The position numbers were made by a program, and so were the translations under genes. Of a stretch of 64,000 bases of DNA, positions 1 to 64,000 are shown one piece after another (within the stretch, counting starts at the first letter, position 1; each line of letters begins with the position of its first letter). This DNA is from Hypanus sabinus. Its lineage: Eukaryota. The notes below the pieces were generated by a model. That model was not told the origin of the DNA, did not search any database, and saw only the letters and a list, made by a program, of their open reading frames with translations. The stretch lies in contig NW_026779593.1 in the NCBI RefSeq assembly GCF_030144855.1, positions 1 to 64,000 of the forward strand, read 5' to 3'.

Positions 1-528
1 GGCAGAGTGGCATGGTGGTGGAGTACTTTCAGATCCGAGGGTTGTGACTAGTGGTATCCCACAAGGATCTGTTCTGGGAACTCTACGTTTTGTGATTTTT
101 ATTGTCGACCAGTATGTGTCTGAGTTGGCAAGTTTACAGACGACACAAAGTTTGGTGGTGTTGTTATAGTGTAGAAGATTGTCGAAGATTGCAGAGAGAC
201 ATCGATAGGATGCAGAAATGGGCTGAGAAGTGGCAGATGGAGTTCAACCCGGAGAAGTATGAGGTGGTACACTTTGGAAGGACAAACTCCAAGACAGAGT
301 ACAAATTAAATGGCAGGATTCCTGGTAGTGTGGAGGAGCAGTGGGTTTTGATGGTACATGTCCACTGAAAGTTGCCTCACAGGTAGATAGGAGAGTTAAG
401 AAAGCTTATGGGGTGTTAGTTTTCATAAGTCGAGGGATAACGTTTAAGAGACGCGATGTAATGATGCAGCTCCATAAAACTATAGTTTGGCCACACTTGG
501 AGTACTGTCTCCAGTTCTGGTCGCCTCA
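1..528 (+). mobile_element. 3' part of the same CR1 remnant from the preceding repeat unit
   Basis: Matches 25652-26179 and contains WAEKWQMEFNPEK and PHLEYCLQFWSPH. Confidence 0.93.
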
Positions 529-2881
529 CTCGGTGTAATTCAAAATCTGTAATCAGGAAGGGCTTGTGCAGCGACTAAGGAGAGAGATGAGAGACAGATA
601 TCAACTATCAGGATATACAGTCACATGAGGAAGGGCTACATTGAACTTCACAATCTGGAGAAAACCAGAAAAGGAAGAGATACTCACACAAAATGTGAAG
701 GAACTCAGGAGGACTGAGTGAATGAGGTATTCCTCTGTGGGTAACACATTCAGCTGAATAATTGCTGAAACATTTTGAACATAGAACATAGAATAGTACA
801 GTACATTACAGGCCCTTCGGCCCACAATACAGTGCCGACCCTCAAACCCTGCCTCCCATATAACCCCCCATCGTTGATACAGAGACGTCTACATGTATTT
901 TTCCCAAGCGGAGATACCGTATTATTGGCCGTCGGAAAGAGGAGGCACCCAACGTTGGCGCCATCTCCATGAAGGAAGTTGGAATGGATAGCCTTGTAAT
1001 GATTTGATCGGTCACAAGACATTGTTACCAGGGTGAGTTTAATAATAAATACCGACTGAGCGAGGACAAACGAAGATCTACCGTTCTAAGACGTCGTAAC
1101 AGTTGAAAAATATTTAAGGTGAACTTTAGAGTTTTCTCAATCATTCTGGTGACGCATTGGTTAGGAGGTGAAGTGGTCACATTGACATAATTGGCCACGT
1201 CTGCTCCTTGGGTTGCAGGGGCCTATTATTCTGTTAGATTTCTAAATAAAACTAAAATGAACTTTTCCTTCTATTCTTTAATACTTAACTGTTTCTTAAT
1301 TATGTCACAGTCTGTTGTTATACAGTTCTTTCTTGAACAACTACCCTTATAAATTGTTCAGAATCCCATTATACCTTCATTGAGGGCCGAATAAACCCAC
1401 CGACGCTCCCTCTGTTCTAGAACTAACAATTTTTCATCAGACATCGCACCTTGACCTATTCTCCAAGAAACTGCAAATACAACATCCCAGTGCATTGTTT
1501 CAACAATCAAAAATTCGGCAATGTACCGTTTATTCTATCTAATTGCACCCTCCTCCGCAACACACATACACAGCAGCCCCACAACCCGCGTTTTCTGTGC
1601 CGCAGCAATGAACAATAAAATGAGACCTGTTTCCATTCCATTGCGCTATTAGCGATGGGTTTAGTGAATTTAATTCTAAATCGTGTCAAGAGGTGGCGCA
1701 TTTGCAAATAGAATAGCGGATAAGTTGTGCAAGTGGCGACACTGCCTCTGATCAATATTGCACTCACGACATGCTACGTTTTATACCGCTTTCCACGTCA
1801 AAATGGGCTCACCAAAGACGGAATTACTAATTACCTAGTTCATATTTAAAATTCAGCGCCGCTGTGAGAATTCCCCAAACCAGCAGCAGGAATGCTCTCA
1901 GTCCGCATCTGGAACATGTTCACCTGGAGAAGTTGCATCCTTTACGTCACACTGAACGCGGAAATTTCCTATAAAGATTCTCAGCTTAAACTCTACCACA
2001 CTACGAAAGTGAAGCACCGCGGACTGAGAAAATATGCGGCCGCATAGCACGTGACAGGAGATTTGGTCCTGCAATAGGACCCAAAGTAGAATTTCACTCT
2101 GTTCTCCATACTCACCATCTCCACACCCGAAAGAAAAATACAACTCTTAGTTAAAAGTGAATTTATTCTCAAAGTACGCGCTATGCATAAGTCACCAAAT
2201 ACTATCCAATATCCTCTTCCTTGTGGTTGTTGACAGTGGAAGAAAAACAGCTGAATAAATGAAAAACTGTAGACATATTCCAACTGACAACCAATACCGA
2301 TGTTGAGAAGTAGACAAACTGTGCAAATTAGTAAAGAATCAATAATAATAAATACAGATTTCTTGCTCTTTCACCCTCGCTTCTTTCTCTCCCCTCCTAT
2401 TCTGGCGCTCTTCGTTGACCGTCTCTATCACGAGCACTTGCCCCGCTCTTTACGCCAATTAACCGGCATTCTACTACCCTCTCGCTCACTTTCTCCTACC
2501 GTTGCCGGTTCCCTTTGGTCTTCGCCCACTGCTGCCTCTCGTCCAATCTCTCGCCCCTGGTGTCTGTATGTTCATGTCTCGCTCCCTCTTCTCTCCAGCA
2601 CCACAAATTATTTCGTTCTGCACTCCAATCTCCGTCGAGGAGTCAAGTCAGATTATATGCACATCCTATGCACATTGCTCTCTTTCTACTTCACTTCGAA
2701 AACAGTGCATCACAGCAACAGGCACTTCGGCACTCAATTATATTCTGCACCCATCAGGTTAGTAATAAAATGTTCAACTAAACTATCATTTTCTACCTAG
2801 AGAATGTCCCTACCCTTCTACTAATTTCACATTGCTATCGCATGGAAACGTGTCTTAGAATTTGGCTACAATACGTGTCGT

Positions 2882-3551
2882 TTTGTGGCCATTTGCTGGT
2901 CAAACATTCAGACAAAGTATTGTAATCCAAGAATTGCCGGATGGGTTATTGGCACAATATGCATCGTGTTCTGTTTAGTGAACGTCCTTTATTATTCCTG
3001 CATTGAGAGGCTGGAATTAGTATTTGGGAAGGGAAATGGAGGACGTGCAGGTCCAAGAGCTCACTTCACCAGGATCCACTTTTTGAGTGGTTTTCCTGAG
3101 TGGACCGTCCGATATATCCACTGCGTCCTTTCTTTCACATTTTGTTACTGAACATCCTGACCGTCAGACGGATCCTGGCTCCAGCCGAGTCCGAAGAGGA
3201 CTCCGGGGACATTGAACTGGCGAGAAGCAGCAGGATCCGGAGAAGAAGAGCCGGAGACAGTCCATCGTTCTGCTCTTCACCCTGTCGGCGAGTTTCCTCC
3301 TGTGCTGGGGGACAACCACGCTTGTCTTCATTTTGCTGCGGTGCCTCTACTCTGACCTGGAAACGTCCATTCGGCTTTTCATGGCGCAACGGGCGGGAGC
3401 TGAGATTCAGCTTTTCAGCTGCTGCATAAACACCTTCATTTACGGCGTGACCCAAACCAAATTCAGAGAGCAGCTGAAGATGACGGCTCTCTATCCCACT
3501 CATATGCTTGTTAGCTTGGGGAGACAGCGTTTAACGCGGACTTACCCGTGA
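2882..3551 (+). pseudogene. GPR139-like pseudogene psi1 (TM3 end to C-terminus)
   Basis: Starts abruptly at (F)VAICW. It has two 1-nt deletions (tattattcctg; cctggctccagc) and in-frame TGA stops (FS*VD, RGH*TG). The C-terminal piece LRCLYSDLETSIRLFMAQRAG...NTFIY matches the intact genes. Confidence 0.9.
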
Positions 3552-3664
3552 TGAAGTGCAATTGCTCCAGAAAGGATGCGCCCGCATGTTTCAGCATGTT
3601 TTTTAATTATCATTTATGATTTTTTTTGTGCTGCCTGTTTGTGCCGGGATAAATCACAATACAA

Positions 3665-4433
3665 AGAAACATGGAAAACCTATACGACAATACAGGCCCT
3701 TCGAAACACAAATTTGTGCCGAACATGTTTCTACCTTAGAAATATAGCCTTACCTATAGACCTCTATTATACTATGCTCCATGTACCTATCCAAAGGCCA
3801 CTTATCGTATCGGCTTCCACCACCGTTGCCGGCAGCCCATTCCTCGCACTCACCACTCCCTGAGTAAATACGTACCCCTGACACGTCCTCTGTACCTACT
3901 CCCCATCAACTAAAACGCGTGTCCTTCTGTGTTTCACCATTTCATCACTGGGAAAAGCTTTCTACTATCCACATGATGCATGCCTCCCATCATCTTGTAC
4001 ATCTCTATCAGGTCACCTCTCATCCTGCGTCACTCCATGGAGATAAGGCAGAGTTACTCAACCTATTCTCATAGGGCATGGTCCCCACTCCAGGCAACAT
4101 CCTTGTAAATATCATCTGCACTCTTTCTATGGCTTCCACATCCTTCCTCTAGTGAGGCAGTAGATCTGAGCAAAGAACTCCAAGTGGGGTCTGACCATGG
4201 TCCTATGGAGCTGCAACATTACCTCTCGGCTCTTAAACTCAATCCAACGATTGATGAAGGCCAATACACCGTACGCCTTCTTAATCACTGAGTCAACCTG
4301 CGTAGCTGCTTTGAGTGTACCTGGACCCCAAGATCCCTCTGATCCTCCACACCGTCAAAAGTCTTACCATTAATACTATATTCTACAGTAATATTTGACC
4401 TAACAGAATGAACCACTTTACACTTATCTGGGT
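3665..4433 (-). mobile_element. CR1 LINE 3' fragment
   Basis: The reverse strand contains ggtcagaccccacttggagt (the RPHLE region) and a CR1-like 3' end (aaacatggaaaacc...acaggcccttcg on the + strand). Boundaries are approximate. Confidence 0.8.
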
Positions 4434-4560
4434 TTTGGGCGTGGCGGGGGGGGGGGGCGGTGTAGACACCATGATCAGTATAACGGCTTTATTTATGCAA
4501 CAAAATAAATCTTAGTTTTTGCACGGGGGATCCAGTTCCCGTAAGACAAACAAAGCAGAA

Positions 4561-4705
4561 TTATTTGTGAGGTTATGATAATTAACACCATATGGAACGC
4601 AGCTGGTTTCATCATCGGCAAACCGAATCTGCTATATAAGATCCAACATGCAGTCTCTTTGCTTGACTTGTGAATGAACCATCAAGGCGCACAGAAACCG
4701 TAGAA
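4561..4705 (+). promoter_or_regulatory. Putative core promoter of gene A1 (equivalent TATA at 18151, 30284, 43802, 55993)
   Basis: TATATAAG at 4633-4640 lies about 220 nt before the ATG. It is preceded by TAATTA (4579), CCATATGG (4588) and CAGCTG (4600). The block is conserved in front of all five full-length genes. Confidence 0.6.
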
Positions 4706-4852
4706 GTGTTGCGACTGAAGGACGCACGTTTTATTTCTCGTGCCCTTACTCTTATGGATTAAATATTTTGTGAATACTTTACAGAGTTATCAGCCGGATA
4801 TTTCTTGCGTCTCTGGATAAATATTATTCCAAGCGGAGAATACAAATACTGC

Positions 4853-7589
4853 ATGGATACAGCAAGGAAAATATGCTACCCGGTTATTGCAGCCATCGGC
4901 GTCCCTGGTAAGGCTTCCCAGTTCTAACTGGTGATCGGATCGTGGTATTTTACTTCAACATCTCGCTCGTGATCTGTCCTTCCATTTAATCCATTAATAT
5001 ATGTATTAATCGAGTAACAAATTTATTTGCTAATACCCACTGTAATGAGTGCTGTAAACATTTGTATTTGGCAATAGGTCGAATGATCTGTCTTTACCCG
5101 TTGCTGAACGACCAAGAATTGTGTGTGCAGGTCGCATTTAAGTCGATTTATCGCTACAGGTTTCATCCTTAAATCATCAAGATCTGCTAGACGATTACCA
5201 TGGACACTCGGGTTTGTTGTCACCGCCNNNNNNNNNNNNNNNNNNNNNNNNNNNNNNNNNNNNNNNNNNNNNNNNNNNNNNNNNNNNNNNNNNNNNNNNN
5301 NNNNNNNNNNNNNNNNNNNNNNNNNNNNNNNNNNNNNNNNNNNNNNNNNNNNNNNNNNNNNNNNNNNNNNNNNNNNNNNNNNNNNNNNNNNNNNNCCAGG
5401 TCAGCTGCCATTTGTGGCAGATCTTCCCAACCGTTTGTTTGAATGTCGTGGATCCTTCCCATTAACCGAGAAGTCGAGGAACCCCTAATGGAGAAATCTC
5501 CTCTGTCGAGGGAAATAATGGACGGTTAAGGCCGAGATATTTCATCAGAACGAGATACTATGCTTGGAGAGGACATCATAACAAGATGGGAGAAGAAGCT
5601 CAATAATAAAGACTCTGGCAAAACACGTGAACCCATCTATCTGTTTCAATAGATGCTACCTGGACGAATTGCTTTGAATGTTTCTCTGTTGTCCAGTGTT
5701 GTGTGGGTGTAGTGGCGGCATCTCCTGCTGATAATTTGACGTCTTTACACGATGTATTAACAATTCATAATTTCACGGAATAACCTACTACAGTCTTTTC
5801 TCTTATTGCTGACAACCATTGTTGGAGCTACTTCTTTCATAATCTCTCTCACAATTAGCTGGCTTTACATCAGGCGATCGCACCCCTTTTGTATGACGTT
5901 CACCCCAACTATTAGCGGACGGATGCGTAGACCGCAGTTCGGGAACTCCAAGTTCACTCATTCAGCAGCATTCATTTCTGTATCATATCGAAAGCGAATT
6001 TTGTCTCGTGCAATACATTGGCGAAATTCAAAAACGTGTCTGATTATACGCCGTTTATTTATATTTTCATGCGAGACGTTTGCTTAAACTGAACAAACAG
6101 TTCGGAGTCAACTCATCTTGTGCCCGTGTAGTCCTGCATAGGACAGACGGATACAGTTGATGGGTTTCTCCGTCCAACACCGAAGACAGCTTAGTCCGTT
6201 CCGTAGGTGTTCCCTGTCCTGCTGCGTTCCACCAGCCCCGTGTTATCTGGGTGTAGTGGCGGCAGCTCATGTTAATTATTTTTTCTTTCCACGATGTTCT
6301 AACGCTTTCGATTTTTTTCTGAATTACCCTTGAAAGTCAACTTTGAAAGTCGGACCTTGAGAAGCATGGAGTACATCAGCAAAAGTCCACACTCGGTTCC
6401 ACTCCTCTAACAGATTGTCCAAAAGAGGTACGCATACATTGCGTTACGCATACATTCCACAGGAACAATTTTAATCAAGACCTGGTTTGAAGTGAAATTT
6501 CAAACGGTGACATTGTCCGATATGTGTCGGATAGCGATGGCGACTTAGATTAAATATATTATGACAAGATGTCCTGTCGTGTTAGAATTAACTTTTAAAA
6601 TGCAGTTTGATTGTATGTTATGCATGTCAAAAAAAAAAAAAAAAGAAATCTTCTCGTCATTTTTTCTTTCTTTGTTTCTAGTTAACCTAGTGGCGATCGT
6701 GATACTCAGCCGAGGAAAGTGTGGTCTCTCCAAAGGGATCACTCGGTATCTGGTGGCGATGGCCGTGGCCGATCTTGCGGTGGTGATCATCGAAGTCGGG
6801 TACTTCCAGATCGTTGATGCGTACCGAGCGTACTGGCTGTTGCTTCCCCCTCCGTTCTGTTTCGTCCACTTCGCCTTCTGTTACGTGTCTTTAGATTGTT
6901 CCGTGTGGCTGACTGTGGCGTTCACTTTCGATCGGTTTGTGGCCATTTGCTGGTCTAAGATTCAGGCAAAGTACTGTAACCCAAGAATTGCCGGAGGGGT
7001 TATTGGCACAATATGTGTCGTGTTCTGTTTAAAGAACGTCCCTTATTACTTCCTGCATCAAGAGGCTGCAATTAGTACTTCGGGAACGAAATGGAAGACG
7101 TGCCAATCCAAGGGATTGCTTCTCCTGGATCCAGATTTTGAGTGGTTTTCCTGGGTGGATCGTCTGTTAAATCCGCTGCTTCCTTTCTTCCTCATTTTGA
7201 TCCTCAACGTCCTGACCGTCAGACAGATCCTGGCCTCCAGCCGAGTCCGCAGGGGACTCCGGGGACAGAGAACTGGCGAGAAGCAGCAGGATCCGGAGAT
7301 GAAGAGCCGCAGACAGTCCATCGTTCTGCTCTTCACCCTGTCGGCGAGTTTCCTCATCTGCTGGGCGACAACGACGCTTGTCTTCATTTTGCTCCGGTGC
7401 CTCTACACGGACCTGGAAACGTCCATTCGGCTTTTCATGGCGCAACGGGTGGGCGCTGTGATTCAGCTTTTCAGCTGCTGCACAAACACCTTCATTTACG
7501 GCGTGACCCAGACCAAATTCAGGGAGCAGCTAAAGACTACGGCGCTCTATCCGGTTCATATTCTTTGTAGCATGGGGAGGCAGTGTTAA
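4853..7589 (+). CDS. GPR139-like class A GPCR, gene A1 (2 exons: 4853-4907, 6682-7589; 320 aa)
   Basis: Exon 1 reads MDTARKICYPVIAAIGVP and ends G|GTAAG (phase 1). The acceptor is a polypyrimidine tract plus TAG at 6679-6681, and exon 2 continues VNLVAIVILSRGKCGLSK. The product has seven hydrophobic segments with AxADL (TM2), SVWLTVAFTFDRFVAIC (TM3), PYY (TM4), CW (TM6), NTFIY (TM7) and KFR (helix 8). These motifs resemble the GPR139/GPR142 family, but this is not a one-to-one orthologue. Confidence 0.92.
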
Positions 7590-10353
7590 CTGTACGGCTG
7601 TTCCAGAAATGATGGCTCCGCAATTGGCAGCACGTTTTTAATTGTCGTTTATTAAAATATTGTTTGTGCTGCCTGTTATGCCTGTATTACGCCGTTCCTT
7701 CCTGAACTATCCCTTTCCGGGTTAAATCAAGTTATTTGTCTATAGTGTTCACAGTACAATATGCACTCACCACTGGACGCTTATTACGTTCCCTTATACA
7801 ACTGCTCGTTTTCGTCAACATCCATATAGTCAAACATGTGTCGGCACCTGAATATGTTAAGACAAGCAGACATGGAGATGCGGATGAGTTCGTGCTCAGA
7901 TCGGTTCAAAAGTCAGAATGGGGATCAAAAATGATCTTTGAACCTTCACTGATTGAAGTCGAACGGTCAGCAGAAATGATTGTTGGAGGCAGACTGGGTT
8001 GTTTGGGTAATGCCGCAGCGCCGGAAATTCGGAGATTCCCACGCACAGCAGTCTAACTTAGAGATTACAGATAATGATGAGAGAAGCAAAAATGAAGCAT
8101 CCAGTTGCAAGCGGTTCTGAAAGCGGAAAAACCGCTTTTATGAGATTGTTCAGAGAAGAATGACCAGAATGGTTTAAGAGGACTAGACAGCGAAAGTATC
8201 TCAAAGAGTGATGTCTTTTAACAATGGTGCCCAGAATGCACCGAATATTGACGGGGAAGTGTTACAGTAGCAGAGGGCGGCACTGAAATTCATCTGTATA
8301 CCACAGAATGAGACACACACGAAATGCTCGGCGAGCACAGCAGGGCAGGTGTCTCCGTCGTGAGCAATAGGGAGCGAAAGATTCGGGCCGAAGCACTGAC
8401 GTCTTGCTACCCTATTCCAGGGCCCAGCGGTACCACGGGAGAGGAGTGAGGCGGCAGTTTGCTTACGTAGCCTGTGAAAGAACCTGGGCATTCAGGACAT
8501 TTGACAGTGCCCAGGAAAATATCAAGGGAGACAGGGAGAAAACCAGGCGCAATATGCACCCAGACATTAGACACACTGATAGCAACTTAACGTTTGTTTA
8601 TCCCGTTCGGGAAGGCAGAAAGATGCAGACCAGAATGACATTCTCAGTAGTAGAAATCTTGCGTTTACTGAAAAGAATAACATGCTTTATTATAATTAGA
8701 TACATCTCCGCGGAGCACTCTCAGTGCCGCACACCTCCTTCTCATCCTGTAATCGGACAACCTCGAGGCGAGGAAACATGGAGACGCGGAGCGGGACGAC
8801 ATTCGGTTCCATTTCTCCGGTGACAGGAATCACCGATTAAAGCGTTGAGGAGCATTGAGACATCGGGGCGAATGCGTAAGGCGAACCACTTCTCTAACGC
8901 CGACTGCCTTCATCTTGGTCGGTGCTGAGAAGGAGTCTGTGAGCGGCCAGTCTCTGTGTGGCTAGCTGTGGCAGGCGGGTCGGCTTCAGCCCTCGAACGG
9001 TGCCTCTCTCTCTGATGCTGAAGGAGGATATTGCCGTTGTTCTGCGTTATGGGTTCGACCGTCGCGTTTATAAACTGTGGATTTACGGTGTTTATCATCT
9101 GTGTTTTTATTTTCTTGCACGTTCCCTTTCCGTTTAGTTTATGAAGAGGTTTGATAGCTGATGCTCACGTTACCTTCTTGCAGATAGATGTTTGTGCGTG
9201 GGGAAGGGTTTGGGAATACTGCAGACATTTTGTGCGGGCGAAGAGGAATTCGGAGGATGAGGATCGAGATACCTATTTCTGTGCAAGAGGTGCATTTCAA
9301 CTTTCTCACTGAACTGCTTTCGTGATCCCTCTTGGTTTGCGGCTATTCAGAGAAGGCGTTCCTCAGAATTTTATATGGATTCACCTTTTGTTAACAAATG
9401 AATCAGTGAGCCTTTTAACTTTTGAGAAACTCTCAATAAGCCATCACTTGTCACCACACTTTCCGAATTCCCAAACCTGTGTTGAACACTTATGCATGTT
9501 ATCCCCGTTGCATTGTGTACCCACTGTCGGTCATGGCGGTGAACTCATTCAATGAATACAAGTTCATCCCCGGATAAGATAACACAGAGCTTCTCCACAT
9601 AAATTGTGGTGGGGGGGGGGGGATCGCGGGCGAGAAGGGTGGATTCTAAGTTGCTTCTGTGCCTGGGGATGCTTCGGGAGTTCTGTCTCTTCGGGTCCGG
9701 TTACCGGATTGCCGGACGTTTGAAGCTTCATGCTCTGCTCCGTGTCAAGATACGAATCGCCTGCAGTTTGTCTGTGCTATACTGTGTCGAGATCCGTACT
9801 GCCGGCCGTTTGCTTCTACAGGGGCCACCTCATGTCAAGATAAGAATGGCCCGCTGTTTGTCTGCGCCATTCTGTGTCGAAATAAGGATTGGCAGCCATT
9901 TACCTTTCCGCTTAATGCTGCGTGTGATGAAGGGTTTAGCATGTCGACTGCTCCTCTGTCCACCCACCCGCGCTGTTTGCCCGTGTTTACGAAGTCACTT
10001 GACCACTGAGTATCTATATTTGAAGTTCCCTCCCGCGCCGGTCGACCGAGTTAATTTCCTGCCCCCTGTGTAAATAGGAGTAGGACACTCGGCCCTTTGT
10101 TCTTTGCCGGCCGCTCTCATCCTTTGGTCCACATCTGTGCTCTGCATAAGTCCCGCCACTAAACGCCAGAGTCCTGATGTAGTGACCGGGTTCGATCCCC
10201 GGTCCAGCTTCGCTCACCCCTTGGCTCCCCTCGGCCTACTCCTCGCTCCCCGGCCTTCCTTGCAACTATTGACTTCTGTTAATGTTACCAGCGTTTCGGT
10301 GTCCTGCATTTTAGTTTGCTTTCTTCGCTCCTTGCAACATCAATATGCCACCG

Positions 10354-10388
10354 TCTCTCTCTCTCTCTACCTCCCTCCCTCTCTCTCT

Positions 10389-10438
<50 letters not shown>
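10354..10438. repeat. (CT)n/(CA)n microsatellite
   Basis: Directly visible. The paralogous site at 36050-36177 is N. Confidence 0.95.
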
Positions 10439-10439
<1 letters not shown>

Positions 10440-11129
10440 GGAGAATCTGCTGTCACACACTCAACACTGAAGATCAGAGATAGTGAAAGAGTGAGTCAAA
10501 GCAATGCTGGAGATATTGGGAATTTGACAAGAAAGGATGGTGAATTAGGGAAACAAATTAGGGATGTTGGAAAAACAGGTGGACGGGTCAAGCGGAGAGG
10601 AAACTGGGCGAAGAGCCTGGTTAATGGCCTGGTTGAGTCGCTGGGCGATGTGAAACTTTGCTTCTGGGTGTGAGGTAGATGAATTCGGATTGATAAGCAA
10701 GGGGATGGGGAGCAGGTTATATAAAATCGAAGAATTTGCTGTTAGTTTCCGCGGGCTGTAAACGACATAGGTAGAACCGGAAATACTATTCCTCTGGTTA
10801 ACGTTTGCTCTCTTCATTATAGTGTTATTGTGTCAATTGGAAATAAATTCTATATGAATGGAAAATGAGGAGTCTATGGGGCTATGGTGGACAGGGTGCT
10901 GATGCTCAAAATCGAGTTCCTCGTCTCCACTTGGAAGTATCTTTCTCTGCCAGACACCTTCTGGACCGTAGCGCATATCAGCTGTAATACAGCGGGGACG
11001 CAGCAAGAACAGTTTGTCAGACTGTTGCTTGCTTGTTAATAAAGCTTTCTTTTCAATAAAGGACGCGTTGCCCTTAGCGTTACACCATCAAAGCGCCAGC
11101 GATCAATTCGTTCTGCTCGTTGAAGAATA

Positions 11130-11481
11130 TTGGACGGTCTCTCCGCCACCATAGTCTGTATTTTTATCAATTATGCTATTGGTTGCACTGTTGTATCTAT
11201 GTTGTTTTGTGCAGGTCTTGTAGATTTAGTTTTTGGTCTTGTTTGTCTGGTGGCTTTGGAGCTCCTTTCCGGGGTGCGCGCTAAGACGCTAGTGCAATAT
11301 TAATATGCAACAGCCTCTCCAGATTCTGGATTGGGGATTGCCAAACGTTATGTAGATTTTCTAGTTAGTCTGATTGGTCATATGCTTTTGTGATATCATT
11401 CTGGAGGAACGTTCTCTCATTTTTTTAACTGCATTGTATTTGTGGTTTCTAAATGACAATAAACTGGATCTGAATCTGAAT
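11130..11481 (+). mobile_element. 3' end of a non-LTR retroelement with an (AATCTG)n-type tail (duplicate at about 36850-37202)
   Basis: Ends ...aaatgacaataaactggatctgaatctgaa, i.e. AATAAA followed by a short tandem tail. The 5' boundary is approximate. Confidence 0.5.
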
Positions 11482-12159
11482 AATAAATAAAGTAAGAATA
11501 TTGAACNNNNNNNNNNNNNNNNNNNNNNNNNNNNNNNNNNNNNNNNNNNNNNNNNNNNNNNNNNNNNNNNNNNNNNNNNNNNNNNNNNNNNNNNNNNNNN
11601 NNNNNNNNNNNNNNNNNNNNNNNNNNNNNNNNNNNNNNNNNNNNNNNNNNNNNNNNNNNNNNNNNNNNNNNNNNNNNNNNNNNNNNNNNNNNATAAGAAA
11701 ACTGTGCTGACGCAACGGGAGCGTTTCTGCGCAGGTGCGACAAAGAGCTTGAAAAGGAAAAGTTTTTCGACAGGAGTCGTTGACTGGGGTACTGTGCAGA
11801 CGCAACTGGCGTTCCCGCACAGGTCGAGAAAAATTTTCAACTGCAAAACCAGTTATCATATAAGAGAGATAACGCCCTGCGGTGAGGTTAACGTGGGAGA
11901 GAATAGGGTGGGTGTAATTTTGAATACAGTTGTGGGAGATTGGGAGAGGTAAACGTAGATGGAAGGATAGGTAAGTGAGGGTATGGATTGGGAACAATGG
12001 TTGACTTATCATCCCCGCGCTACGTACTGCTCCCAAGGAGAGGTTCTGACCCTGTGCAGAGCTCCGTCCCCAAAGCTTTTTGCCAAGGAGGGGTCCCGGC
12101 TGTGTTCCTGTTCTCCCAAGACCAAAGCTCTGAGTCCCAGTTCTCCAACTCTTCCAACA

Positions 12160-12450
12160 CTTAGAATCGATAGTTTGATTTATAAAGACTAATGTACCAA
12201 AAGTTTTCTTTACGACCCTATCTATCTGTGACGCCACTTTTAGGGGATTATGTATTTGTATCCCCAGATCTCTCTGCTCTTCAGCACTCCTGAAAGTCCT
12301 ATCATTTACCTTGTACGTTCTACCTTTGTTTGTCCTTCGAAAGTGCAATACCTCAGACTTTTCAACATTAAAGTCCATCTGCCATTTCTCAGCCCAATTT
12401 TCCAGGTGGTCTAAATCCTTCTGCAAGCTTTGGAAACCTTCCTCACTTTC
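12160..12450 (-). mobile_element. CR1 LINE RT fragment
   Basis: Translates as LQKDLDHLENWAEKWQMDFNVEKSEVLHF...EQRDLGIQIHNPLKVASQIDRVVKK. Confidence 0.88.
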
Positions 12451-15400
12451 CGGTATACATCCACGGCAAATTTATTTTCTCTCTCTCTTCGTTGTGTTGT
12501 TCACAGTCTTCCCAGACAGCCTCCAAGTCAAAATGTTCTGCACAAAGTAGTACGTCTCATATCGTGTCTGCAGTAGGAAGCAGCGCCCTGCAGGTTAGAT
12601 AATCGGAATTAATATGAAGAGATTTCAATATTTCCACTACTTGCACGGTGAAGCCATGTTTCCCAGCTGGGAAGCCGAGACTTCTGTAGTCGTCGCTCTT
12701 CCAAATATCCGAGGACAAGTAGTGTCCAGGTGAGAAATGGACACCGAGATTATTGACCTCAGCCGGTGAAATTATCTGAGGAGGTTTTATTCTAAATGTC
12801 AACGGCATAGCGTAGGAAATAGTTCGAGCGAAGGTGGATAGGGTTCAGATCAGTAAGGGTGTCAAAGGTTACGAGTGATATGGCAGAGCAATGGCGTTGA
12901 GGGAGGTGGGGAATCTTTTTTCAGGAATGGTTGATCAGACTCGGTGGACCGAATGGACCGTTTAAGCTCCTCCGTGTCCATGTCTAGCATTGAACTGCTG
13001 CAAACACCGCCGCCATAGGCGTGCTGAATAAAATTGCCGAAATGCTACCCAGCGTAGTTTCTGAACCTACCTGGTGCTGAGCTCCCGAGTCTGCACCCGC
13101 CATTTTCGACATCCTGAATTCTATGTTCTCCAAAGAAAACTGATCACGTCACAGGCATGATGAAATGATGACTCATAAAGGAGGACTTGGACATCATGAG
13201 AACACAGCTGCTCATCCGACACCTAGCGTTTGCATTCATCACTGCAATAACTCATACTCTTGACACGATTCCGCTGCTATATTACTACTTCACCTCACGG
13301 TGACAAAGATTTCTCTTCTCCAAAGAATCACATCTTCTCCAAGAAGGATTCAGTACTTCAGTTGTGTCACTGCCGTGTTGCGCTTTTCGCCCTGATGGAT
13401 TAATCACATGCAGACCAGTTTAATGGCAGATTATGAACCCCAAACACCTCTATGGACAAAGGCCGCTGAAATTCCATTGGAAACAGACAGCTACGCCACA
13501 GAGGTGCCCTGCTCTGGCGACAACATATTCGTTTTCAGTCATCTCTACTTTTGAGGATCAAATACTACTTTCTCCGGGATTTAACCGTAATGCCTTTGTT
13601 TGGAGCAACACCAAAGAGGGAGGGGTGGGGGGGGGGGGGTTGTCCACCTCCCGGCCTGGTGGTAGAGGCGAAACATCAAGGATATTCAAGAAACTCCTCG
13701 ATAGGTACATGCCTGACAGAAAAAAAGGGCACAAATGTATTCCAATGCCTGTGTTCTAATCGTTGTGTCAGCCATTCCCAAGTCTTTGGAAATCGTTATT
13801 AATGGACGATCTCATCAAGTACCGGGAGTATCGTCTTTTGGGAATGACCGTGTGAATGACTAGATCAAGATCAGAAGGCACTTCACCTCTACTTTCCTGT
13901 TCACTTTCGGGAATCCAGTACAATATCATATCATCAATCAAATAAGAACACCACGGCAGTATTGACCTTCCTCCTCTGGTAAATGATCCGCAGATTACAT
14001 TTGACCAATAGATTCATCAAGTGTCTCCCGCTGCCGAGTGATCCAGACACTCTGACCATCAAGTTAATTCAGTCTTTCTCTTGCCAAATGTCGTTGCAGA
14101 CGCGTGCTGTTCGGAGAGGGACATTCGCTCCTGAGTTCACCTCCGCTCTTCATATTGATCATAGCTAATCTGTCCTTTCCCTCCGCACCTCAGCCCCGTT
14201 TCCCCTCGCGGTGATCACGACTGCTATGGCTGTGCGTCCTGGCCCGCAGTCCTGTTCCAACCCGAATATGACCACGGCGGATGAATCCGTGGCGCCAACC
14301 CATCAGTTCTTCGACCTTCAGCTACACCAAACACCCGTAATATCAAGGGACCGGCCATTGCAAGAGAAACACATTGTCGAAACTTCATCTACTTGCTTTC
14401 AAGAGGTGAATGCCAAATACATTCACTCACACAGACAGAAGATGCTCGACGCTCGAAGTGACATTATGTTCCCATATCCTACCCGTAGATCCATTTTCTT
14501 CCAGGCATTTATTGCAGATACAACAAACAAAACACGATGGAATCGATAAAGAACTACACAAAACCAAAATCAGTTAGCGATTCAACCGATAAAGATATGA
14601 AGAGAAACTGGGCAGTTTGCTCCATTTGACAATCGAGAATGCATACATAATAGAACCGGAAATTCCTTCTCTTCGCAGACATCCAAGGAACAGAGGAAAG
14701 ACTTGTAGTCTGAATGACAGAAACGTTTAGAACCAGAAAGAATCCCTATCGCGCTCAGGCAGAAAGGCATCAACCACTCTTCAGTAAAATCTTCAGCCCC
14801 NNNNNNNNNNNNNNNNNNNNNNNNNNNNNNNNNNNNNNNNNNNNNNNNNNNNNNNNNNNNNNNNNNNNNNNNNNNNNNNNNNNNNNNNNNNNNNNNNNNN
14901 NNNNNNNNNNNNNNNNNNNNNNNNNNNNNNNNNNNNNNNNNNNNNNNNNNNNNNNNNNNNNNNNNNNNNNNNNNNNNNNNNNNNNNNNNNNNNNNNNNNN
15001 NNNNNNNNNNNNNNNNNNNNNNNNNNNNNNNNNNNNNNNNNNNNNNNNNNNNNNNNNNNNNNNNNNNNNNNNNNNNNNNNNNNNNNNNNNNNNNNNNNNN
15101 NNNNNNNNNNNNNNNNNNNNNNNNNNNNNNNNNNNNNNNNNNNNNNNNNNNNNNTAAGGCGTTTGTGAGAGGGGGACAAGAGGAAGAGCAAGCAAATGAG
15201 GCCGGTGTAGTGAAAGCTACCTGTCGTTCAGAACATTGCAGATCTATTGGTCAACCGCACAAAGTGTGTTCATCATTACTCCATTAACAAAGGATATTTC
15301 GCCGATGCTGGTAATACAGAACAACAAATGTATATATTAAATATGGAGGATCTCAGCAGGTCTGGGGCGTTTCCGGAGATGCTTAAACAATGGACGCTTA

Positions 15401-16032
15401 AGTTCTGGCCTTTATCTTGATATTTTGGGAAATGGCTCATTTCACAGACCGGTACATATAACAGTTGTTCAACCATTTTTTTTACTGCAAGAAGGTGAGT
15501 GAAACGATTAAATAGGCGATCTAAACAACCGATATCCTCAGTATTATATTATATTTATTATGGCTAATGATTTATATTTTAGTACCTTATCTTCTCCTGC
15601 ACATCGCTGTTGTTCTCTTCAAATGTGAGTACGGGCTATAAAATGGACCTCCGTTTGTATTTTGGGAGATATACGCACTTTGATGAGGCATTAATATTGA
15701 ACTTTGACTTTCTACCTTTTAGGATCTGAATAAGACAAGAGATAGATAGCGTGGAGGAAGGAGTGGAAGTGTCCTCTGTTTCATATAACGGGTTCAATTC
15801 TGTACCCGTCAACGATCCATTTTCATACTTCCTTGGTCCCTGCTGCTTTACATTGGTAACACAATAGAGTTTCAGCTATTTCCGCCTTCACCGTTACCTA
15901 AAGCATGTTAAATCGGGAGAAAGGCACGAGGCGGATGCATACACTCATAACACTGCCGACTATTTTGGGGACTGTTTTCAGGGGCGTGTGACATTAACAA
16001 ACTTTACGTTTAGTAAGAAATCACCTTATTTA

Positions 16033-16648
16033 TGTAACACTTACCCTAGAGGCTGATATATGTGTTGGGGAAAAGGACATCCAGCCACTCACCAACCCCA
16101 CCTCCCTTACACGCAGGTGCTGTGAGAATCAAGTTTATGCCGTGCGCACACACACAGTATCAAACTCCCACCAAATACCGTTATGAAATACACCTTAAAG
16201 CTTTTACTAAAACTAAAAGTGTGCTATGCAATACAGTATATAGGAAAGAAAAGAAAAAGCAAAAGGCGCGCAACTTATCGGACTTCAGTCAGTTTAATGC
16301 ACATCGTTGGAGCTCAACCATCGAGCCGTTCGACCCCTCGTCGCTCTCCTCCGACCTCCACGTCCTCGCACCTGGGACCACCCCAGTGGTCGACCAAGCA
16401 GTGCAGCGCATGTCCACCTTCCTCGGTGTCTTCTCTCAGACTCCCCTGAAAAAACAGCGAACCCCCCAAGCTCCCAGCCTCACAAGACAAAATAACATTC
16501 CCCATTGGTTAACAAATGTATACAATCCCCATATCAGCAAGTCTAAAGCTAAACAACTGCGAGAGAAACACCTGTCAGACAAGGAAGCATTCCGACTCTT
16601 AACAAAACAAAGAAGCCATTCTGAGTAACATACACAGTACATTCTACA
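16033..16648. mobile_element. Probable solo LTR (duplicate at 41685-42299)
   Basis: A 616-bp segment bounded by TGTAA...CTACA with near-matching 4-bp flanks (ttta / ctta) and a composition distinct from its surroundings. The family was not identified. Confidence 0.45.
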
Positions 16649-17715
16649 CTTAAAATTTATAGAAAGTGCTAATCTGAGTCCAAAGCATCCATTAATTTTT
16701 CATGTTTGACATTGTTCATGGCGGAGTATGTTCTATTTTCACTCTCACAAAACTCATGATTTAATGAATGATAACCTTGTCTACAAAACTTGTAAGTTGC
16801 TGATTATAATTTAAGAGGAGTTGACTTTCCGAATCATTTAACGACCTCAATCAGTCGTCAGATGTTTAAAAGATGTGACATAGATATAGCCTACGAAATT
16901 TATCGATGAGTTATATGATAACCTTTTCTTCACTTCTCTGACTGCGGACTGAGATATAAACCCCAGCGAGGACTGAGTGAAATATTGATCTGTGGAGATG
17001 AGGATAATGCGGACATTAATCAACTTGCTCACTGTTCCCGCCGTAAATGTTCCACGTCGCAGCACTTTGGAACTTTGTTCCCCAAATCCATCTCATAATT
17101 GAGTTACGGGACGCGAACACGCCTACCAATATTCTGCGGCACAAATAACGAGTCGCCTGGCGGAGGAGGAATTGGAAATCCAGCACATGAAACAGTGACG
17201 AATATCTGATGGTCCAAAGTACCATCATTGCGATCGGCCGGACAACACTTCAAGGTGCCACAGAAAAGGATGGGAAATTGGGAGTTGTACCAAGATAGGA
17301 GTGCTTCTTGTTCTGTGAAATCACGGGGCAGAATTGTGCCATTTTTGCCCTTTTGAAACAAAATTCAGACACCGACATCCTGACAATAGCTTCAATCTGA
17401 TAGGATCATCCACAATCCTATACCGCCAATGGTTAGTATAAATTCATGACTGGATTTGCAACACATCATATGTATTGTCCTGCACAGACCCACACAGTTA
17501 CAACTTATAGTTACAACAGTGCAAACGACAGCATAATTTTACAAAAAAAGACTATGATCACAGTAAAAATGGTCCAAGATGTTAAAGGACTGTAAGTCCG
17601 AAAGAAATCACCACAGTTTCCACAAGTCCCCAGGGTCCTGACAGAATCGCCATCCCACGCCGGCGGCAGAAGTGAGTACCCCCGCTATGCCCGCTATGGA
17701 CCTCCACGCTTTGAA

Positions 17716-17897
17716 CCATTCTTCCAAGTTCTCTTAGACCTTTTGCAATCCCATTCCTACCTCAGCACTATCTACCTCTGCACCTAACTTCCAGTCATCT
17801 GCAAACTTTGCCAGAATGCCATCAATTCCACTATCTAAATCATTAAGAAACAATATGAAAAGAAATGGTCCAAATACTGACCCCTGAGGAACGCCTC
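17716..17897 (-). mobile_element. CR1/L2-type RT core fragment (duplicate at about 43367-43548)
   Basis: The reverse strand translates as GVPQGSVFGPFLFILFLNDLDSGIDGILAKFADD. Confidence 0.85.
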
Positions 17898-18360
17898 TGG
17901 ATATATTGTCATGATCGGAAAATAGGCTTGTGACTTGCTCTACTTCAATGGAACCTGATTATCTTCGGAAGCGTGGGTGGGGGGACGCCATGATTAGTAT
18001 AACGGCTTTCTTTCTGCACAAAAGAAATCGTGGTTTTTGCACTGGGGATCCAGGTCCCGTAAGACAGAGGAAGCCGTATTATTTGTGAGGTTATGATAAT
18101 TAACACCATATGGTACGCAGCTGCGTTCGTCATCGACAAACAGAATCTGCTATATAAGATCCAACATGCAGTCTCTTTGCTTGACTTGTGAATGAACCAT
18201 TAAGGCGCACAGAAACCGTAGACGTTGTGAACCTTACTGCTTCATTTCTCGTGTTTATTCTTATGGATTAGAAATTTTGGAAAAAATTACAGAATAATAA
18301 GCCGGATATTACTTGCGTCTCTGGATAAATATTATTCCAAGCGGAGAACACAAATACTGC

Positions 18361-20851
18361 ATGGATACAGCAAGGAAAATATGCTACCCGGTTATTGCAG
18401 CCATCGGCGTCCCTGGTAAGGCTTCCAAGTTCTAACTGGTGATCAGATCGTGATATTTTATTTCAACATCTCGCTCGTCATTTTATCTTCCATTTAATCC
18501 AGTGATATATGTATTAATCGATTGATAATTTTATTTCCTCATACCCACTGTAAAGTCTCCCGTAAACATTGGGATTTTGCAATATGTCAAATGAATCGTC
18601 TTTAGCCTTCTCCGAACGTCGAATAATTCTGTGTGCAGGTCTCATTGAAGTCTATTTCTCGCGGCATGTTTCATCCGTAAATCATCACGATCTGCTGGAC
18701 AATTATCATGGACACTCGGGTTTGTTGCGAACGAAAACCTGAGAGATTCTCCAAACGCTGGAAAGCGAAAAGGACAATCGCAGAAAAATGATTGATGAAT
18801 TCACCAAGTCAGGTGCCAATTATGGCAGGTCTTCCCAAACCGTTTAATTTAAGGTCACGGACCCTTCCATTAACCGAGAAGTCCATTTACCCCTGATTGG
18901 GAAATTTCCCTTACAGATGGAAATAGACGACGTTTAAGGCAGAGATATTTCATGGGCACAAGAAACGATGTGTGGAGGGCACGTAATAATAGGATGGGAG
19001 AAGAGGCTCAATAATGAAGTCTCTGGCCGGACACGTCAACCCTTTTATCTGTTTTCATAGATATAACCTGAACGATTTTTTTAATGTTTCTCTGATGTCC
19101 GGTGTTGTGTGGGTGTAGTGGCGGAGTAACCTTTTCTCTGATTGCTCACAGGCATTGTTGGAACTGCTTCGTTCATAATCTCTCTGACAATTAGGTATCT
19201 TTACGTTTACATCGGGGATCGCGCCCCGAATGTTTGACATTCACCTCAACTATCAAAGGAGGGATCCATGGACCGCAGATCGGGAACGCCAAGTTCACTC
19301 GTTGAGCAACATTCATTGCTATATCGTATCAAAAGCGAATTTTGTCTCGTGGAATGCATTAGCGAAATTCAAATACGTGGCTGATAAAAGCCTTCTATTT
19401 ATATTTCCATTCCTGGCATGTGCTTAACCAAACTGAAGGAACAGTTCAGAGTCAACTCAGCTTGTGCTTGCGTATCCTGCATGGCACAGACGGATAAAGT
19501 TGATGGATTTCCTCGTCCAACACCGTAGACAGATTAGTCCTCTCCGGAGGTGCTGCCTGTCCTGCTGAGTTCCTCCCGCGTTGTTTCTGTATTACCCTGA
19601 AAGGTGAAATTTGATGTTCGGACCTGGAAAAGGATGGAATACATCAGCAAAAGCCCACAGTCGGTTTCATTCCTCTGACAGGATGTCCAGACGTGGGACA
19701 GATCTCCACATTACGCGAACATCTGAGACGAAAATATTAATCAAGTTCATGTCTGCCGTGATATTGCAAACAGTGACATTTCCCCTGTGGGTGTCGCATA
19801 GCGATGGCGATTTCGATTATAAATGTTATGACAAGATGTCTAGCAGTGCTGGAATTATATTTTAAAATGCAGTTTGGTTGCATGTTATGCATGTCAGAAC
19901 TCCTCCTCTTTTTTTAATTTATTTCTGACAGTTAACCTAGTGGCGATCGTGGTACTCAGCCGAGGAAAGTGTGGTCTCTCCAAAGGGATCACTCGGTATC
20001 TGGTGGCGATGGCCGTGGCCGATCTTGCGGTGGTGATTATCGAAGTCGGGTACTTCCAGATCGTCGAGGCGTACCGAGCGTACTGGCTGTTGCTTCCGTC
20101 TCCGTTCTGTTTAGTCCACTACGTCTTGTGTTACGTGGCATTAGATTGTTCCGTGTGGCTGACTGTGGCGTTCACTTTCGATCGGTTTGTAGCCATTTGC
20201 TGGTTTAAGATTCAGGCAAAGTACTGTAACCCAAGAATTGCCGGATTGGTTATTGGCACAACGTGCGTCTTGTTATGCTTAAAGAACGTCCCTTATTACT
20301 TCCTGCATCGGGAGGCTGGAATTAGACTTTTTGACGGGAAATGGTGGACGTGCCCGTCCAAGGGACTTCTTCACATGGAGCCTGGGTTCGAGTTGTTTTA
20401 CTGGATGGACCGTCTGTTAAATCCGCTACTTCCTTTCTTTCTCATTTTGTTACTGAACATCCTGACCGTCAGACGGATCCTGGCCTCCAGCCGAGTCCGC
20501 AGGGGACTCCGGGGACAGAGAACCGGCGAAAAGCAGCAGGATCCGGAGATGAAGAGCCGGAGACAGTCCATCGTTCTGCTCTTCACCCTGTCGGCGAGTT
20601 TCCTCCTGTGCTGGTCGACAACCACGCTTGTCTTCATTTTGCTGCGGTGCCTCTACACGGACCTGGAAACGTCCATTCGGCTTTTCATGGCGCAACGGGC
20701 GGGAGCTGTGATTCAGCTTTTTAGCTGCTGCACAAACACCTTCATATACGGCGTGACCCAATCGAAATTCAGAGAGCAGCTGACGATTGCCGCGCTCTAT
20801 CCCGTTCGTATCCTTGTTTGGTTGGGAAGGCAGAGTTTAACTCGCAGTTAA
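18361..20851 (+). CDS. GPR139-like class A GPCR, gene B1 (2 exons: 18361-18415, 19932-20851; 324 aa)
   Basis: Exon 1 is the same 55 nt as in A1, with a GTAAG donor at 18416 and a CAG acceptor at 19929-19931. The 7TM frame is open to TAA at 20849-20851. ECL2 is distinct (REAGIRLFDGKWWTCPSK). Confidence 0.92.
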
Positions 20852-20921
20852 CCGTGATGATTTCACGGTGGTCGCAGAAAGGTTGTGCCTGCGTCTGGCC
20901 GCATCTTTTTAATTGTCGTTT

Positions 20922-20927
20922 AATAAA
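20922..20927 (+). terminator. Candidate polyadenylation signal of B1 (A1 has ATTAAA at 7651; C has AATAAA at 58892)
   Basis: AATAAA 70 nt after the stop codon, followed by GT-rich sequence. It sits at a homologous position to the ATTAAA of the A genes. Confidence 0.45.
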
Positions 20928-22104
20928 AATTTTATTGTGTTGTCTGTTTGTGCAGAACTGCTCTGCCCTTCCTACCTGAAATATGTCTTTCCGGGATAAA
21001 TCAAATTACTTGGCTATGTTCTTCACGGTACAAAGTGCACTCTCTGGCCGCTAATTATGTTCACTTATGTAACTGCTCGTTTCCGTGAGCATCTATGTAG
21101 TCAATCATTTGTCAGTCTCTGAATATGTTAAAACATGCAGACATGGTGAAGGGGGTCGGTTCTTGCTCAGATCGAATCAACCGTCAGAATGGAGAAGAAA
21201 AGTGATCTTTGGACCTTCACTGATGAAAGTCTAATGGTCATAGGGAATGACTGTTGGTGCCAGAGTGGGTGGTTTGAGTATCTCAGCAGCGCCTGACGTC
21301 CGGCGATTTTCACGCACAGTACTCTGATTTAGAGATTACAGCGAATGGCGAGAGAAACAGAAATGAAACATCAGGTGTCCGGCTGTTCTGAAAGCGTAAA
21401 TGCCGCATTGGTGGGATTGATCAATGGTCAGAAGGTCTGAAGATGACAGAACTGCGATAGTAACTCACATACCCATGTGTTATAACAATTGTGTACACAG
21501 TCACAATCCTGTCCGCAGAGTATACCGAAAATTGACGTGGGTGGTTACTGGATATCATTTGTGTACCTAAGTTCTGACACAGACAAGTTGTTCGACGAAA
21601 ACAGCAGGACAGATATCTCCATCGTCAGCAATAAAAAGCGGACGTTTCGGGCCGAGGCTTCACTGCTTGCCCCCCTATTTCAGGACCCGGTGAACCGCGG
21701 GGAGGGGTAAGGAGAAAAACAGTCTGCTTACGTGGCAAGTGAAATAGACCTAAAGATCCGGGATATTTAACAGTGCCCAGGAAAATATTAGGGGAGTACC
21801 GGAGACAACCGTCCGCAAGATGGGCCCAGATACTTGACACAAACAGTATCCCTAGAGGTTCACTGAACCCGTTCGGTTAGCCGGAGAGACACAAAATAAT
21901 CTCAGAAGTACACATCTCCTTTTTTACTACAGCCGAATCATATAAATAGATAAATACTTTGATAGTGCAGAGGGTCACTTCTTCGTCGCCAAGTAGCTGG
22001 ACTTTGAAAACAAGGTGTGATTTATGTCTTCTATAATTTCGGATCTCCTTCGCCCCGCCCCCAGCCACACACTTTCAAATCACTTGCTATCTCTTTTTTC
22101 AGTT

Positions 22105-22140
22105 TGTCCTGACGAAGTGTCCAGGCCCGAAACGTCGACA
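22105..22140 (+). ncRNA. Minimal hammerhead ribozyme motif in a Penelope-type terminus (duplicate at 47816-47851)
   Basis: TGTC-CTGACGA-A-GTGTCCAGGCCC-GAAA-CG-TC-GACA has a GUC cleavage triplet and one mismatch in stem II. Confidence 0.5.
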
Positions 22141-23244
22141 TTGCTTGTTCCTATAGATGCTGCCCTGGTTGCTGCGTTCCACCATTTTGTGTGTGTTGAT
22201 TGAATTTCCAGCATCTGTAGATTTCCTCGTGTCAGAGATTTCTCAATCGCACTTTTATGGTTTAGCACAAGCAAACAGCGCAGTCCCTTTTTGGATGTCT
22301 GAAATATGTTCGGAAGTCTGTACGGAGAATTGGCAATTAGATACAGAATTGTCCAACATTGCGTTCATAATTCAATTGGTACCCTGGGTGTTCAAATTCT
22401 TTACTTGCAAGATGGGTCGTATATCACTATGCATGTGTTAACACTCCATTGAAATTATAAGCTAAAATGTCGACGACGTTTGAGGTTATTCAAGCAATTA
22501 TCCTTATTTGCGTGCTGTTTCCTTAAATACTTGCAGCAGTAAGCCAAATGACTCCAGTTCCCTGCTGAACAAAGGGAAGGCTTACTCTACAATTTTTTTT
22601 TTTCCGTTAAAGACATTTTCTTACCTGAGGTGCATAAACTAGGCATACCTCCACATCCACAACTTTTCAAGGTACAAATACTGTGCCAGGTCGCTCTGTA
22701 TCTTTACATTGGTGGTACATTGGTTCCTGATTCAAATGGTTACGGGGAGAAGACAGGATCAATAGAGTTGAGAGGGATATCAAGTTGAGTAGCGGATCAA
22801 GCGCGACGAGCCGATTTGCACAATTACACTCCAACATGGCACCGGCGAACATGGAGGACACGTTGGAATAGCGCTGTTCGGTTTTAATCGCTGGTTTGAG
22901 GGTGGCTGGTCTGTGGTTGTTTCTGACTTTGGAGCTTCACCGCAATTGACGAAGATGTTAGGAATGTATCGTGTTGTTTCAAATGCAAACGCAGACCATA
23001 ATCCCAGATTGAAGAACATGACAACAGATCTAACGAAAATGTAAGTGCAGTTCTAAGGACTGTCGATATGTGATGGAAATTTCAAATTTATTTTCAAAGT
23101 TCAAGAAAAACATTGTTAAAGTGCCGACATATTCCCACATACCATCTTGAAATTAACGTTCCTGCGATATTTACACTAGAAATATAATACCACACACTCT
23201 CCGACTCTGCGTTCTGGGGTGACTGAGTTCTATTGTCATCGCGG

Positions 23245-23775
23245 CACACACAAAATGCTGGTGGAACACAGCAGGCCAGGCAGCATCTGTAGGAAGAAGC
23301 ACTGTCGACGTTTCGGGCAGAGACCATTCTATAACTTCCGTTAATGCCACTCCTCCCCTATTTACCCCATCCCTGATTTATTTAGTATTTTCCCCCTCCA
23401 CTTTTTTTTTCTCTCTCTGTCTCTGCCCATCAGCCTACCTGTTCTCCATCTCCCTCTGGTGCTACCCTTCCCCTTTCTTTCTCCCTCGACCTCCCGTCCC
23501 ATGATCCTTTCCCTTCTCCAGCTCTCTGTCAATCACCTTTCCGGATCTCAGCTTCACCCCACACCCACCGGTCTTCTATCATTTCACATTTCCCCCTCCC
23601 CCTCCTACTTTCAAATTTCTTACTATCTTTCCTTTCAGTTAGTCCTGACGAAGGGTCTCGGCCCGAAACGTTGACAGTGCTTCTCCCTATAGATGCCTTC
23701 TGACCTCCTGTGTTCCACGAGCATTGTGGGTGTGTTGTTTGAATTTACAGTAGCTGCAGATTTCGTCGTATTTGC
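23245..23775. mobile_element. Penelope-like terminal repeat element with inverted arms around a pyrimidine-rich core (duplicate at 48955-49485)
   Basis: The arm acacacaaaatgctgg...gtcgacgtttcgggcagagacc (23245-23326) is the reverse complement of ggtctcggcccgaaacgttgac...cattgtgggtgtg (about 23654-23734). It includes the CTGACGA...GAAA hammerhead core. Confidence 0.65.
23642..23675 (+). ncRNA. Minimal type I hammerhead ribozyme motif (duplicate at 49352-49385)
   Basis: GTC-CTGACGA-A-GGG(TCTCGG)CCC-GAAA-CG-TT-GAC gives the conserved core, stem II, a palindromic short stem III and a 3-bp stem I. Confidence 0.6.
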
Positions 23776-24079
23776 TTCCTATTGTCATTGCATTACTTTT
23801 CTGTTAAGTTACCGGCTTTCTTATAAATACTGTGCTGCAAAAAAAATGTAACTAGAGCTGATTGGTCCTAATTAAGGATCTCGGTCCGAAATGCCGTCTG
23901 CTTCTTCCTATCCTAAGGTACTTCTGAGTTCCTCCAGCATTTGGTATGTGTATCTCCTTCTTATTTTTATTTCTGTCCAAACTCTGAAGTCTGAAGTGAT
24001 TCAAAGCACTGTTACGAGTTGGTCTTTGGGAGCTCACTTCGAAAATAAATTATGCGCTTACACATTTATAAAAATAACA

Positions 24080-26179
24080 GCAAGGGTGGGTGATGTAGCA
24101 GGATCCTCTTTTGAGTCAGAATGATTGGAAGTCAGGAACAGAATGGGAGCAGTTACTCTACGGAGGTATTCTATAGGAGCCCTGGTAGCAGCAGAGATAC
24201 CGAGGAGCAGATTAGGAGGCAGATTTTGGAAAAGTGCAAAAATAACAGGGTTGTTCACATGGGTGACTTTAACTTCCCTAATATTGGTTGGAACTTGATT
24301 AGTTCCAAGGATTTAGATGAGGCAGAGTTAGTCAAGTGTGTGCAGGAAGGATTCCTGTCACAGTATGCTGACAAGCCGACCAAGGGGAATGTCATACTAG
24401 ATCTAGTATTAGGTAACAAACCGGGTCAGGTCACAGATCTGTCAGTGGGTGACCACCTGGGGGTCAGTGATCACCGCTCCCTGACCTTTAGGATTATCAT
24501 GGAAAAGAATAGAATCAGAGAAGACAGGATTTTTAGTTTTAATTGGGAAGGGCAAATTATGAGGCTATAAGGCTAGAACTTGCGGGTGTGAATTGGGATG
24601 ATATTTCTGCCGGGAAATGTACTATGGACAAGTGGTCGATGTTTAGGGATATCTTGCAGGATGTTCGGAATGAATTTGTCCCGGTGAGGAAGATAAAGAA
24701 TGGTAGGGTGACAAGTGAAGTGGAAAATCCAGTCAGGTGGAAGAAGGCAGCATACATGAAGTTTCGGAAGCAAGGATCAGATGGGTCTACTGAGGAATAT
24801 AGGTTAGCAAGAAAGGAGTTGAAGAAGGGACTGAGAAGAGCAAAAAAGGGACATGAGAAGGCCTTGGCGAATAGGGTAAAGGAAAACCCCAGGGCATTCT
24901 TCAATTATGTGAAGAGCAAAAGGAGGACAGGAATGACGGTAGGACCGATTAGAGATAAAAGTGGGAAGATGTGCATGGACGCTGTGGAAGTGTGCGAGGT
25001 CCTCAATGAATACTTCTCTTCGGTATTCACCACTGAGGGGGATCTTGATGACGGTGAGGACAGTATGAGTGAGGTTGATGTTCTGGAGAATGTTGATATT
25101 AAGGGAGAGGAGGTGTTGGAGTTGTTAAAATAAATTGGGACGGATAAGTCCCCGGTGCCTGACGGAATATTCCCCAGGCTGCTCCAAGAGGCAAGGGAAG
25201 AGATTGCTGCACCTCTTGTTAGTATCTTCAGTCCTCTTTGTCCAGGGGAATGGTACCGGAGGATTGGAGGGAGGCGAATGTTATCCCCTTGCTCATAAAA
25301 GGCAATAGTGATAGTCCAGGTAATTATAGACCAATGAGCCTTACTTCTGTGGTGGGAAAGCTGTTGGAATATATTCTTAGAGATAGGATCTATCGGGATT
25401 TCGAGAATCATGGTCTGATCAGGGACAGTCAGCATGGCTTTGTGAAGGGCAGATAGTGCCTAACAAGCCTGATAGATTTCTTTGAGGAGGTGACAGGCAT
25501 ATAGATGAGTGTAATGCAGTGGATGTAATCTACATGGATTTTAGTAAGGCATTTGACAAGGTTCCACAAGGTAGGCTTATTCAGAAAGTCAGAAGGCATG
25601 GGATCCAGGGAGGTTTGGCAAAGTGGATTCAGAATTGGCTTGCCTGCAGAAGGCAGAGTGGCATGGTGGTGGAGTACTTTCAGATCCGAGGGTTGTGACT
25701 AGTGGTATCCCACAAGGATCTGTTCTGGGAACTCTACGTTTTGTGATTTTTATTGTCGACCAGTATGTGTCTGAGTTGACAAGTTTACAGACGACACAAA
25801 GTTTGGTGGTGTTGTTATAGTGTAGAAGATTGTCGAAGATTGCAGAGAGACATCGATAGGATGCAGAAATGGGCTGAGAAGTGGCAGATGGAGTTCAACC
25901 CGGAGAAGTATGAGGTGGTACACTTTGGAAGGACAAACTCCAAGACAGAGTACAAATTAAATGGCAGGATTCCTGGTAGTGTGGAGGAGCAGTGGGTTTT
26001 GATGGTACATGTCCACTGAAAGTTGCCTCACAGGTAGATAGGAGTGTTAAGAAAGCTTATGGGGTGTTAGTTTTCATAAGTCGAGGGATAACGTTTAAGA
26101 GACGCGATGTAATGATGCAGCTCCATAAAACTATAGTTTGGCCACACTTGGAGTACTGTCTCCAGTTCTGGTCGCCTCA
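24080..26179 (+). mobile_element. CR1-type LINE ORF2 remnant (endonuclease + reverse transcriptase), truncated and inactive
   Basis: Endonuclease motifs are GDFNFPNI, LDLVL and SDH. RT motifs are NYRPMSLTSVVGKLLE, QHGFVKGR, YMDFSKAFDKVP, GIPQGSVLG, WAEKWQMEFNPEK and PHLEYCLQFWSP. There are multiple stops and frameshifts. Confidence 0.95.
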
Positions 26180-28532
26180 CTCGGTGTAATTCAAAATCTG
26201 TAATCAGGAAGGGCTTGTGCAGCGACTAAGGAGAGAGATGAGAGACAGATATCAACTATCAGGATATACAGTCACATGAGGAAGGGCTACATTGAACTTC
26301 ACAATCTGGAGAAAACCAGAAAAGGAAGAGATACTCACACAAAATGTGAAGGAACTCAGGAGGACTGAGTGAATGAGGTATTCCTCTGTGGGTAACACAT
26401 TCAGCTGAATAATTGCTGAAACATTTTGAACATAGAACATAGAATAGTACAGTACATTACAGGCCCTTCGGCCCACAATACAGTGCCGACCCTCAAACCC
26501 TGCCTCCCATATAACCCCCCATCGTTGATACAGAGACGTCTACATGTATTTTTCCCAAGCGGAGATACCGTATTATTGGCCGTCGGAAAGAGGAGGCACC
26601 CAACGTTGGCGCCATCTCCATGAAGGAAGTTGGAATGGATAGCCTTGTAATGATTTGATCGGTCACAAGACATTGTTACCAGGGTGAGTTTAATAATAAA
26701 TACCGACTGAGCGAGGACAAACGAAGATCTACCGTTCTAAGACGTCGTAACAGTTGAAAAATATTTAAGGTGAACTTTAGAGTTTTCTCAATCATTCTGG
26801 TGACGCATTGGTTAGGAGGTGAAGTGGTCACATTGACATAATTGGCCACGTCTGCTCCTTGGGTTGCAGGGGCCTATTATTCTGTTAGATTTCTAAATAA
26901 AACTAAAATGAACTTTTCCTTCTATTCTTTAATACTTAACTGTTTCTTAATTATGTCACAGTCTGTTGTTATACAGTTCTTTCTTGAACAACTACCCTTA
27001 TAAATTGTTCAGAATCCCATTATACCTTCATTGAGGGCCGAATAAACCCACCGACGCTCCCTCTGTTCTAGAACTAACAATTTTTCATCAGACATCGCAC
27101 CTTGACCTATTCTCCAAGAAACTGCAAATACAACATCCCAGTGCATTGTTTCAACAATCAAAAATTCGGCAATGTACCGTTTATTCTATCTAATTGCACC
27201 CTCCTCCGCAACACACATACACAGCAGCCCCACAACCCGCGTTTTCTGTGCCGCAGCAATGAACAATAAAATGAGACCTGTTTCCATTCCATTGCGCTAT
27301 TAGCGATGGGTTTAGTGAATTTAATTCCAAATCGTGTCAAGAGGTGGCGCATTTGCAAATAGAATAGCGGATAAGTTGTGCAAGTGGCGACACTGCCTCT
27401 GATCAATATTGCACTCACGACATGCTACGTTTTATACCGCTTTCCACGTCAAAATGGGCTCACCAAAGACGGAATTACTAATTACCTAGTTCATATTTAA
27501 AATTCAGCGCCGCTGTGAGAATTCCCCAAACCAGCAGCAGGAATGCTCTCAGTCCGCATCTGGAACATGCTCACCTGGAGAAGTTTCATCCTTTACGTCA
27601 CACTGAACGCGGAAATTTCCTATAAAGATTCTCAGCTTAAACTCTACCACACTACGAAAGTGAAGCACCGCGGACTGAGGAAATATGCGGCCGCATAGCA
27701 CGTGACAGGAGATTTGGTCCCGCAATACGACACAAAGTAGGATTTCACTCTGTTCTCCATACTCACCATCTCCACACCCGAAAGAAAAATACAACTCTTA
27801 GTTAAAAGTGAATTTATTCTCAAAGTACGCGCTATGCATATGTCACCAAATACTATCCAATATCCTCTTCCTTGTGGTTGTTGACAGTGGAAGAAAAACA
27901 GCTGAATAAATGAAAAACTGTAGACATATTCCAACTGACAACCAATACCGATGTTAAGAAGTAGACAAACTGTGCAAATTAGTAAAGAATCAATAATAAT
28001 AAATACAGATTTCTTGCTCTTTCACCCTCGCTTCTTTCTCTCCCCTCCTATTCTGGCGCTCTTCGTTGTCCGTCTCTATCACGAGCACTTGCCCCGCTCT
28101 TTACGCCAATTAACCGGCATTCTACTACCCTCTCGCTCACTTTCTCCTACCGTTGCCGGTTCCCTTTGGTCTTCGCCCACTGCTGCCTCTCGTCCAGTCT
28201 CTCGCCCCTGGTGTCTGTATGTTCATGTCTCGCTCCCTCTTCTCTCCAGCACCACAAATTATTTCGTTCTGCACTACAATCGCCGGAGAGGTGTCAAGTC
28301 AGATTATATGCACATCCTATGCACATTGCTCTCTTTCTACTTCACTTCGAAAACAGTGCATCACAGCAACAGGCACTTCGCCACTCAATGATATTCTGCA
28401 CCCATCAGGTTAGTAATAAAATGTTCAATTAAACTATCATTTTCTGCCTCCAGAATGTCCCTACCCTTCTACTAATTTCACATTGCTATCGCATGGAAAC
28501 GTGTCTTAGAATTTGGCTACAATACGTGTCGT

Positions 28533-29202
28533 TTTGTGGCCATTTGCTGGTCAAACATTCAGACAAAGTATTGTAATCCAAGAATTGCCGGATGGGTTAT
28601 TGGCACAATATGCATCGTGTTCTGTTTAGTGAACGTCCTTTATTATTCCTGCATTGAGAGGCTGGAATTAGTATTTGGGAAGGGAAATGGAGGACGTGCA
28701 GGTCCAAGAGCTCACTTCACCAGGATCCACTTTTTGAGTGGTTTTCCTGAGTGGACCGTCCGATATATCCACTGCGTCCTTTCTTTCACATTTTGTTACT
28801 GAACATCCTGACCGTCAGACGGATCCTGGCTCCAGCCGAGTCCGAAGGGGACTCCGGGGACATTGAACTGGCGAGAAGCAGCAGGATCCGGAGAAGAAGA
28901 GCCGGAGACAGTCCATCGTTCTGCTCTTCACCCTGTCGGCGATTTTCCTCCTGTGCTGGGGGACAACCACGCTTGTCTTCATTTTGCTGCGGTGCCTCTA
29001 CTCTGACCTGGAAACGTCCATTCGGCTTTTCATGGCGCAACGGGCGGGAGCTGAGATTCAGCTTTTCAGCTGCTGCATAAACACCTTCATTTACGGCGTG
29101 ACCCAAACCAAATTCAGAGAGCAGCTGAAGATGACGGCTCTCTATCCCACTCATATGCTTGTTAGCTTGGGGAGACAGCGTTTAACGCGGACTTACCCGT
29201 GA
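28533..29202 (+). pseudogene. GPR139-like pseudogene psi2
   Basis: Near-identical copy of psi1 at offset 25651, with the same lesions. Confidence 0.9.
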
Positions 29203-29315
29203 TGAAGTGCAATTGCTCCAGAAAGGATGCGCCCGCATGTTTCAGCATGTTTTTTAATTATCATTTATGATTTTTTTTGTGCTGCCTGTTTGTGCCGGGA
29301 TAAATCACAATACAA

Positions 29316-30084
29316 AGAAACATGGAAAACCTATACGACAATACAGGCCCTTCGAAACACAAATTTGTGCCGAACATGTTTCTACCTTAGAAATATAGCC
29401 TTACCTATAGACCTCTATTATACTATGCTCCATGTACCTATCCAAAGGCCACTTATCGTATCGGCTTCCACCACCGTTGCCGGCAGCCCATTCCTCGCAC
29501 TCACCACTCCCTGAGTAAATACGTACCCCTGACACGTCCTCTGTACCTACTCCCCATCAACTAAAACGCGTGTCCTTCTGTGTTTCACCATTTCATCACT
29601 GGGAAAAGCTTTCTACTATCCACATGATGCATGCCTCCCATCATCTTGTACATCTCTATCAGGTCACCTCTCATCCTGCGTCACTCCATGGAGATAAGGC
29701 AGAGTTACTCAACCTATTCTCATAGGGCATGGTCCCCACTCCAGGCAACATCCTTGTAAATATCATCTGCACTCTTTCTATGGCTTCCACATCCTTCCCG
29801 TAGTGAGGCAGTAGATCTGAGCAAAGAACTCCAAGTGGGGTCTGACCATGGTCCTATGGAGCTGCAACATTACCTCTCGGCTCTTAAACTCAATCCAACG
29901 ATTGATGAAGGCCAATACACCGTACGCCTTCTTAATCACTGAGTCAACCTGCGTAGCTGCTTTGAGTGTACCTGGACCCCAAGATCCCTCTGATCCTCCA
30001 CACCGTCAAAAGTCTTACCATTAATACTATATTCTACAGTAATATTTGACCTAACAGAATGAACCACTTTACACTTATCTGGGT
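29316..30084 (-). mobile_element. CR1 LINE 3' fragment (copy)
   Basis: Copy of 3665-4433. Confidence 0.8.
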
Positions 30085-30503
30085 TTTGGGCGTGGCGGGG
30101 GGGGGGGGCGGTGTAGACACCATGATCAGTATAACGGCTTTATTTATGCAACAAAATAAATCTTAGTTTTTGCACGGGGGATCCAGTTCCCGTAAGACAA
30201 ACAAAGCAGAATTATTTGTGAGGTTATGATAATTAACACCATATGGAACGCAGCTGGTTTCATCATCGGCAAACCGAATCTGCTATATAAGATCCAACAT
30301 GCAGTCTCTTTGCTTGACTTGTGAATGAACCATCAAGGCGCACAGAAACCGTAGAAGTGTTGCGACTGAAGGACGCACGTTTTATTTCTCGTGCCCTTAC
30401 TCTTATGGATTAAATATTTTGTGAATACTTTACAGAGTTATCAGCCGGATATTTCTTGCGTCTCTGGATAAATATTATTCCAAGCGGAGAACACAAATAC
30501 TGC

Positions 30504-33302
30504 ATGGATACAGCAAGGAAAATATGCTACCCGGTTATTGCAGCCATCGGCGTCCCTGGTAAGGCTTCCCAGTTCTAACTGGTGATCGGATCGTGGTATT
30601 TTACTTCAACATCTCGCTCGTGATCTGTCCTTCCATTTAATCCATTAATATATGTATTAATCGAGTAACAAATTTATTTGCTAATACCCACTGTAATGAG
30701 TGCTGTAAACATTTGTATTTGGCAATAGGTCGAATGATCTGTCTTTACCCGTTGCTGAACGACCAAGAATTGTGTGTGCAGGTCGCATTTAAGTCGATTT
30801 ATCGCTACAGGTTTCATCCTTAAATCATCAAGATCTGCTAGACGATTACCATGGACACTCGGGTTTGTTGTCACCGCCAACNNNNNNNNNNNNNNNNNNN
30901 NNNNNNNNNNNNNNNNNNNNNNNNNNNNNNNNNNNNNNNNNNNNNNNNNNNNNNNNNNNNNNNNNNNNNNNNNNNNNNNNNNNNNNNNNNNNNNNNNNNN
31001 NNNNNNNNNNNNNNNNNNNNNNNNNNNNNNNNNNNNNNNNNNNNNNNNNNNNNNNNNNNNNNNNNNNNNNNNNNNNNNNNNNNNNNNNNNNNNNNNNNNN
31101 NNNNNNNNNNNNNNNNNNNNNNNNNNNATTCACCAGGTCAGCTGCCAATTATGGCAGATCTTCCCAACCGTTTGCTTGAATGTCGTGGATCCTTCCCATT
31201 AACCGAGAAGTCGAGGAACCCCTAATGGAGAAATCTCCTCTGTCGAGGGAAATAATGGACGGTTAAGGCCGAGATATTTCATCAGAACGAGATACTATGC
31301 TTGGAGAGGACATCATAACAAGATGGGAGAAGAAGCTCAATAATAAAGACTCTGGCAAAACACGTGAACCCATCTATCTGTTTCAATAGATGCTACCTGG
31401 ACGAATTGCTTTGAATGTTTCTCTGTTGTCCAGTGTTGTGTGGGTGTAGTGGCGGCATCTCCTGCTGATAATTTGACGTCTTTACACGATGTATTAACAA
31501 TTTATAATTTCACGGAATAACCTACTACAGTCTTTTCTCTTATTGCTGACAACCATTGTTGGAGCTACTTCTTTCATAATCTCTCTCACAATTAGCTGGC
31601 TTTACATCAGGCGATCGCACCCCTTTTGTATGACGTTCACCCCAACTATTAGCGGACGGATGCGTAGACCGCAGTTCGGGAACTCCAAGTTCACTCATTC
31701 AGCAGCATTCATTTCTGTATCATATCGAAAGCGAATTTTGTCTCGTGCAATACATTGGCGAAATTCAAAAACGTGTCTGATTATACGCCGTTTATTTATA
31801 TTTTCATGCGAGACGTTTGCTTAAACTGAACAAACAGTTCGGAGTCAACTCATCTTGTGCCCGTGTAGTCCTGCATAGGACAGACGGATACAGTTTCTCC
31901 GTCCAACACCGAAGACAGCTTAGTCCGTTCCGTAGGTGTTCCCTGTCCTGCTGCGTTCCACCAGCCCCGTGTTATCTGGGTGTAGTGGCGGCAGCTCATG
32001 TTAATTATTTTTTCTTTCCACGATGTTCTAACGCTTTCGATTTTTTTCTGAATTACCCTTGAAAGTCAACTTTGAAAGTCGGACCTTGAGAAGCATGGAG
32101 TACATCAGCAAAAGTCCACACTCGGTTCCACTCCTCTAACAGATTGTCCAAAAGAGGTACGCATACATTGCGTTACGCATACATTCCACAGGAACAATTT
32201 TAATCAAGACCTGGTTTGAAGTGAAATTTCAAACGGTGACATTGTCCGATATGTGTCGGATAGCGATGGCGACTTAGATTAAATATATTATGACAAGATG
32301 TCCTGTCGTGTTAGAATTAACTTTTAAAATGCAGTTTGATTGTATGTTATGCATGTCAGAAATCTTCTCGTCATTTTTTCTTTCTTTGTTTCTAGTTAAC
32401 CTAGTGGCGATCGTGATACTCAGCCGAGGAAAGTTGGTCTCTCCAAAGGGATCACTCGGTATCTGGTGGCGATGGCCGTGGCCGATCTTGCGGTGGTGAT
32501 CATCGAAGTCGGGTACTTCCAGATCGTGGAGGCGTACCGAGCGTACTGGCTGTTGCTTCCCCCTCCGTTCTGTTTAGTCCACTTCGCCTTCTGTTACGTG
32601 TCTTTAGATTGTTCCGTGTGGCTGACTGTGGCGTTCACTTTCGATCGGTTTGTGGCCATTTGCTGGTCTAAGATTCAGGCAAAGTACTGTAACCCAAGAA
32701 TTGCCGGAGGGGTTATTGGCACAATATGTGTCGTGTTCTGTTTAAAGAACGTCCCTTATTACTTCCTGCATCAAGAGGCTGGAATTAGTACTTCGGGAAC
32801 GAAATGGAAGACCTGCCAATCCAAGGGATTGCTTCTCCTGGATCCAGATTTTGAGTGGTTTTCCTGGGTGGATCGTCTGTTAAATCCGCTGCTTCCTTTC
32901 TTCCTCATTTTGATCCTCAACGTCCTGACCGTCAGACAGATCCTGGCCTCCAGCCGAGTCCGCAGGGGTCTCCGGGGACAGAGAACTGGCGAGAAGCAGC
33001 AGGATCCGGAGATGAAGAGCCGCAGACAGTCCATCGTTCTGCTCTTCACCCTGTCGGCGAGTTTCCTCATCTGCTGGGCGACAACGACGCTTGTCTTCAT
33101 TTTGCTGCGGTGCCTCTACACGGACCTGGAAACGTCCATTCGGCTTTTCATGGCGCAACGGGCGGGCGCTGTGATTCAGCTTTTCAGCTGCTGCACAAAC
33201 ACCTTCATTTACGGCGTGACCCAGACCAAATTCAGGGAGCAGCTAAAGACTACGGCGCTCTATCCGGTTCATATTCTTTGTAGCATGGGGAGGCAGTGTT
33301 AA
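30504..33302 (+). pseudogene. GPR139-like gene A2 with a 1-nt frameshift (exons 30504-30558, 32396-33302)
   Basis: Copy of A1. AAG TGT GGT is AAG T-T GGT at about 32434, giving a stop at 32497-32499. The rest of the frame is intact to 33302. It could be a recent null allele or a sequencing error. Confidence 0.75.
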
Positions 33303-36300
33303 CTGTACGGCTGTTCCAGAAAGGATGGCTCCGCATTTGGCAGCACGTTTTTAATTGTCGTTTATTAAAATATTGTTTGTGCTGCCTGTTATGCCTGTAT
33401 TACGCCGTTCCTTCCTGAACTATCCCTTTCCGGGTTAAATCAAGTTATTTGTCTATAGTGTTCACAGTACAATATGCACTCACCACTGGACGCTTATTAC
33501 GTTCCCTTATACAACTGCTCGTTTCCGTCAACATCCATATAGTCAAACAGGTGTCGGCACCTGAATATGTTAAGACAAGCAGACATGGAGATGCGGATGA
33601 GTTCGTGCTCAGATCGGTTCAAAAGTCAGAATGGGGATCAAAAATGATCTTTGAACCTTCACTGATTGAAGTCGAACGGTCAGCAGAAATGATTGTTGGA
33701 GGCAGACTGGGTGGTTTGGGTAATGCCGCAGCGCCGGAAATTCGGAGATTCCCACGCACAGCAGTCTAATTTAGAGATTACAGATAATGATGAGAGAAGC
33801 AAAAATGAAGCATCCAGTTGCAAGCGGTTCTGAAAGCGGAAAAACCGCTTTTATGAGATTGTTCAGAGAAGAATGACCAGAATGGTTTAAGAGGACTAGA
33901 CAGCGAAAGTATCTCAAAGAGTGATGTCTTTTAACAATGGTGCCCAGAATGCACCGAATATTGACGGGGAAGTGTTACAGTAGCAGAGGGCGGCACTGAA
34001 ATTCATCTGTATACCACAGAATGAGACACACACGAAATGCTCGGCGAGCACAGCAGGGCAGGTATCTCCGTCGTGAGCAATAGCGAGCGAAAGATTCGGG
34101 CCGAAGCACTGACGTCTTGCTACCCTATTCCAGGGCCCAGCGGCACCACGGGAGAGGAGTGAGGCGGCAGTTTGTTTACGTAGCCTGTGAAAGAACCTGG
34201 GCATTCAGGACATTTGACAGTGCCCAGGAAAATATCAAGGGAGACAGGGAGAAAACCAGGCGCAATATGCACCCAGACATTAGACACACTGATAGCAACT
34301 TAACGTTTGTTTATCCCGTTCGGGAAGGCAGAAAGATGCAGACCAGAATGACATTCTCAGTAGTAGAAATCTTGCGTTTACTGAAAAGAATAACATGCTT
34401 TATTATAATTAGATACATCTCCGCGGAGCATTCTCAGTGCCGCACACCTCCTTCTCATCCTGTAATCGGACAACCTCGAGGCAAGGAAACATGGAGACGC
34501 GGAACGGGACGACATTCGGTTCCATTTCTCCGGTGACAGGAATCACCGATTAAAGCGTTGAGGAGCATTGAGACATCGGGGCGAATGCGTAAGGCGAACC
34601 ACTTCTCTAACGCCGACTGCCTTCATCTTGGTCGGTGCTGATAAGGAGTCTGTGAGCGGCCAGTCTCTGTGTGGCTCGCTGTGGCAGGCGGGTCGGCTTC
34701 AGCCCTCGAACGGTGCCTCTCTCTCCGATGCTGAAGGAGGATATTGCCGTTGTTCTGCGTTATGGGTTCGACCGTCGCGTTTATAAACTGTGGATTTACG
34801 GTGTTTATCATCTGTGTTTTTATTTTCTTGCACGTTCCCTTTCCGTTTAGTTTATGAACAGGTTTGATAGCTGATGCTCACGTTACCTTCTTGCAGTTAG
34901 ATGTTTGTGCGTGGGGAAGGGTTTGGGAATACTGCAGACATTTTGTGCGGGCGAAGAGGAATTCGGAGGATGAGGATCGAGATACCTATTTCTGTGCAAG
35001 AGGTGCATTTCAACTTTCTCACTGAACTGCTTTCGTGATCCCTCTTGGTTTGCGGCTATTCAGAGAAGGCGTTCCTCAGAATTTTGTATGGATGCACCTT
35101 TTGTTTACAAATGAATCAGTGAGCCTTTTAACTTTTGAGAAACTCTCAATAAGCCATCACTTGTCACCACACTTTCCGAATTCCCAAACCTGTGTTGAAC
35201 ACATATGCATGTTATCCCCGTTGCATTGTGTTCCCACTGTCGGTCATGGCGGTGAACTCATTCAATGAATACAAGTTCATCCCCGGATAAGATAACACAG
35301 AGCTTCTCCACTAAAATTGAGTGGGGGGGGGGGGATCGCGAGCGAGAAGGGTGGATTCTAAGTAGCTTCTGTGCCTGGGGATGCTTCGGGAGTTCTGTCT
35401 CTTCGGGTCCGGTTACCGGATTGCCGGACGTTTGACGCTTCATGCTCTGCTCCGTGTCAAGATACGAATCGCCTGCAGCTTGTCTGCGCTATTCTGTGTC
35501 GAGATCCGTACTGCCGGCCGTTTGCTTCTACAGGTGCCACCTCATGTCAAGATAAGAATCGCCCGCTGTTTGTCTGCGCCATTCTGTGTCGAAATAAGGA
35601 TTGGCAGCCATTTACCTTTCCGCTTAATGCTGCGTGTGATGAAGGGTTTAGCCTGTCGACTGCTCCTCTGTCCACCCACCCGCGCTGTTTGCCCGTGTTT
35701 ACGAAGTCTCTTGACCACTGAGTATCTATATTTGAAGTTCCCTCCCGCGCCGATCGACCGAGTTAATTTCCTGCCCCCTGTGTAAATAGGAGTAGGACAC
35801 TCGGCCCTCTGTTCTTTCCCGGCCGCTCTCATCCTTTGGTCCACATCTGTGCTCTGCATAAGTCCCGCCACTAAACGCCAGAGTCCTGATGTAGTGACCG
35901 GGTTCGATCCCCGGTCCAGCTTCGCTCACCCCTTGGCTCCCCTCGGCCTACTCCTCGCTCCCCGGCCTTCCTTGCAACTATTGACTTCTGTTAATGTTAC
36001 CAGCGTTTCGGTGTCCTGCATTTTAGTTTGCTTTCTTCGCTCCTTGCAANNNNNNNNNNNNNNNNNNNNNNNNNNNNNNNNNNNNNNNNNNNNNNNNNNN
36101 NNNNNNNNNNNNNNNNNNNNNNNNNNNNNNNNNNNNNNNNNNNNNNNNNNNNNNNNNNNNNNNNNNNNNNNNNNNNNCACACTCAACACTGAAGATCAGA
36201 GATCGTGAAAGAGGGAGTCAAAACAATCCTGTAGATATTGGGAATTTGACAAGAAAGAATGGTGAATTAGGGAAACAAATGAGGGATGTTGGAAAAACAG

Positions 36301-37967
36301 GTGGACGGGTCAAGCGGAGAGGAAACTGGGCGAAGAGCCTGGTTAATGGCCTGGTTGAGACCCTGGGCGATGTGAAACTTTGCTTCTGGGTGTGAGGTAG
36401 ATGAATTCGGATTGATAAGCAAGGGGATGGGGAGCAGGTTATATAAAATTGAAGAATTTGCTGTTAGTTTCCGCGGGCTGTAAACGACATAGGTACAACC
36501 GGAAATACTATTCCTCTGGTTAACGTTTGCTCTCTTCATTATAGTGTTATTGTGTCAATTGGAAATAAATTCTATATGAATGGAAAATGAGGAGTCTATG
36601 GGGCTATGGTGGACAGGGTGCAGATGCTCAAAATCGAGTTCCTCGTCTCCACTTGGAAGTATCTTTCTCTGCCAGACACCTTCTCGACCGTAGCGCATAT
36701 CAGCTGTAATACAGCGGGGACGCAGCAAGAACAGTTTGTCAGACTGTTGCTTGCTTGTTAATAAAGCTTTCTTTTCAATAAAGGACGCGTTGCCCTTAGC
36801 GTTACACCATCAAAGCGCCAGCGATCAATTCGTTCTGCTCGTTGAAGAATATTGGACGTCTCTCCGCCACCATAGTCTGTATTTTTATCAATTATGCTAT
36901 TGGTTGCACTGTTGTATCTATGTTGTTTTGTGCAGGTCTTGTAGATTTAGTTTTTGGTCTTGTTTGTCTGGTGGCTTTGGAGCTCCTTTCCGGGGAACGC
37001 GCGAAGACGCTAGTACAATATTAATATGCAACAGCCTCTCCAGATTCTGGATTGGGGATTGCCAAACGTTATGTAGATTTTCTAGTTAGTCTGATTGGTC
37101 ATATGCTTTTGTGATATCATTCTGGAGGAACGTTCTCTCATTTTTTTAACTGCATTGTATTTGTGGTTTCTAAATGACAATAAACTGAATCTGAATCTGA
37201 ATAATAAATAAAGTAAGAATATTTAACNNNNNNNNNNNNNNNNNNNNNNNNNNNNNNNNNNNNNNNNNNNNNNNNNNNNNNNNNNNNNNNNNNNNNNNNN
37301 NNNNNNNNNNNNNNNNNNNNNNNNNNNNNNNNNNNNNNNNNNNNNNNNNNNNNNNNNNNNNNNNNNNNNNNNNNNNNNNNNNNNNNNNNNNNNNNNNNNN
37401 NNNNNNNNNNNNNNNNNNNNNNNNNNNNNNNNNNNNNNNNNNNNNNNNNNNNNNNNNNNNNNNNNTACTCGAAATACACGTTGATAAGAAAACTGTGCTG
37501 ACGCAACGGGAGCGTTTCTGCGCAGGTGCGACAAAGAGCTTGAAAAGGAAAAGTTTTTCGACAGGAGTCGTTGACTGGGGTACTGTGCAGACGCAACTGG
37601 CGTTCCCGCACAGGTCGAGAAAAATTTTCAACTGCAAAACCAGTTATCATATAAGAGAGATAATGCCCTGCGGTGCGGTTAACGTGGGAGAGAATAGGGT
37701 GGGTGTAATTTTGAATACAGTTGTGGGAGATTGGGAGAGGTAAACGTAGATGGAAGGATAGGTAAGTGAGGGTATGGATTGGGAACAATGGTTGACTTAT
37801 CATCCCCGCGCTACGTACTGCTCCCAAGGAGAGGTTCTGACCCTGTGCAGAGCTCCGTCCCCAAAGCTTTTTGCCAAGGAGGGGTCCCGGCTGTATGCTC
37901 CATGTTTCTGTGTTCCTGTTCTCCCAAGACCAAAGCTCTGAGTCCCAGTTCTCCAACTCTTCCAACA

Positions 37968-38258
37968 CTTAGAATCGATAGTTTGATTTATAAAGACTAA
38001 TGTACCAAAAGTTTTCTTTACGACCCTATCTATCTGTGACGCCACTTTTAGGGGATTATGTATTTGTATCCCCAGATCTCTCTGCTCTTCTGCACTCCTG
38101 AAAGTCCTATCATTTACCTTGTACGTTCTACCTTTGTTTGTCCTTCGAAAGTGCAATACCTCAGACTTTTCAACATTAAAGTCCATCTGCCATTTCTCAG
38201 CCCAATTTTCCAGGTGGTCTAAATCCTTCTGCAAGCTTTGGAAACCTTCCTCACTGTC
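37968..38258 (-). mobile_element. CR1 LINE RT fragment (copy)
   Basis: Copy of 12160-12450. Confidence 0.88.
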
Positions 38259-41200
38259 CGGTATACATCCATGGCATATTTATTTTCTCTCTCTCTCTTC
38301 GTTGTGTTGTTCACAGTCTTCCCAGAAAGCCTCTAAGTCAAAATGTTCTGCACAAAGTAGTCCGTCTCATATCGTGTCTGCAGTAGGAAGCAGCGCCCTG
38401 CAGGTTAGATAATCGGAATTAATATGAAGAGATTTCAATATTTCCACTACTTGCACGGTGAAGCCATGTTTCCCAGCTGGGAAGCCGAGACTTCTGTAGT
38501 CGTCGCTCTTCCAAATATCCGAGGACAAGGAGTGTCCAGGTGAGAAATGGACACCGAGATTATTGACCTCAGCCGGTGAAATTATCTGAGGAGGTTTTAT
38601 TCTAAATGTCAACGGCATACCGTAGGAAATAGTTCGAGCGAAGGTGGATAGGGTTCAGATCAGTAAGGGTGTCAAAGGTTACGAGTGATATGGCAGAGCA
38701 ATGGCGTTGAGGGAGGTGGGGAATCTTTTTTCAGGAATGGTTGATCAGACTCGGTGGACCGAATGGACCGTTTAAGTTCCTCCGTGTCCATGTCTAACAT
38801 TGAATTGAACTGCTGCAAACACTGCCGCCATAGGCGTGCTGAATAAAGTTGCCGAAATGCTACCCAGCGTAGTTTCTGAACCTACCTGGTGCTGAGCTCC
38901 CGAGTCTGCACCCGCCATTTTCGACATCCTGAATTCTATGTTCTCCAAAGAAAACTGATCACGTCACAGGCATGATGAAATGATGACTCATAAAGGAGGA
39001 CTTGGACATCATGAGAACACAGCTGCTCATCCGACACCTAGCGTTTGCATTCATCACTGCAATAACTCAAACTCTTAACACGATTCCGCTGCTATATTAC
39101 TACATCACCTCACGGTGACAAAGATTTCTCTTCTCCAAAGAATCACATCTTCTCCAAGAAGGATTCAGTACTTCAGTTGTGTCACTGCCGTGTTGCGCTT
39201 TTCGCCCTGATGGATTAATCACATGCAGACCAGTTTAATGGCAGATTATGAACCCCAAACACCTCTATGGACAAAGGCCGCTGAAATTCCATTGGAAACA
39301 GACAGCTACGCCACAGAGGTGCCCTGCTCTGGCGACAACATATTCGTTTTCAGTCATCTCTACTTTTGAGGATCAAATACTACTTTCTCCGGGATTTAAC
39401 CGTAATGCCTTTGTTTGGAGCAACACCAAAGAGGGAGGGGTGGGGGGGGGGGGGTTGTCCACCTCCCGGCCTGGTGGTAGAGGCGAAACATCAAGGATAT
39501 TCAAGAAACTCTTCGATAGGTACATGCCTGACAGAAAAAAAGGGCACAAATGTATTCCAATGCCTGTGTTCTAATCGCTGTGTCAGCCATTCCCAAGTCT
39601 TTGGAAATCGTTATTAATGGACGATCTCATCAAGTACCGGGAGTATCGTCTTTTGGGAATGACCGTGTGAATGACTAGATCAAGATCAGAAGGCACTTCA
39701 CCTCTACTTTCCTGTTCACTTTCGGGAATCCAGTACAATATCATATCATCAATCAAATAAGAACACCACGGCAGTATTGACCTTCCTCCTCTGGTAAATG
39801 ATCCGCAGATTACATTTGACCAATAGATTCATCAAGTGTCTCCCGCTGCCGAGTGATCCAGACACTCTGACCATCAAGTTAATTCAGTCTTTCTCTTGCC
39901 AAATGTCGTTGCAGACGCGTGCTGTTCGGAGAGGGACATTCGCTCCTGAGTTCACCTCCGCTCTTCATAATGATCATAGCTAATCTGTCCTTTCCCTCCG
40001 CACCTCAGCCCCGTTTCCCCTCGCGGTGATCACGACTGCTATGGCTGTGCGTCCTGGCCCGCAGTCCTGTTCCAACCCGAATATGACCACGGCGGATGAA
40101 TCCGTGGCGCCAACCCATCAGTTCTTCGACCTTCAGCTACACCAAACACCCGTAATATCAAGGGACCGGCCATTGCAAGAGAAACACATTGTCGAAACTT
40201 CATCTACTTGCTTTCAAGAGGTGAATGCCAAATACATTCACTCACACAGACAGAAGATGCTCGACGCTCGAAGTGACATTATGTTCCCATATCCTACCCG
40301 TAGATCCATTTTCTTCCAGGCATTTATTGCAGATACAACAAACAAAACACGATGGAATCGATAAAGAACTACACAAAACCAAAATCAGTTAGCGATTCAA
40401 CCGATAAAGATATGAAGAGAAACTGGGCAGTTTGCTCCATTTGACAATCGAGAATGCATACATAATAGAACCGGAAATTCCTTCTCTTCGCAGACATCCA
40501 AGGAACAGAGGAAAGACTTGTAGTCTGAATGACAGAAACGTTTAGAACCAGAAAGAATCCCTATCGCGCTCAGGCAGAAAGGCATCAACCACTCTTCAGT
40601 AAAATCTTCAGCCCCNNNNNNNNNNNNNNNNNNNNNNNNNNNNNNNNNNNNNNNNNNNNNNNNNNNNNNNNNNNNNNNNNNNNNNNNNNNNNNNNNNNNN
40701 NNNNNNNNNNNNNNNNNNNNNNNNNNNNNNNNNNNNNNNNNNNNNNNNNNNNNNNNNNNNNNNNNNNNNNNNNNNNNNNNNNNNNNNNNNNNNNNNNNNN
40801 NNNCTAAGGCGTTTGTGAGAGGGGGACAAGAGGAAGAGCAAGCAAATGAGGCCGGTGTAGTGAAAGCACCTACCAGTCGTTCAGAACATTGCAGATCTAT
40901 TGGTCAACCGCACAAAGTGTGTTCATCATTACTCCATTAACAAAGGATATTTCGCCGATGCTGGTAATACAGAACAACAAATGTATATATTAAATATGGA
41001 GGATCTCAGCAGGTCTGGGGCGTTTCCGGAGATGCTTAAACAATGGACGCTTAAGTTCTGGCCTTTATCTTGATATTTTGGGAAATGGCTCATTTCACAG
41101 ACCGGTACATATAACAGTTGTTCAACCATTTTTTTACTGCAAGAAGGTGAGTGAAACGATTAAATAGGCGATCTAAACAACCGATATCCTCAGTATTATA

Positions 41201-44011
41201 TTATATTTATTATGGCTAATGATTTATATTTTAGTACCTTATCTTCTCCTGCACATCGCTGTTGTTCTCTTCAAATGTGAGTACGGGCTATAAAATGGAC
41301 CTCCGTTTGTATTTTGGGAGATATACGCACTTTGATGAGGCATTAATATTGAACTTTGACTTTCTACCTTTTAGGATCTGAATAAGACAAGAGATAGATA
41401 GCGTGGAGGAAGGAGTGGAAGTGTCCTCTGTTTCATATAACGGGTTCAATTCTGTACCCGTCAACGATCCATTTTCATACTTCCTTGGTCCCTGCTGCTT
41501 TACATTGGTAACACAATAGAGTTTCAGCTATTTCCGCCTTCACCGTTACCTAAAGCATGTTAAATCGGGAGAAAGGCACGAGGCGGATGCATACACTCAT
41601 AACACTGCCGACTATTTTGGGGACTGTTTTCAGGGGCGTGTGACATTAACAAACTTTACGTTTAGTAAGAAATCACCTTATTTATGTAACACTTACCCTA
41701 GAGGCTGATATATGTGTAGGGGAAAAGGACATCCAGCCACTCACCAACCCCACCTCCCTTACACGCAGGTGCTGTGAGAATCAAGTTTATGCCGTGCGCA
41801 CACACACAGTATCAAACTCCCACCAAATCCGTTATGAAATACACCTTAAAGCTTTTACTAAAACTAAAAGTGTGCTCAGCAATACAGTATATAGGAAAGA
41901 AAAGAAAAAGCAAAAGGCGCGCAACTTATCGGACTTCAGTCAGTTTAATGCACATCGTTGGAGCACAACCATCGAACCATTCGACCCCTCGTCGCTCTCC
42001 TCCGACCTCCACGTCCTCGGAGCTGGGACCACCCCAGTGGTCGACCAAGCAGTGCAGCGCATGTCCACCTTCCTCGGTGTCTTCTCTCAGACTCCCCTGA
42101 AAAAACAGCGAACCCCCCAAGCTCCCAGCCTCACAAGACAAAATAACATTCCCCATTGGTTAACAAATGTATACAATCCCCATATCAGCAAGTCTAAAGC
42201 TAAACAACTGCGAGAGAAACACCTGTCAGACAAGGAAGCATTCCGACTCTTAACAAAACAAAGAAGCCATTCTGAGTAACATACACAGTACATTCTACAC
42301 TTAAAATTTATAGAAAGTGCTAATCTGAGTCCAAAGCATCCATTAATTTTTCATGTTTGACATTGTTCATGGCGGAGTATGTTCTATTTTCACTCTCACA
42401 AAACTCATGATTTAATGAATGATAACCTTGTCTACAAAACTTGTAAGTTGCTGATTATAATTTAAGAGGAGTTGACTTTCCGAATCATTTAACGACCTCA
42501 ATCAGTCGTCAGATGTTTAAAAGATGTGACATAGATATAGCCTACGAAATTTATCGATGAGTTATATGATAACCTTTTCTTCACTTCTCTGACTGCGGAC
42601 TGAGATATAAACCCCAGCGAGGACTGAGTGAAATATTGATCTGTGGAGATGAGGATAATGCGGACATTAATCAACTTGCTCACTGTTCCCGCCGTAAATG
42701 TTCCACGTCGCAGCACTTTGGAACTTTGTTCCCCAAATCCATCTCATAATTGAGTTACGGGACGCGAACACGCCTACCAATATTCTGCGGCACAAATAAC
42801 GAGTCGCCTGGCGGAGGAGGAATTGGAAATCCAGCACATGAAACAGTGACGAATATCTGATGGTCCAAAGTACCATCATTGCGATCGGCCGGACAACACT
42901 TCAAGGTGCCACAGAAAAGGATGGGAAATTGGGAGTTGTACCAAGATAGGAGTGCTTCTTGTTCTGTGAAATCACGGGGCAGAATTGTGCCATTTTTGCC
43001 CTTTTGAAACAAAATTCAGACACCGACATCCTGACAATAGCTTCAATCTGATAGGATCATCCACAATCCTATACCGCCAATGGTTAGTATAAATTCATGA
43101 CTGGATTTGCAACACATCATATGTATTGTCCTGCACAGACCCACACAGTTACAACTTATAGTTACAACAGTGCAAACGACAGCATAATTTTAAAAAAAAA
43201 GACTATGATCACAGTAAAAATGGTCCAAGATGTTAAAGGACTGTAAGTCCGAAAGAAATCACCACAGTTTCCACAAGTCCCCAGGGTCCTGACAGAATCG
43301 CCATCCCACGCCGGCGGCAGAAGTGAGTACCCCCGCTATGCCCGCTATGGACCTCCACGCTTTGAACCATTCTTCCAAGTTCTCTTAGACCTTTTGCAAT
43401 CCCATTCCTACCTCAGCACTATCTACCTCTGCACCTAACTTCCAGTCATCTGCAAACTTTGCCAGAATGCCATCAATTCCACTATCTAAATCATTAAGAA
43501 ACAATATGAAAAGAAATGGTCCAAATACTGACCCCTGAGGAACGCCTCTGGATATATTGTCATGATCGGAAAATAGGCTTGTGACTTGCTCTACTTCAAT
43601 GGAACCTGATTATCTTCGGAAGCGTGGGTGGGGGGACGCCATGATTAGTATAACGGCTTTCTTTCTGCACAAAAGAAATCGTGGTTTTTGCACTGGGGAT
43701 CCAGGTCCCGTAAGACAGAGGAAGCCGTATTATTTGTGAGGTTATGATAATTAACACCATATGGTACGCAGCTGCGTTCGTCATCGACAAACAGAATCTG
43801 CTATATAAGATCCAACATGCAGTCTCTTTGCTTGACTTGTGAATGAACCATTAAGGCGCACAGAAACCGTAGACGTTGTGAACCTTACTGCTTCATTTCT
43901 CGTGTTTATTCTTATGGATTAGAAATTTTGGAAAAAATTACAGAATAATAAGCCGGATATTACTTGCGTCTCTGGATAAATATTATTCCAAGCGGAGAAC
44001 ACAAATACTGC

Positions 44012-46562
44012 ATGGATACAGCAAGGAAAATATGCTACCCGGTTATTGCAGCCATCGGCGTCCCTGGTAAGGCTTCCAAGTTCTAACTGGTGATCAGATC
44101 GTGATATTTTATTTCAACATCTCGCTCGTCATTTTATCTTCCATTTAATCCAGTGATATATGTATTAATCGATTGATAATTTTATTTCCTCATACCCACT
44201 GTAAAGTCTCCCGTAAACATTGGGATTTTGCAATATGTCAAATGAATCGTCTTTAGCCTTCTCCGAACGTCGAATAATTCTGTGTGCAGGTCTCATTGAA
44301 GTCTATTTCTCGCGGCATGTTTCATCCGTAAATCATCACGATCTGCTGGACAATTATCATGGACACTCGGGTTTGTTGCGAACGAAAACCTGAGAGATTC
44401 TCCAAACGCTGGAAAGCGAAAAGGACAATCGCAGAAAAATGATTGATGAATTCACCAAGTCAGGTGCCAATTATGGCAGGTCTTCCAAAACCGTTTAATT
44501 TAAGGTCACGGACCCTTCCATTAACCGAGAAGTCCATTTACCCCTGATTGGGAAATTTCCCTTACAGATGGAAATAGACGACGTTTAAGGCAGAGATATT
44601 TCATGGGCACAAGAAACGATGTGTGGAGGGCACGTAATAATAGGATGGGAGAAGAGGCTCAATAATGAAGTCTCTGGCCGGACACGTCAACCCTTTTATC
44701 TGTTTTCATAGATATAACCTGAACGATTTTTTTAATGTTTCTCTGATGTCCGGTGTTGTGTGGGTGCAGTGGCGGCATCTCACTCTAACTAGTTTCCGTC
44801 TCTCCACGATGTTTCAATGCTTTCATATTTCACGGAGTAACCTTTTCTCTGATTGCTCACAGGCATTGTTGGAACTGCTTCGTTCATAATCTCTCTGACA
44901 ATTAGGTATCTTTACGTTTACATCGGGGATCGCGCCCCGAATGTTTGACATTCACCTCAACTATCAAAGGAGGGATCCATGGACCGCAGATCGGGAACGC
45001 CAAGTTCACTCGTTGAGCAACATTCATTGCTATATCGTATCAAAAGCGAATTTTGTCTCGTGGAATGCATTAGCGAAATTCAAATACGTGGCTGATAAAA
45101 GCCTTCTATTTATATTTCCATTCCTGGCATGTGCTTAACCAAACTGAAGGAACAGTTCAGAGTCAACTCAGCTTGTGCTTGCGTATCCTGCATGGCACAG
45201 ACGGATAAAGTTGATGGATTTCCTCGTCCAACACCGTAGACAGATTAGTCCTCTCCGGAGGTGCTGCCTGTCCTGCTGAGTTCCTCCCGCGTTGTTTCTG
45301 TATTACCCTGAAAGGTGAAATTTGATGTTCGGACCTGGAAAAGGATGGAATACATCAGCAAAAGCCCACAGTCGGTTTCATTCCTCTGACAGGATGTCCA
45401 GACGTGGGACAGATCTCCACATTACGCGAACATCTGAGACGAAAATATTAATCAAGTTCATGTCTGCCGTGATATTGCAAACAGTGACATTTCCCCTGTG
45501 GGTGTCGCATAGCGATGGCGATTTCGATTATAAATGTTATGACAAGATGTCTAGCAGTGCTGGAATTATATTTTAAAATGCAGTTTGGTTGCATGTTATG
45601 CATGTCAGAACTCCTCCTCTTTTTTTAATTTATTTCTGACAGTTAACCTAGTGGCGATCGTGGTACTCAGCCGAGGAAAGTGTGGTCTCTCCAAAGGCAT
45701 CACTCGGTATCTGGTGGCGATGGCCGTGGCCGATCTTGCGGTGGTGATTATCGAAGTCGGGTACTTTCAGATCGTCGAGGCGTACCGAGCGTACTGGCTG
45801 TTGCTTCCGTCTCCGTTCTGTTTAGTCCACTTCGCCTTCTGTTACGTGTCTTTAGATTGTTCCGTGTGGCTGACTGTGGCGTTCACTTTCGATCGCTTTG
45901 TGGCCATTTGCTGGTTTAAGATTCAGGCAAAGTACTGTAACCCAAGAATTGCCGGATTGGTTATTGGCACAACGTGCGTCTTGTTATGCTTAAAGAACGT
46001 CCCTTATTACTTCCTGCATCGGGAGGCTGGAATTAGACTTTTTGACGGGAAATGGTGGACGTGCCCGTCCAAGGGACTTCTTCACATGGAGCCTGGGTTC
46101 GAGTTGTTTTACTGGATGGACCGTCTGTTAAATCCGCTACTTCCTTTCTTTCTCATTTTGTTACTGAACATCCTGACCGTCAGACGGATCCTGGCCTCCA
46201 GCCGAGTCCGCAGGGGACTCCGGGGACAGAGAACCGGCGAAAAGCAGCAGGATCCGGAGATGAAGAGCCGGAGACAGTCCATCGTTCTGCTCTTCACCCT
46301 GTCGGCGAGTTTCCTCCTGTGCTGGTCGACAACCACGCTTGTCTTCATTTTGCTGCGGTGCCTCTACACGGACCTGGAAACGTCCATTCGGCTTTTCATG
46401 GCGCAACGGGCGGGAGCTGTGATTCAGCTTTTTAGCTGCTGCACAAACACCTTCATATACGGCGTGACCCAATCCAAATTCAGAGAGCAGCTGACGATTG
46501 CCGCGCTCTATCCCGTTCGTATCCTTGTTTGGTTGGGAAGGCAGAGTTTAACTCGCAGTTAA
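44012..46562 (+). CDS. GPR139-like class A GPCR, gene B2 (2 exons: 44012-44066, 45643-46562; 324 aa)
   Basis: Copy of B1 with intact splice sites and frame. TM3 carries the A-type HFAFCYVSL instead of HYVLCYVAL. Confidence 0.92.
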
Positions 46563-49500
46563 CCGTGATGATTTCACGGTGGTCGCAGAAAGGTTGTGCC
46601 TGCGTCTGGCCGCATCTTTTTAATTGTCGTTTAATAAAAATTTTATTGTGTTGTCTGTTTGTGCAGAACTGCTCTGCCCTTCCTACCTGAAATATCTCTT
46701 TCCGGGATAAATCAAATTACTTGGCTATGTTCTTCACGGTACAAAGTGCACTCTCTGGCCGCTAATTATGTTCACTTATGTAACTGCTCGTTTCCGTGAG
46801 CATCTATGTAGTCAATCATTTGTCAGTCTCTGAATATGTTAAAACATGCAGACATGGTGAAGGGGGTCGGTTCTTGCTCAGATCGAATCAACCGTCAGAA
46901 TGGAGAAGAAAGGTGATCTTTGGACCTTCACTGATGAAAGTCTAATGGTCATAGGGAATGACTGTTGGTGCCAGAGTGGGTGGTTTGAGTATCTCAGCAG
47001 CGCCTGACGTCCGGCGATTTTCACGCACAGTACTCTGATTTAGAGATTACAGCGAATGGCGAGAGAAACAGAAATGAAACATCAGGTGTCCGGCTGTTCT
47101 GAAAGCGTAAATGCCGCATTGGTGGGATTGATCAATGGTCAGAAGGTCTGAAGATGACAGAACTGCGATAGTAACTCACATACCCATGTGTTATAACAAT
47201 TGTGTACACAGTCACAATCCTGTCCGCAGAGTATACCGAAAATTGACGTGGGTGGTTACTGGATATCATTTGTGTACCTAAGTTCTGACACAGACAAGTT
47301 GTTCGACGAAAACAGCAGGACAGATATCTCCATCGTCAGCAATAAAAAGCGGACGTTTCGGGCCGAGGCTTCACTGCTTGCCCCCCTATTTCAGGACCCG
47401 GTGAACCGCGGGGAGGGGTAAGGAGAAAAACAGTCTGCTTACGTGGCAAGTGAAATAGACCTAAAGATCCGGGATATTTAACAGTGCCCAGGAAAATATT
47501 AGGGGAGTACCGGAGACAACCGTCCGCAAGATGGGCCCAGATACTTGACACAAACAGTATTCCTAGAGGTTCACTGATCCCGTTCGGTTAGCCGGAGAGA
47601 CACAAAATAATCTCAGAAGTACACATCTCCTTTTTTACTACAGCCGAATCATATAAATAGATAAATACTTTGATAGTGCAGAGGGTCACTTCTTCGTCGC
47701 CAAGTAGCTGGACTTTGAAAACAAGGTGTGATTTATGTCTTCTATAATTTCGGATCTCCTTCGCCCCGCCCCCAGCCACACACTTTCAAATCACTTGCTA
47801 TCTCTTTTTTCAGTTTGTCCTGACGAAGTGTCCAGGCCCGAAACGTCGACATTGCTTGTTCCTATAGATGCTGCCCTGGTTGCTGCGTTCCACCATTTTG
47901 TGTGTGTTGATTGAATTTCCAGCATCTGTAGATTTCCTCGTGTCAGTGATTTCTCAATCGCACTTTTATGGTTTAGCACAAGCAAACAGCGCAGTCCCTT
48001 TTTGGATGTCTGAAATATGTTCGGAAGTCTGGACGGAGAATTGGCAATTAGGTACAGAATTGTCCAGCATTGCGGACATAATTCAATTGGTACCCTGGGT
48101 GTTCAAATTCTTTACTTGCAAGATGGGTCGTATATCACTATGCATGTGTTAACACTCCATGGAAATTATAAGCTAAAATGTCGACGACGTTTGAGGTTAT
48201 TCAAGCAATTATCCTTATTTGCGTGCTGTTTCCTTAAATACTTGCAGCAGTAAGCCAAATGACTCCAGTTCCCTGCTGAACAAAGGGAAGGCTTACTCTA
48301 CAATTTTTTTTTTCCGTTAAAGACATTTTCTTACCTGAGGTGCATAAACTAGGCATACCTCCACATCCACAACTTTTCAAGGTACAAATACTGTGCCAGG
48401 TCGCTCTGTATCTTTCCATTGGTGGTACATTGGTTCCTGATTCAAATGGTTACGGGGAGAAGACAGGATCAATCGAGTTGAGAGGGATATCAAGTTGAGT
48501 AGCGGATCAAGCGCGACGAGCCGATTTGCACAATTACACTCCAACATGGCACCGGCGAACATGGAGGACACGTTGGAATAGCGCTGTTCGGTTTTAATCG
48601 CTGGTTTGAGGGTGGCTGGTCTGTGGTTGTTTCTGACTTTGGAGCTTCACCGCAATTGACGAAGATGTTAGGAATGTATCGTGTTGTTTCAAATGCAAAC
48701 GCAGACCATAATCCCAGATTGAAGAACATGACAACAGATCTAACGAAAATGTAAGTGCAGTTCTAAGGACTGTCGATATGTGATGGAAATTTCAAATTTA
48801 TTTTCAAAGTTCAAGAAAAACATTGTTAAAGTGCCGACATATTCCCACATACCATCTTGAAATTAACGTTCCTGCGATATTTACACTAGAAATATAATAC
48901 CACACACTCTCCGACTCTGCGTTCTGGGGTGACTGAGTTCTATTGTCATCGCGGCACACACAAAATGCTGGTGGAACACAGCAGGCCAGGCAGCATCTGT
49001 AGGAAGAAGCACTGTCGACGTTTCGGGCAGAGACCATTCTATAACTTCCGTTAATGCCACTCCTCCCCTATTTACCCCATCCCTGATTTATTTAGTATTT
49101 TCCCCCTCCACTTTTTTTTTCTCTCTCTGTCTCTGCCCATCAGCCTACCTGTTCTCCATCTCCCTCTGGTGCTACCCTTCCCCTTTCTTTCTCCCTCGAC
49201 CTCCCGTCCCATGATCCTTTCCCTTCTCCAGCTCTCTGTCAATCACCTTTCCGGATCTCAGCTTCACCCCACACCCACCGGTCTTCTATCATTTCACATT
49301 TCCCCCTCCCCCTCCTACTTTCAAATTTCTTACTATCTTTCCTTTCAGTTAGTCCTGACGAAGGGTCTCGGCCCGAAACGTTGACAGTGCTTCTCCCTAT
49401 AGATGCCTTCTGACCTCCTGTGTTCCACGAGCATTGTGGGTGTGTTGTTTGAATTTACAGTAGCTGCAGATTTCGTCGTATTTGCTTCCTATTGTCATTG

Positions 49501-49789
49501 CATTACTTTTCTGTTAAGTTACCGGCTTTCTTATAAATACTGTGCTGCAAAAAAAATGTAACTAGAGCTGATTGGTCCTAATTAAGGATCTCGGTCCGAA
49601 ATGCCGTCTGCTTCTTCCTATCCTAAGGTACTTCTGAGTTCCTCCAGCATTTGGTATGTGTATCTCCTTCTTATTTTTATTTCTGTCCAAACTCTGAAGT
49701 CTGAAGTGATTCAAAGCACTGTTACGAGTTGGTCTTTGGGAGCTCACTTCGAAAATAAATTATGCGCTTACACATTTATAAAAATAACA

Positions 49790-51889
49790 GCAAGGGTGGG
49801 TGATGTAGCAGGATCCTCTTTTGAGTCAGAATGATTGGAAGTCAGGAACAGAATGGGAGCAGTTACTCTACGGAGGTATTCTATAGGAGCCCTGGTAGCA
49901 GCAGAGATACCGAGGAGCAGATTAGGAGGCAGATTTTGGAAAAGTGCAAAAATAACAGGGTTGTTCACATGGGTGACTTTAACTTCCCTAATATTGGTTG
50001 GAACTTGATTAGTTCCAAGGATTTAGATGAGGCAGAGTTAGTCAAGTGTGTGCAGGAAGGATTCCTGTCACAGTATGCTGACAAGCCGACCAAGGGGAAT
50101 GCCATACTAGATCTAGTATTAGGTAACAAACCGGGTCAGGTCACAGATCTGTCAGTGGGTGACCACCTGGGGGTCAGTGATCACCGCTCCCTGACCTTTA
50201 GGATTATCATGGAAAAGAATAGAATCAGAGAAGACAGGATTTTTAGTTTTAATTGGGAAGGGCAAATTATGAGGCTATAAGGCTAGAACTTGCGGGTGTG
50301 AATTGGGATGATATTTCTGCCGGGAAATGTACTATGGACAAGTGGTCGATGTTTAGGGATATCTTGCAGGATGTTCGGAATGAATTTGTCCCGGTGAGGA
50401 AGATAAAGAATGGTAGGGTGACAAGTGAAGTGGAAAATCCAGTCAGGTGGAAGAAGGCAGCATACATGAAGTTTCGGAAGCAAGGATCAGATGGGTCTAC
50501 TGAGGAATATAGGTTAGCAAGAAAGGAGTTGAAGAAGGGACTGAGAAGAGCAAAAAAGGGACATGAGAAGGCCTTGGCGAATAGGGTAAAGGAAAACCCC
50601 AGGGCATTCTTCAATTATGTGAAGAGCAAAAGGAGGACAGGAATGACGGTAGGACCGATTAGAGATAAAAGTGGGAAGATGTGCATGGACGCTGTGGAAG
50701 TGTGCGAGGTCCTCAATGAATACTTCTCTTCGGTATTCACCACTGAGGGGGATCTTGATGACGGTGAGGACAGTATGAGTGAGGTTGATGTTCTGGAGAA
50801 TGTTGATATTAAGGGAGAGGAGGTGTTGGAGTTGTTAAAATAAATTGGGACGGATAAGTCCCCGGTGCCTGACGGAATATTCCCCAGGCTGCTCCAAGAG
50901 GCAAGGGAAGAGATTGCTGCACCTCTTGTTAGTATCTTCAGTCCTCTTTGTCCAGGGGAATGGTACCGGAGGATTGGAGGGAGGCGAATGTTATCCCCTT
51001 GCTCATAAAAGGCAGTAGTGATAGTCCAGGTAATTATAGACCAATGAGCCTTACTTCTGTGGTGGGAAAGCTGTTGGAATATATTCTTAGAGATAGGATC
51101 TATCGGGATTTCGAGAATCATGGTCTGATCAGGGACAGTCAGCATGGCTTTGTGAAGGGCAGATAGTGCCTAACAAGCCTGATAGATTTCTTTGAGGAGG
51201 TGACAGGCATATAGATGAGTGTAATGCAGTGGATGTAATCTACATGGATTTTAGTAAGGCATTTGACAAGGTTCCACAAGGTAGGCTTATTCAGAAAGTC
51301 AGAAGGCATGGGATCCAGGGAGGTTTGGCAAAGTGGATTCAGAATTGGCTTGCCTGCAGAAGGCAGAGTGGCATGGTGGTGGAGTACTTTCAGATCCGAG
51401 GGTTGTGACTAGTGGTATCCCACAAGGATCTGTTCTGGGAACTCTACGTTTTGTGATTTTTATTGTCGACCAGTATGTGTCTGAGTTGGCAAGTTTACAG
51501 ACGACACAAAGTTTGGTGGTGTTGTTATAGTGTAGAAGATTGTCGAGGATTGCAGAGAGACATCGATAGGATGCAGAAATGGGCTGAGAAGTGGCAGATG
51601 GAGTTCAACCCGGAGAAGTATGAGGTGGTACACTTTGGAAGGACAAACTCCAAGACAGAGTACAAATTAAATGGCAGGATTCCTGGTAGTGTGGAGGAGC
51701 AGTGGGTTTTGATGGTACATGTCCACTGAAAGTTGCCTCACAGGTAGATAGGAGAGTTAAGAAAGCTTATGGGGTGTTAGTTTTCATAAGTCGAGGGATA
51801 ACGTTTAAGAGACGCGATGTAATGATGCAGCTCCATAAAACTATAGTTTGGCCACACTTGGAGTACTGTCTCCAGTTCTGGTCGCCTCA
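49790..51889 (+). mobile_element. CR1-type LINE ORF2 remnant, duplicate copy
   Basis: Copy of 24080-26179 at offset 25710. Confidence 0.95.
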
Positions 51890-54242
51890 CTCGGTGTAAT
51901 TCAAAATCTGTAATCAGGAAGGGCTTGTGCAGCGACTAAGGAGAGAGATGAGAGACAGATATCAACTATCAGGATATACAGTCACATGAGGAAGGGCTAC
52001 ATTGAACTTCACAATCTGGAGAAAACCAGAAAAGGAAGAGATACTCACACAAAATGTGAAGGAACTCAGGAGGACTGAGTGAATGAGGTATTCCTCTGTG
52101 GGTAACACATTCAGCTGAATAATTGCTGAAACATTTTGAACATAGAACATAGAATAGTACAGTACATTACAGGCCCTTCGGCCCACAATACAGTGCCGAC
52201 CCTCAAACCCTGCCTCCCATATAACCCCCCATCATTGATACAGAGACGTCTACATGTATTTTTCCCAAGCGGAGATACCGTATTATTGGCCGTCGGAAAG
52301 AGGAGGCACCCAACGTTGGCGCCATCTCCATGAAGGAAGTTGGAATGGATAGCCTTGTAATGATTTGATCGGTCACAAGACATTGTTACCAGGGTGAGTT
52401 TAATAATAAATACCGACTGAGCGAGGACAAACGAAGATCTACCGTTCTAAGACGTCGTAACAGTTGAAAAATATTTAAGGTGAACTTTAGAGTTTTCTCA
52501 ATCATTCTGGTGACGCATTGGTTAGGAGGTGAAGTGGTCACATTGACATAATTGGCCACGTGTGCTCCTTGGGTTGCAGGGGCCTATTATTCTGTTAGAT
52601 TTCTAAATAAAACTAAAATGAACTTTTCCTTCTATTCTTTAATACTTAACTGTTTCTTAATTATGTCACAGTCTGTTGTTATACAGTTCTTTCTTGAACA
52701 ACTACCCTTATAAATTGTTCAGAATCCCATTATACCTTCATTGAGGGCCGAATAAACCCACCGACGCTCCCTCTGTTCTAGAACTAACAATTTTTCATCA
52801 GACATCGCACCTTGACCTATTCTCCAAGAAACTGCAAATACAACATCCCAGTGCATTGTTTCAACAATCAAAAATTCGGCAATGTACCGTTTATTCTATC
52901 TAATTGCACCCTCCTCCGCAACACACATACACAGCAGCCCCACAACCCGCGTTTTCTGTGCCGCAGCAATGAACAATAAAATGAGACCTGTTTCCATTCC
53001 ATTGCGCTATTAGCGATGGGTTTAGTGAATTTAATTCCAAATCGTGTCAAGAGGTGGCGCATTTGCAAATAGAATAGCGGATAAGTTGTGCAAGTGGCGA
53101 CACTGCCTCTGATCAATATTGCACTCACGACATGCTACGTTTTATACCGCTTTCCACGTCAAAATGGGCTCACCAAAGACGGAATTACTAATTACCTAGT
53201 TCACATTTAAAATTCAGCGCCGCTGTGAGAATTCCCCAAACCAGCAGCAGGAATGCTCTCAGTCCGCATCTGGAACATGTTCACCTGGAGAAGTTGCATC
53301 CTTTACGTCACACTGAACGCGGAAATTTCCTATAAAGATTCTCAGCTTAAACTCTACCACACTACGAAAGTGAAGCACCGCGGACTGAGAAAATATGCGG
53401 CCGCATAGCACGTGACAGGAGATTTGGTCCTGCAATAGGACCCAAAGTAGGATTTCACTCTGCTCTCCATACTCACCATCTCCACACCCGAAAGAAAAAT
53501 ACAACTCTTAGTTAAAAGTGAATTTATTCTCAAAGTACGCGCTATGCATATGTCACCAAATACTATCCAATATCCTCTTCCTTGTGTTTGTTGACAGTGG
53601 AAGAAAAACAGCTGAATAAATGAAAAACTGTAGACATATTCCAACTGACAACCAATACCGATGTTAAGAAGTAGACAAACTGTGCAAATTATTAAAGAAT
53701 CAATAATAATAAATACAGATTTCTTGCTCTTTCACCCTCACTTCTTTCTCTCCCCTCCTATTCTGGCGCTCTTCGTTGACCGTCTCTATCACGAGCACTT
53801 GCCCCGCTCTTTACGCCAATTAACCGGCATTCTACTACCCTCTCGCTCACTTTCTCCTACCGTTGCCGGTTCCCTTTGGTCTTCGCCCACTGCTGCCTCT
53901 CGTCCAATCTCTCGCCCCTGGTGTCTGTATGTTCATGTCTCGCTCCCTCTTCTCTCCAGCACCACAAATTATTTCGTTCTGCACTACAATCGCCGGAGAG
54001 GTGTCAAGTCAGATTATATGCACATCCTATGCACATTGCTCTCTTTCTACTTCACTTCGAAAACAGTGCATCACAGCAACAGGCACTTCGCCACTCAATG
54101 ATATTCTGCACCCATCAGGTTAGTAATAAAATGTTCAATTAAACTATCATTTTCTGCCTCCAGAATGTCCCTACCCTTCTACTAATTTCACATTGCTATT
54201 GCATGGAAACGTGTCTTAGAATTTGGCTACAATACGTGTCGT

Positions 54243-54912
54243 TTTCTGGCCATTTGCTGGACAAACATTCAGACAGAGTATTGTAATCCAAGAATTGCCG
54301 GATGGGTTATTGGCACAATATGCGTCGTGTTCTGTTTAGTGAACGTCCTTTATTATTCCTGCATTGAGAGGCTGGAATTAGTATTTGGGAAGGGAAATGG
54401 AGGACGTGCAGGTCCAAGAGCTCACTTCACCAGGATCCACTTTTTGACTGGTTTTCCTGAGTGGACCGTCCGATATATCCACTGCGTCCTTTCTTTCTCA
54501 TTTTGTTACTGAACATCCTGACCGTCAGACGGATCCTGGCTCCAGCCGAGTCCGCAGGGGACTCCGGGGACATTGAACTGGCGAGAAGCAGCAGGATCCG
54601 GAGAAGAAGAGCCGGAGACAGTCCATCGTTCTGCTCTTCACCCTGTCGGCGAGTTTCCTCCTGTGCTGGGGGACAACCACGCTTGTCTTCATTTTGCTGC
54701 GGTGCCTCTACTCTGACCTGGAAACGTCCGTTCGTCTTTTCATGGCGCAACGGGCGGGAGCTGAGATTCAGCTTTTCAGCTGCTGCATAAACACCTTCAT
54801 TTACGGCGTAACCCAAACCAAATTCAGAGAGCAGCTGAAGATCACGGCTCTCAATCCCGCTCATATGCTTGTTAGCTTGGGAAGACAGCGTTTAACGCGG
54901 ACTTACCCGTGA
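54243..54912 (+). pseudogene. GPR139-like pseudogene psi3
   Basis: Same lesions as psi1. Diagnostic variants (ETSVRL, KITALNPAH) are shared with psi4. Confidence 0.9.
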
Positions 54913-55025
54913 TGAAGTGCGATTGTTCCAGAAAGGATGCGCCCGCATGTTTCAGCATGTTTTTTAATTATCATTTATGATTTTTTTTGTGCTGCCTGTT
55001 TGTGCCGGGATAAATCACAATACAA

Positions 55026-55794
55026 AGAAACATGGAAAACCTATACGACAATACAGGCCCTTCGAAACACAAATTTGTGCCGAACATGTTACTACCTTAG
55101 AAATACAGCCTTACCTATAGACCTCTATTATACTAAGCTCCATGTACCTATCCAAAGGCCACTTATCGTATCGGCCTCCACCACCGTTGCCGGCAGGCCA
55201 TTGCTCGCACTCACCACTCTCTGAGTAAATACGTACCCCTGACAGGTCCTCTGTACCTACTCCCCATCAACTAAAACGTGTGTCCTTCTGTGTTTCACCA
55301 TTTCATCACTGGGAAAAGCTTTCTACTATCCACACGATGCATGCCTCCCATCATCTTGTACATCTCTATCAGGTCACCTCTCATCCTGCGTCACTCCATG
55401 GAGATAAGGCAGAGTTACTCAACCTATTCTCATAGGGCATGGTCCTCACTCCAGGCAACATCCTTGTAAATATCATCTGCACTCTTTCTATGGCTTCCAC
55501 ATCCTTCCTCTAGTGAGGCAGTAGATCTGAGCAAAGAACTGCAAGTGGGGTCTGACCATGGTCCTATAGAGCTGCATCATTACCTCTCGGCTCTTAAACT
55601 CAATCCAACGATTGATGAAGGCCAATACACCGTACGTCTTCTTAATCACTGAGTCAACCTGCGTAGCTGCTTTGAGTGTACCTGGACCCCAAGATCCCTC
55701 TGACCCTCCACACCGTCAAGAGTCTTACCATTAATACTATATTCTACAGTAATATTTGACCTAACAGAATGAACCACTTTACACTTATCTGGGT
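55026..55794 (-). mobile_element. CR1 LINE 3' fragment (copy)
   Basis: Copy of 3665-4433. Confidence 0.8.
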
Positions 55795-56261
55795 TTTGGG
55801 CGTGGCGGGGGGGGTGGCGGTGTAGACACCATGATCAGTATAACGGCTTTATTTATGCAACAAAATAAATCTTAGTTTTTGCACGGGGGATCCAGTTCCC
55901 GTAAGACAAACAAAGCAGAATTATTTGTGAGGTTATGATAATTAACACCATATGGAACGCAGCTGGTTTCATCATCGGCAAACCGAATCTGCTATATAAG
56001 ATCCAACATGCAGTCTCTTTGCTTGACTTGTGAATGAACCATCAAGGCGCACAGAAACCGTAGAAGTGTTGCGACTGAAGGACGCACGTTTTATTTCTGT
56101 GCTATTCGTCAATCAAGTTTCATTGTGAAACTTACTACTTCATTTCTCGTGCCCTTACTCTTATGGATTAGATATTTTGTGAATACTTTACAGAGTTATC
56201 AGCCGGATATTTCTTGCGTCTCTGGATAAATATTATTCCAAGCGGAGAACACAAATACAGC

Positions 56262-58880
56262 ATGGATACAACAAGGAGAATATGCTACCCGGTTATTGCA
56301 GCCATCGGCGTCCCTGGTAAGGCTTCCCAGTTCTAACTGGTGATCGGATCGTGGTATTTTACTTCAACATCTCGCTCGTGATCTGTCCTTCCATTTAATC
56401 CATTAATATATGTATTAATCGAGTAACAAATTTATTTGCTAATACCCACTGTAATGAGTGCTGTAAACATTTGTATTTGGCAAAAGGTCGAATGATCTGT
56501 CTTTACCCGTTGCTGAACGTCCAAGAATTGTGTGTGCAGGTCGCATTTAAGTCGATTTATCGCTACAGGTTTCATCCTTAAATCATCAAGATCTGCTAGA
56601 CGATTACCATGGACACTCGGGTTTGTTGTCACCGCCAACTCCAGAAAACGAAAATAGCGCACACACACACACACACACACACAGAAAAGCGACTGAATAA
56701 TTCACCAGGTCAGCTGCCATTTATGGCAGATCTTCCCAACCGTTTGCTTGAATGTCGTGGATCCTTCCCATTAACCGAGAAGTCGAGGAACCCCTAATGG
56801 AGAAATCTCCTCTGTCGAGGGAAATAATGGACGGTTAAGGCCGAGATATTTCATCAGAACGAGAAACTATGCTTGGAGAGGACATCATAACAAGATGGGA
56901 GAAGAAGCTCAATAATAAAGACTCTGGCAAAACACGTGAACCCATCTATCTGTTTCAATAGATGCTACCTGGACGAATTGTTTTGAATGTTTCTCTGTTG
57001 TCCAGTGTTGTGTGGGTGTAGTGGCGGCATCTCCTGCTGATAATTTGACGTCTTTACACTATGTATTAACAATTTATAATTTCACGGAATAACCTACTAC
57101 AGTCTTTTCTCTTATTGCTGACAACCATTGTTGGAGCTACTTCTTTCATAATCTCTCTCACAATTAGCTGACTTTACATCAGGCGATCGCACCCCTTTTG
57201 TATGACGTTCACCCCAACTATTAACGGAGGGATGCGTAGACCGCAGTTCGGGAACTCCAAGTTCACTCATTCAGCAGCATTCATTTCTGTATCATATCGA
57301 AAGCGAATTTTGTCTCGTGCAATACATTGGCGAAATTCAAAAACGTGTCTGATTATACGCCGTTTATTTATATTTTCATGCGAGACGTGTGCTTAAACTG
57401 AACAAACAGTTCGGAGTCAACTCATCTTGTGCCCGTGTAGTCCTGCATAGGACAGACGGATACAGTTGATGGGTTTCCCCGTCCAACACCGAAGACAGCT
57501 TAGTCTGTTCCGTAGGTGTTCCCTGTCCTGCTTCGTTCCACCAGCCCCGTGTTATCTGGGTGTAGTGGCGGCAGCTCATGCTAATTAGTTTTTCTTTCCA
57601 CGATGTCCTAACGCTTTCGATTTTTTTCTGAATTACCCTTGAAAGTCAACTTTGAAAGTCGGACCTTGAGAAGCATGGAGTACATCAGCAAAAGTCCACA
57701 CTCGGTTCCACTCCTCTAACAGATTGTCCAAAAGAGGTACGCATACATTGCGTTACGCATACATTCCGCAGGAACAATTTTAATCAAGACCTGGTTTGAA
57801 GTGAAATTTCAAACGCTGACATTGTCCGATATGTGTCGGATAGCGATGGCGACTTAGATTAAAAATATTATGACAAGATGTACTGTCGTGTTAGAATTAA
57901 CTTTTAAAATGCAGTTTGATTGTATGTTATGCATGTCAGAAATCTTCTCGTCATTTTTTCTTTCTTTGTTTCTAGTTAACCTAGTGGCGATCGTGATACT
58001 CAGCCGAGGAAAGTGTGGTCTCTCCAAAGGGATCACTCGGTATCTGGTGGCGATGGCTGTGGCCGATCTAATGGTGGTTGTCATCGAGGTCGCGTTCTAC
58101 CAGATCGTTGAAACATACCGAGTATACTGGCTTCGGCCATCACTTCCGTTCTGTTTAGTCCACTACGTCTTGTGTTACGTGTCTTTAGATTGTTCCGTGT
58201 GGCTGACTGTGGCGTTCACTTTCGATCGCTTTGTGGCCATTTGCTGGTCGAAGATTCAGAACAAGTACTGTACGCCAAGAATTGCAGGACGGATCATTGG
58301 CACAATATGCGTTTCGTTCTGTTTAAAGAACGTGCCTTATTACTTCCTGCACAAGGAACGCGCAAGCCTGTTTTGGAATCAATGCGATCAGAAATCGGCT
58401 CTCCACACAGATCCGCAGTTTGAGTGGTTTTACTGGTTAGACCGTCTTTTGAATCCGCTGTTTCCGTTCTTCCTCATTTTGTTCCTCAACATTCTGACAG
58501 TCAGACTGATCCTGGCATCCAGCCGAGTCCGTAGGGGGCTCAGGGGACAGAGAAAAAGCGAGAATCAGCAGGACCCGGAAATGAGGAGTAGGAGACAGTC
58601 CATTATACTGCTCTTCACATTGTCGGCGAGTTTCCTCCTGTGCTGGGCGACAACCACCCTGGTCTTCATTTTCCTGCGGAGCCTCTACACGGACCTGGAA
58701 ACGTCTATCCGACTGTGGATGACGCAGCGAGCGGGGACAGTGATTCAGCTTTTCAGCTGCTGCACAAACACCTTCATTTACAGTGTGACCCAGACCAAAT
58801 TCAGGGAGCAGCTAAAGATTGTCGCGCTCAGCCCTATTAATTTGCTTGTTAAGATGGTGAGGCGGTGCTTAGCGCACTGA
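56262..58880 (+). CDS. GPR139-like class A GPCR, gene C (2 exons: 56262-56316, 57976-58880; 319 aa)
   Basis: Exon 1 reads MDTTRRICYPVIAAIGVP with a GTAAG donor, and the TAG acceptor is at 57973-57975. The 7TM frame is intact with DRF and NTFIY, and ECL2 is shorter and divergent (KERASLFWNQCDQK). Confidence 0.92.
56660..56683. repeat. (CA)n microsatellite in the intron of gene C
   Basis: Directly visible. The paralogous sites at 5228-5395 and 30882-31127 are N. Confidence 0.95.
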
Positions 58881-59140
58881 TAAATGTGTTGAATAAAATG
58901 ATGTTTCCAAAATGACTCGTCAGCGGTCGTGGAAGCAAGTTTATAATTGTCATTCCTTAAAATGTCTGTTGTGCTCGGTACATAATCTGTACTTCCTGTC
59001 CTTCATTCCTGGAGCAAAATAATGACTCTCCAGTATAACTTATACTCTCCAGTATAATTGGTCAAGTTCTTTCACAATGCAATATACACTCAATGGCCAC
59101 TTTATTAGGTACCCTTCCCCGTCAGTTGTCTGGAACTCCT

Positions 59141-59400
59141 AAACATAGAAAGCCTAGACCACAAAACAGGTTGTTCGGCCCACAATGCTGTGCCTAGCAT
59201 GTACTGACTTTGAAAATCGCCCTCTATTTTTCCAAGCTTCTTGTAAATATCCAGTAGTCTCCCAACAGACTCAATCGTATCAGCCTTCACCACCGTCGCC
59301 GGCTGACCATTGCAGGCACACAGCACTCTCTGCGTAAAAAGAAAAACTCACCCTTGATATCTATCCTAAGCACCTTTAAACTGTGCCCTCTCGTGTTAGC
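59141..59400 (-). mobile_element. CR1 LINE 3' end fragment
   Basis: aaacatagaaagcct...ttcggcccacaatgctgtgcc...ttcaccaccgtcgccggc resembles 3665-3870. Confidence 0.65.
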
Positions 59401-62314
59401 CATATTGGTTATGTTACTCTATCCGGTTCTTTGTAATTAAAGTGAAGTCTCCAGCTTTGGTTCCGAAATACGATGAACTGTGACTTCATCTGCCGGAAGC
59501 CCAGGTGCATTAAACCATGAATCAGGTAACGGTTGTTTTATTGTAGGCATTGTATTTTTCTTTCGGGTGCGGAGATGGTGAGTATGGAGCACAGAGTGTA
59601 ATACTACTTTGGCTTTTGTGAGCGCTCTTCCAAATCGAATTCAGAGCTTCGCATTTCCAGACATAAACACAGATGTTTTAGGCAGCTTCGCCGTGCACCG
59701 CATGGACCGATCTTCATTCACTCGCTGCTGAGACTCAGTCCCGAAGGAAGTGACACAGTCGTCATTGCACTTGAGGATGGTCTCGATTTACTTTTTTTGT
59801 GTGGCATTCGCCTCAAAAAAAAAACAGTTTTTTTTTAAATCTCACCATCATTATCACTGATGTGAACATTAATTGTTTGTACGTTACAGAGCTTCGGAGC
59901 CTGACATCTGCCCTCAAAAATGGCAAAATCAGCGGGCTGGTAGGGGGTGACTGTGTAGCCAACAACAGGAACGTACACGGGAATGTCTCGAATAAACATG
60001 GAATGCTTTTGAATATAAATACAGTATTGACTGTGCTCTCGGTGTAATTCAAAATCTGCAATCCGGAAGGGCTTGTGCAGCGACTAAGGAGAGAGATGAG
60101 AGACAGATAACAACTATCAGGATATAAAGTCACATGAGGAAGGGGCATATTAATCTTTGACGATTGCTCTTACAGCGTATTTTCATACACATTACTAAGG
60201 CGTGATATTACCGAGATTTTCTGAGGGACAGGTTCACTATGTCGGACGAACGTAGTCGAGAAGAGAGCGGCTCAGCTGCGAGCGTGTTGCTATTTTCACG
60301 GGAATAAACAGAGATGTCTGCATCTATATGTCCCAAGCGGAGATGCCGTATTGTTGGCCGTCGGTAAGAGGAGGCACCAAACGATGGCGCCATCTCTATG
60401 ATGGAAGTTGGAATGGATACCCCTGTAATGTTTTAATCGGTCACAAGACATTGTTACCAGGGTGCGTTTAATAATAAATACCGACTGAGCAAGGACAAAC
60501 GAAGATCTACCGGTCTAAGACGTCGTAACAGTTGAAAAATATTTAAGGTGAACTTTACAGTTTTTTCAATCATTCTGGTGACTCATTGGTTAGGAAGTAA
60601 AATGGTCACTTTGATATAATTGGCCACGTGTGCTCCTTGGGTTGCAAGGGCCTATTATTCTGTTAGATTTCTAAATAAAACTAAAATGAACTTTTCCTTC
60701 TATTCATTAATACTTAACTGTTTCTTAATTATGTCACAGTCTGTTGTTATACAATTCTTTCTTGAACAACCAGTCCCTTATAAAATGTTCAGAATCCCAT
60801 TATACCTTCATTGAGGGCCGAATGAACCCACCGACGCTCCCTCTGTTCTAGAACTAACAATTTTTCATCAGACATCGCACCTTGACCTATTCGCCAAGAA
60901 ACTGCAAATAAAACATTCCAGTGCGTTGTTTCAACAATCAAAAATTCGGCAATGTACCGTTTATTCTATCTAATTGCACCCTCCTCCGCAACACACATAC
61001 ACAGCAGCCCCACAACCCGCGTTTTCTGTGCCGCAGCAATGAACAATAAAATGAGACCTGTTTCCATTCCATTGCGCTATTAGCGATGGGTTCAGTGAAT
61101 TTAATTCCAAATCGTGTCAAGAGGTGGCGCATTTGCAAATAGAATAGCGGATAAGTTGTGCAAGTGGCGACACTGCCTCTGATCAATATTGCACTCACGA
61201 CATGCTACGTTTTACACCGCTTTCCACGTCAAAATGGGCTCACCAAAGACGGAATTACTAATTACCTATTTCATATTTAAAATTCAGCGCCGCTGTGAGA
61301 ATTCCCCAAACCAGCAGCAGGAATGCTCTCAGTCCGCATCTGGAACATGTTCACCTGGAGAAGTTGCATCCTTTACGTCACACTGAACGCGGAAATTTCC
61401 TATAAAGATTCTCAACTTAAACTCTACCACACCACGAAAGTGAAGCACCGCGGACTGAGGAAATATGCGGCCGCATAGCACGTGACAGGAGATTTGGTCC
61501 CGCAATACGACACAAGTTAGGATTTCACTCTGTCCTCCATACTCATCATTTCCACACCCGAAAGAAAAGTACAAGGCTGGTAGTTAAAAGTCAATTTATT
61601 ATCAAAGTACGCGCTATGCATATGTCACCAAATACTATCTAATATCCTCTTCCTTGTGGTTGTTGACAGTGGAAGAAAAACAGCTGAATAAATGAAAAAC
61701 TGTAGACATATTCCAACTGACAACCAATACCGATGTTAAGAAGTAGACAAACTGTGCAAATTATTAAAGAATCAATAATAATAAATACAGATTTCTTGCT
61801 CTTTCACCCTCGCTTCTTTCTCTCCCCTCCTATTCTGGCGCTCTTCGTTGACCGTCTTTATCACGAGCACTTGCCCCGCTCTTTACGCCAATTAACCGGC
61901 ATTCTACTACCCTCTCGCTCACTTTCTCCTACCGTTGCCGGTTCCCTTTGGTCTTCGCCCACTGCTGCCTCTCGTCCAGTCTCTCGCCCCTGGTGTCTGT
62001 ATGTTCATGTCCCGCTCCCTCTTCTCTCCAGCACCACAAATTATTTCGTTCTGCACTACAATCGTCGGAGAGGTGTCAAGTCAGATTATATGCACATCCT
62101 ATGCACATTGCTCTCTTTCTACTTCACTTCGAAAACAGTGCATCACAGCAACAGGCACTTCGCCACTCAATGATATTCTGCACCCATCAGGTTAGTAATA
62201 AAATGTTCAACTAAACTATCATTTTCTGCCTCCAGAATGTCCCCACCCTTCTACTAATTTCACATTGCTATTGCATGGAAACGTGTCTTAGAATTTGGCT
62301 ACAATACGTGTCGT

Positions 62315-62984
62315 TTTCTGGCCATTTGCTGGACAAACATTCAGACAGAGTATTGTAATCCAAGAATTGCCGGATGGGTTATTGGCACAATATGCGTCGT
62401 GTTCTGTTTAGTGAACGTCCTTTATTATTCCTGCATTGAGAGGCTGGAATTAGTATTTGGGAAGGGAAATGGAGGACGTGCAGGTCCAAGAGCTCACTTC
62501 ACCAGGATCCACTTTTTGACTGGTTTTCCTGAGTGGACCGTCCGATATATCCACTGCGTCCTTTCTTTCTCATTTTGTTACTGAACATCCTGACCGTCAG
62601 ACGGATCCTGGCTCCAGCCGAGTCCGCAGGGGACTCCGGGGACATTGAACTGGCGAGAAGCAGCAGGATCCGGAGAAGAAGAGCCGGAGACAGTCCATCG
62701 TTCTGCTCTTCACCCTGTCGGCGAGTTTCCTCCTGTGCTGGGGGACAACCACGCTTGTCTTCATTTTGCTGCGGTGCCTCTACTCTGACCTGGAAACGTC
62801 CGTTCGTCTTTTCATGGCGCAACGGGCGGGAGCTGAGATTCAGCTTTTCAGCTGCTGCATAAACACCTTCATTTACGGCGTAACCCAAACCAAATTCAGA
62901 GAGCAGCTGAAGATCACGGCTCTCAATCCCGCTCATATGCTTGTTAGCTTGGGAAGACAGCGTTTAACGCGGACTTACCCGTGA
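62315..62984 (+). pseudogene. GPR139-like pseudogene psi4
   Basis: Appears identical to psi3 by eye, at offset 8072. Confidence 0.9.
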
Positions 62985-63097
62985 TGAAGTGCGATTGTTC
63001 CAGAAAGGATGCGCCCGCATGTTTCAGCATGTTTTTTAATTATCATTTATGATTTTTTTTGTGCTGCCTGTTTGTGCCGGGATAAATCACAATACAA

Positions 63098-63866
63098 AGA
63101 AACATGGAAAACCTATACGACAATACAGGCCCTTCGAAACACAAATTTGTGCCGAACATGTTTCTACCTTAGAAATGCAGCCTTACCTATAGACCTCTAT
63201 TATACTAAGCTCCATGTACCTATCCAAAGGCCACTTATCGTATCGGCTTCCACCACCGTTGCCGGCAGGCCATTCCTCGCACTCACCACTCTCTGAGTAA
63301 ATACGTACCCCTGACAGGTCCTCTGTACCTACTCCCCATCAACTAAAACGTGTGTCCTTCTGTGTTTCACCATTTCATCACTGGGAAAAGCTTTCTACTA
63401 TCCACACGATGCATGCCTCCCATCATCTTGTACATCTCTATCAGGTCACCTCTCATCCTGCGTCACTCCATGGAGATAAGGCAGAGTTACTCAACCTATT
63501 CTCATAGGGCATGGTCCTCACTCCAGGCAACATCCTTGTAAATATCATCTGCACTCTTTCTATGGCTTCCACATCCTTCCTCTAGTGAGGCAGTAGATCT
63601 GAGCAAAGAACTCCAAGTGGGGTCTGACCATGGTCCTATAGAGCTGCATCATTACCTCTCGGCTCTTAAACTCAATCCAACGATTGATGAAGGCCAATAC
63701 ACCGTACGCCTTCTTAATCACTGAGTCAACCTGCGTAGCTGCTTTGAGTGTACCTGGACCCCAAGATCCCTCTGATCCTCCACACTGTCAAGAGTCTTAC
63801 CATTAATACTATATTCTACAGTAATATTTGACCTAACAGAATGAACCACTTTACACTTATCTGGGT
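63098..63866 (-). mobile_element. CR1 LINE 3' fragment (copy)
   Basis: Copy of 3665-4433. Confidence 0.8.
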
Positions 63867-64000
63867 TTGGGGTGTGGCGGGGGGGGGGGGCGGTGTAGAC
63901 ACCATGATCAGTATAACGGCTTTATTTATGCAGCAAAAGAAATCTTAGTTTTTGCACGGGGGATCCAGTTCCCGTAAGACAAACAAAGCAGAATTATTTG

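What the first reader, a model, noticed from the sequence alone, without database searches (positions are those of the whole stretch)
2882..62984. Actively expanding tandem repertoire of orphan GPR139/GPR142-like receptors, a candidate unrecognised chemosensory family
Seen: nine same-strand receptor loci in 64 kb (4 intact, 1 frameshifted, 4 truncated), and the array continues at both edges. Known: mammalian GPR139 and GPR142 are single-copy, conserved receptors activated by aromatic amino acids (Trp/Phe). Tandem birth-and-death clusters of short GPCR genes are typical of OR/TAAR/V1R/T2R/MRGPR repertoires, and cartilaginous fishes have very few classical ORs. Inference: this lineage may have turned a GPR139-like ancestor into a large ligand-discriminating receptor repertoire (olfactory, gustatory, gut or immune sensing).
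Basis: partly seen in the sequence, partly recalled or inferred. Interest (0 to 1): 0.9.

Follow-up and report, generated by a model that had tools for sequence, protein, structure and literature searches.

The report
Stingray GPR139-related receptor gene array
This stretch of Atlantic stingray DNA carries a recently duplicated row of receptor genes from a very large, unstudied shark-and-ray gene family whose ligand pocket varies while its signalling face stays fixed, which suggests many ligands, but nothing yet shows that it serves smell or taste.

Summary
There are nine same-strand class-A GPCR loci: four intact (A1, B1, B2, C), one with a 1-nt frameshift (A2) and four truncated. They are not nine independent births. 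A ~25.7 kb unit (pseudogene + A + B) is repeated at 98-99.6% identity. The four truncated loci carry identical lesions, so they are copies of one dead gene. C is an A-type 5' part recombined onto an older receptor body. The genes have two coding exons. No N gap touches coding sequence, but two gaps lie in the introns of A1 and A2.

The window is the start of an 88.8 kb unplaced Hypanus sabinus scaffold. RefSeq already names these genes 'probable GPR139'. The family is elasmobranch-wide (2233 hits). GPR139 is the nearest solved human receptor, but identity is only ~20-25% and its pocket residues are not kept. Sharks also keep a separate, conserved single-copy relative.

Intact copies are under purifying selection (dN/dS 0.29-0.46). 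Variation concentrates in the outer half and pocket, unlike the single-copy control. This supports a ligand-diversified repertoire.

A chemosensory role is untested. No transcripts were seen in three RNA runs carrying the same species label as the best DNA holders, and no paper on the family was found. The scan has flagged this family elsewhere in this genome (35 notes).

The parts
1..25651 (+). Higher-order repeat unit 1 (psi1 + A1 + B1 + LINE fragments)
   Evidence: Self-blastn: 1-5227, 5396-10337, 10456-11506, 11693-14800, 15155-19124 and 19122-25651 align to unit 2 at 98.1-99.6% identity, at offsets of about 25.65-25.79 kb
25652..51361 (+). Higher-order repeat unit 2 (psi2 + A2 + B2 + LINE fragments)
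51362..58040 (+). Partial unit 3: psi3, then A-type promoter, exon 1 and intron, ending at a recombination breakpoint about 65 nt into exon 2 of gene C
   Evidence: 1-4743 aligns to 51362-56102 at 98.7%. In the sliding comparison from A1 position 5396, identity is 97-100% up to about 6745 and then drops to 63-89%
60308..64000 (+). Fourth copy of the pseudogene module, cut by the window end
   Evidence: 879-4567 aligns to 60308-64000 at 96.8%, and 52240-55927 aligns to it at 97.7%
2801..3542 (+). psi1: truncated, frameshifted receptor pseudogene (TM3 to C-terminus only)
   Evidence: tblastn shows three frames. The indel pattern is identical in all four psi copies
4853..4907 (+). A1 exon 1 (ATG + 18 codons + 1 nt; donor G|GTAAGG)
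   Evidence: RefSeq model P0007
6682..7589 (+). A1 exon 2. The spliced product is 320 aa, intact and identical to P0007. The intron holds N gap 5228-5395
18361..18415 (+). B1 exon 1
19932..20851 (+). B1 exon 2. The spliced product is 324 aa and intact
28452..29193 (+). psi2 (copy of psi1)
30504..30558 (+). A2 exon 1
32396..33302 (+). A2 exon 2. A 1-nt deletion at about 32434 shifts the frame after SRGK. The intron holds N gap 30882-31127
44012..44066 (+). B2 exon 1
45643..46562 (+). B2 exon 2, intact. At 45832-45851 (TM3, pocket face) five differences from B1 all match the A type
   Evidence: RefSeq P0010 uses an alternative 3' exon
54162..54903 (+). psi3
56262..56316 (+). C exon 1
57976..58880 (+). 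C exon 2. The spliced product is 319 aa, intact and identical to P0001. An orthologue at 90% identity or more exists in Hemitrygon akajei (P0283)
62288..62975 (+). psi4
4465..4852 (+). Conserved upstream block shared by A- and B-type genes (86.5% identity). It has a TATA-like TATATAAG at -220 and TAATTA at -274 from the ATG. It is a putative promoter (inferred only)
24121..25133 (+). LINE endonuclease/RT-type ORF fragments between the receptor genes (copy at 49831-50843)
   Evidence: Pfam Exo_endo_phos_2, E 4e-10

Best explanation
The window is the first 64 kb of an unplaced Hypanus sabinus scaffold. It holds a higher-order tandem array of two-exon rhodopsin-class GPCR genes.

How the array grew. 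It grows by unequal (non-allelic homologous) crossing-over and gene conversion between units. A 25.7 kb unit that already contained a dead copy plus an A-type and a B-type gene was duplicated very recently. A third partial unit recombined inside the conserved TM1/ICL1 coding stretch with an older C-type gene.

What the family is. The genes belong to an elasmobranch-wide multigene family that RefSeq labels 'probable GPR139'. This family forms a lineage of its own, sister to a small salamander group. It is separate from a conserved single-copy GPR139-like gene that sharks also keep. Its nearest human relative, at a distance, is GPR139, within the bilaterian GPR139/142 and MIP/FMRFamide-type receptor supergroup.

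How it probably works. The proteins have almost no extracellular N-terminus. Their cytoplasmic face is nearly invariant (ICL1, DRF/ICL2, ICL3 base, N-T-x-x-Y, helix 8), while the outer half and pocket are highly variable. The most likely reading is a repertoire of receptors that bind different small ligands or short peptides and feed one shared intracellular transducer.

Shown here: the anatomy, the duplication history, purifying selection and pocket-focused diversity. Inferred: ligand diversification. Not shown: the tissue, the cell type, the ligands and any chemosensory role. I put about 0.3-0.35 on an olfactory, gustatory or other chemosensory function.
For: Loci and exon structure.
Repeat unit at 98.1-99.6% identity.
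Identical lesions in the four psi copies.
Chimeric C and the B2 conversion patch.
Organism, scaffold and RefSeq names.
Family size: 2233 hits, with the top 120 all elasmobranch; 104 clusters at 50% identity with E<=1e-30; all ten sampled clusters with a named source are elasmobranch.
GPR139 is the best PDB hit: 42 vs 28 bits for a single sequence and 68 vs 49 bits for a profile.
Supergroup context: PMC8557429. The best non-vertebrate hits are 'FMRFamide receptor-like'.
Tree: the conserved single-copy clade has support 100/99. The salamander plus expanded-family clade has 95/90. The window's subfamily has 100/100, with one sampled sequence in each shark and the skate against 13 in stingrays.
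dN/dS is 0.29-0.46 between A, B and C. dS is 0.018-0.026 between duplicate units.
Outer vs inner entropy is 1.70 vs 0.84 bits, p 7e-16.
Control: the outer/inner ratio is 1.90 in the expanded family against 1.09 in the single-copy orthologue set, at equal overall divergence (0.61 vs 0.58 identity). Pocket positions average 2.32 vs 0.60 bits.
The AF2 model shows seven helices plus helix 8, with pLDDT 87.9.
Against: - No transcript evidence for the window's genes. RNA runs X6-X8, which carry the same species label as the best DNA holders, show zero depth on B1 exons, and their tissues are unknown. Those same runs held next to none of gene C's sampled words. No RNA-Seq run was listed.
- Only one small RNA-labelled run, from another organism, has exon-2-only contigs at 93-98% identity. 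That could be relatives' transcripts or contaminating DNA.
- GPR139 and GPR142 themselves could not be put in the tree, so the family's exact position relative to them is untested.
- Structure search does not single out GPR139.
- The near-identical units sit on an unplaced scaffold with seven N runs, and a near-identical B-type gene sits at the very start of another scaffold. Copy number and the A2 frameshift could therefore be partly assembly products.
- Pocket diversity alone cannot tell a sensory repertoire from an immune or neuromodulatory one.
Confidence: 0.75

Rival explanations
1. The family is an elasmobranch chemosensory repertoire (olfactory, gustatory or solitary chemosensory cells). 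It is expressed sparsely, one or a few genes per sensory cell, and compensates for the very small OR repertoire of cartilaginous fishes.
For: - Tandem clusters with pseudogenes and very recent duplicates.
- A family of thousands of sequences across elasmobranchs.
- A variable pocket with a frozen cytoplasmic face, in contrast to the single-copy control.
- Lineage-specific growth in stingrays.
- Very short N-terminus.
- The catshark sensory-organ paper found no GPCR among its top olfactory-specific genes. This is compatible with sparse expression but does not support it.
Against: - There are no expression data at all for any sensory tissue.
- Zero depth in three RNA runs carrying the same species label as the best DNA holders.
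- No O/E-like site within 500 nt upstream of exon 1.
- No sequence membership in OR, TAAR, ORA or T2R families. Only Pfam 7tm_1 is hit, and the nearest relatives are peptide or amino-acid receptors.
- Two coding exons, unlike most OR, TAAR and T2R genes.
Confidence: 0.32
2. The family is an immune or barrier-surveillance receptor repertoire, analogous to chemokine, formyl-peptide or MRGPR-type receptors. It would be expressed in leukocytes or epithelia and would diversify against pathogen- or damage-derived ligands.
For: - Pocket-focused diversification and rapid turnover fit host-pathogen dynamics as well.
- After GPR139, the profile hits include chemokine, C5a and GPR15-type receptors.
- Other first-stage notes on this genome report GPR139-like genes interleaved with TCR V segments. 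These are unchecked.
Against: - No expression data.
- dN/dS is below 0.5 overall, with no sign of positive selection in the few pairs available.
- The nearest kin are neuropeptide or amino-acid receptors.
Confidence: 0.18
3. The genes are neuromodulatory receptors like GPR139 itself. They would be brain-expressed and activated by aromatic amino acids or peptides with aromatic C-termini, and their copy number would have no special meaning.
For: - GPR139 is the best human hit.
- The supergroup ancestrally binds W/Y/F-amide peptides.
- Pro7.50 is absent in GPR139, in the conserved single-copy gene and in this family.
Against: - The GPR139 contact residues E3x32, R6x51 and N7x38 are not kept and are among the most variable positions, whereas the single-copy relative keeps R6.51 in all sequences.
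- Hundreds of paralogues with a variable pocket are atypical for a neuromodulator receptor.
Confidence: 0.12
4. Much of the apparent array is an assembly product. Alleles or collapsed and expanded repeats were laid in tandem on an unplaced scaffold, so there are fewer real loci than nine, and the A2 frameshift is an error.
For: - Units are 98-99.6% identical.
- There are seven N runs, three of which match between units 1 and 2.
- The scaffold is unplaced and begins inside the array.
- A near-identical B-type gene sits at the start of a 902 kb scaffold.
Against: - There are three to four copies rather than two, with structural differences: unit 3 is chimeric, and a fourth psi module lies at an 8 kb offset.
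- The copies differ by 1-2% with their own indels.
- The A2 deletion is not in a homopolymer.
- RefSeq proteins P0001 and P0007 occur on this scaffold only.
Confidence: 0.15

Closest known systems
Human GPR139 (and GPR142), class A orphan receptors activated by L-Trp, L-Phe and aromatic peptides
   Same: GPR139 is the best solved-structure sequence match for single sequences and for the family profile. Both are rhodopsin-class receptors with an ECL2 hairpin, and both lack Pro7.50 in the NPxxY position (N-F-F-L-Y in GPR139, N-T-F-I-Y here). Both fit the bilaterian GPR139/142 and MIP/FMRFamide-type supergroup.
   Different: Identity is only ~20-25%. Foldseek does not rank GPR139 first. GPR139 pocket residues E108 (3x32), R244 (6x51) and N271 (7x38) are not kept; here the three intact gene types have Cys, Thr and Thr at these positions, and the positions are highly variable across the family. 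Pro6.50 is also absent. There are hundreds of tandem paralogues rather than a single conserved gene. The N-terminus is nearly absent.
Conserved single-copy 'probable GPR139' gene of non-mammalian gnathostomes (the Latimeria P0218 type, annotated beside or fused with TMEM183A)
   Same: It is the nearest large vertebrate clade in the tree and forms a 100/99-supported vertebrate group with the expanded family. It also lacks Pro6.50 and Pro7.50 and has an E/D-R-F motif.
   Different: It keeps 50-66% identity from shark to coelacanth to reptile and appears to be present as a single conserved gene. Its pocket is conserved (0.60 bits against 2.32), and R6.51 is invariant. Sharks hold it in addition to the expanded family, so the expansion is not simply this gene multiplied.
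Vertebrate chemoreceptor repertoires (OR, TAAR, ORA/V1R, T2R) and MRGPR-type sensory-neuron receptors
   Same: Tandem birth-and-death clusters with pseudogenes, lineage-specific expansions, a variable binding pocket with conserved signalling face, and short genes.
   Different: There is no sequence membership in any of these families. The genes have two coding exons. Expression in sensory cells has not been shown.

Membership tests
Rhodopsin-class (class A) GPCR, Pfam 7tm_1 | Significant match to PF00001 across seven helices | tested here: met
   E 3e-21 to 5e-20, covering profile positions 2-260 of 260. The AF2 model has 7 TM helices plus helix 8, pLDDT 87.9
Rhodopsin-class (class A) GPCR, Pfam 7tm_1 | Core motifs: D/E-R-Y/F at 3.49-3.51, Trp6.48, N-P-x-x-Y, and Cys3.25 with an ECL2 Cys | tested here: inconclusive
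   DRF, W6.48, Y7.53, C78 and C155 are invariant or nearly so. However, Pro6.50 is replaced by T or V, and Pro7.50 is replaced by Thr in 73 of 74 sequences
GPR139/GPR142 subfamily | GPR139 or GPR142 is the closest characterised receptor by sequence | tested here: met
   phmmer gives 42 bits against 28 for the next hit. The profile gives 68 bits, E 5e-18, against 49. This was tested in one direction only
GPR139/GPR142 subfamily | Orthology-level similarity to GPR139 or GPR142 | tested here: not met
   19-20% identity in the Foldseek alignment and about a quarter in the phmmer alignment. Even the slower-evolving single-copy relative scores only 70 bits
GPR139/GPR142 subfamily | Conserved agonist-contact residues E108 (3x32), R244 (6x51) and N271 (7x38), as described in PMC12775434 | tested here: not met
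   The equivalent positions are C85, T245 and T273 in gene C. Across 74 family members they are L/I/S/C/R, Y/T/I/N and Y/F/N/T. The TM7 register depends on a low-identity alignment
GPR139/GPR142 subfamily | Groups with GPR139 and GPR142 in a phylogeny, to the exclusion of other class A receptors | not testable with these tools
   No tool returned GPR139 or GPR142 sequences as usable ids. The trees contain only relatives found by search
GPR139/GPR142 subfamily | Activation by L-Trp, L-Phe or aromatic peptides | not testable with these tools
   Needs a cell-based assay
Chemosensory receptor repertoire (functional class) | Large tandem multigene family with pseudogenes and lineage-specific turnover | tested here: met
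Chemosensory receptor repertoire (functional class) | Diversity concentrated at ligand-facing positions, compared with a control family | tested here: met
   Outer/inner entropy ratio 1.90 against 1.09. Pocket positions average 2.32 against 0.60 bits
Chemosensory receptor repertoire (functional class) | Expression in chemosensory cells, typically sparse and one receptor per cell | not testable with these tools
   No tissue-labelled RNA was available. Three RNA runs carrying the same species label as the best DNA holders show zero depth, and no RNA-Seq run was listed
OR / TAAR / ORA / T2R families (sequence membership) | Sequence match to those families' models or solved members | tested here: not met
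   Only 7tm_1 is hit in Pfam. None of the listed PDB sequence hits is an odorant, trace-amine, V1R or bitter-taste receptor

The most novel reading that the evidence does not exclude
The elasmobranch 'probable GPR139' expansion is a previously undescribed vertebrate chemoreceptor family, derived from an ancient GPR139-related gene. It would supply sharks and rays with the large odorant- or tastant-discriminating repertoire that their tiny OR, TAAR and ORA sets lack. Arrays such as this one would be where new specificities are made, by unequal crossing-over and by gene conversion of pocket-lining TM3 residues.
Probability: 0.3. Interest if true: 0.9.

Novelty: new variant of a known kind. Interest (0 to 1): 0.55.

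Why it matters
Cartilaginous fishes are known for acute chemical senses, yet they carry very few classical odorant receptor genes. A family of thousands of sequences across elasmobranchs, with a frozen signalling face and a diversified pocket, is the kind of gene set that could fill that gap. It could equally serve an unknown immune or neuromodulatory system.

No paper in the searched library describes this family, although genome annotation pipelines already name its members after GPR139. That name is misleading for ligand prediction.

This window adds a clean, datable example of how the family grows. It shows a 25.7 kb higher-order duplication, a recombinant gene and a conversion patch on the pocket face of TM3. 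It also yields concrete, testable gene models: A1, B1, B2 and C.

The work also separates three things that share one database name: true GPR139, a conserved single-copy non-mammalian relative, and the expanded elasmobranch family.

Tried and rejected
- Expression. Two run searches and two read layings were used. The runs holding the sequence cover introns and flanks as well as exons, so I read them as DNA, in short contigs. No splice joint was found. The RNA runs carrying the same species label as the best DNA holders showed nothing on the exons. Tissue names are coded, so no conclusion on tissue is possible.
- Structure search. Foldseek against Swiss-Prot models and against PDB returned generic class A peptide receptors at TM 0.7-0.78. 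It cannot discriminate subfamilies.
- Placing GPR139 and GPR142 in a tree. This step was left undone.
- Promoter motifs. There is no O/E-like site (at most 1 mismatch) within 500 nt upstream of any exon 1. A TATA-like box and a TAATTA site are conserved but unspecific.
- Rfam and tandem-repeat scans of the window found only a (CA)n microsatellite.
- A transcript-like ENA contig (P0096, L001) turned out to be a metagenome-assembly fragment that starts inside exon 2. It was uninformative.
- Supplements of the catshark sensory paper are not held.
- Positive selection. Pairwise Nei-Gojobori estimates on five genes show none overall. The value above 1 in the outer half for B1/B2 rests on 4 non-synonymous against 1 synonymous change and is due to the conversion patch.
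- Rejected idea: that the truncated loci are cut by assembly gaps. They are not. Their 5' ends lie in read sequence, and all four share the same lesions.

Full report
**What is in the window**

tblastn with the long receptor ORFs finds nine loci, all on the + strand. They are psi1 2801-3542, A1, B1, psi2 28452-29193, A2, B2, psi3 54162-54903, C and psi4 62288-62975. The intact ones match only Pfam 7tm_1 (E 3e-21 to 5e-20).

The best database hit of gene C is a 100%-identical RefSeq protein of Hypanus sabinus, on an 88,831-bp contig of GCA_030144855.1. For A1 the gene's coordinates in the contig equal its window coordinates. The window is therefore the first 64 kb of that unplaced scaffold.

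**Gene models**

The RefSeq proteins start with MDT(A/T)R(K/R)ICYPVIAAIGVP, which the long ORFs do not encode. That 18-codon exon 1 lies 1.5-1.8 kb upstream of each full-length body, at 4853, 18361, 30504, 44012 and 56262. Its donor is CCTG|GTAAGG. The acceptor is tttctag|TTAAC (ctgacag|TTAAC in the B genes), at 6682, 19932, 32396, 45643 and 57976.

The spliced A1 (320 aa), B1 and B2 (324 aa) and C (319 aa) are open. A2 lacks one G at about 32434, in AAGTGTGG, which is not a homopolymer. It reads out of frame after SRGK.

The four psi loci lack exon 1 and the first ~200-250 nt of exon 2. All four carry the same indel pattern, including 1-nt deletions at exon-2 positions 239, 368 and 553. They are four copies of one gene that was already dead when copied.

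**Assembly gaps**

There are seven N runs, one more than listed (40616-40803). None overlaps a coding exon.

Runs 5228-5395 and 30882-31127 lie in the introns of A1 and A2. The joining of exon 1 to exon 2 in those two genes therefore depends on the scaffold. The flanks of every gap align collinearly to the sister unit. The corresponding part of gene C (56637-56704) is uninterrupted. I did not fill or read across any gap.

**Architecture and history**

Self-alignment shows a ~25.7 kb unit (psi + A + B + LINE fragments) at 1-25651 and 25652-51361, with 98.1-99.6% identity. A third start at 51362 is 98.7% identical over 4.7 kb. A fourth copy of the psi module lies at 60308-64000 (96.8-97.7%).

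Gene C is a recombinant. In the sliding comparison from A1 position 5396, its intron and the first ~65 nt of exon 2 are 97-100% identical to unit 1; the exon 1 region is 98.4% identical in the self-alignment. Beyond about 58040 identity falls to 63-89%. The body of C has an orthologue at 90% identity or more in Hemitrygon akajei.

B1 and B2 differ at ten sites. Five of these lie within 45832-45851, on the pocket face of TM3, and there B2 matches the A type. These features point to unequal crossing-over and gene conversion.

Synonymous divergence between sister units is 0.018-0.026. Between A, B and C it is 0.17-0.46.

To the right of the window, the same scaffold carries a further A-type gene (P0284), more than 10 kb beyond C. 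A B-type protein in the same 90%-identity cluster sits at 1909-5318 of a 902,882-bp scaffold. The array is therefore larger than the window and breaks the assembly. For the same reason its exact copy number is uncertain.

**The family**

The word-indexed search gives 2233 proteins. The best 120 are all from sharks, rays and skates, mostly named 'probable G-protein coupled receptor 139'. The exhaustive search over 50%-identity representatives gives 104 clusters at E<=1e-30. The nine sampled clusters that carry a source name are all elasmobranch.

In a tree, the window's genes fall in a strongly supported subfamily (100/100). The subfamily has one sampled sequence each in Heptranchias, Pristiophorus, Scyliorhinus and Leucoraja, two in Narcine, and 13 in the stingrays Hypanus and Hemitrygon. 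A1 has a 92%-identical Hemitrygon counterpart. The subfamily is thus old and retained, and it expanded in stingrays.

**Relation to GPR139**

Among solved structures GPR139 is the best sequence match. A single sequence scores 42 bits against 28 for the next hit. The 74-sequence profile scores 68 bits (E 5e-18) against 49. Foldseek is not discriminating.

Outside vertebrates the best hits are 'FMRFamide receptor-like' proteins. This fits the published view that GPR139 and GPR142 are sister to protostome MIP, proctolin, FMRFamide-1 and myosuppressin receptors (PMC8557429).

Identity to GPR139 is only about 20-25%. The agonist contacts E108 (3x32), R244 (6x51) and N271 (7x38) (PMC12775434) correspond to Cys, Thr and Thr here, and they vary widely across the family. 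Trp/Phe sensing therefore cannot be carried over.

A search with the coelacanth relative shows a separate gene, conserved at 50-66% identity in sharks, sturgeon, teleosts, amphibians, turtles and squamates. No bird or mammal is among the 120 listed hits.

In the careful tree this conserved clade (100/99) is separate from the expanded family. The sister group of the expanded family is a small salamander group (95/90). Sharks thus have the conserved gene and the expansion side by side. GPR139 and GPR142 themselves could not be included in the tree.

**Signs of function**

Nei-Gojobori dN/dS between A1, B1, B2 and C is 0.29-0.46, which indicates purifying selection.

Across 74 family members the outer half of the protein (outer helix halves plus extracellular loops) has 1.70 bits of entropy. 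The inner half has 0.84 bits (p 7e-16). ICL1, DRF/ICL2, the TM5 and TM6 cytoplasmic ends, N-T-x-x-Y and the start of helix 8 are almost invariant.

As a control, 93 orthologues of the single-copy gene were compared. Overall divergence is the same in the two sets (mean pairwise identity 0.58 against 0.61).

| Measure | Expanded family | Single-copy control |
|---|---|---|
| Outer/inner entropy ratio | 1.90 | 1.09 |
| Mean entropy at 14 canonical pocket positions | 2.32 bits | 0.60 bits |

This is good evidence that the paralogues differ in what they bind while sharing an intracellular partner. The AF2 model (pLDDT 87.9) shows a helix starting at residue 2, so there is almost no extracellular N-terminus, and it shows an ECL2 hairpin.

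**What is not shown**

There is no evidence on tissue or cell type.

- The runs that hold the sequence cover introns and flanks as well as exons, so I read them as DNA. Summed depth over the conserved parts of exon 2 is tens of times that of the flanks, which agrees with many similar copies.
- Three RNA-labelled runs carrying the same species label as the best DNA holders have zero depth on B1 exons.
- One small RNA-labelled run of another organism has exon-2-only contigs at 93-98% identity. This is a weak hint that relatives are transcribed.
- No RNA-Seq run was listed for B1.
- No O/E-like site lies upstream of exon 1.
- Nine literature searches, and targeted look-ups inside six papers, found no description of this expansion.

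**Verdict**

- 'Tandem, recently duplicated, GPR139-related, ligand-diversified' stands.
- 'Nine births and deaths' shrinks to one recent higher-order duplication of three or four older lineages.
- 'Chemosensory' remains a reasonable but untested hypothesis, at about 0.3.

The scan has flagged the same family elsewhere in this genome: 35 notes mention GPR139. This window is therefore a good specimen rather than a unique find.

Noticed in passing
window 40616-40803: A seventh run of N (188 letters) is not in the program's list of gaps. It is intergenic and corresponds to the gap at 14801-15154 in unit 1.
   Followed up: partly
window 57976-58040 (breakpoint) and 51362-58880: Gene C is a recombinant. 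Its A-type upstream region, exon 1 and intron are 97-100% identical to unit 1 and are joined about 65 nt into exon 2 to a divergent body (63-89% identity). That body has an orthologue at 90% identity or more in Hemitrygon.
   Followed up: yes
window 45832-45851: Five of the ten B1/B2 differences cluster in 20 nt of TM3 (positions 3.29-3.35, the pocket face). There B2 equals the A type, which indicates a gene-conversion patch. The direction is uncertain, because B1 matches C at three of the five sites.
   Followed up: yes
proteins P0218, P0293-P0410 (not in the window): A conserved, apparently single-copy 'probable GPR139' gene occurs in sharks, sturgeon, teleosts, amphibians, turtles and squamates, and in two species is annotated as fused with TMEM183A. 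It has an invariant R6.51 and lacks Pro6.50 and Pro7.50. No bird or mammal is among the 120 listed hits. It is an uncharacterised orphan receptor distinct from GPR139 and GPR142.
   Followed up: partly
proteins P0215, P0268, P0271 (salamanders): A small salamander-only group is the sister of the elasmobranch expansion (support 95/90). This suggests the expanded family descends from a gene older than the split between cartilaginous and bony vertebrates. The group sits on a long branch, so this should be treated with caution.
   Followed up: partly
window 59059-59175, 59293-59400, 19521-19637, 21159-21392: Short stretches with summed contig depth in the hundreds to tens of thousands in the laid DNA and/or RNA-labelled runs. 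They are interspersed repeats (SINE- or LINE-like) flanking the receptor genes.
   Followed up: no
window 24121-25133 and 49831-50843 (+); 11449-12426 and 37800-38234 (-): LINE-derived ORF fragments lie inside each repeat unit. They include an endonuclease/reverse-transcriptase type (Pfam Exo_endo_phos_2) and, on the minus strand, an ORF that looks like a reverse-transcriptase tail by eye (no Pfam hit).
   Followed up: partly
window 10390-10438 vs 36050-36177: A (CA)24 microsatellite in unit 1 corresponds to an N gap in unit 2. Likewise, a low-complexity stretch at 56649-56693 in gene C's intron corresponds to the N gaps in the A1 and A2 introns. The gaps therefore appear to mark simple repeats.
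   Followed up: partly
family alignment A1, positions 244 and 284 of P0001: The whole family lacks both helix-kink prolines of class A receptors. Position 6.50 is T or V, and position 7.50 is Thr in 73 of 74 sequences. It also carries a conserved Asp at 3.37. The consequences for activation are unknown.
   Followed up: partly

Follow-up and report, generated by a model that had tools for sequence, protein, structure and literature searches.

Divergence of the second extracellular loop and conservation of the core in a tandem array of class A receptor genes of the Atlantic stingray

Introduction

The chemosensory receptors (OR, TAAR, V1R and T2R) form large tandem families specific to a lineage, with numerous pseudogenes, a variable ligand side and a conserved intracellular face, and in ORs and TAARs the variation lies chiefly in pocket residues of TM3, TM5 and TM6. 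The stingray family analyzed here resembles these repertoires in its large lineage-specific expansion, its pseudogenes and its variable binding side. However, whereas ORs and TAARs vary in the pocket, the clade to which the present stingray genes belong conserves the pocket and varies in the second extracellular loop (ECL2) alone.

The overall pattern, in which an outer loop varies, the inner face is conserved and neighbors undergo conversion, is textbook for class A GPCR families, and has already been described for chemokine receptors and chicken FFAR2. In the CC chemokine receptors (CCR2/CCR5, CCR1/CCR3), 19 of 20 positively selected codons are found in extracellular domains (PMC2880985). 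Like the stingray genes, these receptors are tandem class A paralogues with conversion between neighbors, but they have known protein ligands, long ligand-binding N-termini and a role in immunity, while the stingray N-terminus comprises about 6 residues. Chicken FFAR2 (GPR43) undergoes extensive gene conversion, and the raised dN/dS near its ligand groove is thought to resist that conversion (PMC4453067). It is likewise a lineage-specific tandem class A expansion whose paralogues are kept alike by conversion; nevertheless, in the chicken the key ligand-binding residues lie in the homogenized part and the selected sites by the groove, whereas the candidate selected sites of the stingray lie in the ECL2 hairpin. 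The expansion of the stingray family is also much older and wider, encompassing sharks, skates and rays.

By sequence, the closest solved structure is that of GPR139, a human orphan class A receptor (7VUG and related entries; phmmer E 6.6e-10). Both GPR139 and the stingray genes have a DRY-type motif, N at 5.58 and W6.48, and lack proline at 7.50 (NTFIY in the stingray, NFFLY in GPR139). On the other hand, GPR139 has no Cys at 3.25 or in ECL2 in the alignment, while the stingray family keeps both. The ligand contacts of GPR139 are E3.32, F3.33, H5.43, R6.51, N7.38 and Trp residues of ECL2 (PMC8807744). With positions mapped by our helix anchors, E3.32, H5.43, R6.51 and N7.38 correspond to C85, R179, T249 and G276 in the stingray genes and position 3.33 to Y86, so that only the aromatic 3.33 and W6.48 are common. 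GPR139 is treated as a highly conserved gene in a review (PMC12208981), in contrast to a stingray family with thousands of elasmobranch members. Orthology to GPR139 was rejected on the basis of identity of about 20–25% (about 20% to 7VUG chain R), the differing ligand contacts and the expanded family.

Organization of the locus

The window, a 64-kb stretch of Hypanus sabinus (Atlantic stingray) DNA, contains five two-exon class A GPCR genes (A1, B1, A2, B2 and C), annotated by NCBI as "probable GPR139", and four truncated pseudogenes, arranged in a tandem duplication of about 25.7 kb detected by self-BLASTN. Exon 1 of the real genes has 18 codons, and the N-termini of the listed open reading frames are intron read-through. 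The features are the following:

1–25650, + strand: segmental-duplication unit 1 (psi1, A1, B1); self-BLASTN identity of 98.5–99.6% to 25652–51361, offset about 25.65–25.79 kb
2801–3533, + strand: psi1, 5′-truncated pseudogene beginning in the DRF region; tblastn pieces across three frames, in-frame stops
4853–4906, + strand: A1 exon 1 (MDTARKICYPVIAAIGVP); the intron after it opens with a GT donor and is in phase 1; agrees with NCBI model P0007
6681–7589, + strand: A1 exon 2, intact, residues 19–320 and stop; AF2 model pLDDT 84
7056–7130, + strand: A1 ECL2, residues 144–168, hypervariable module of beta-hairpin and linker (DSSP on the AF2 model; omega and site models)
18361–18414, + strand: B1 exon 1
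19931–20851, + strand: B1 exon 2, intact, protein of 324 aa
20306–20380, + strand: B1 ECL2
25652–51361, + strand: segmental-duplication unit 2 (psi2, A2, B2), self-BLASTN match to unit 1
28452–29184, + strand: psi2 pseudogene (tblastn, translations)
30504–30557, + strand: A2 exon 1
32395–33302, + strand: A2 exon 2, frameshifted by a 1-bp deletion near 32434–32435 (CDS position 95, ICL1)
44012–44065, + strand: B2 exon 1
45642–46562, + strand: B2 exon 2, intact
45832–45851, + strand: A-type gene-conversion patch of B2 at the top of TM3 (HFAFCYVS); tract at most CDS 238–308
51362–58890, + strand: shortened unit 3 (psi3, C), 97.8% identical to 1–5227 and 91% to 5396–7585
54162–54894, + strand: psi3 pseudogene (tblastn, translations)
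56262–56315, + strand: C exon 1 (MDTTRRICYPVIAAIGVP); agrees with P0001
57975–58880, + strand: C exon 2, intact, protein of 319 aa; the first ~83 nt identical to A1, the remainder C-type
58350–58412, + strand: C ECL2, four codons fewer than A and B
60308–64000, + strand: start of a further unit (psi4) that runs off the window, 96.8–97.7% identical to 879–4567, 26530–30218 and 52240–55927
62288–62966, + strand: psi4 pseudogene (tblastn, translations)

Intact two-exon reading frames with canonical splice sites are thus present in A1, B1, B2 and C. A2 is about 99% identical to A1, and B2 to B1, inside a segmental duplication of 98.5–99.5% identity; because of these copies, the receptor types number only three (A, B and C). 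Unit 2 could represent a genuine tandem duplicate or else a haplotype copy set in tandem, and A2 and B2 may be assembly duplicates. The sequence around the A2 deletion has no long homopolymer, and the deletion may be a real mutation or an assembly error. Unit 3 is homologous to the A unit as far as the C stop codon and no further. The contig itself is unplaced, measures 88.8 kb and carries seven N gaps; all N runs are intergenic or within intron 1 of A1 and A2, leaving the coding exons untouched, and their flanks preserve collinearity with the paralogous units.

Family identity is well defined at the level of class A. Pfam PF00001 (7tm_1) is matched above the cut-off with E values of 1e-22 to 5e-20, the AF2 model has seven TM helices and H8 (pTM 0.82), and Foldseek returns many class A receptors with probability 1.0, GPR139 ranking third. 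Among 83 family members, N20, D49, D102-R103-F104 and W246 (N1.50, D2.50, 3.49–3.51 and W6.48) are invariant or nearly so, and C78 (3.25) and C159 (45.50) are invariant, which is consistent with a putative TM3–ECL2 disulfide. P6.50 and the NPxxY P7.50 were looked for and are not present: threonine occupies 6.50 in CWATTT and 7.50 in NTFIY, a variant that certain class A receptors tolerate.

Divergence of ECL2 and conservation of the pocket

The initial annotation proposed that divergence is concentrated on the ligand-facing side and conservation on the G-protein side. All the strings it quoted are found where it placed them: the ECL2 sequences at 7059 (A type), 20309 and 46020 (B type), 58353 (C type) and 3013 and 28664 (pseudogene type), and the TM3-top sequences at 6867, 32580 and 45828 (HFAFCYVS), 20117 only (HYVLCYVA) and 58161 (HYVLCYVS). 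The sharp difference in ECL2 that it described is fully borne out, since 12 (A1-B1), 18 (A1-C) and 19 (B1-C) of 25 residues differ, against 32–51 of 277 elsewhere (Fisher p 3e-5 to 6e-9); outside ECL2, differences between types amount to 12–18% of residues. The described invariance of the inner side is equally confirmed, as the ICL1 string is the same in A1, B1, B2 and C and the DRF block and the start of ICL3 are the same in all five copies. Variation at the top of TM3 is real but limited to 1–5 residues, and that of B2 is a conversion patch.

As a division between two faces of the receptor, the proposal holds in part. The extracellular half is more divergent than the intracellular half (p 0.002 to 3e-6), but the excess is weak once ECL2 is removed (p 0.1, 0.004 and 0.04). 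ECL2 is divergent and the inner motifs are kept; however, no residue of ECL3 varies and 5–9 of 14 residues of the intracellular C-tail differ, and therefore the split is not simply one of outside versus inside.

The expectation that the variable sites would face the binding pocket was not supported, given that the TM residues that vary are mostly not pocket-facing: with assignments based on generic numbering and our helix anchors, where an error of up to 3 positions is possible for TM4 and TM5, the mean entropy of the canonical pocket positions is 0.38 bits versus 0.66 for the other outer-half TM residues. The clade shows no variation at E2.57, H3.28, D3.37, D5.42, R5.43, W6.48 and Q7.42. The canonical pocket positions, almost invariant in the window's clade, are highly variable across the wider family, where entropy is 1.80 bits on the outer side versus 0.73 on the inner side, although D3.37 and D5.42 (our numbering) are conserved family-wide while neighboring pocket residues vary. 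With an almost invariant pocket, an invariant ECL3 and a variable C-tail, divergence in this clade is a matter of ECL2 and not of the whole outer face.

Probable diversifying selection within ECL2

Codon analyses were carried out on 16 intact relatives, for which whole-gene omega is 0.42. The intracellular side has an omega of 0.25 versus 0.57 for the extracellular side (LRT 39.6, p 3e-10), with low values in TM6 (0.14), TM3 (0.24) and ICL1 (0.07). A dN/dS above neutrality in ECL2 and TM3 had been set beforehand as the test of diversification, and it was not obtained: besides the low TM3 value, region omega is 1.07 for ECL2 (whose local synonymous rate is 1.7 times the gene average), 1.06 for ECL1 and 0.81 for the C-tail, none distinguishable from 1. 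Since ECL2 as a region does not exceed 1, relaxed constraint alone accounts for much of the divergence. Taken to its end, this explanation would make ECL2 and the C-tail tolerant loops that drift neutrally after duplication, with no selection for new ligand specificity. The ECL2 values within two subclades (0.94 and 0.88), the invariance of the deep pocket and the low confidence of ECL2 in the AF2 model (pLDDT 62–71, the lowest of the model) are all in line with it, as is a fixed-effects (FEL-like) test per site, of low power, in which 4 of 25 ECL2 sites reach p<0.1.

Several observations argue against relaxed constraint as the only cause. In site models fitted with our own implementation (16 sequences, branch lengths fixed up to a scale, naive empirical Bayes posteriors), M2a is favored over M1a for the whole gene (LRT 93) with a class of omega of about 2–3, and 9 of the 11 sites at P>0.95 fall in ECL2 (hypergeometric p 2e-9), including the two residues directly after the putative disulfide Cys. 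Recombination is known to inflate such tests. When ECL2 is analyzed alone with its own rate and its own tree, M2a is still preferred (LRT 11.8–12.6, p ~0.002), and the same is observed in the two subclades, both free of indels (LRT 27.6 and 28.2, p ~1e-6), with site 160 (45.51, the residue after the Cys) recurring in both. Moreover, about one third of ECL2 codons, in a K-W..C..K frame, are strongly conserved (omega ~0.1), and therefore the loop is not unconstrained, and A1 and its H. akajei orthologue have the same ECL2 type, that is, types are kept between species. Sites 147, 149–153, 160, 161, 164 and 168 are probably under diversifying selection, and relaxed constraint as the whole explanation appears somewhat unlikely.

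Gene conversion between neighboring paralogues

Conservation in this array is partly due to gene conversion, which the initial annotation missed. For the same sequence pairs, dS is 0.05–0.21 in TM1–TM3 (residues 19–100) versus 0.3 to more than 1 in ECL2, synonymous rates are heterogeneous along the gene (LRT 28, p 8e-7), and trees of different segments conflict (AU p 0.044 and 0.001). Identical tracts have sharp edges: no difference separates A1 from C between 6644 and 6763, and beyond this stretch the two diverge abruptly. The C gene is chimeric, and the ICL1 identity of A and C sits within an identical-DNA tract spanning the intron–exon boundary. The clustered differences between B1 and B2 agree with A1 and A2 in 5 of 5 cases. 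Because conversion tracts cover ICL1 and TM1–TM3, it would be a mistake of method to attribute the conservation between neighboring paralogues entirely to selection.

It could accordingly be postulated that concerted evolution is the main cause, with conversion repeatedly wiping out differences in the exon 2 flanks but seldom covering ECL2, which would keep older, true divergence. In addition to the evidence above, A1-B1 identity of about 80% in ECL2 and in the intron alike would agree with this view. Nevertheless, dS is not depressed in TM5–H8 (0.2–0.55), where omega is 0.14–0.33, and low dN despite undepressed dS requires purifying selection too. Furthermore, 83 family members of many species, at 45–50% identity and beyond the reach of conversion, show almost no variation in the intracellular motifs. 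Concerted evolution as the principal explanation is judged unlikely.

A model for the array and its wider family

Taken together, it is reasonably probable that these genes belong to a tandem, elasmobranch-expanded receptor family, distantly GPR139-like, in which ECL2 divergence results from selection and gene conversion while the core is held by purifying selection. Segmental duplication and unequal crossing-over would enlarge the array, and pseudogenization would remove copies from it. The 7TM core, the pocket floor and the G-protein face (ICL1, DRF/ICL2, ICL3–TM6 junction and TM7–H8) are under purifying selection, and conversion additionally homogenizes neighboring paralogues over the first third of exon 2. 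The ECL2 hairpin and linker escape this homogenization and evolve at a mean rate close to neutral. In such a model, A, B and C may bind related ligands via one polar transmembrane pocket and share one transducer, with ECL2 acting as a lid over the pocket that might tune the ligand, or the part of a larger ligand, that is accepted.

The proposal of diversified ligand specificity with a shared signaling output is in this way retained for the stronger purifying selection of the inner side and the location of M2a sites mostly in ECL2, and lost for region-wide omega and for the pocket, whose residues are mostly not the varying ones. In this very large and unstudied elasmobranch family, the likely specificity site is the ECL2 hairpin, chiefly the residues past the putative disulfide Cys, and not the TM3 pocket. 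As A, B and C combine one pocket with different ECL2 sequences, they form a natural set for deorphanizing the family.

A search at E<=1e-10 yields 2233 relatives, many per species, and the best 120 named among them all belong to sharks, skates or rays. Cartilaginous fishes have a very small odorant-receptor repertoire. A more speculative suggestion, regarded as doubtful, is that an undescribed elasmobranch-wide repertoire of hundreds of GPR139-like genes per genome serves a chemosensory or environment-facing role, perhaps offsetting the small odorant-receptor set, with ECL2 as the specificity module within a subfamily.

None of the RNA runs contained the gene; contigs from read data were DNA-like, with a spliced joint in none. 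That the locus is dead or artefactual, with assembly duplicates and decaying pseudogenes making the pattern uninformative on function, is very improbable: the gap-rich unplaced contig, the 99% identity of units 1 and 2, the frameshift of A2, the four pseudogenes and the RNA result in the read data searched would fit, but A1, B1, B2 and C are intact and have canonical splice sites, whole-gene omega indicates constraint with 101 sites under negative selection in the FEL-like test, and a second species has intact orthologues (omega 0.35 for A1 vs Ha_P0006). A separate contig bears a C-like copy whose ECL2 is interrupted by a stop codon. In related species, contig depth on exon 2 is 50–300 times the intron depth.

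Organization of the receptor array

The window matches an 88.8-kb unplaced contig of Hypanus sabinus (Atlantic stingray), and its self-comparison reveals a tandem segmental duplication whose unit spans about 25.7 kb, arranged as follows:

1-25650: unit 1, 98.5-99.6% identical to unit 2
25652-51361: unit 2, 98.5-99.6% identical to unit 1
from 51362: shortened unit 3
from 60308: unit 4

Nine receptor-like places are detected by tblastn using as query the receptor gene C, whose translation is 100% identical to the NCBI protein "probable G-protein coupled receptor 139". These are the GPR139-like genes A1, B1, A2, B2 and C, and the pseudogenes psi1-4, which are 5'-truncated, begin in the DRF region, require three reading frames and contain in-frame stops. 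Both the NCBI models and the sequence indicate that the receptor genes have two exons: exon 1 comprises 18 codons (MDTARKICYPVIAAIGVP) with a GT donor at its end, the intron is in phase 1 and measures about 1.5-1.8 kb, and an AG acceptor precedes exon 2, which opens with VNLVAIV. The N-terminal parts seen in the raw ORFs are therefore intron read-through. A1, B1, B2 and C are intact, and A2 is frameshifted by the loss of 1 bp in ICL1 (CDS position 95).

No exon contains an N gap: the gaps fall either between genes or within intron 1 of A1 and A2, and the flanks of every one are collinear with the paralogous units. The gaps in intron 1 of A1 (5228-5395) and A2 (30882-31127) lie at homologous positions; at the corresponding site of unit 3, contigs of public runs aligned to C skip a repeat (56649-56693), and therefore these gaps probably mark a hard-to-assemble repeat. 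Fragments of LINE-type retrotransposon ORFs, including a reverse-transcriptase-like one, are found between the receptor genes and have been duplicated together with the 25.7-kb unit:

11449-12426, minus strand: LINE-type ORF fragment
24543-25133, plus strand: LINE-type ORF fragment
37138-37968, minus strand: LINE-type ORF fragment
50253-50843, plus strand: LINE-type ORF fragment

A dinucleotide microsatellite between A1 and B1 (~10400-10450) is read as HTHTHTHT in the ORF translation. The KKKKK run of the raw A1 ORF derives from 15 intron bases (6629-6643) that A2, B1 and C lack and that lie some 40 nt before the acceptor of exon 2. The NCBI model of B2 (P0010, 372 aa; 45642-46562) departs from the plain ORF near its end (…ALYP) and is spliced to an unrelated tail; the uninterrupted B2 ORF stops 17 codons past that point, as in B1, and the last exon of P0010 may be an annotation artefact.

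Family, fold and relation to GPR139

The receptor proteins match Pfam 7tm_1, and the closest solved structure by sequence is that of GPR139 (E 6.6e-10). A1 was modelled with AlphaFold2 from 83 relatives (mean pLDDT 84, pTM 0.82), and the model has the following topology, in A1 residue numbers:

2-29: TM1
36-65: TM2
77-108: TM3
119-143: TM4
144-149 and 156-161: strands of the ECL2 hairpin
169-212: TM5
223-258: TM6
259-262: ECL3 (four residues)
263-294: TM7
after TM7: H8

The Foldseek neighbours of this model are peptide-type class A receptors (SSTR1, mu-opioid, GPR139 and NMUR2). Generic numbering was anchored at N20=1.50, D49=2.50, C78=3.25, R103=3.50, C159=45.50, P186=5.50, W246=6.48 and N287=7.49, the anchors of TM4 and TM5 being the least certain, and sites were placed by secondary structure and generic numbering rather than by 3D coordinates.

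The possibility that these receptors are GPR139 itself is rejected by an identity of about 20% and by differences in cysteines and ligand contacts. GPR139 carries a Lys at the position of the C3.25 that is invariant in the elasmobranch family, and its ECL2 lacks Cys. Its ligand contacts include E3.32, H5.43, R6.51 and N7.38 (PMC8807744), which are C, R, T and G in the stingray family; when mapped by the anchors, only W6.48 and an aromatic residue at 3.33 are common to both. A family search yielded 2233 cluster representatives at E<=1e-10, and the best 120 named among them all come from sharks, skates and rays. In a 2019 survey, the orphans related to GPR139/142 that were named "GPR210" come only from coelacanth, gar and fishes, and a catshark sensory paper makes no mention of a GPR139-like expansion. 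Our literature search, whose coverage is incomplete and does not disprove the existence of such work, found no paper on an elasmobranch GPR139-like expansion.

Divergence between receptor types

The strings quoted in the initial annotation were all found where it had placed them; HYVLCYVA occurs in B1 only, and B2 has the A-type HFAFCYVS. The sharp divergence that it had described for ECL2 is borne out by a clear excess of differences over the rest of the protein (Fisher p 3e-5 to 6e-9).

Amino-acid differences between receptor types
Pair; ECL2 (residues 144-168); rest of protein
A1-B1; 12/25; 32/277
A1-C; 18/25; 51/277
B1-C; 19/25; 51/277

As had also been noted, ICL1 is near-invariant, being identical in all pairs; in ICL3, 0-3 of 10 residues differ between pairs. 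ECL3 is identical between receptor types, and 5-9 of the 14 residues of the intracellular C-tail differ between pairs. Divergence is thus a matter of ECL2, followed by ECL1 and the C-tail, and not of the whole outer face.

Selection on ECL2

Codon analyses were based on 16 intact exon-2 coding sequences from the window and from DNA of close relatives: four from the window, two others from H. sabinus, nine from Hemitrygon akajei, a member of the same family (Dasyatidae), and one Leucoraja outgroup. A purpose-written implementation of the Goldman-Yang codon likelihood with F3x4 frequencies was used on the IQ-TREE topology; its M0 likelihood (lnL -6870.1) agrees with that of IQ-TREE (-6872.1), with omega 0.415. 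Giving each region its own synonymous-rate scale, omega increases from ICL1 (0.07) through TM6 (0.14), ICL2 (0.20), TM3 (0.24), TM2 (0.29), TM5 (0.31), TM7 (0.33), TM4 (0.37), ICL3 and H8 (0.39 each) to the C-tail (0.81), ECL1 (1.06) and ECL2 (1.07). The value for ECL2 is not different from 1 (p 0.74), and that for TM3 is far below it; the expectation of a dN/dS above neutral in these regions thus fails, and positive selection at the level of the whole region was found in neither. An omega of 1.6 is estimated for the top of TM3 in one subclade, where changes are very few (p 0.39). The extracellular side evolves at omega 0.57 versus 0.25 for the intracellular side (LRT 39.6), or at 0.43 versus 0.26 when ECL2 is excluded (LRT 12.9).

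Site models favour a class of codons with omega above 1.

Comparison of site models M2a and M1a
Data; LRT; estimates
Whole exon 2; 93; 7.7% of sites at omega 3.3
ECL2 alone, own rate scale; 11.8; -
ECL2 alone, region-specific tree; 12.6; ~45% of ECL2 codons at omega 2.1, ~1/3 at omega 0.1
Residues 132-185; 36-43; -
A/B-type subclade, no ECL2 indel; 27.6; -
C-type subclade, no ECL2 indel; 28.2; -

In the whole-exon fit, sites 114, 147, 150-153, 160, 161, 164, 168 and 274 exceed P 0.95, and nine of these 11 fall within the 25 ECL2 codons (hypergeometric p 2e-9). The two subclades share selection at site 160, and sites 161, 164, 147 and 149 are each picked out in one of them. Sites 160 and 161 directly follow the disulfide cysteine (45.51 and 45.52), where ECL2 of GPCRs most frequently extends into the orthosteric pocket. 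A grid-based per-site fixed-effects test with site-specific synonymous rates, whose power is too low at 16 sequences, gave a much weaker signal (p<0.1 at 4/25 ECL2 sites and 10/277 other sites). Altogether, there is moderate evidence that a subset of ECL2 codons is under diversifying selection on a background of relaxed constraint. Residue 114 of A1 (ICL2, window ~6966-6968), flagged as positively selected with P 0.995 (column AATAAIIPSNSSRTTV), is intracellular and does not fit the outside/inside picture; it belongs to a stretch of 10 codons with a synonymous rate of three times the average of the gene.

Pocket, lid and inner face

Within the clade, E56 (2.57), H81 (3.28), D90 (3.37), D178 (5.42), R179 (5.43), W246, T250, F253 and Q280 do not vary, and mean entropy is 0.38 bits at canonical pocket positions versus 0.66 at other outer-half helix residues. 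Positions 3.26, 3.29, 3.30 and 3.31 distinguish the A-type TM3 motif from the others, and only 3.29 among them is on the usual pocket list. Since the pocket positions are almost invariant and the TM3 differences fall mostly off that list, the proposal that TM3 variation is ligand-pocket variation does not hold within the clade. On the ligand side, it is the lid that varies and not the floor of the pocket. In the wider family (83 sequences, 45-50% identity), pocket positions such as 3.29, 3.32, 7.35 and 7.39 reach 2.9-3.3 bits, and the outer side averages 1.80 bits versus 0.73 for the inner side (p 6e-23).

The conservation attributed to the intracellular side extends to this wider family, across which ICL1, DRF, the RVR.GL.GQ...DPEM.SRR.S stretch and the TM7-H8 block are near-invariant. 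These sequence blocks support a putative transducer interface shared within the family. At the ICL3-TM6 junction, the S-R-R-Q-S motif (A1 residues 226-231, window ~7302-7319) is invariant in all copies and also kept in the pseudogenes, and R228, R229 and S231 show little or no variation among the 83 relatives; we take it to fit the textbook RRxS consensus of basophilic kinases.

Gene conversion and mosaic evolution

The synonymous rate scale varies along the gene, being 0.68 for residues 19-100, 1.40 for 101-168 and 1.05 for 169-320 (LRT 28, p 8e-7), and the same sequence pairs show a dS of 0.05-0.21 in TM1-TM3 and of 0.3 to >1 in ECL2. In the tree of the 5' segment, A1 clusters with B1 and B2 (support 92/92), and the alternative of A1 forming a clade with its orthologue from H. 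akajei is rejected by a small margin (AU p 0.044); in that of the 3' segment, A1 groups with this orthologue (support 100/99) and an A1+B clade is rejected (AU p 0.001), both AU p-values being somewhat generous because the groups were named post hoc. C is chimeric: it is 96-100% identical to A across exon 1 and the intron, with zero differences from A1 at 6644-6763, a run that reaches 83 nt into exon 2 and includes ICL1, and downstream of this run identity drops to 71-92%. The identity between A1 and B1 is about 80% in the intron and 90-98% in the exon. In addition, B2 departs from B1 by five clustered changes (45832-45851), all of which match A, forming an A-type patch.

A purely conversion-based origin of the conservation is rejected. 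Conversion is evident from dS only for the 5' third, and it is insufficient alone because TM5-H8 combines an ordinary dS with a low dN and because the intracellular motifs are kept across distant species. Mosaic evolution is the best reading of the array: the core and inner face are maintained by purifying selection plus gene conversion, ECL2 is a fast-evolving element in which diversifying selection is probable at a handful of sites, and the transmembrane pocket is conserved. The contrast between outer and inner sides drawn by the initial annotation is confirmed as an observation, and its interpretation as diversified ligand specificity with a shared signalling output is partly supported. In CC chemokine receptors, selected sites are likewise concentrated extracellularly and gene conversion occurs between tandem paralogues (PMC2880985). 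The same pattern has been described for the chicken FFAR2 expansion, in which selection near the ligand groove was proposed to limit conversion (PMC4453067). The stingray array is therefore a further example of an already described pattern.

Copy number in related species

When contigs of four public runs, apparently representing DNA of related species, were aligned to the C gene, summed depth was 270-4660 on exon 2 versus ~5-80 on the intron. Within exon 2 of C (57929-58838), the TM7-H8 and DRF blocks reach 1700-4660, versus ~15 on the intron, which suggests that the genomes of these species contain very many copies of the family. The depth minimum within the exon coincides with ECL2, where some contigs skip ~58-70 bases, and this profile fits many paralogues with common conserved blocks and differing ECL2. 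No joint between exons 1 and 2 was found in the contigs of the four runs, and the gene was absent from the RNA runs searched. On another H. sabinus contig (L001), a C-like paralogue (2796-3698, minus strand), 84% identical to C, carries a premature stop in ECL2 (...YWNQ*), and is adjoined by a three-frame pseudogene at 5780-6434.

Follow-up and report, generated by a model that had tools for sequence, protein, structure and literature searches.

We find that exon 2 of B2, a GPR139-like receptor gene of the Atlantic stingray, Hypanus sabinus, probably acquired a short piece of its sequence from an A-type paralogue by non-allelic gene conversion, after the duplication that produced B2 and its sister gene B1. 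That the younger duplicate, B2, is a B-type receptor carrying an A-type upper TM3, and that a real conversion made it so, is well supported. An A-identical core, B-type flanks, local nearness to A2 and A1, a triplet test and the polarity of the change all speak for the original prediction on this locus, which held that a short tract had been copied from a paralogue. Its further proposal of a new TM3/ECL2 combination is upheld by the composition of B2, in which an A-type upper TM3 is joined to a B-type ECL2.

The receptor genes of the window, i.e. the whole stretch of 64,000 nucleotides that was analysed, lie on an unplaced H. sabinus scaffold of 88,831 bp. Comparison of the window with itself revealed a tandem unit of about 25.7 kb containing GPR139-like receptor genes, present as unit 1 (1–25651), unit 2 (25652–51361) and, after unit 2, a rearranged third unit. 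Between units 1 and 2, 158 of 24,799 aligned nucleotides (0.64%) are different, and each of the two contains a truncated dead receptor copy, a gene A and a gene B. The second exons of A1 and A2 start at 6681 and 32395, respectively. The sister of B2, B1, belongs to the repeat unit before it; exon 2 of B1 spans 19932–20851 on the forward strand, and exon 2 of B2 occupies 45643–46562 on the same strand, with an intact frame that starts at the end of TM1, reaches the C-terminus and includes a 7tm_1 domain. Genes of the array have a first exon of 55 nt followed by a single intron of about 1.6 kb; in B2, exon 1 (44012–44066, forward strand) comprises the first 18 codons plus a single base and adjoins a GT donor site. 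An insertion of about 59 bp in the B2 intron relative to that of B1 (44776–44834) is the sole sizeable indel between the two B loci. Full-length proteins were taken from database models, exon 2 was searched separately and runs of N were left in. The B2 exon 2 is 100% identical to an H. sabinus protein named "probable G-protein coupled receptor 139". At its 3' end, the database model joins "...ALYP" to a downstream exon (47230–47418), giving a protein of 372 aa, and B2 read straight through ends with a stop at 46560–46562, the point at which the A-type genes end.

Four truncated dead receptor copies were located in the window (2878–3544, 28529–29195, 54239–54905 and 62311–62977). Their homology to A and B begins only at the end of TM3 and they carry single-base deletions and in-frame stops. 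One further gene, C (55810–58880, exon 2 at 57975–58880), is 97–100% identical to A1 over its upstream region, exon 1 and intron and only about 85% identical from the start of exon 2 onward, so that it is a hybrid which, in the third unit, occupies the place of A. The protein closest to that of gene C is its Hemitrygon akajei orthologue, which belongs to the same 90% cluster.

The B1 and B2 second exons were said to differ at about ten sites, and exactly 10 were found (45698, 45767, 45832, 45835, 45839, 45849, 45851, 45896, 45902 and 46475, in B2 coordinates). Of these, nine belong to the initial 261 nt of the exon and seven to the 71 bp of 45832–45902, which agrees with the predicted nine in the first 260 nt or so and seven in 45831–45902. 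At the protein level, HYVLCYVA in B1 versus HFAFCYVS in B2 accounts for the sole amino-acid differences (n = 4), the remaining nucleotide differences being synonymous. If R103 of the DRF motif is taken as 3.50 and the conserved Cys78 as 3.25, F82, A83, F84 and S88 of B2, the residues that differ, fall at positions 3.29, 3.30, 3.31 and 3.35, all in the upper part of TM3, as had been anticipated. In B1, the unconverted counterpart of this segment (20121–20140, forward strand) encodes HYVLCYVA, and its first three variant letters are those of gene C. Among the synonymous differences, 45698 C and 45767 T (forward strand) are private to B2, absent from every other copy in the window, and are best taken as ordinary point differences upstream of the tract. 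Two further ones, at 45896–45902 on the forward strand, behave differently: the C at 45896 is not the letter of A1 or A2 and is shared with gene C, in line with the gatcgc noted there, whereas the G at 45902 is found in all paralogues, B1 being the odd one, which fits the gtggcc attributed to A and C.

Such a density of differences is high for these units. Nine differences in 261 nt of the B exon 2 have a Poisson probability of 6e-5 at the unit-wide rate, and the seven differences in 71 bp are the tightest cluster to be seen when the units are compared over 24.8 kb (P about 4e-4 if differences were placed uniformly). Once the six-site run at 45832–45902 is set aside, four differences are left in the 922-nt exon, no unusual number (P 0.10 against the local rate and 0.84 against the unit-wide one). 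Outside the patch the B1 and B2 loci are about 99.7% identical. The neutral, co-duplicated CR1-like retroposon copies adjoining B (about 23890–26040 and 49600–51750), which carry endonuclease and RT matches, differ at 4 of 2151 nt, close to the five or so in 2.1 kb given in the original prediction. Clustering alone was nevertheless rejected as proof of conversion, as the non-coding DNA of the units holds other tight clusters of 5–6 differences. These are found at 28273–28292, 28381–28451, 27680–27741, 41965–42022, 48032–48076, 35312–35364 and 36204–36258, in non-coding and non-repetitive DNA, with unit 1 the odd one in some and unit 2 in one. No donor for them was found in the window, and clustered differences can thus arise here without a visible template; the non-coding clusters may reflect multi-base mutation events or micro-conversion by donors that lie beyond the window.

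What distinguishes the B2 patch is that the letters of its core exist in a paralogue. The minimal converted tract (45832–45851, forward strand) comprises five differences from B1, which encode F82, A83, F84 and S88, and at all five B2 has the letter of A1 and A2, even at the third base of the Ala-to-Ser codon, where the change is synonymous; this is the ttcgccttc..gtgtct core that had been described as A-type. For an A2-type donor the tract could be as long as 45811–45895 on the forward strand, an exact match of 85 bp between B2 and A2 that stops short of the B-type letters 45809/45810 on one side and of 45896 on the other. The same five changes might be ascribed to independent point mutations, to a mutation cluster or to parallel selection for the same residues, with no template involved, and in favour of this it can be said that a single base change suffices for each amino-acid change, that no position of the family varies more than 3.29 and that the unit holds other clusters of untemplated appearance. 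Such a coincidence is, however, extremely improbable, for the five changes in the 85-bp stretch reproduce, in position and in base, precisely the five A2-versus-B1 differences, a synonymous site among them, and whichever copy changed, the new letters equal those of an existing paralogue.

The flanks of the core are of the B type, with B-type letters in B2 22 bp upstream (45809/45810) and 65 bp downstream (45916). Over the 151 bp of 45792–45942, the best non-self match of B2 is A2 with 4 mismatches, followed by A1 with 5 and B1 with 7, in a locus where A and B are about 80% identical overall and their introns 70–85% identical (about 23% different). In a triplet test that took B2 as the child of a major parent B1 and a minor parent A, run on 4.6 kb of aligned locus, 765 of the 774 informative sites were B1-like and 9 were A-like. 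Six of the nine A-like sites form one unbroken run at 45832–45902, a configuration obtained in 0 of 20,000 permutations (union bound 2e-10). Since the B-lineage flanks continue on both sides and 765 of 774 sites along the locus are B1-like, the event left a patch and not a crossover; since the A-type letters of the core are kept in both A1 and A2, the transfer was non-reciprocal with respect to these two genes.

The same flanks bear on whether the patch was created by the assembly, either from mis-assigned paralogue reads, polishing or collapse, or because B1 and B2 are alleles placed in tandem by false duplication. An unplaced scaffold of 88.8 kb made of 25.7 kb repeats about 99.4% identical to each other is indeed difficult to assemble. 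Mis-mapped A reads would, however, have brought A letters into the flanks together with the roughly 20% of differences of the intron, whereas B2 shows B-type letters at the above distances from the core and private letters on both sides of it. As to false duplication, parts of the unit are present in at least 3–4 copies with consistent junctions, more than two haplotypes would give, and even an allele misplaced in tandem would nonetheless be a real converted allele. We therefore regard an assembly origin as quite unlikely. Among public read runs, even the best contain no more than 0.22 of the sampled words, and comparison of 1041 bases with the four best runs yielded only short contigs of 90–99% likeness, none spanning the stretch and probably derived from related species; these contigs read C at 45767.

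The donor is most likely A2, whose candidate segment (32563–32647, forward strand) lies 13.2 kb upstream of the B2 patch, within B2's own repeat unit and in direct orientation. The alternatives are A1, which offers 71 bp of exact identity at 6864–6934 (forward strand) to B2 45825–45895, or an A copy outside the window. A1 and A2 account for only 5–6 of the seven clustered B2 sites, 45896 being left unexplained by either, and no copy in the window has all seven letters. A donor outside the window or additional point mutations must therefore be assumed, given the C at 45896 and the private letters at 45698 and 45767; all three may simply be point differences of the ordinary kind, or else the true donor may be an unseen copy. 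As assembled, A2 is frameshifted: at codon 13 of its exon 2 (window position 32435) it has one base fewer than A1 (GAAAGTGTGG versus GAAAGTTGG), and after the frameshift the remainder of the exon is an uninterrupted reading frame. Consequently, A2 is either a very young pseudogene as assembled or the product of an assembly error, and it is this frameshifted gene that matches the B2 patch exactly over the greatest length.

The direction of the transfer was approached through relatives, for the sites would look A-like also if B1 had been the copy to change. Of the 124 family proteins compared, only A1, A4 (an A copy beyond the window, at the XP_059815433 locus) and B2 of H. sabinus have the motif HFA. 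In a tree built on the C-terminal two thirds, A groups with H. akajei P0004 (SH-aLRT 93), and B joins the pair of A and P0004 together with P0003 (SH-aLRT 92). P0004, the orthologue of A, and P0003 both have HYVF; HYVL..A is the state of B1, and HYVF..A that of a third B copy, B3 (P0121, XP_059815416 locus, encoded on an H. sabinus scaffold of 902,882 bp). No H. akajei protein is a clear one-to-one orthologue of B, and P0006, considered as such, was dropped on the position of B with A, P0004 and P0003 in the C-terminal tree. The tree of the N-terminal part was poorly resolved and showed no readable species-wise clustering of paralogues. Because HFA is private to the A copies and B2 and the relatives have HYV, Phe3.29-Ala3.30 arose in the A lineage of H. 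sabinus; and as B2 is the odd one among three B copies, the direction was from A to B2, with one event against at least two for the reverse. The polarity from A to B2 is thus set by the relatives, at the protein level. B3 is identical to B1 save for Ser75-to-Pro and Leu84-to-Phe, both changes to A-type states, and represents either another mosaic or an allele of the TM3 region.

A history in the opposite sense can be constructed, in which the B ancestor already had the A-type core through an older A-to-B homogenisation, and B1 and, separately, B3 were later overwritten by a copy with Tyr-Val-Leu...Ala, for instance a C-like or another B-like gene. It draws on the identity of B1 with gene C at 45832, 45835 and 45839, which gives a run of 3 (P 0.00035) in the reverse triplet with B1 as child, and the low synonymous divergence between A and B in TM1–TM3 would fit an earlier homogenisation. 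This history is unlikely, as at least two events would be needed where one suffices. Moreover, the full B1 pattern is found in no copy of the window, its Ala codon and the A at 45902 being unique to B1; B3 has the Tyr, Val and Ala in common with B1; and Phe-Ala is otherwise restricted to the A lineage of H. sabinus.

We thus favour conversion of B2 by an A-type gene and propose the following course. A tandem duplication of about 25.7 kb would have produced B1 and B2. A break in B2 may then have been repaired on an A gene as template, for which the identity of 95–98% between A and B over the TM1–TM3 coding block would offer the homology. In this repair 20–85 bp of A-type sequence, or up to about 105 bp if the donor was slightly unlike A1 and A2, would have been copied into exon 2 of B2. 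Tyr-Val-Leu...Ala would in this way have become Phe-Ala-Phe...Ser at 3.29, 3.30, 3.31 and 3.35, with ECL2 and the rest of the receptor staying B-type.

Non-allelic (interlocus) gene conversion between tandem paralogues is known from opsin, olfactory-receptor, globin and MHC clusters; in tandem receptor arrays it is textbook knowledge, with tract lengths of tens of bases being typical. As in these systems, the B2 tract matches a more distant neighbouring paralogue, the recipient has kept its own flanks, the donor is unchanged and the exchange falls in a block of high similarity. There is no difference in kind: the B2 tract stands at the short end (20–85 bp), affects the upper, pocket-lining part of TM3 and concerns a little-studied elasmobranch family. 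The patch is hence a fresh example of a well-known process, and the mechanism itself is not new. Microconversion templated by pseudogenes is likewise known, from CYP21A1P to CYP21A2 and from the pseudo-V genes of chicken immunoglobulin. A2, with the longest exact match and frameshifted as assembled, could have served as a template of this sort; unlike in those systems, A2 as donor is indistinguishable from the intact A1 or from copies outside the window, and there is no sign of a programmed or recurrent mechanism.

Regarding the nature of the receptors, exon 2 of B2 matches Pfam 7tm_1 (E 3e-20) and has the class A seven-helix receptor fold. A family search returned 2155 hits, almost all from sharks and rays. 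The best solved relative of the stingray receptor is human GPR139 (PDB 7vug and related entries), with an E-value of 1.5e-8, and "probable GPR139" is an automatic database name. One-to-one orthology with GPR139 was rejected, given this modest E-value and a family made up of thousands of elasmobranch proteins. Human GPR139 is likewise a class A seven-helix receptor with a DRY-type motif, whereas the stingray genes have DRF in place of DRY, show distant similarity to it and belong to an elasmobranch-specific expansion. Judged by sequence, they are best described as GPR139-like members of a lineage-specific expansion in elasmobranchs; in the literature collection that was searched, no paper on such a GPR139-like expansion was found. 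Variability of TM3 across the family is highest at 3.28/3.29, 3.32/3.33 and 3.36, which lie on a single face of the helix, and position 3.29, at the 99th percentile of variability, is the most variable of the family. The binding site of GPR139 includes E105 at 3x29 (PMC12775434).

Exchange in the array may have a longer history than the B2 patch. Synonymous divergence between A1 and B1 is 0.08 over codons 1–90 versus 0.27 and 0.20 further on (P 0.01). The block of low divergence, 45645–45914 compared with 6684–6953, covers TM1–TM3, and the dip is also seen against gene C. In this block the divergence is three-fold lower than in the rest of exon 2. The TM1–TM3 coding block has probably been exchanged before, so that the dip would reflect an older homogenisation; alternatively, synonymous sites close to where the exon begins may be under constraint. 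At 3.29/3.30, 3.31 and 3.35, the H. sabinus copies have the states YVL..A (B1), YVF..A (B3), FAF..S (B2 and A1), FAL..S (A4) and YVL..S (C), such that all four pairings occur both of 3.29/3.30 with 3.31 and of 3.31 with 3.35. These pairings, together with the concentration of TM3 variability on one helix face and the synonymous dip in TM1–TM3, hint that pocket-lining TM3 residues may be shuffled among the tandem GPR139-like receptors by systematic micro-conversion, with dead copies such as A2 as possible templates. We put this forward as a speculative and rather doubtful extension of the B2 case; if true, systematic shuffling would be a combinatorial source of new binding pockets in an undescribed expansion of elasmobranch receptors.

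For B2 itself, the patch offers a clean and datable case in which a very recent tandem duplicate gained a receptor variant in a single step. The A-type upper TM3 moved into B2 includes 3.29, the family's most variable position, and the replacement of Tyr by Phe at this position could affect ligand recognition; 3.30, 3.31 and 3.35 probably face neighbouring helices or lipid. The new TM3/ECL2 combination might entail a functional change. As B1 and B2 are only four residues apart, they form a natural pair for testing TM3 positions in a large and functionally unstudied receptor family.
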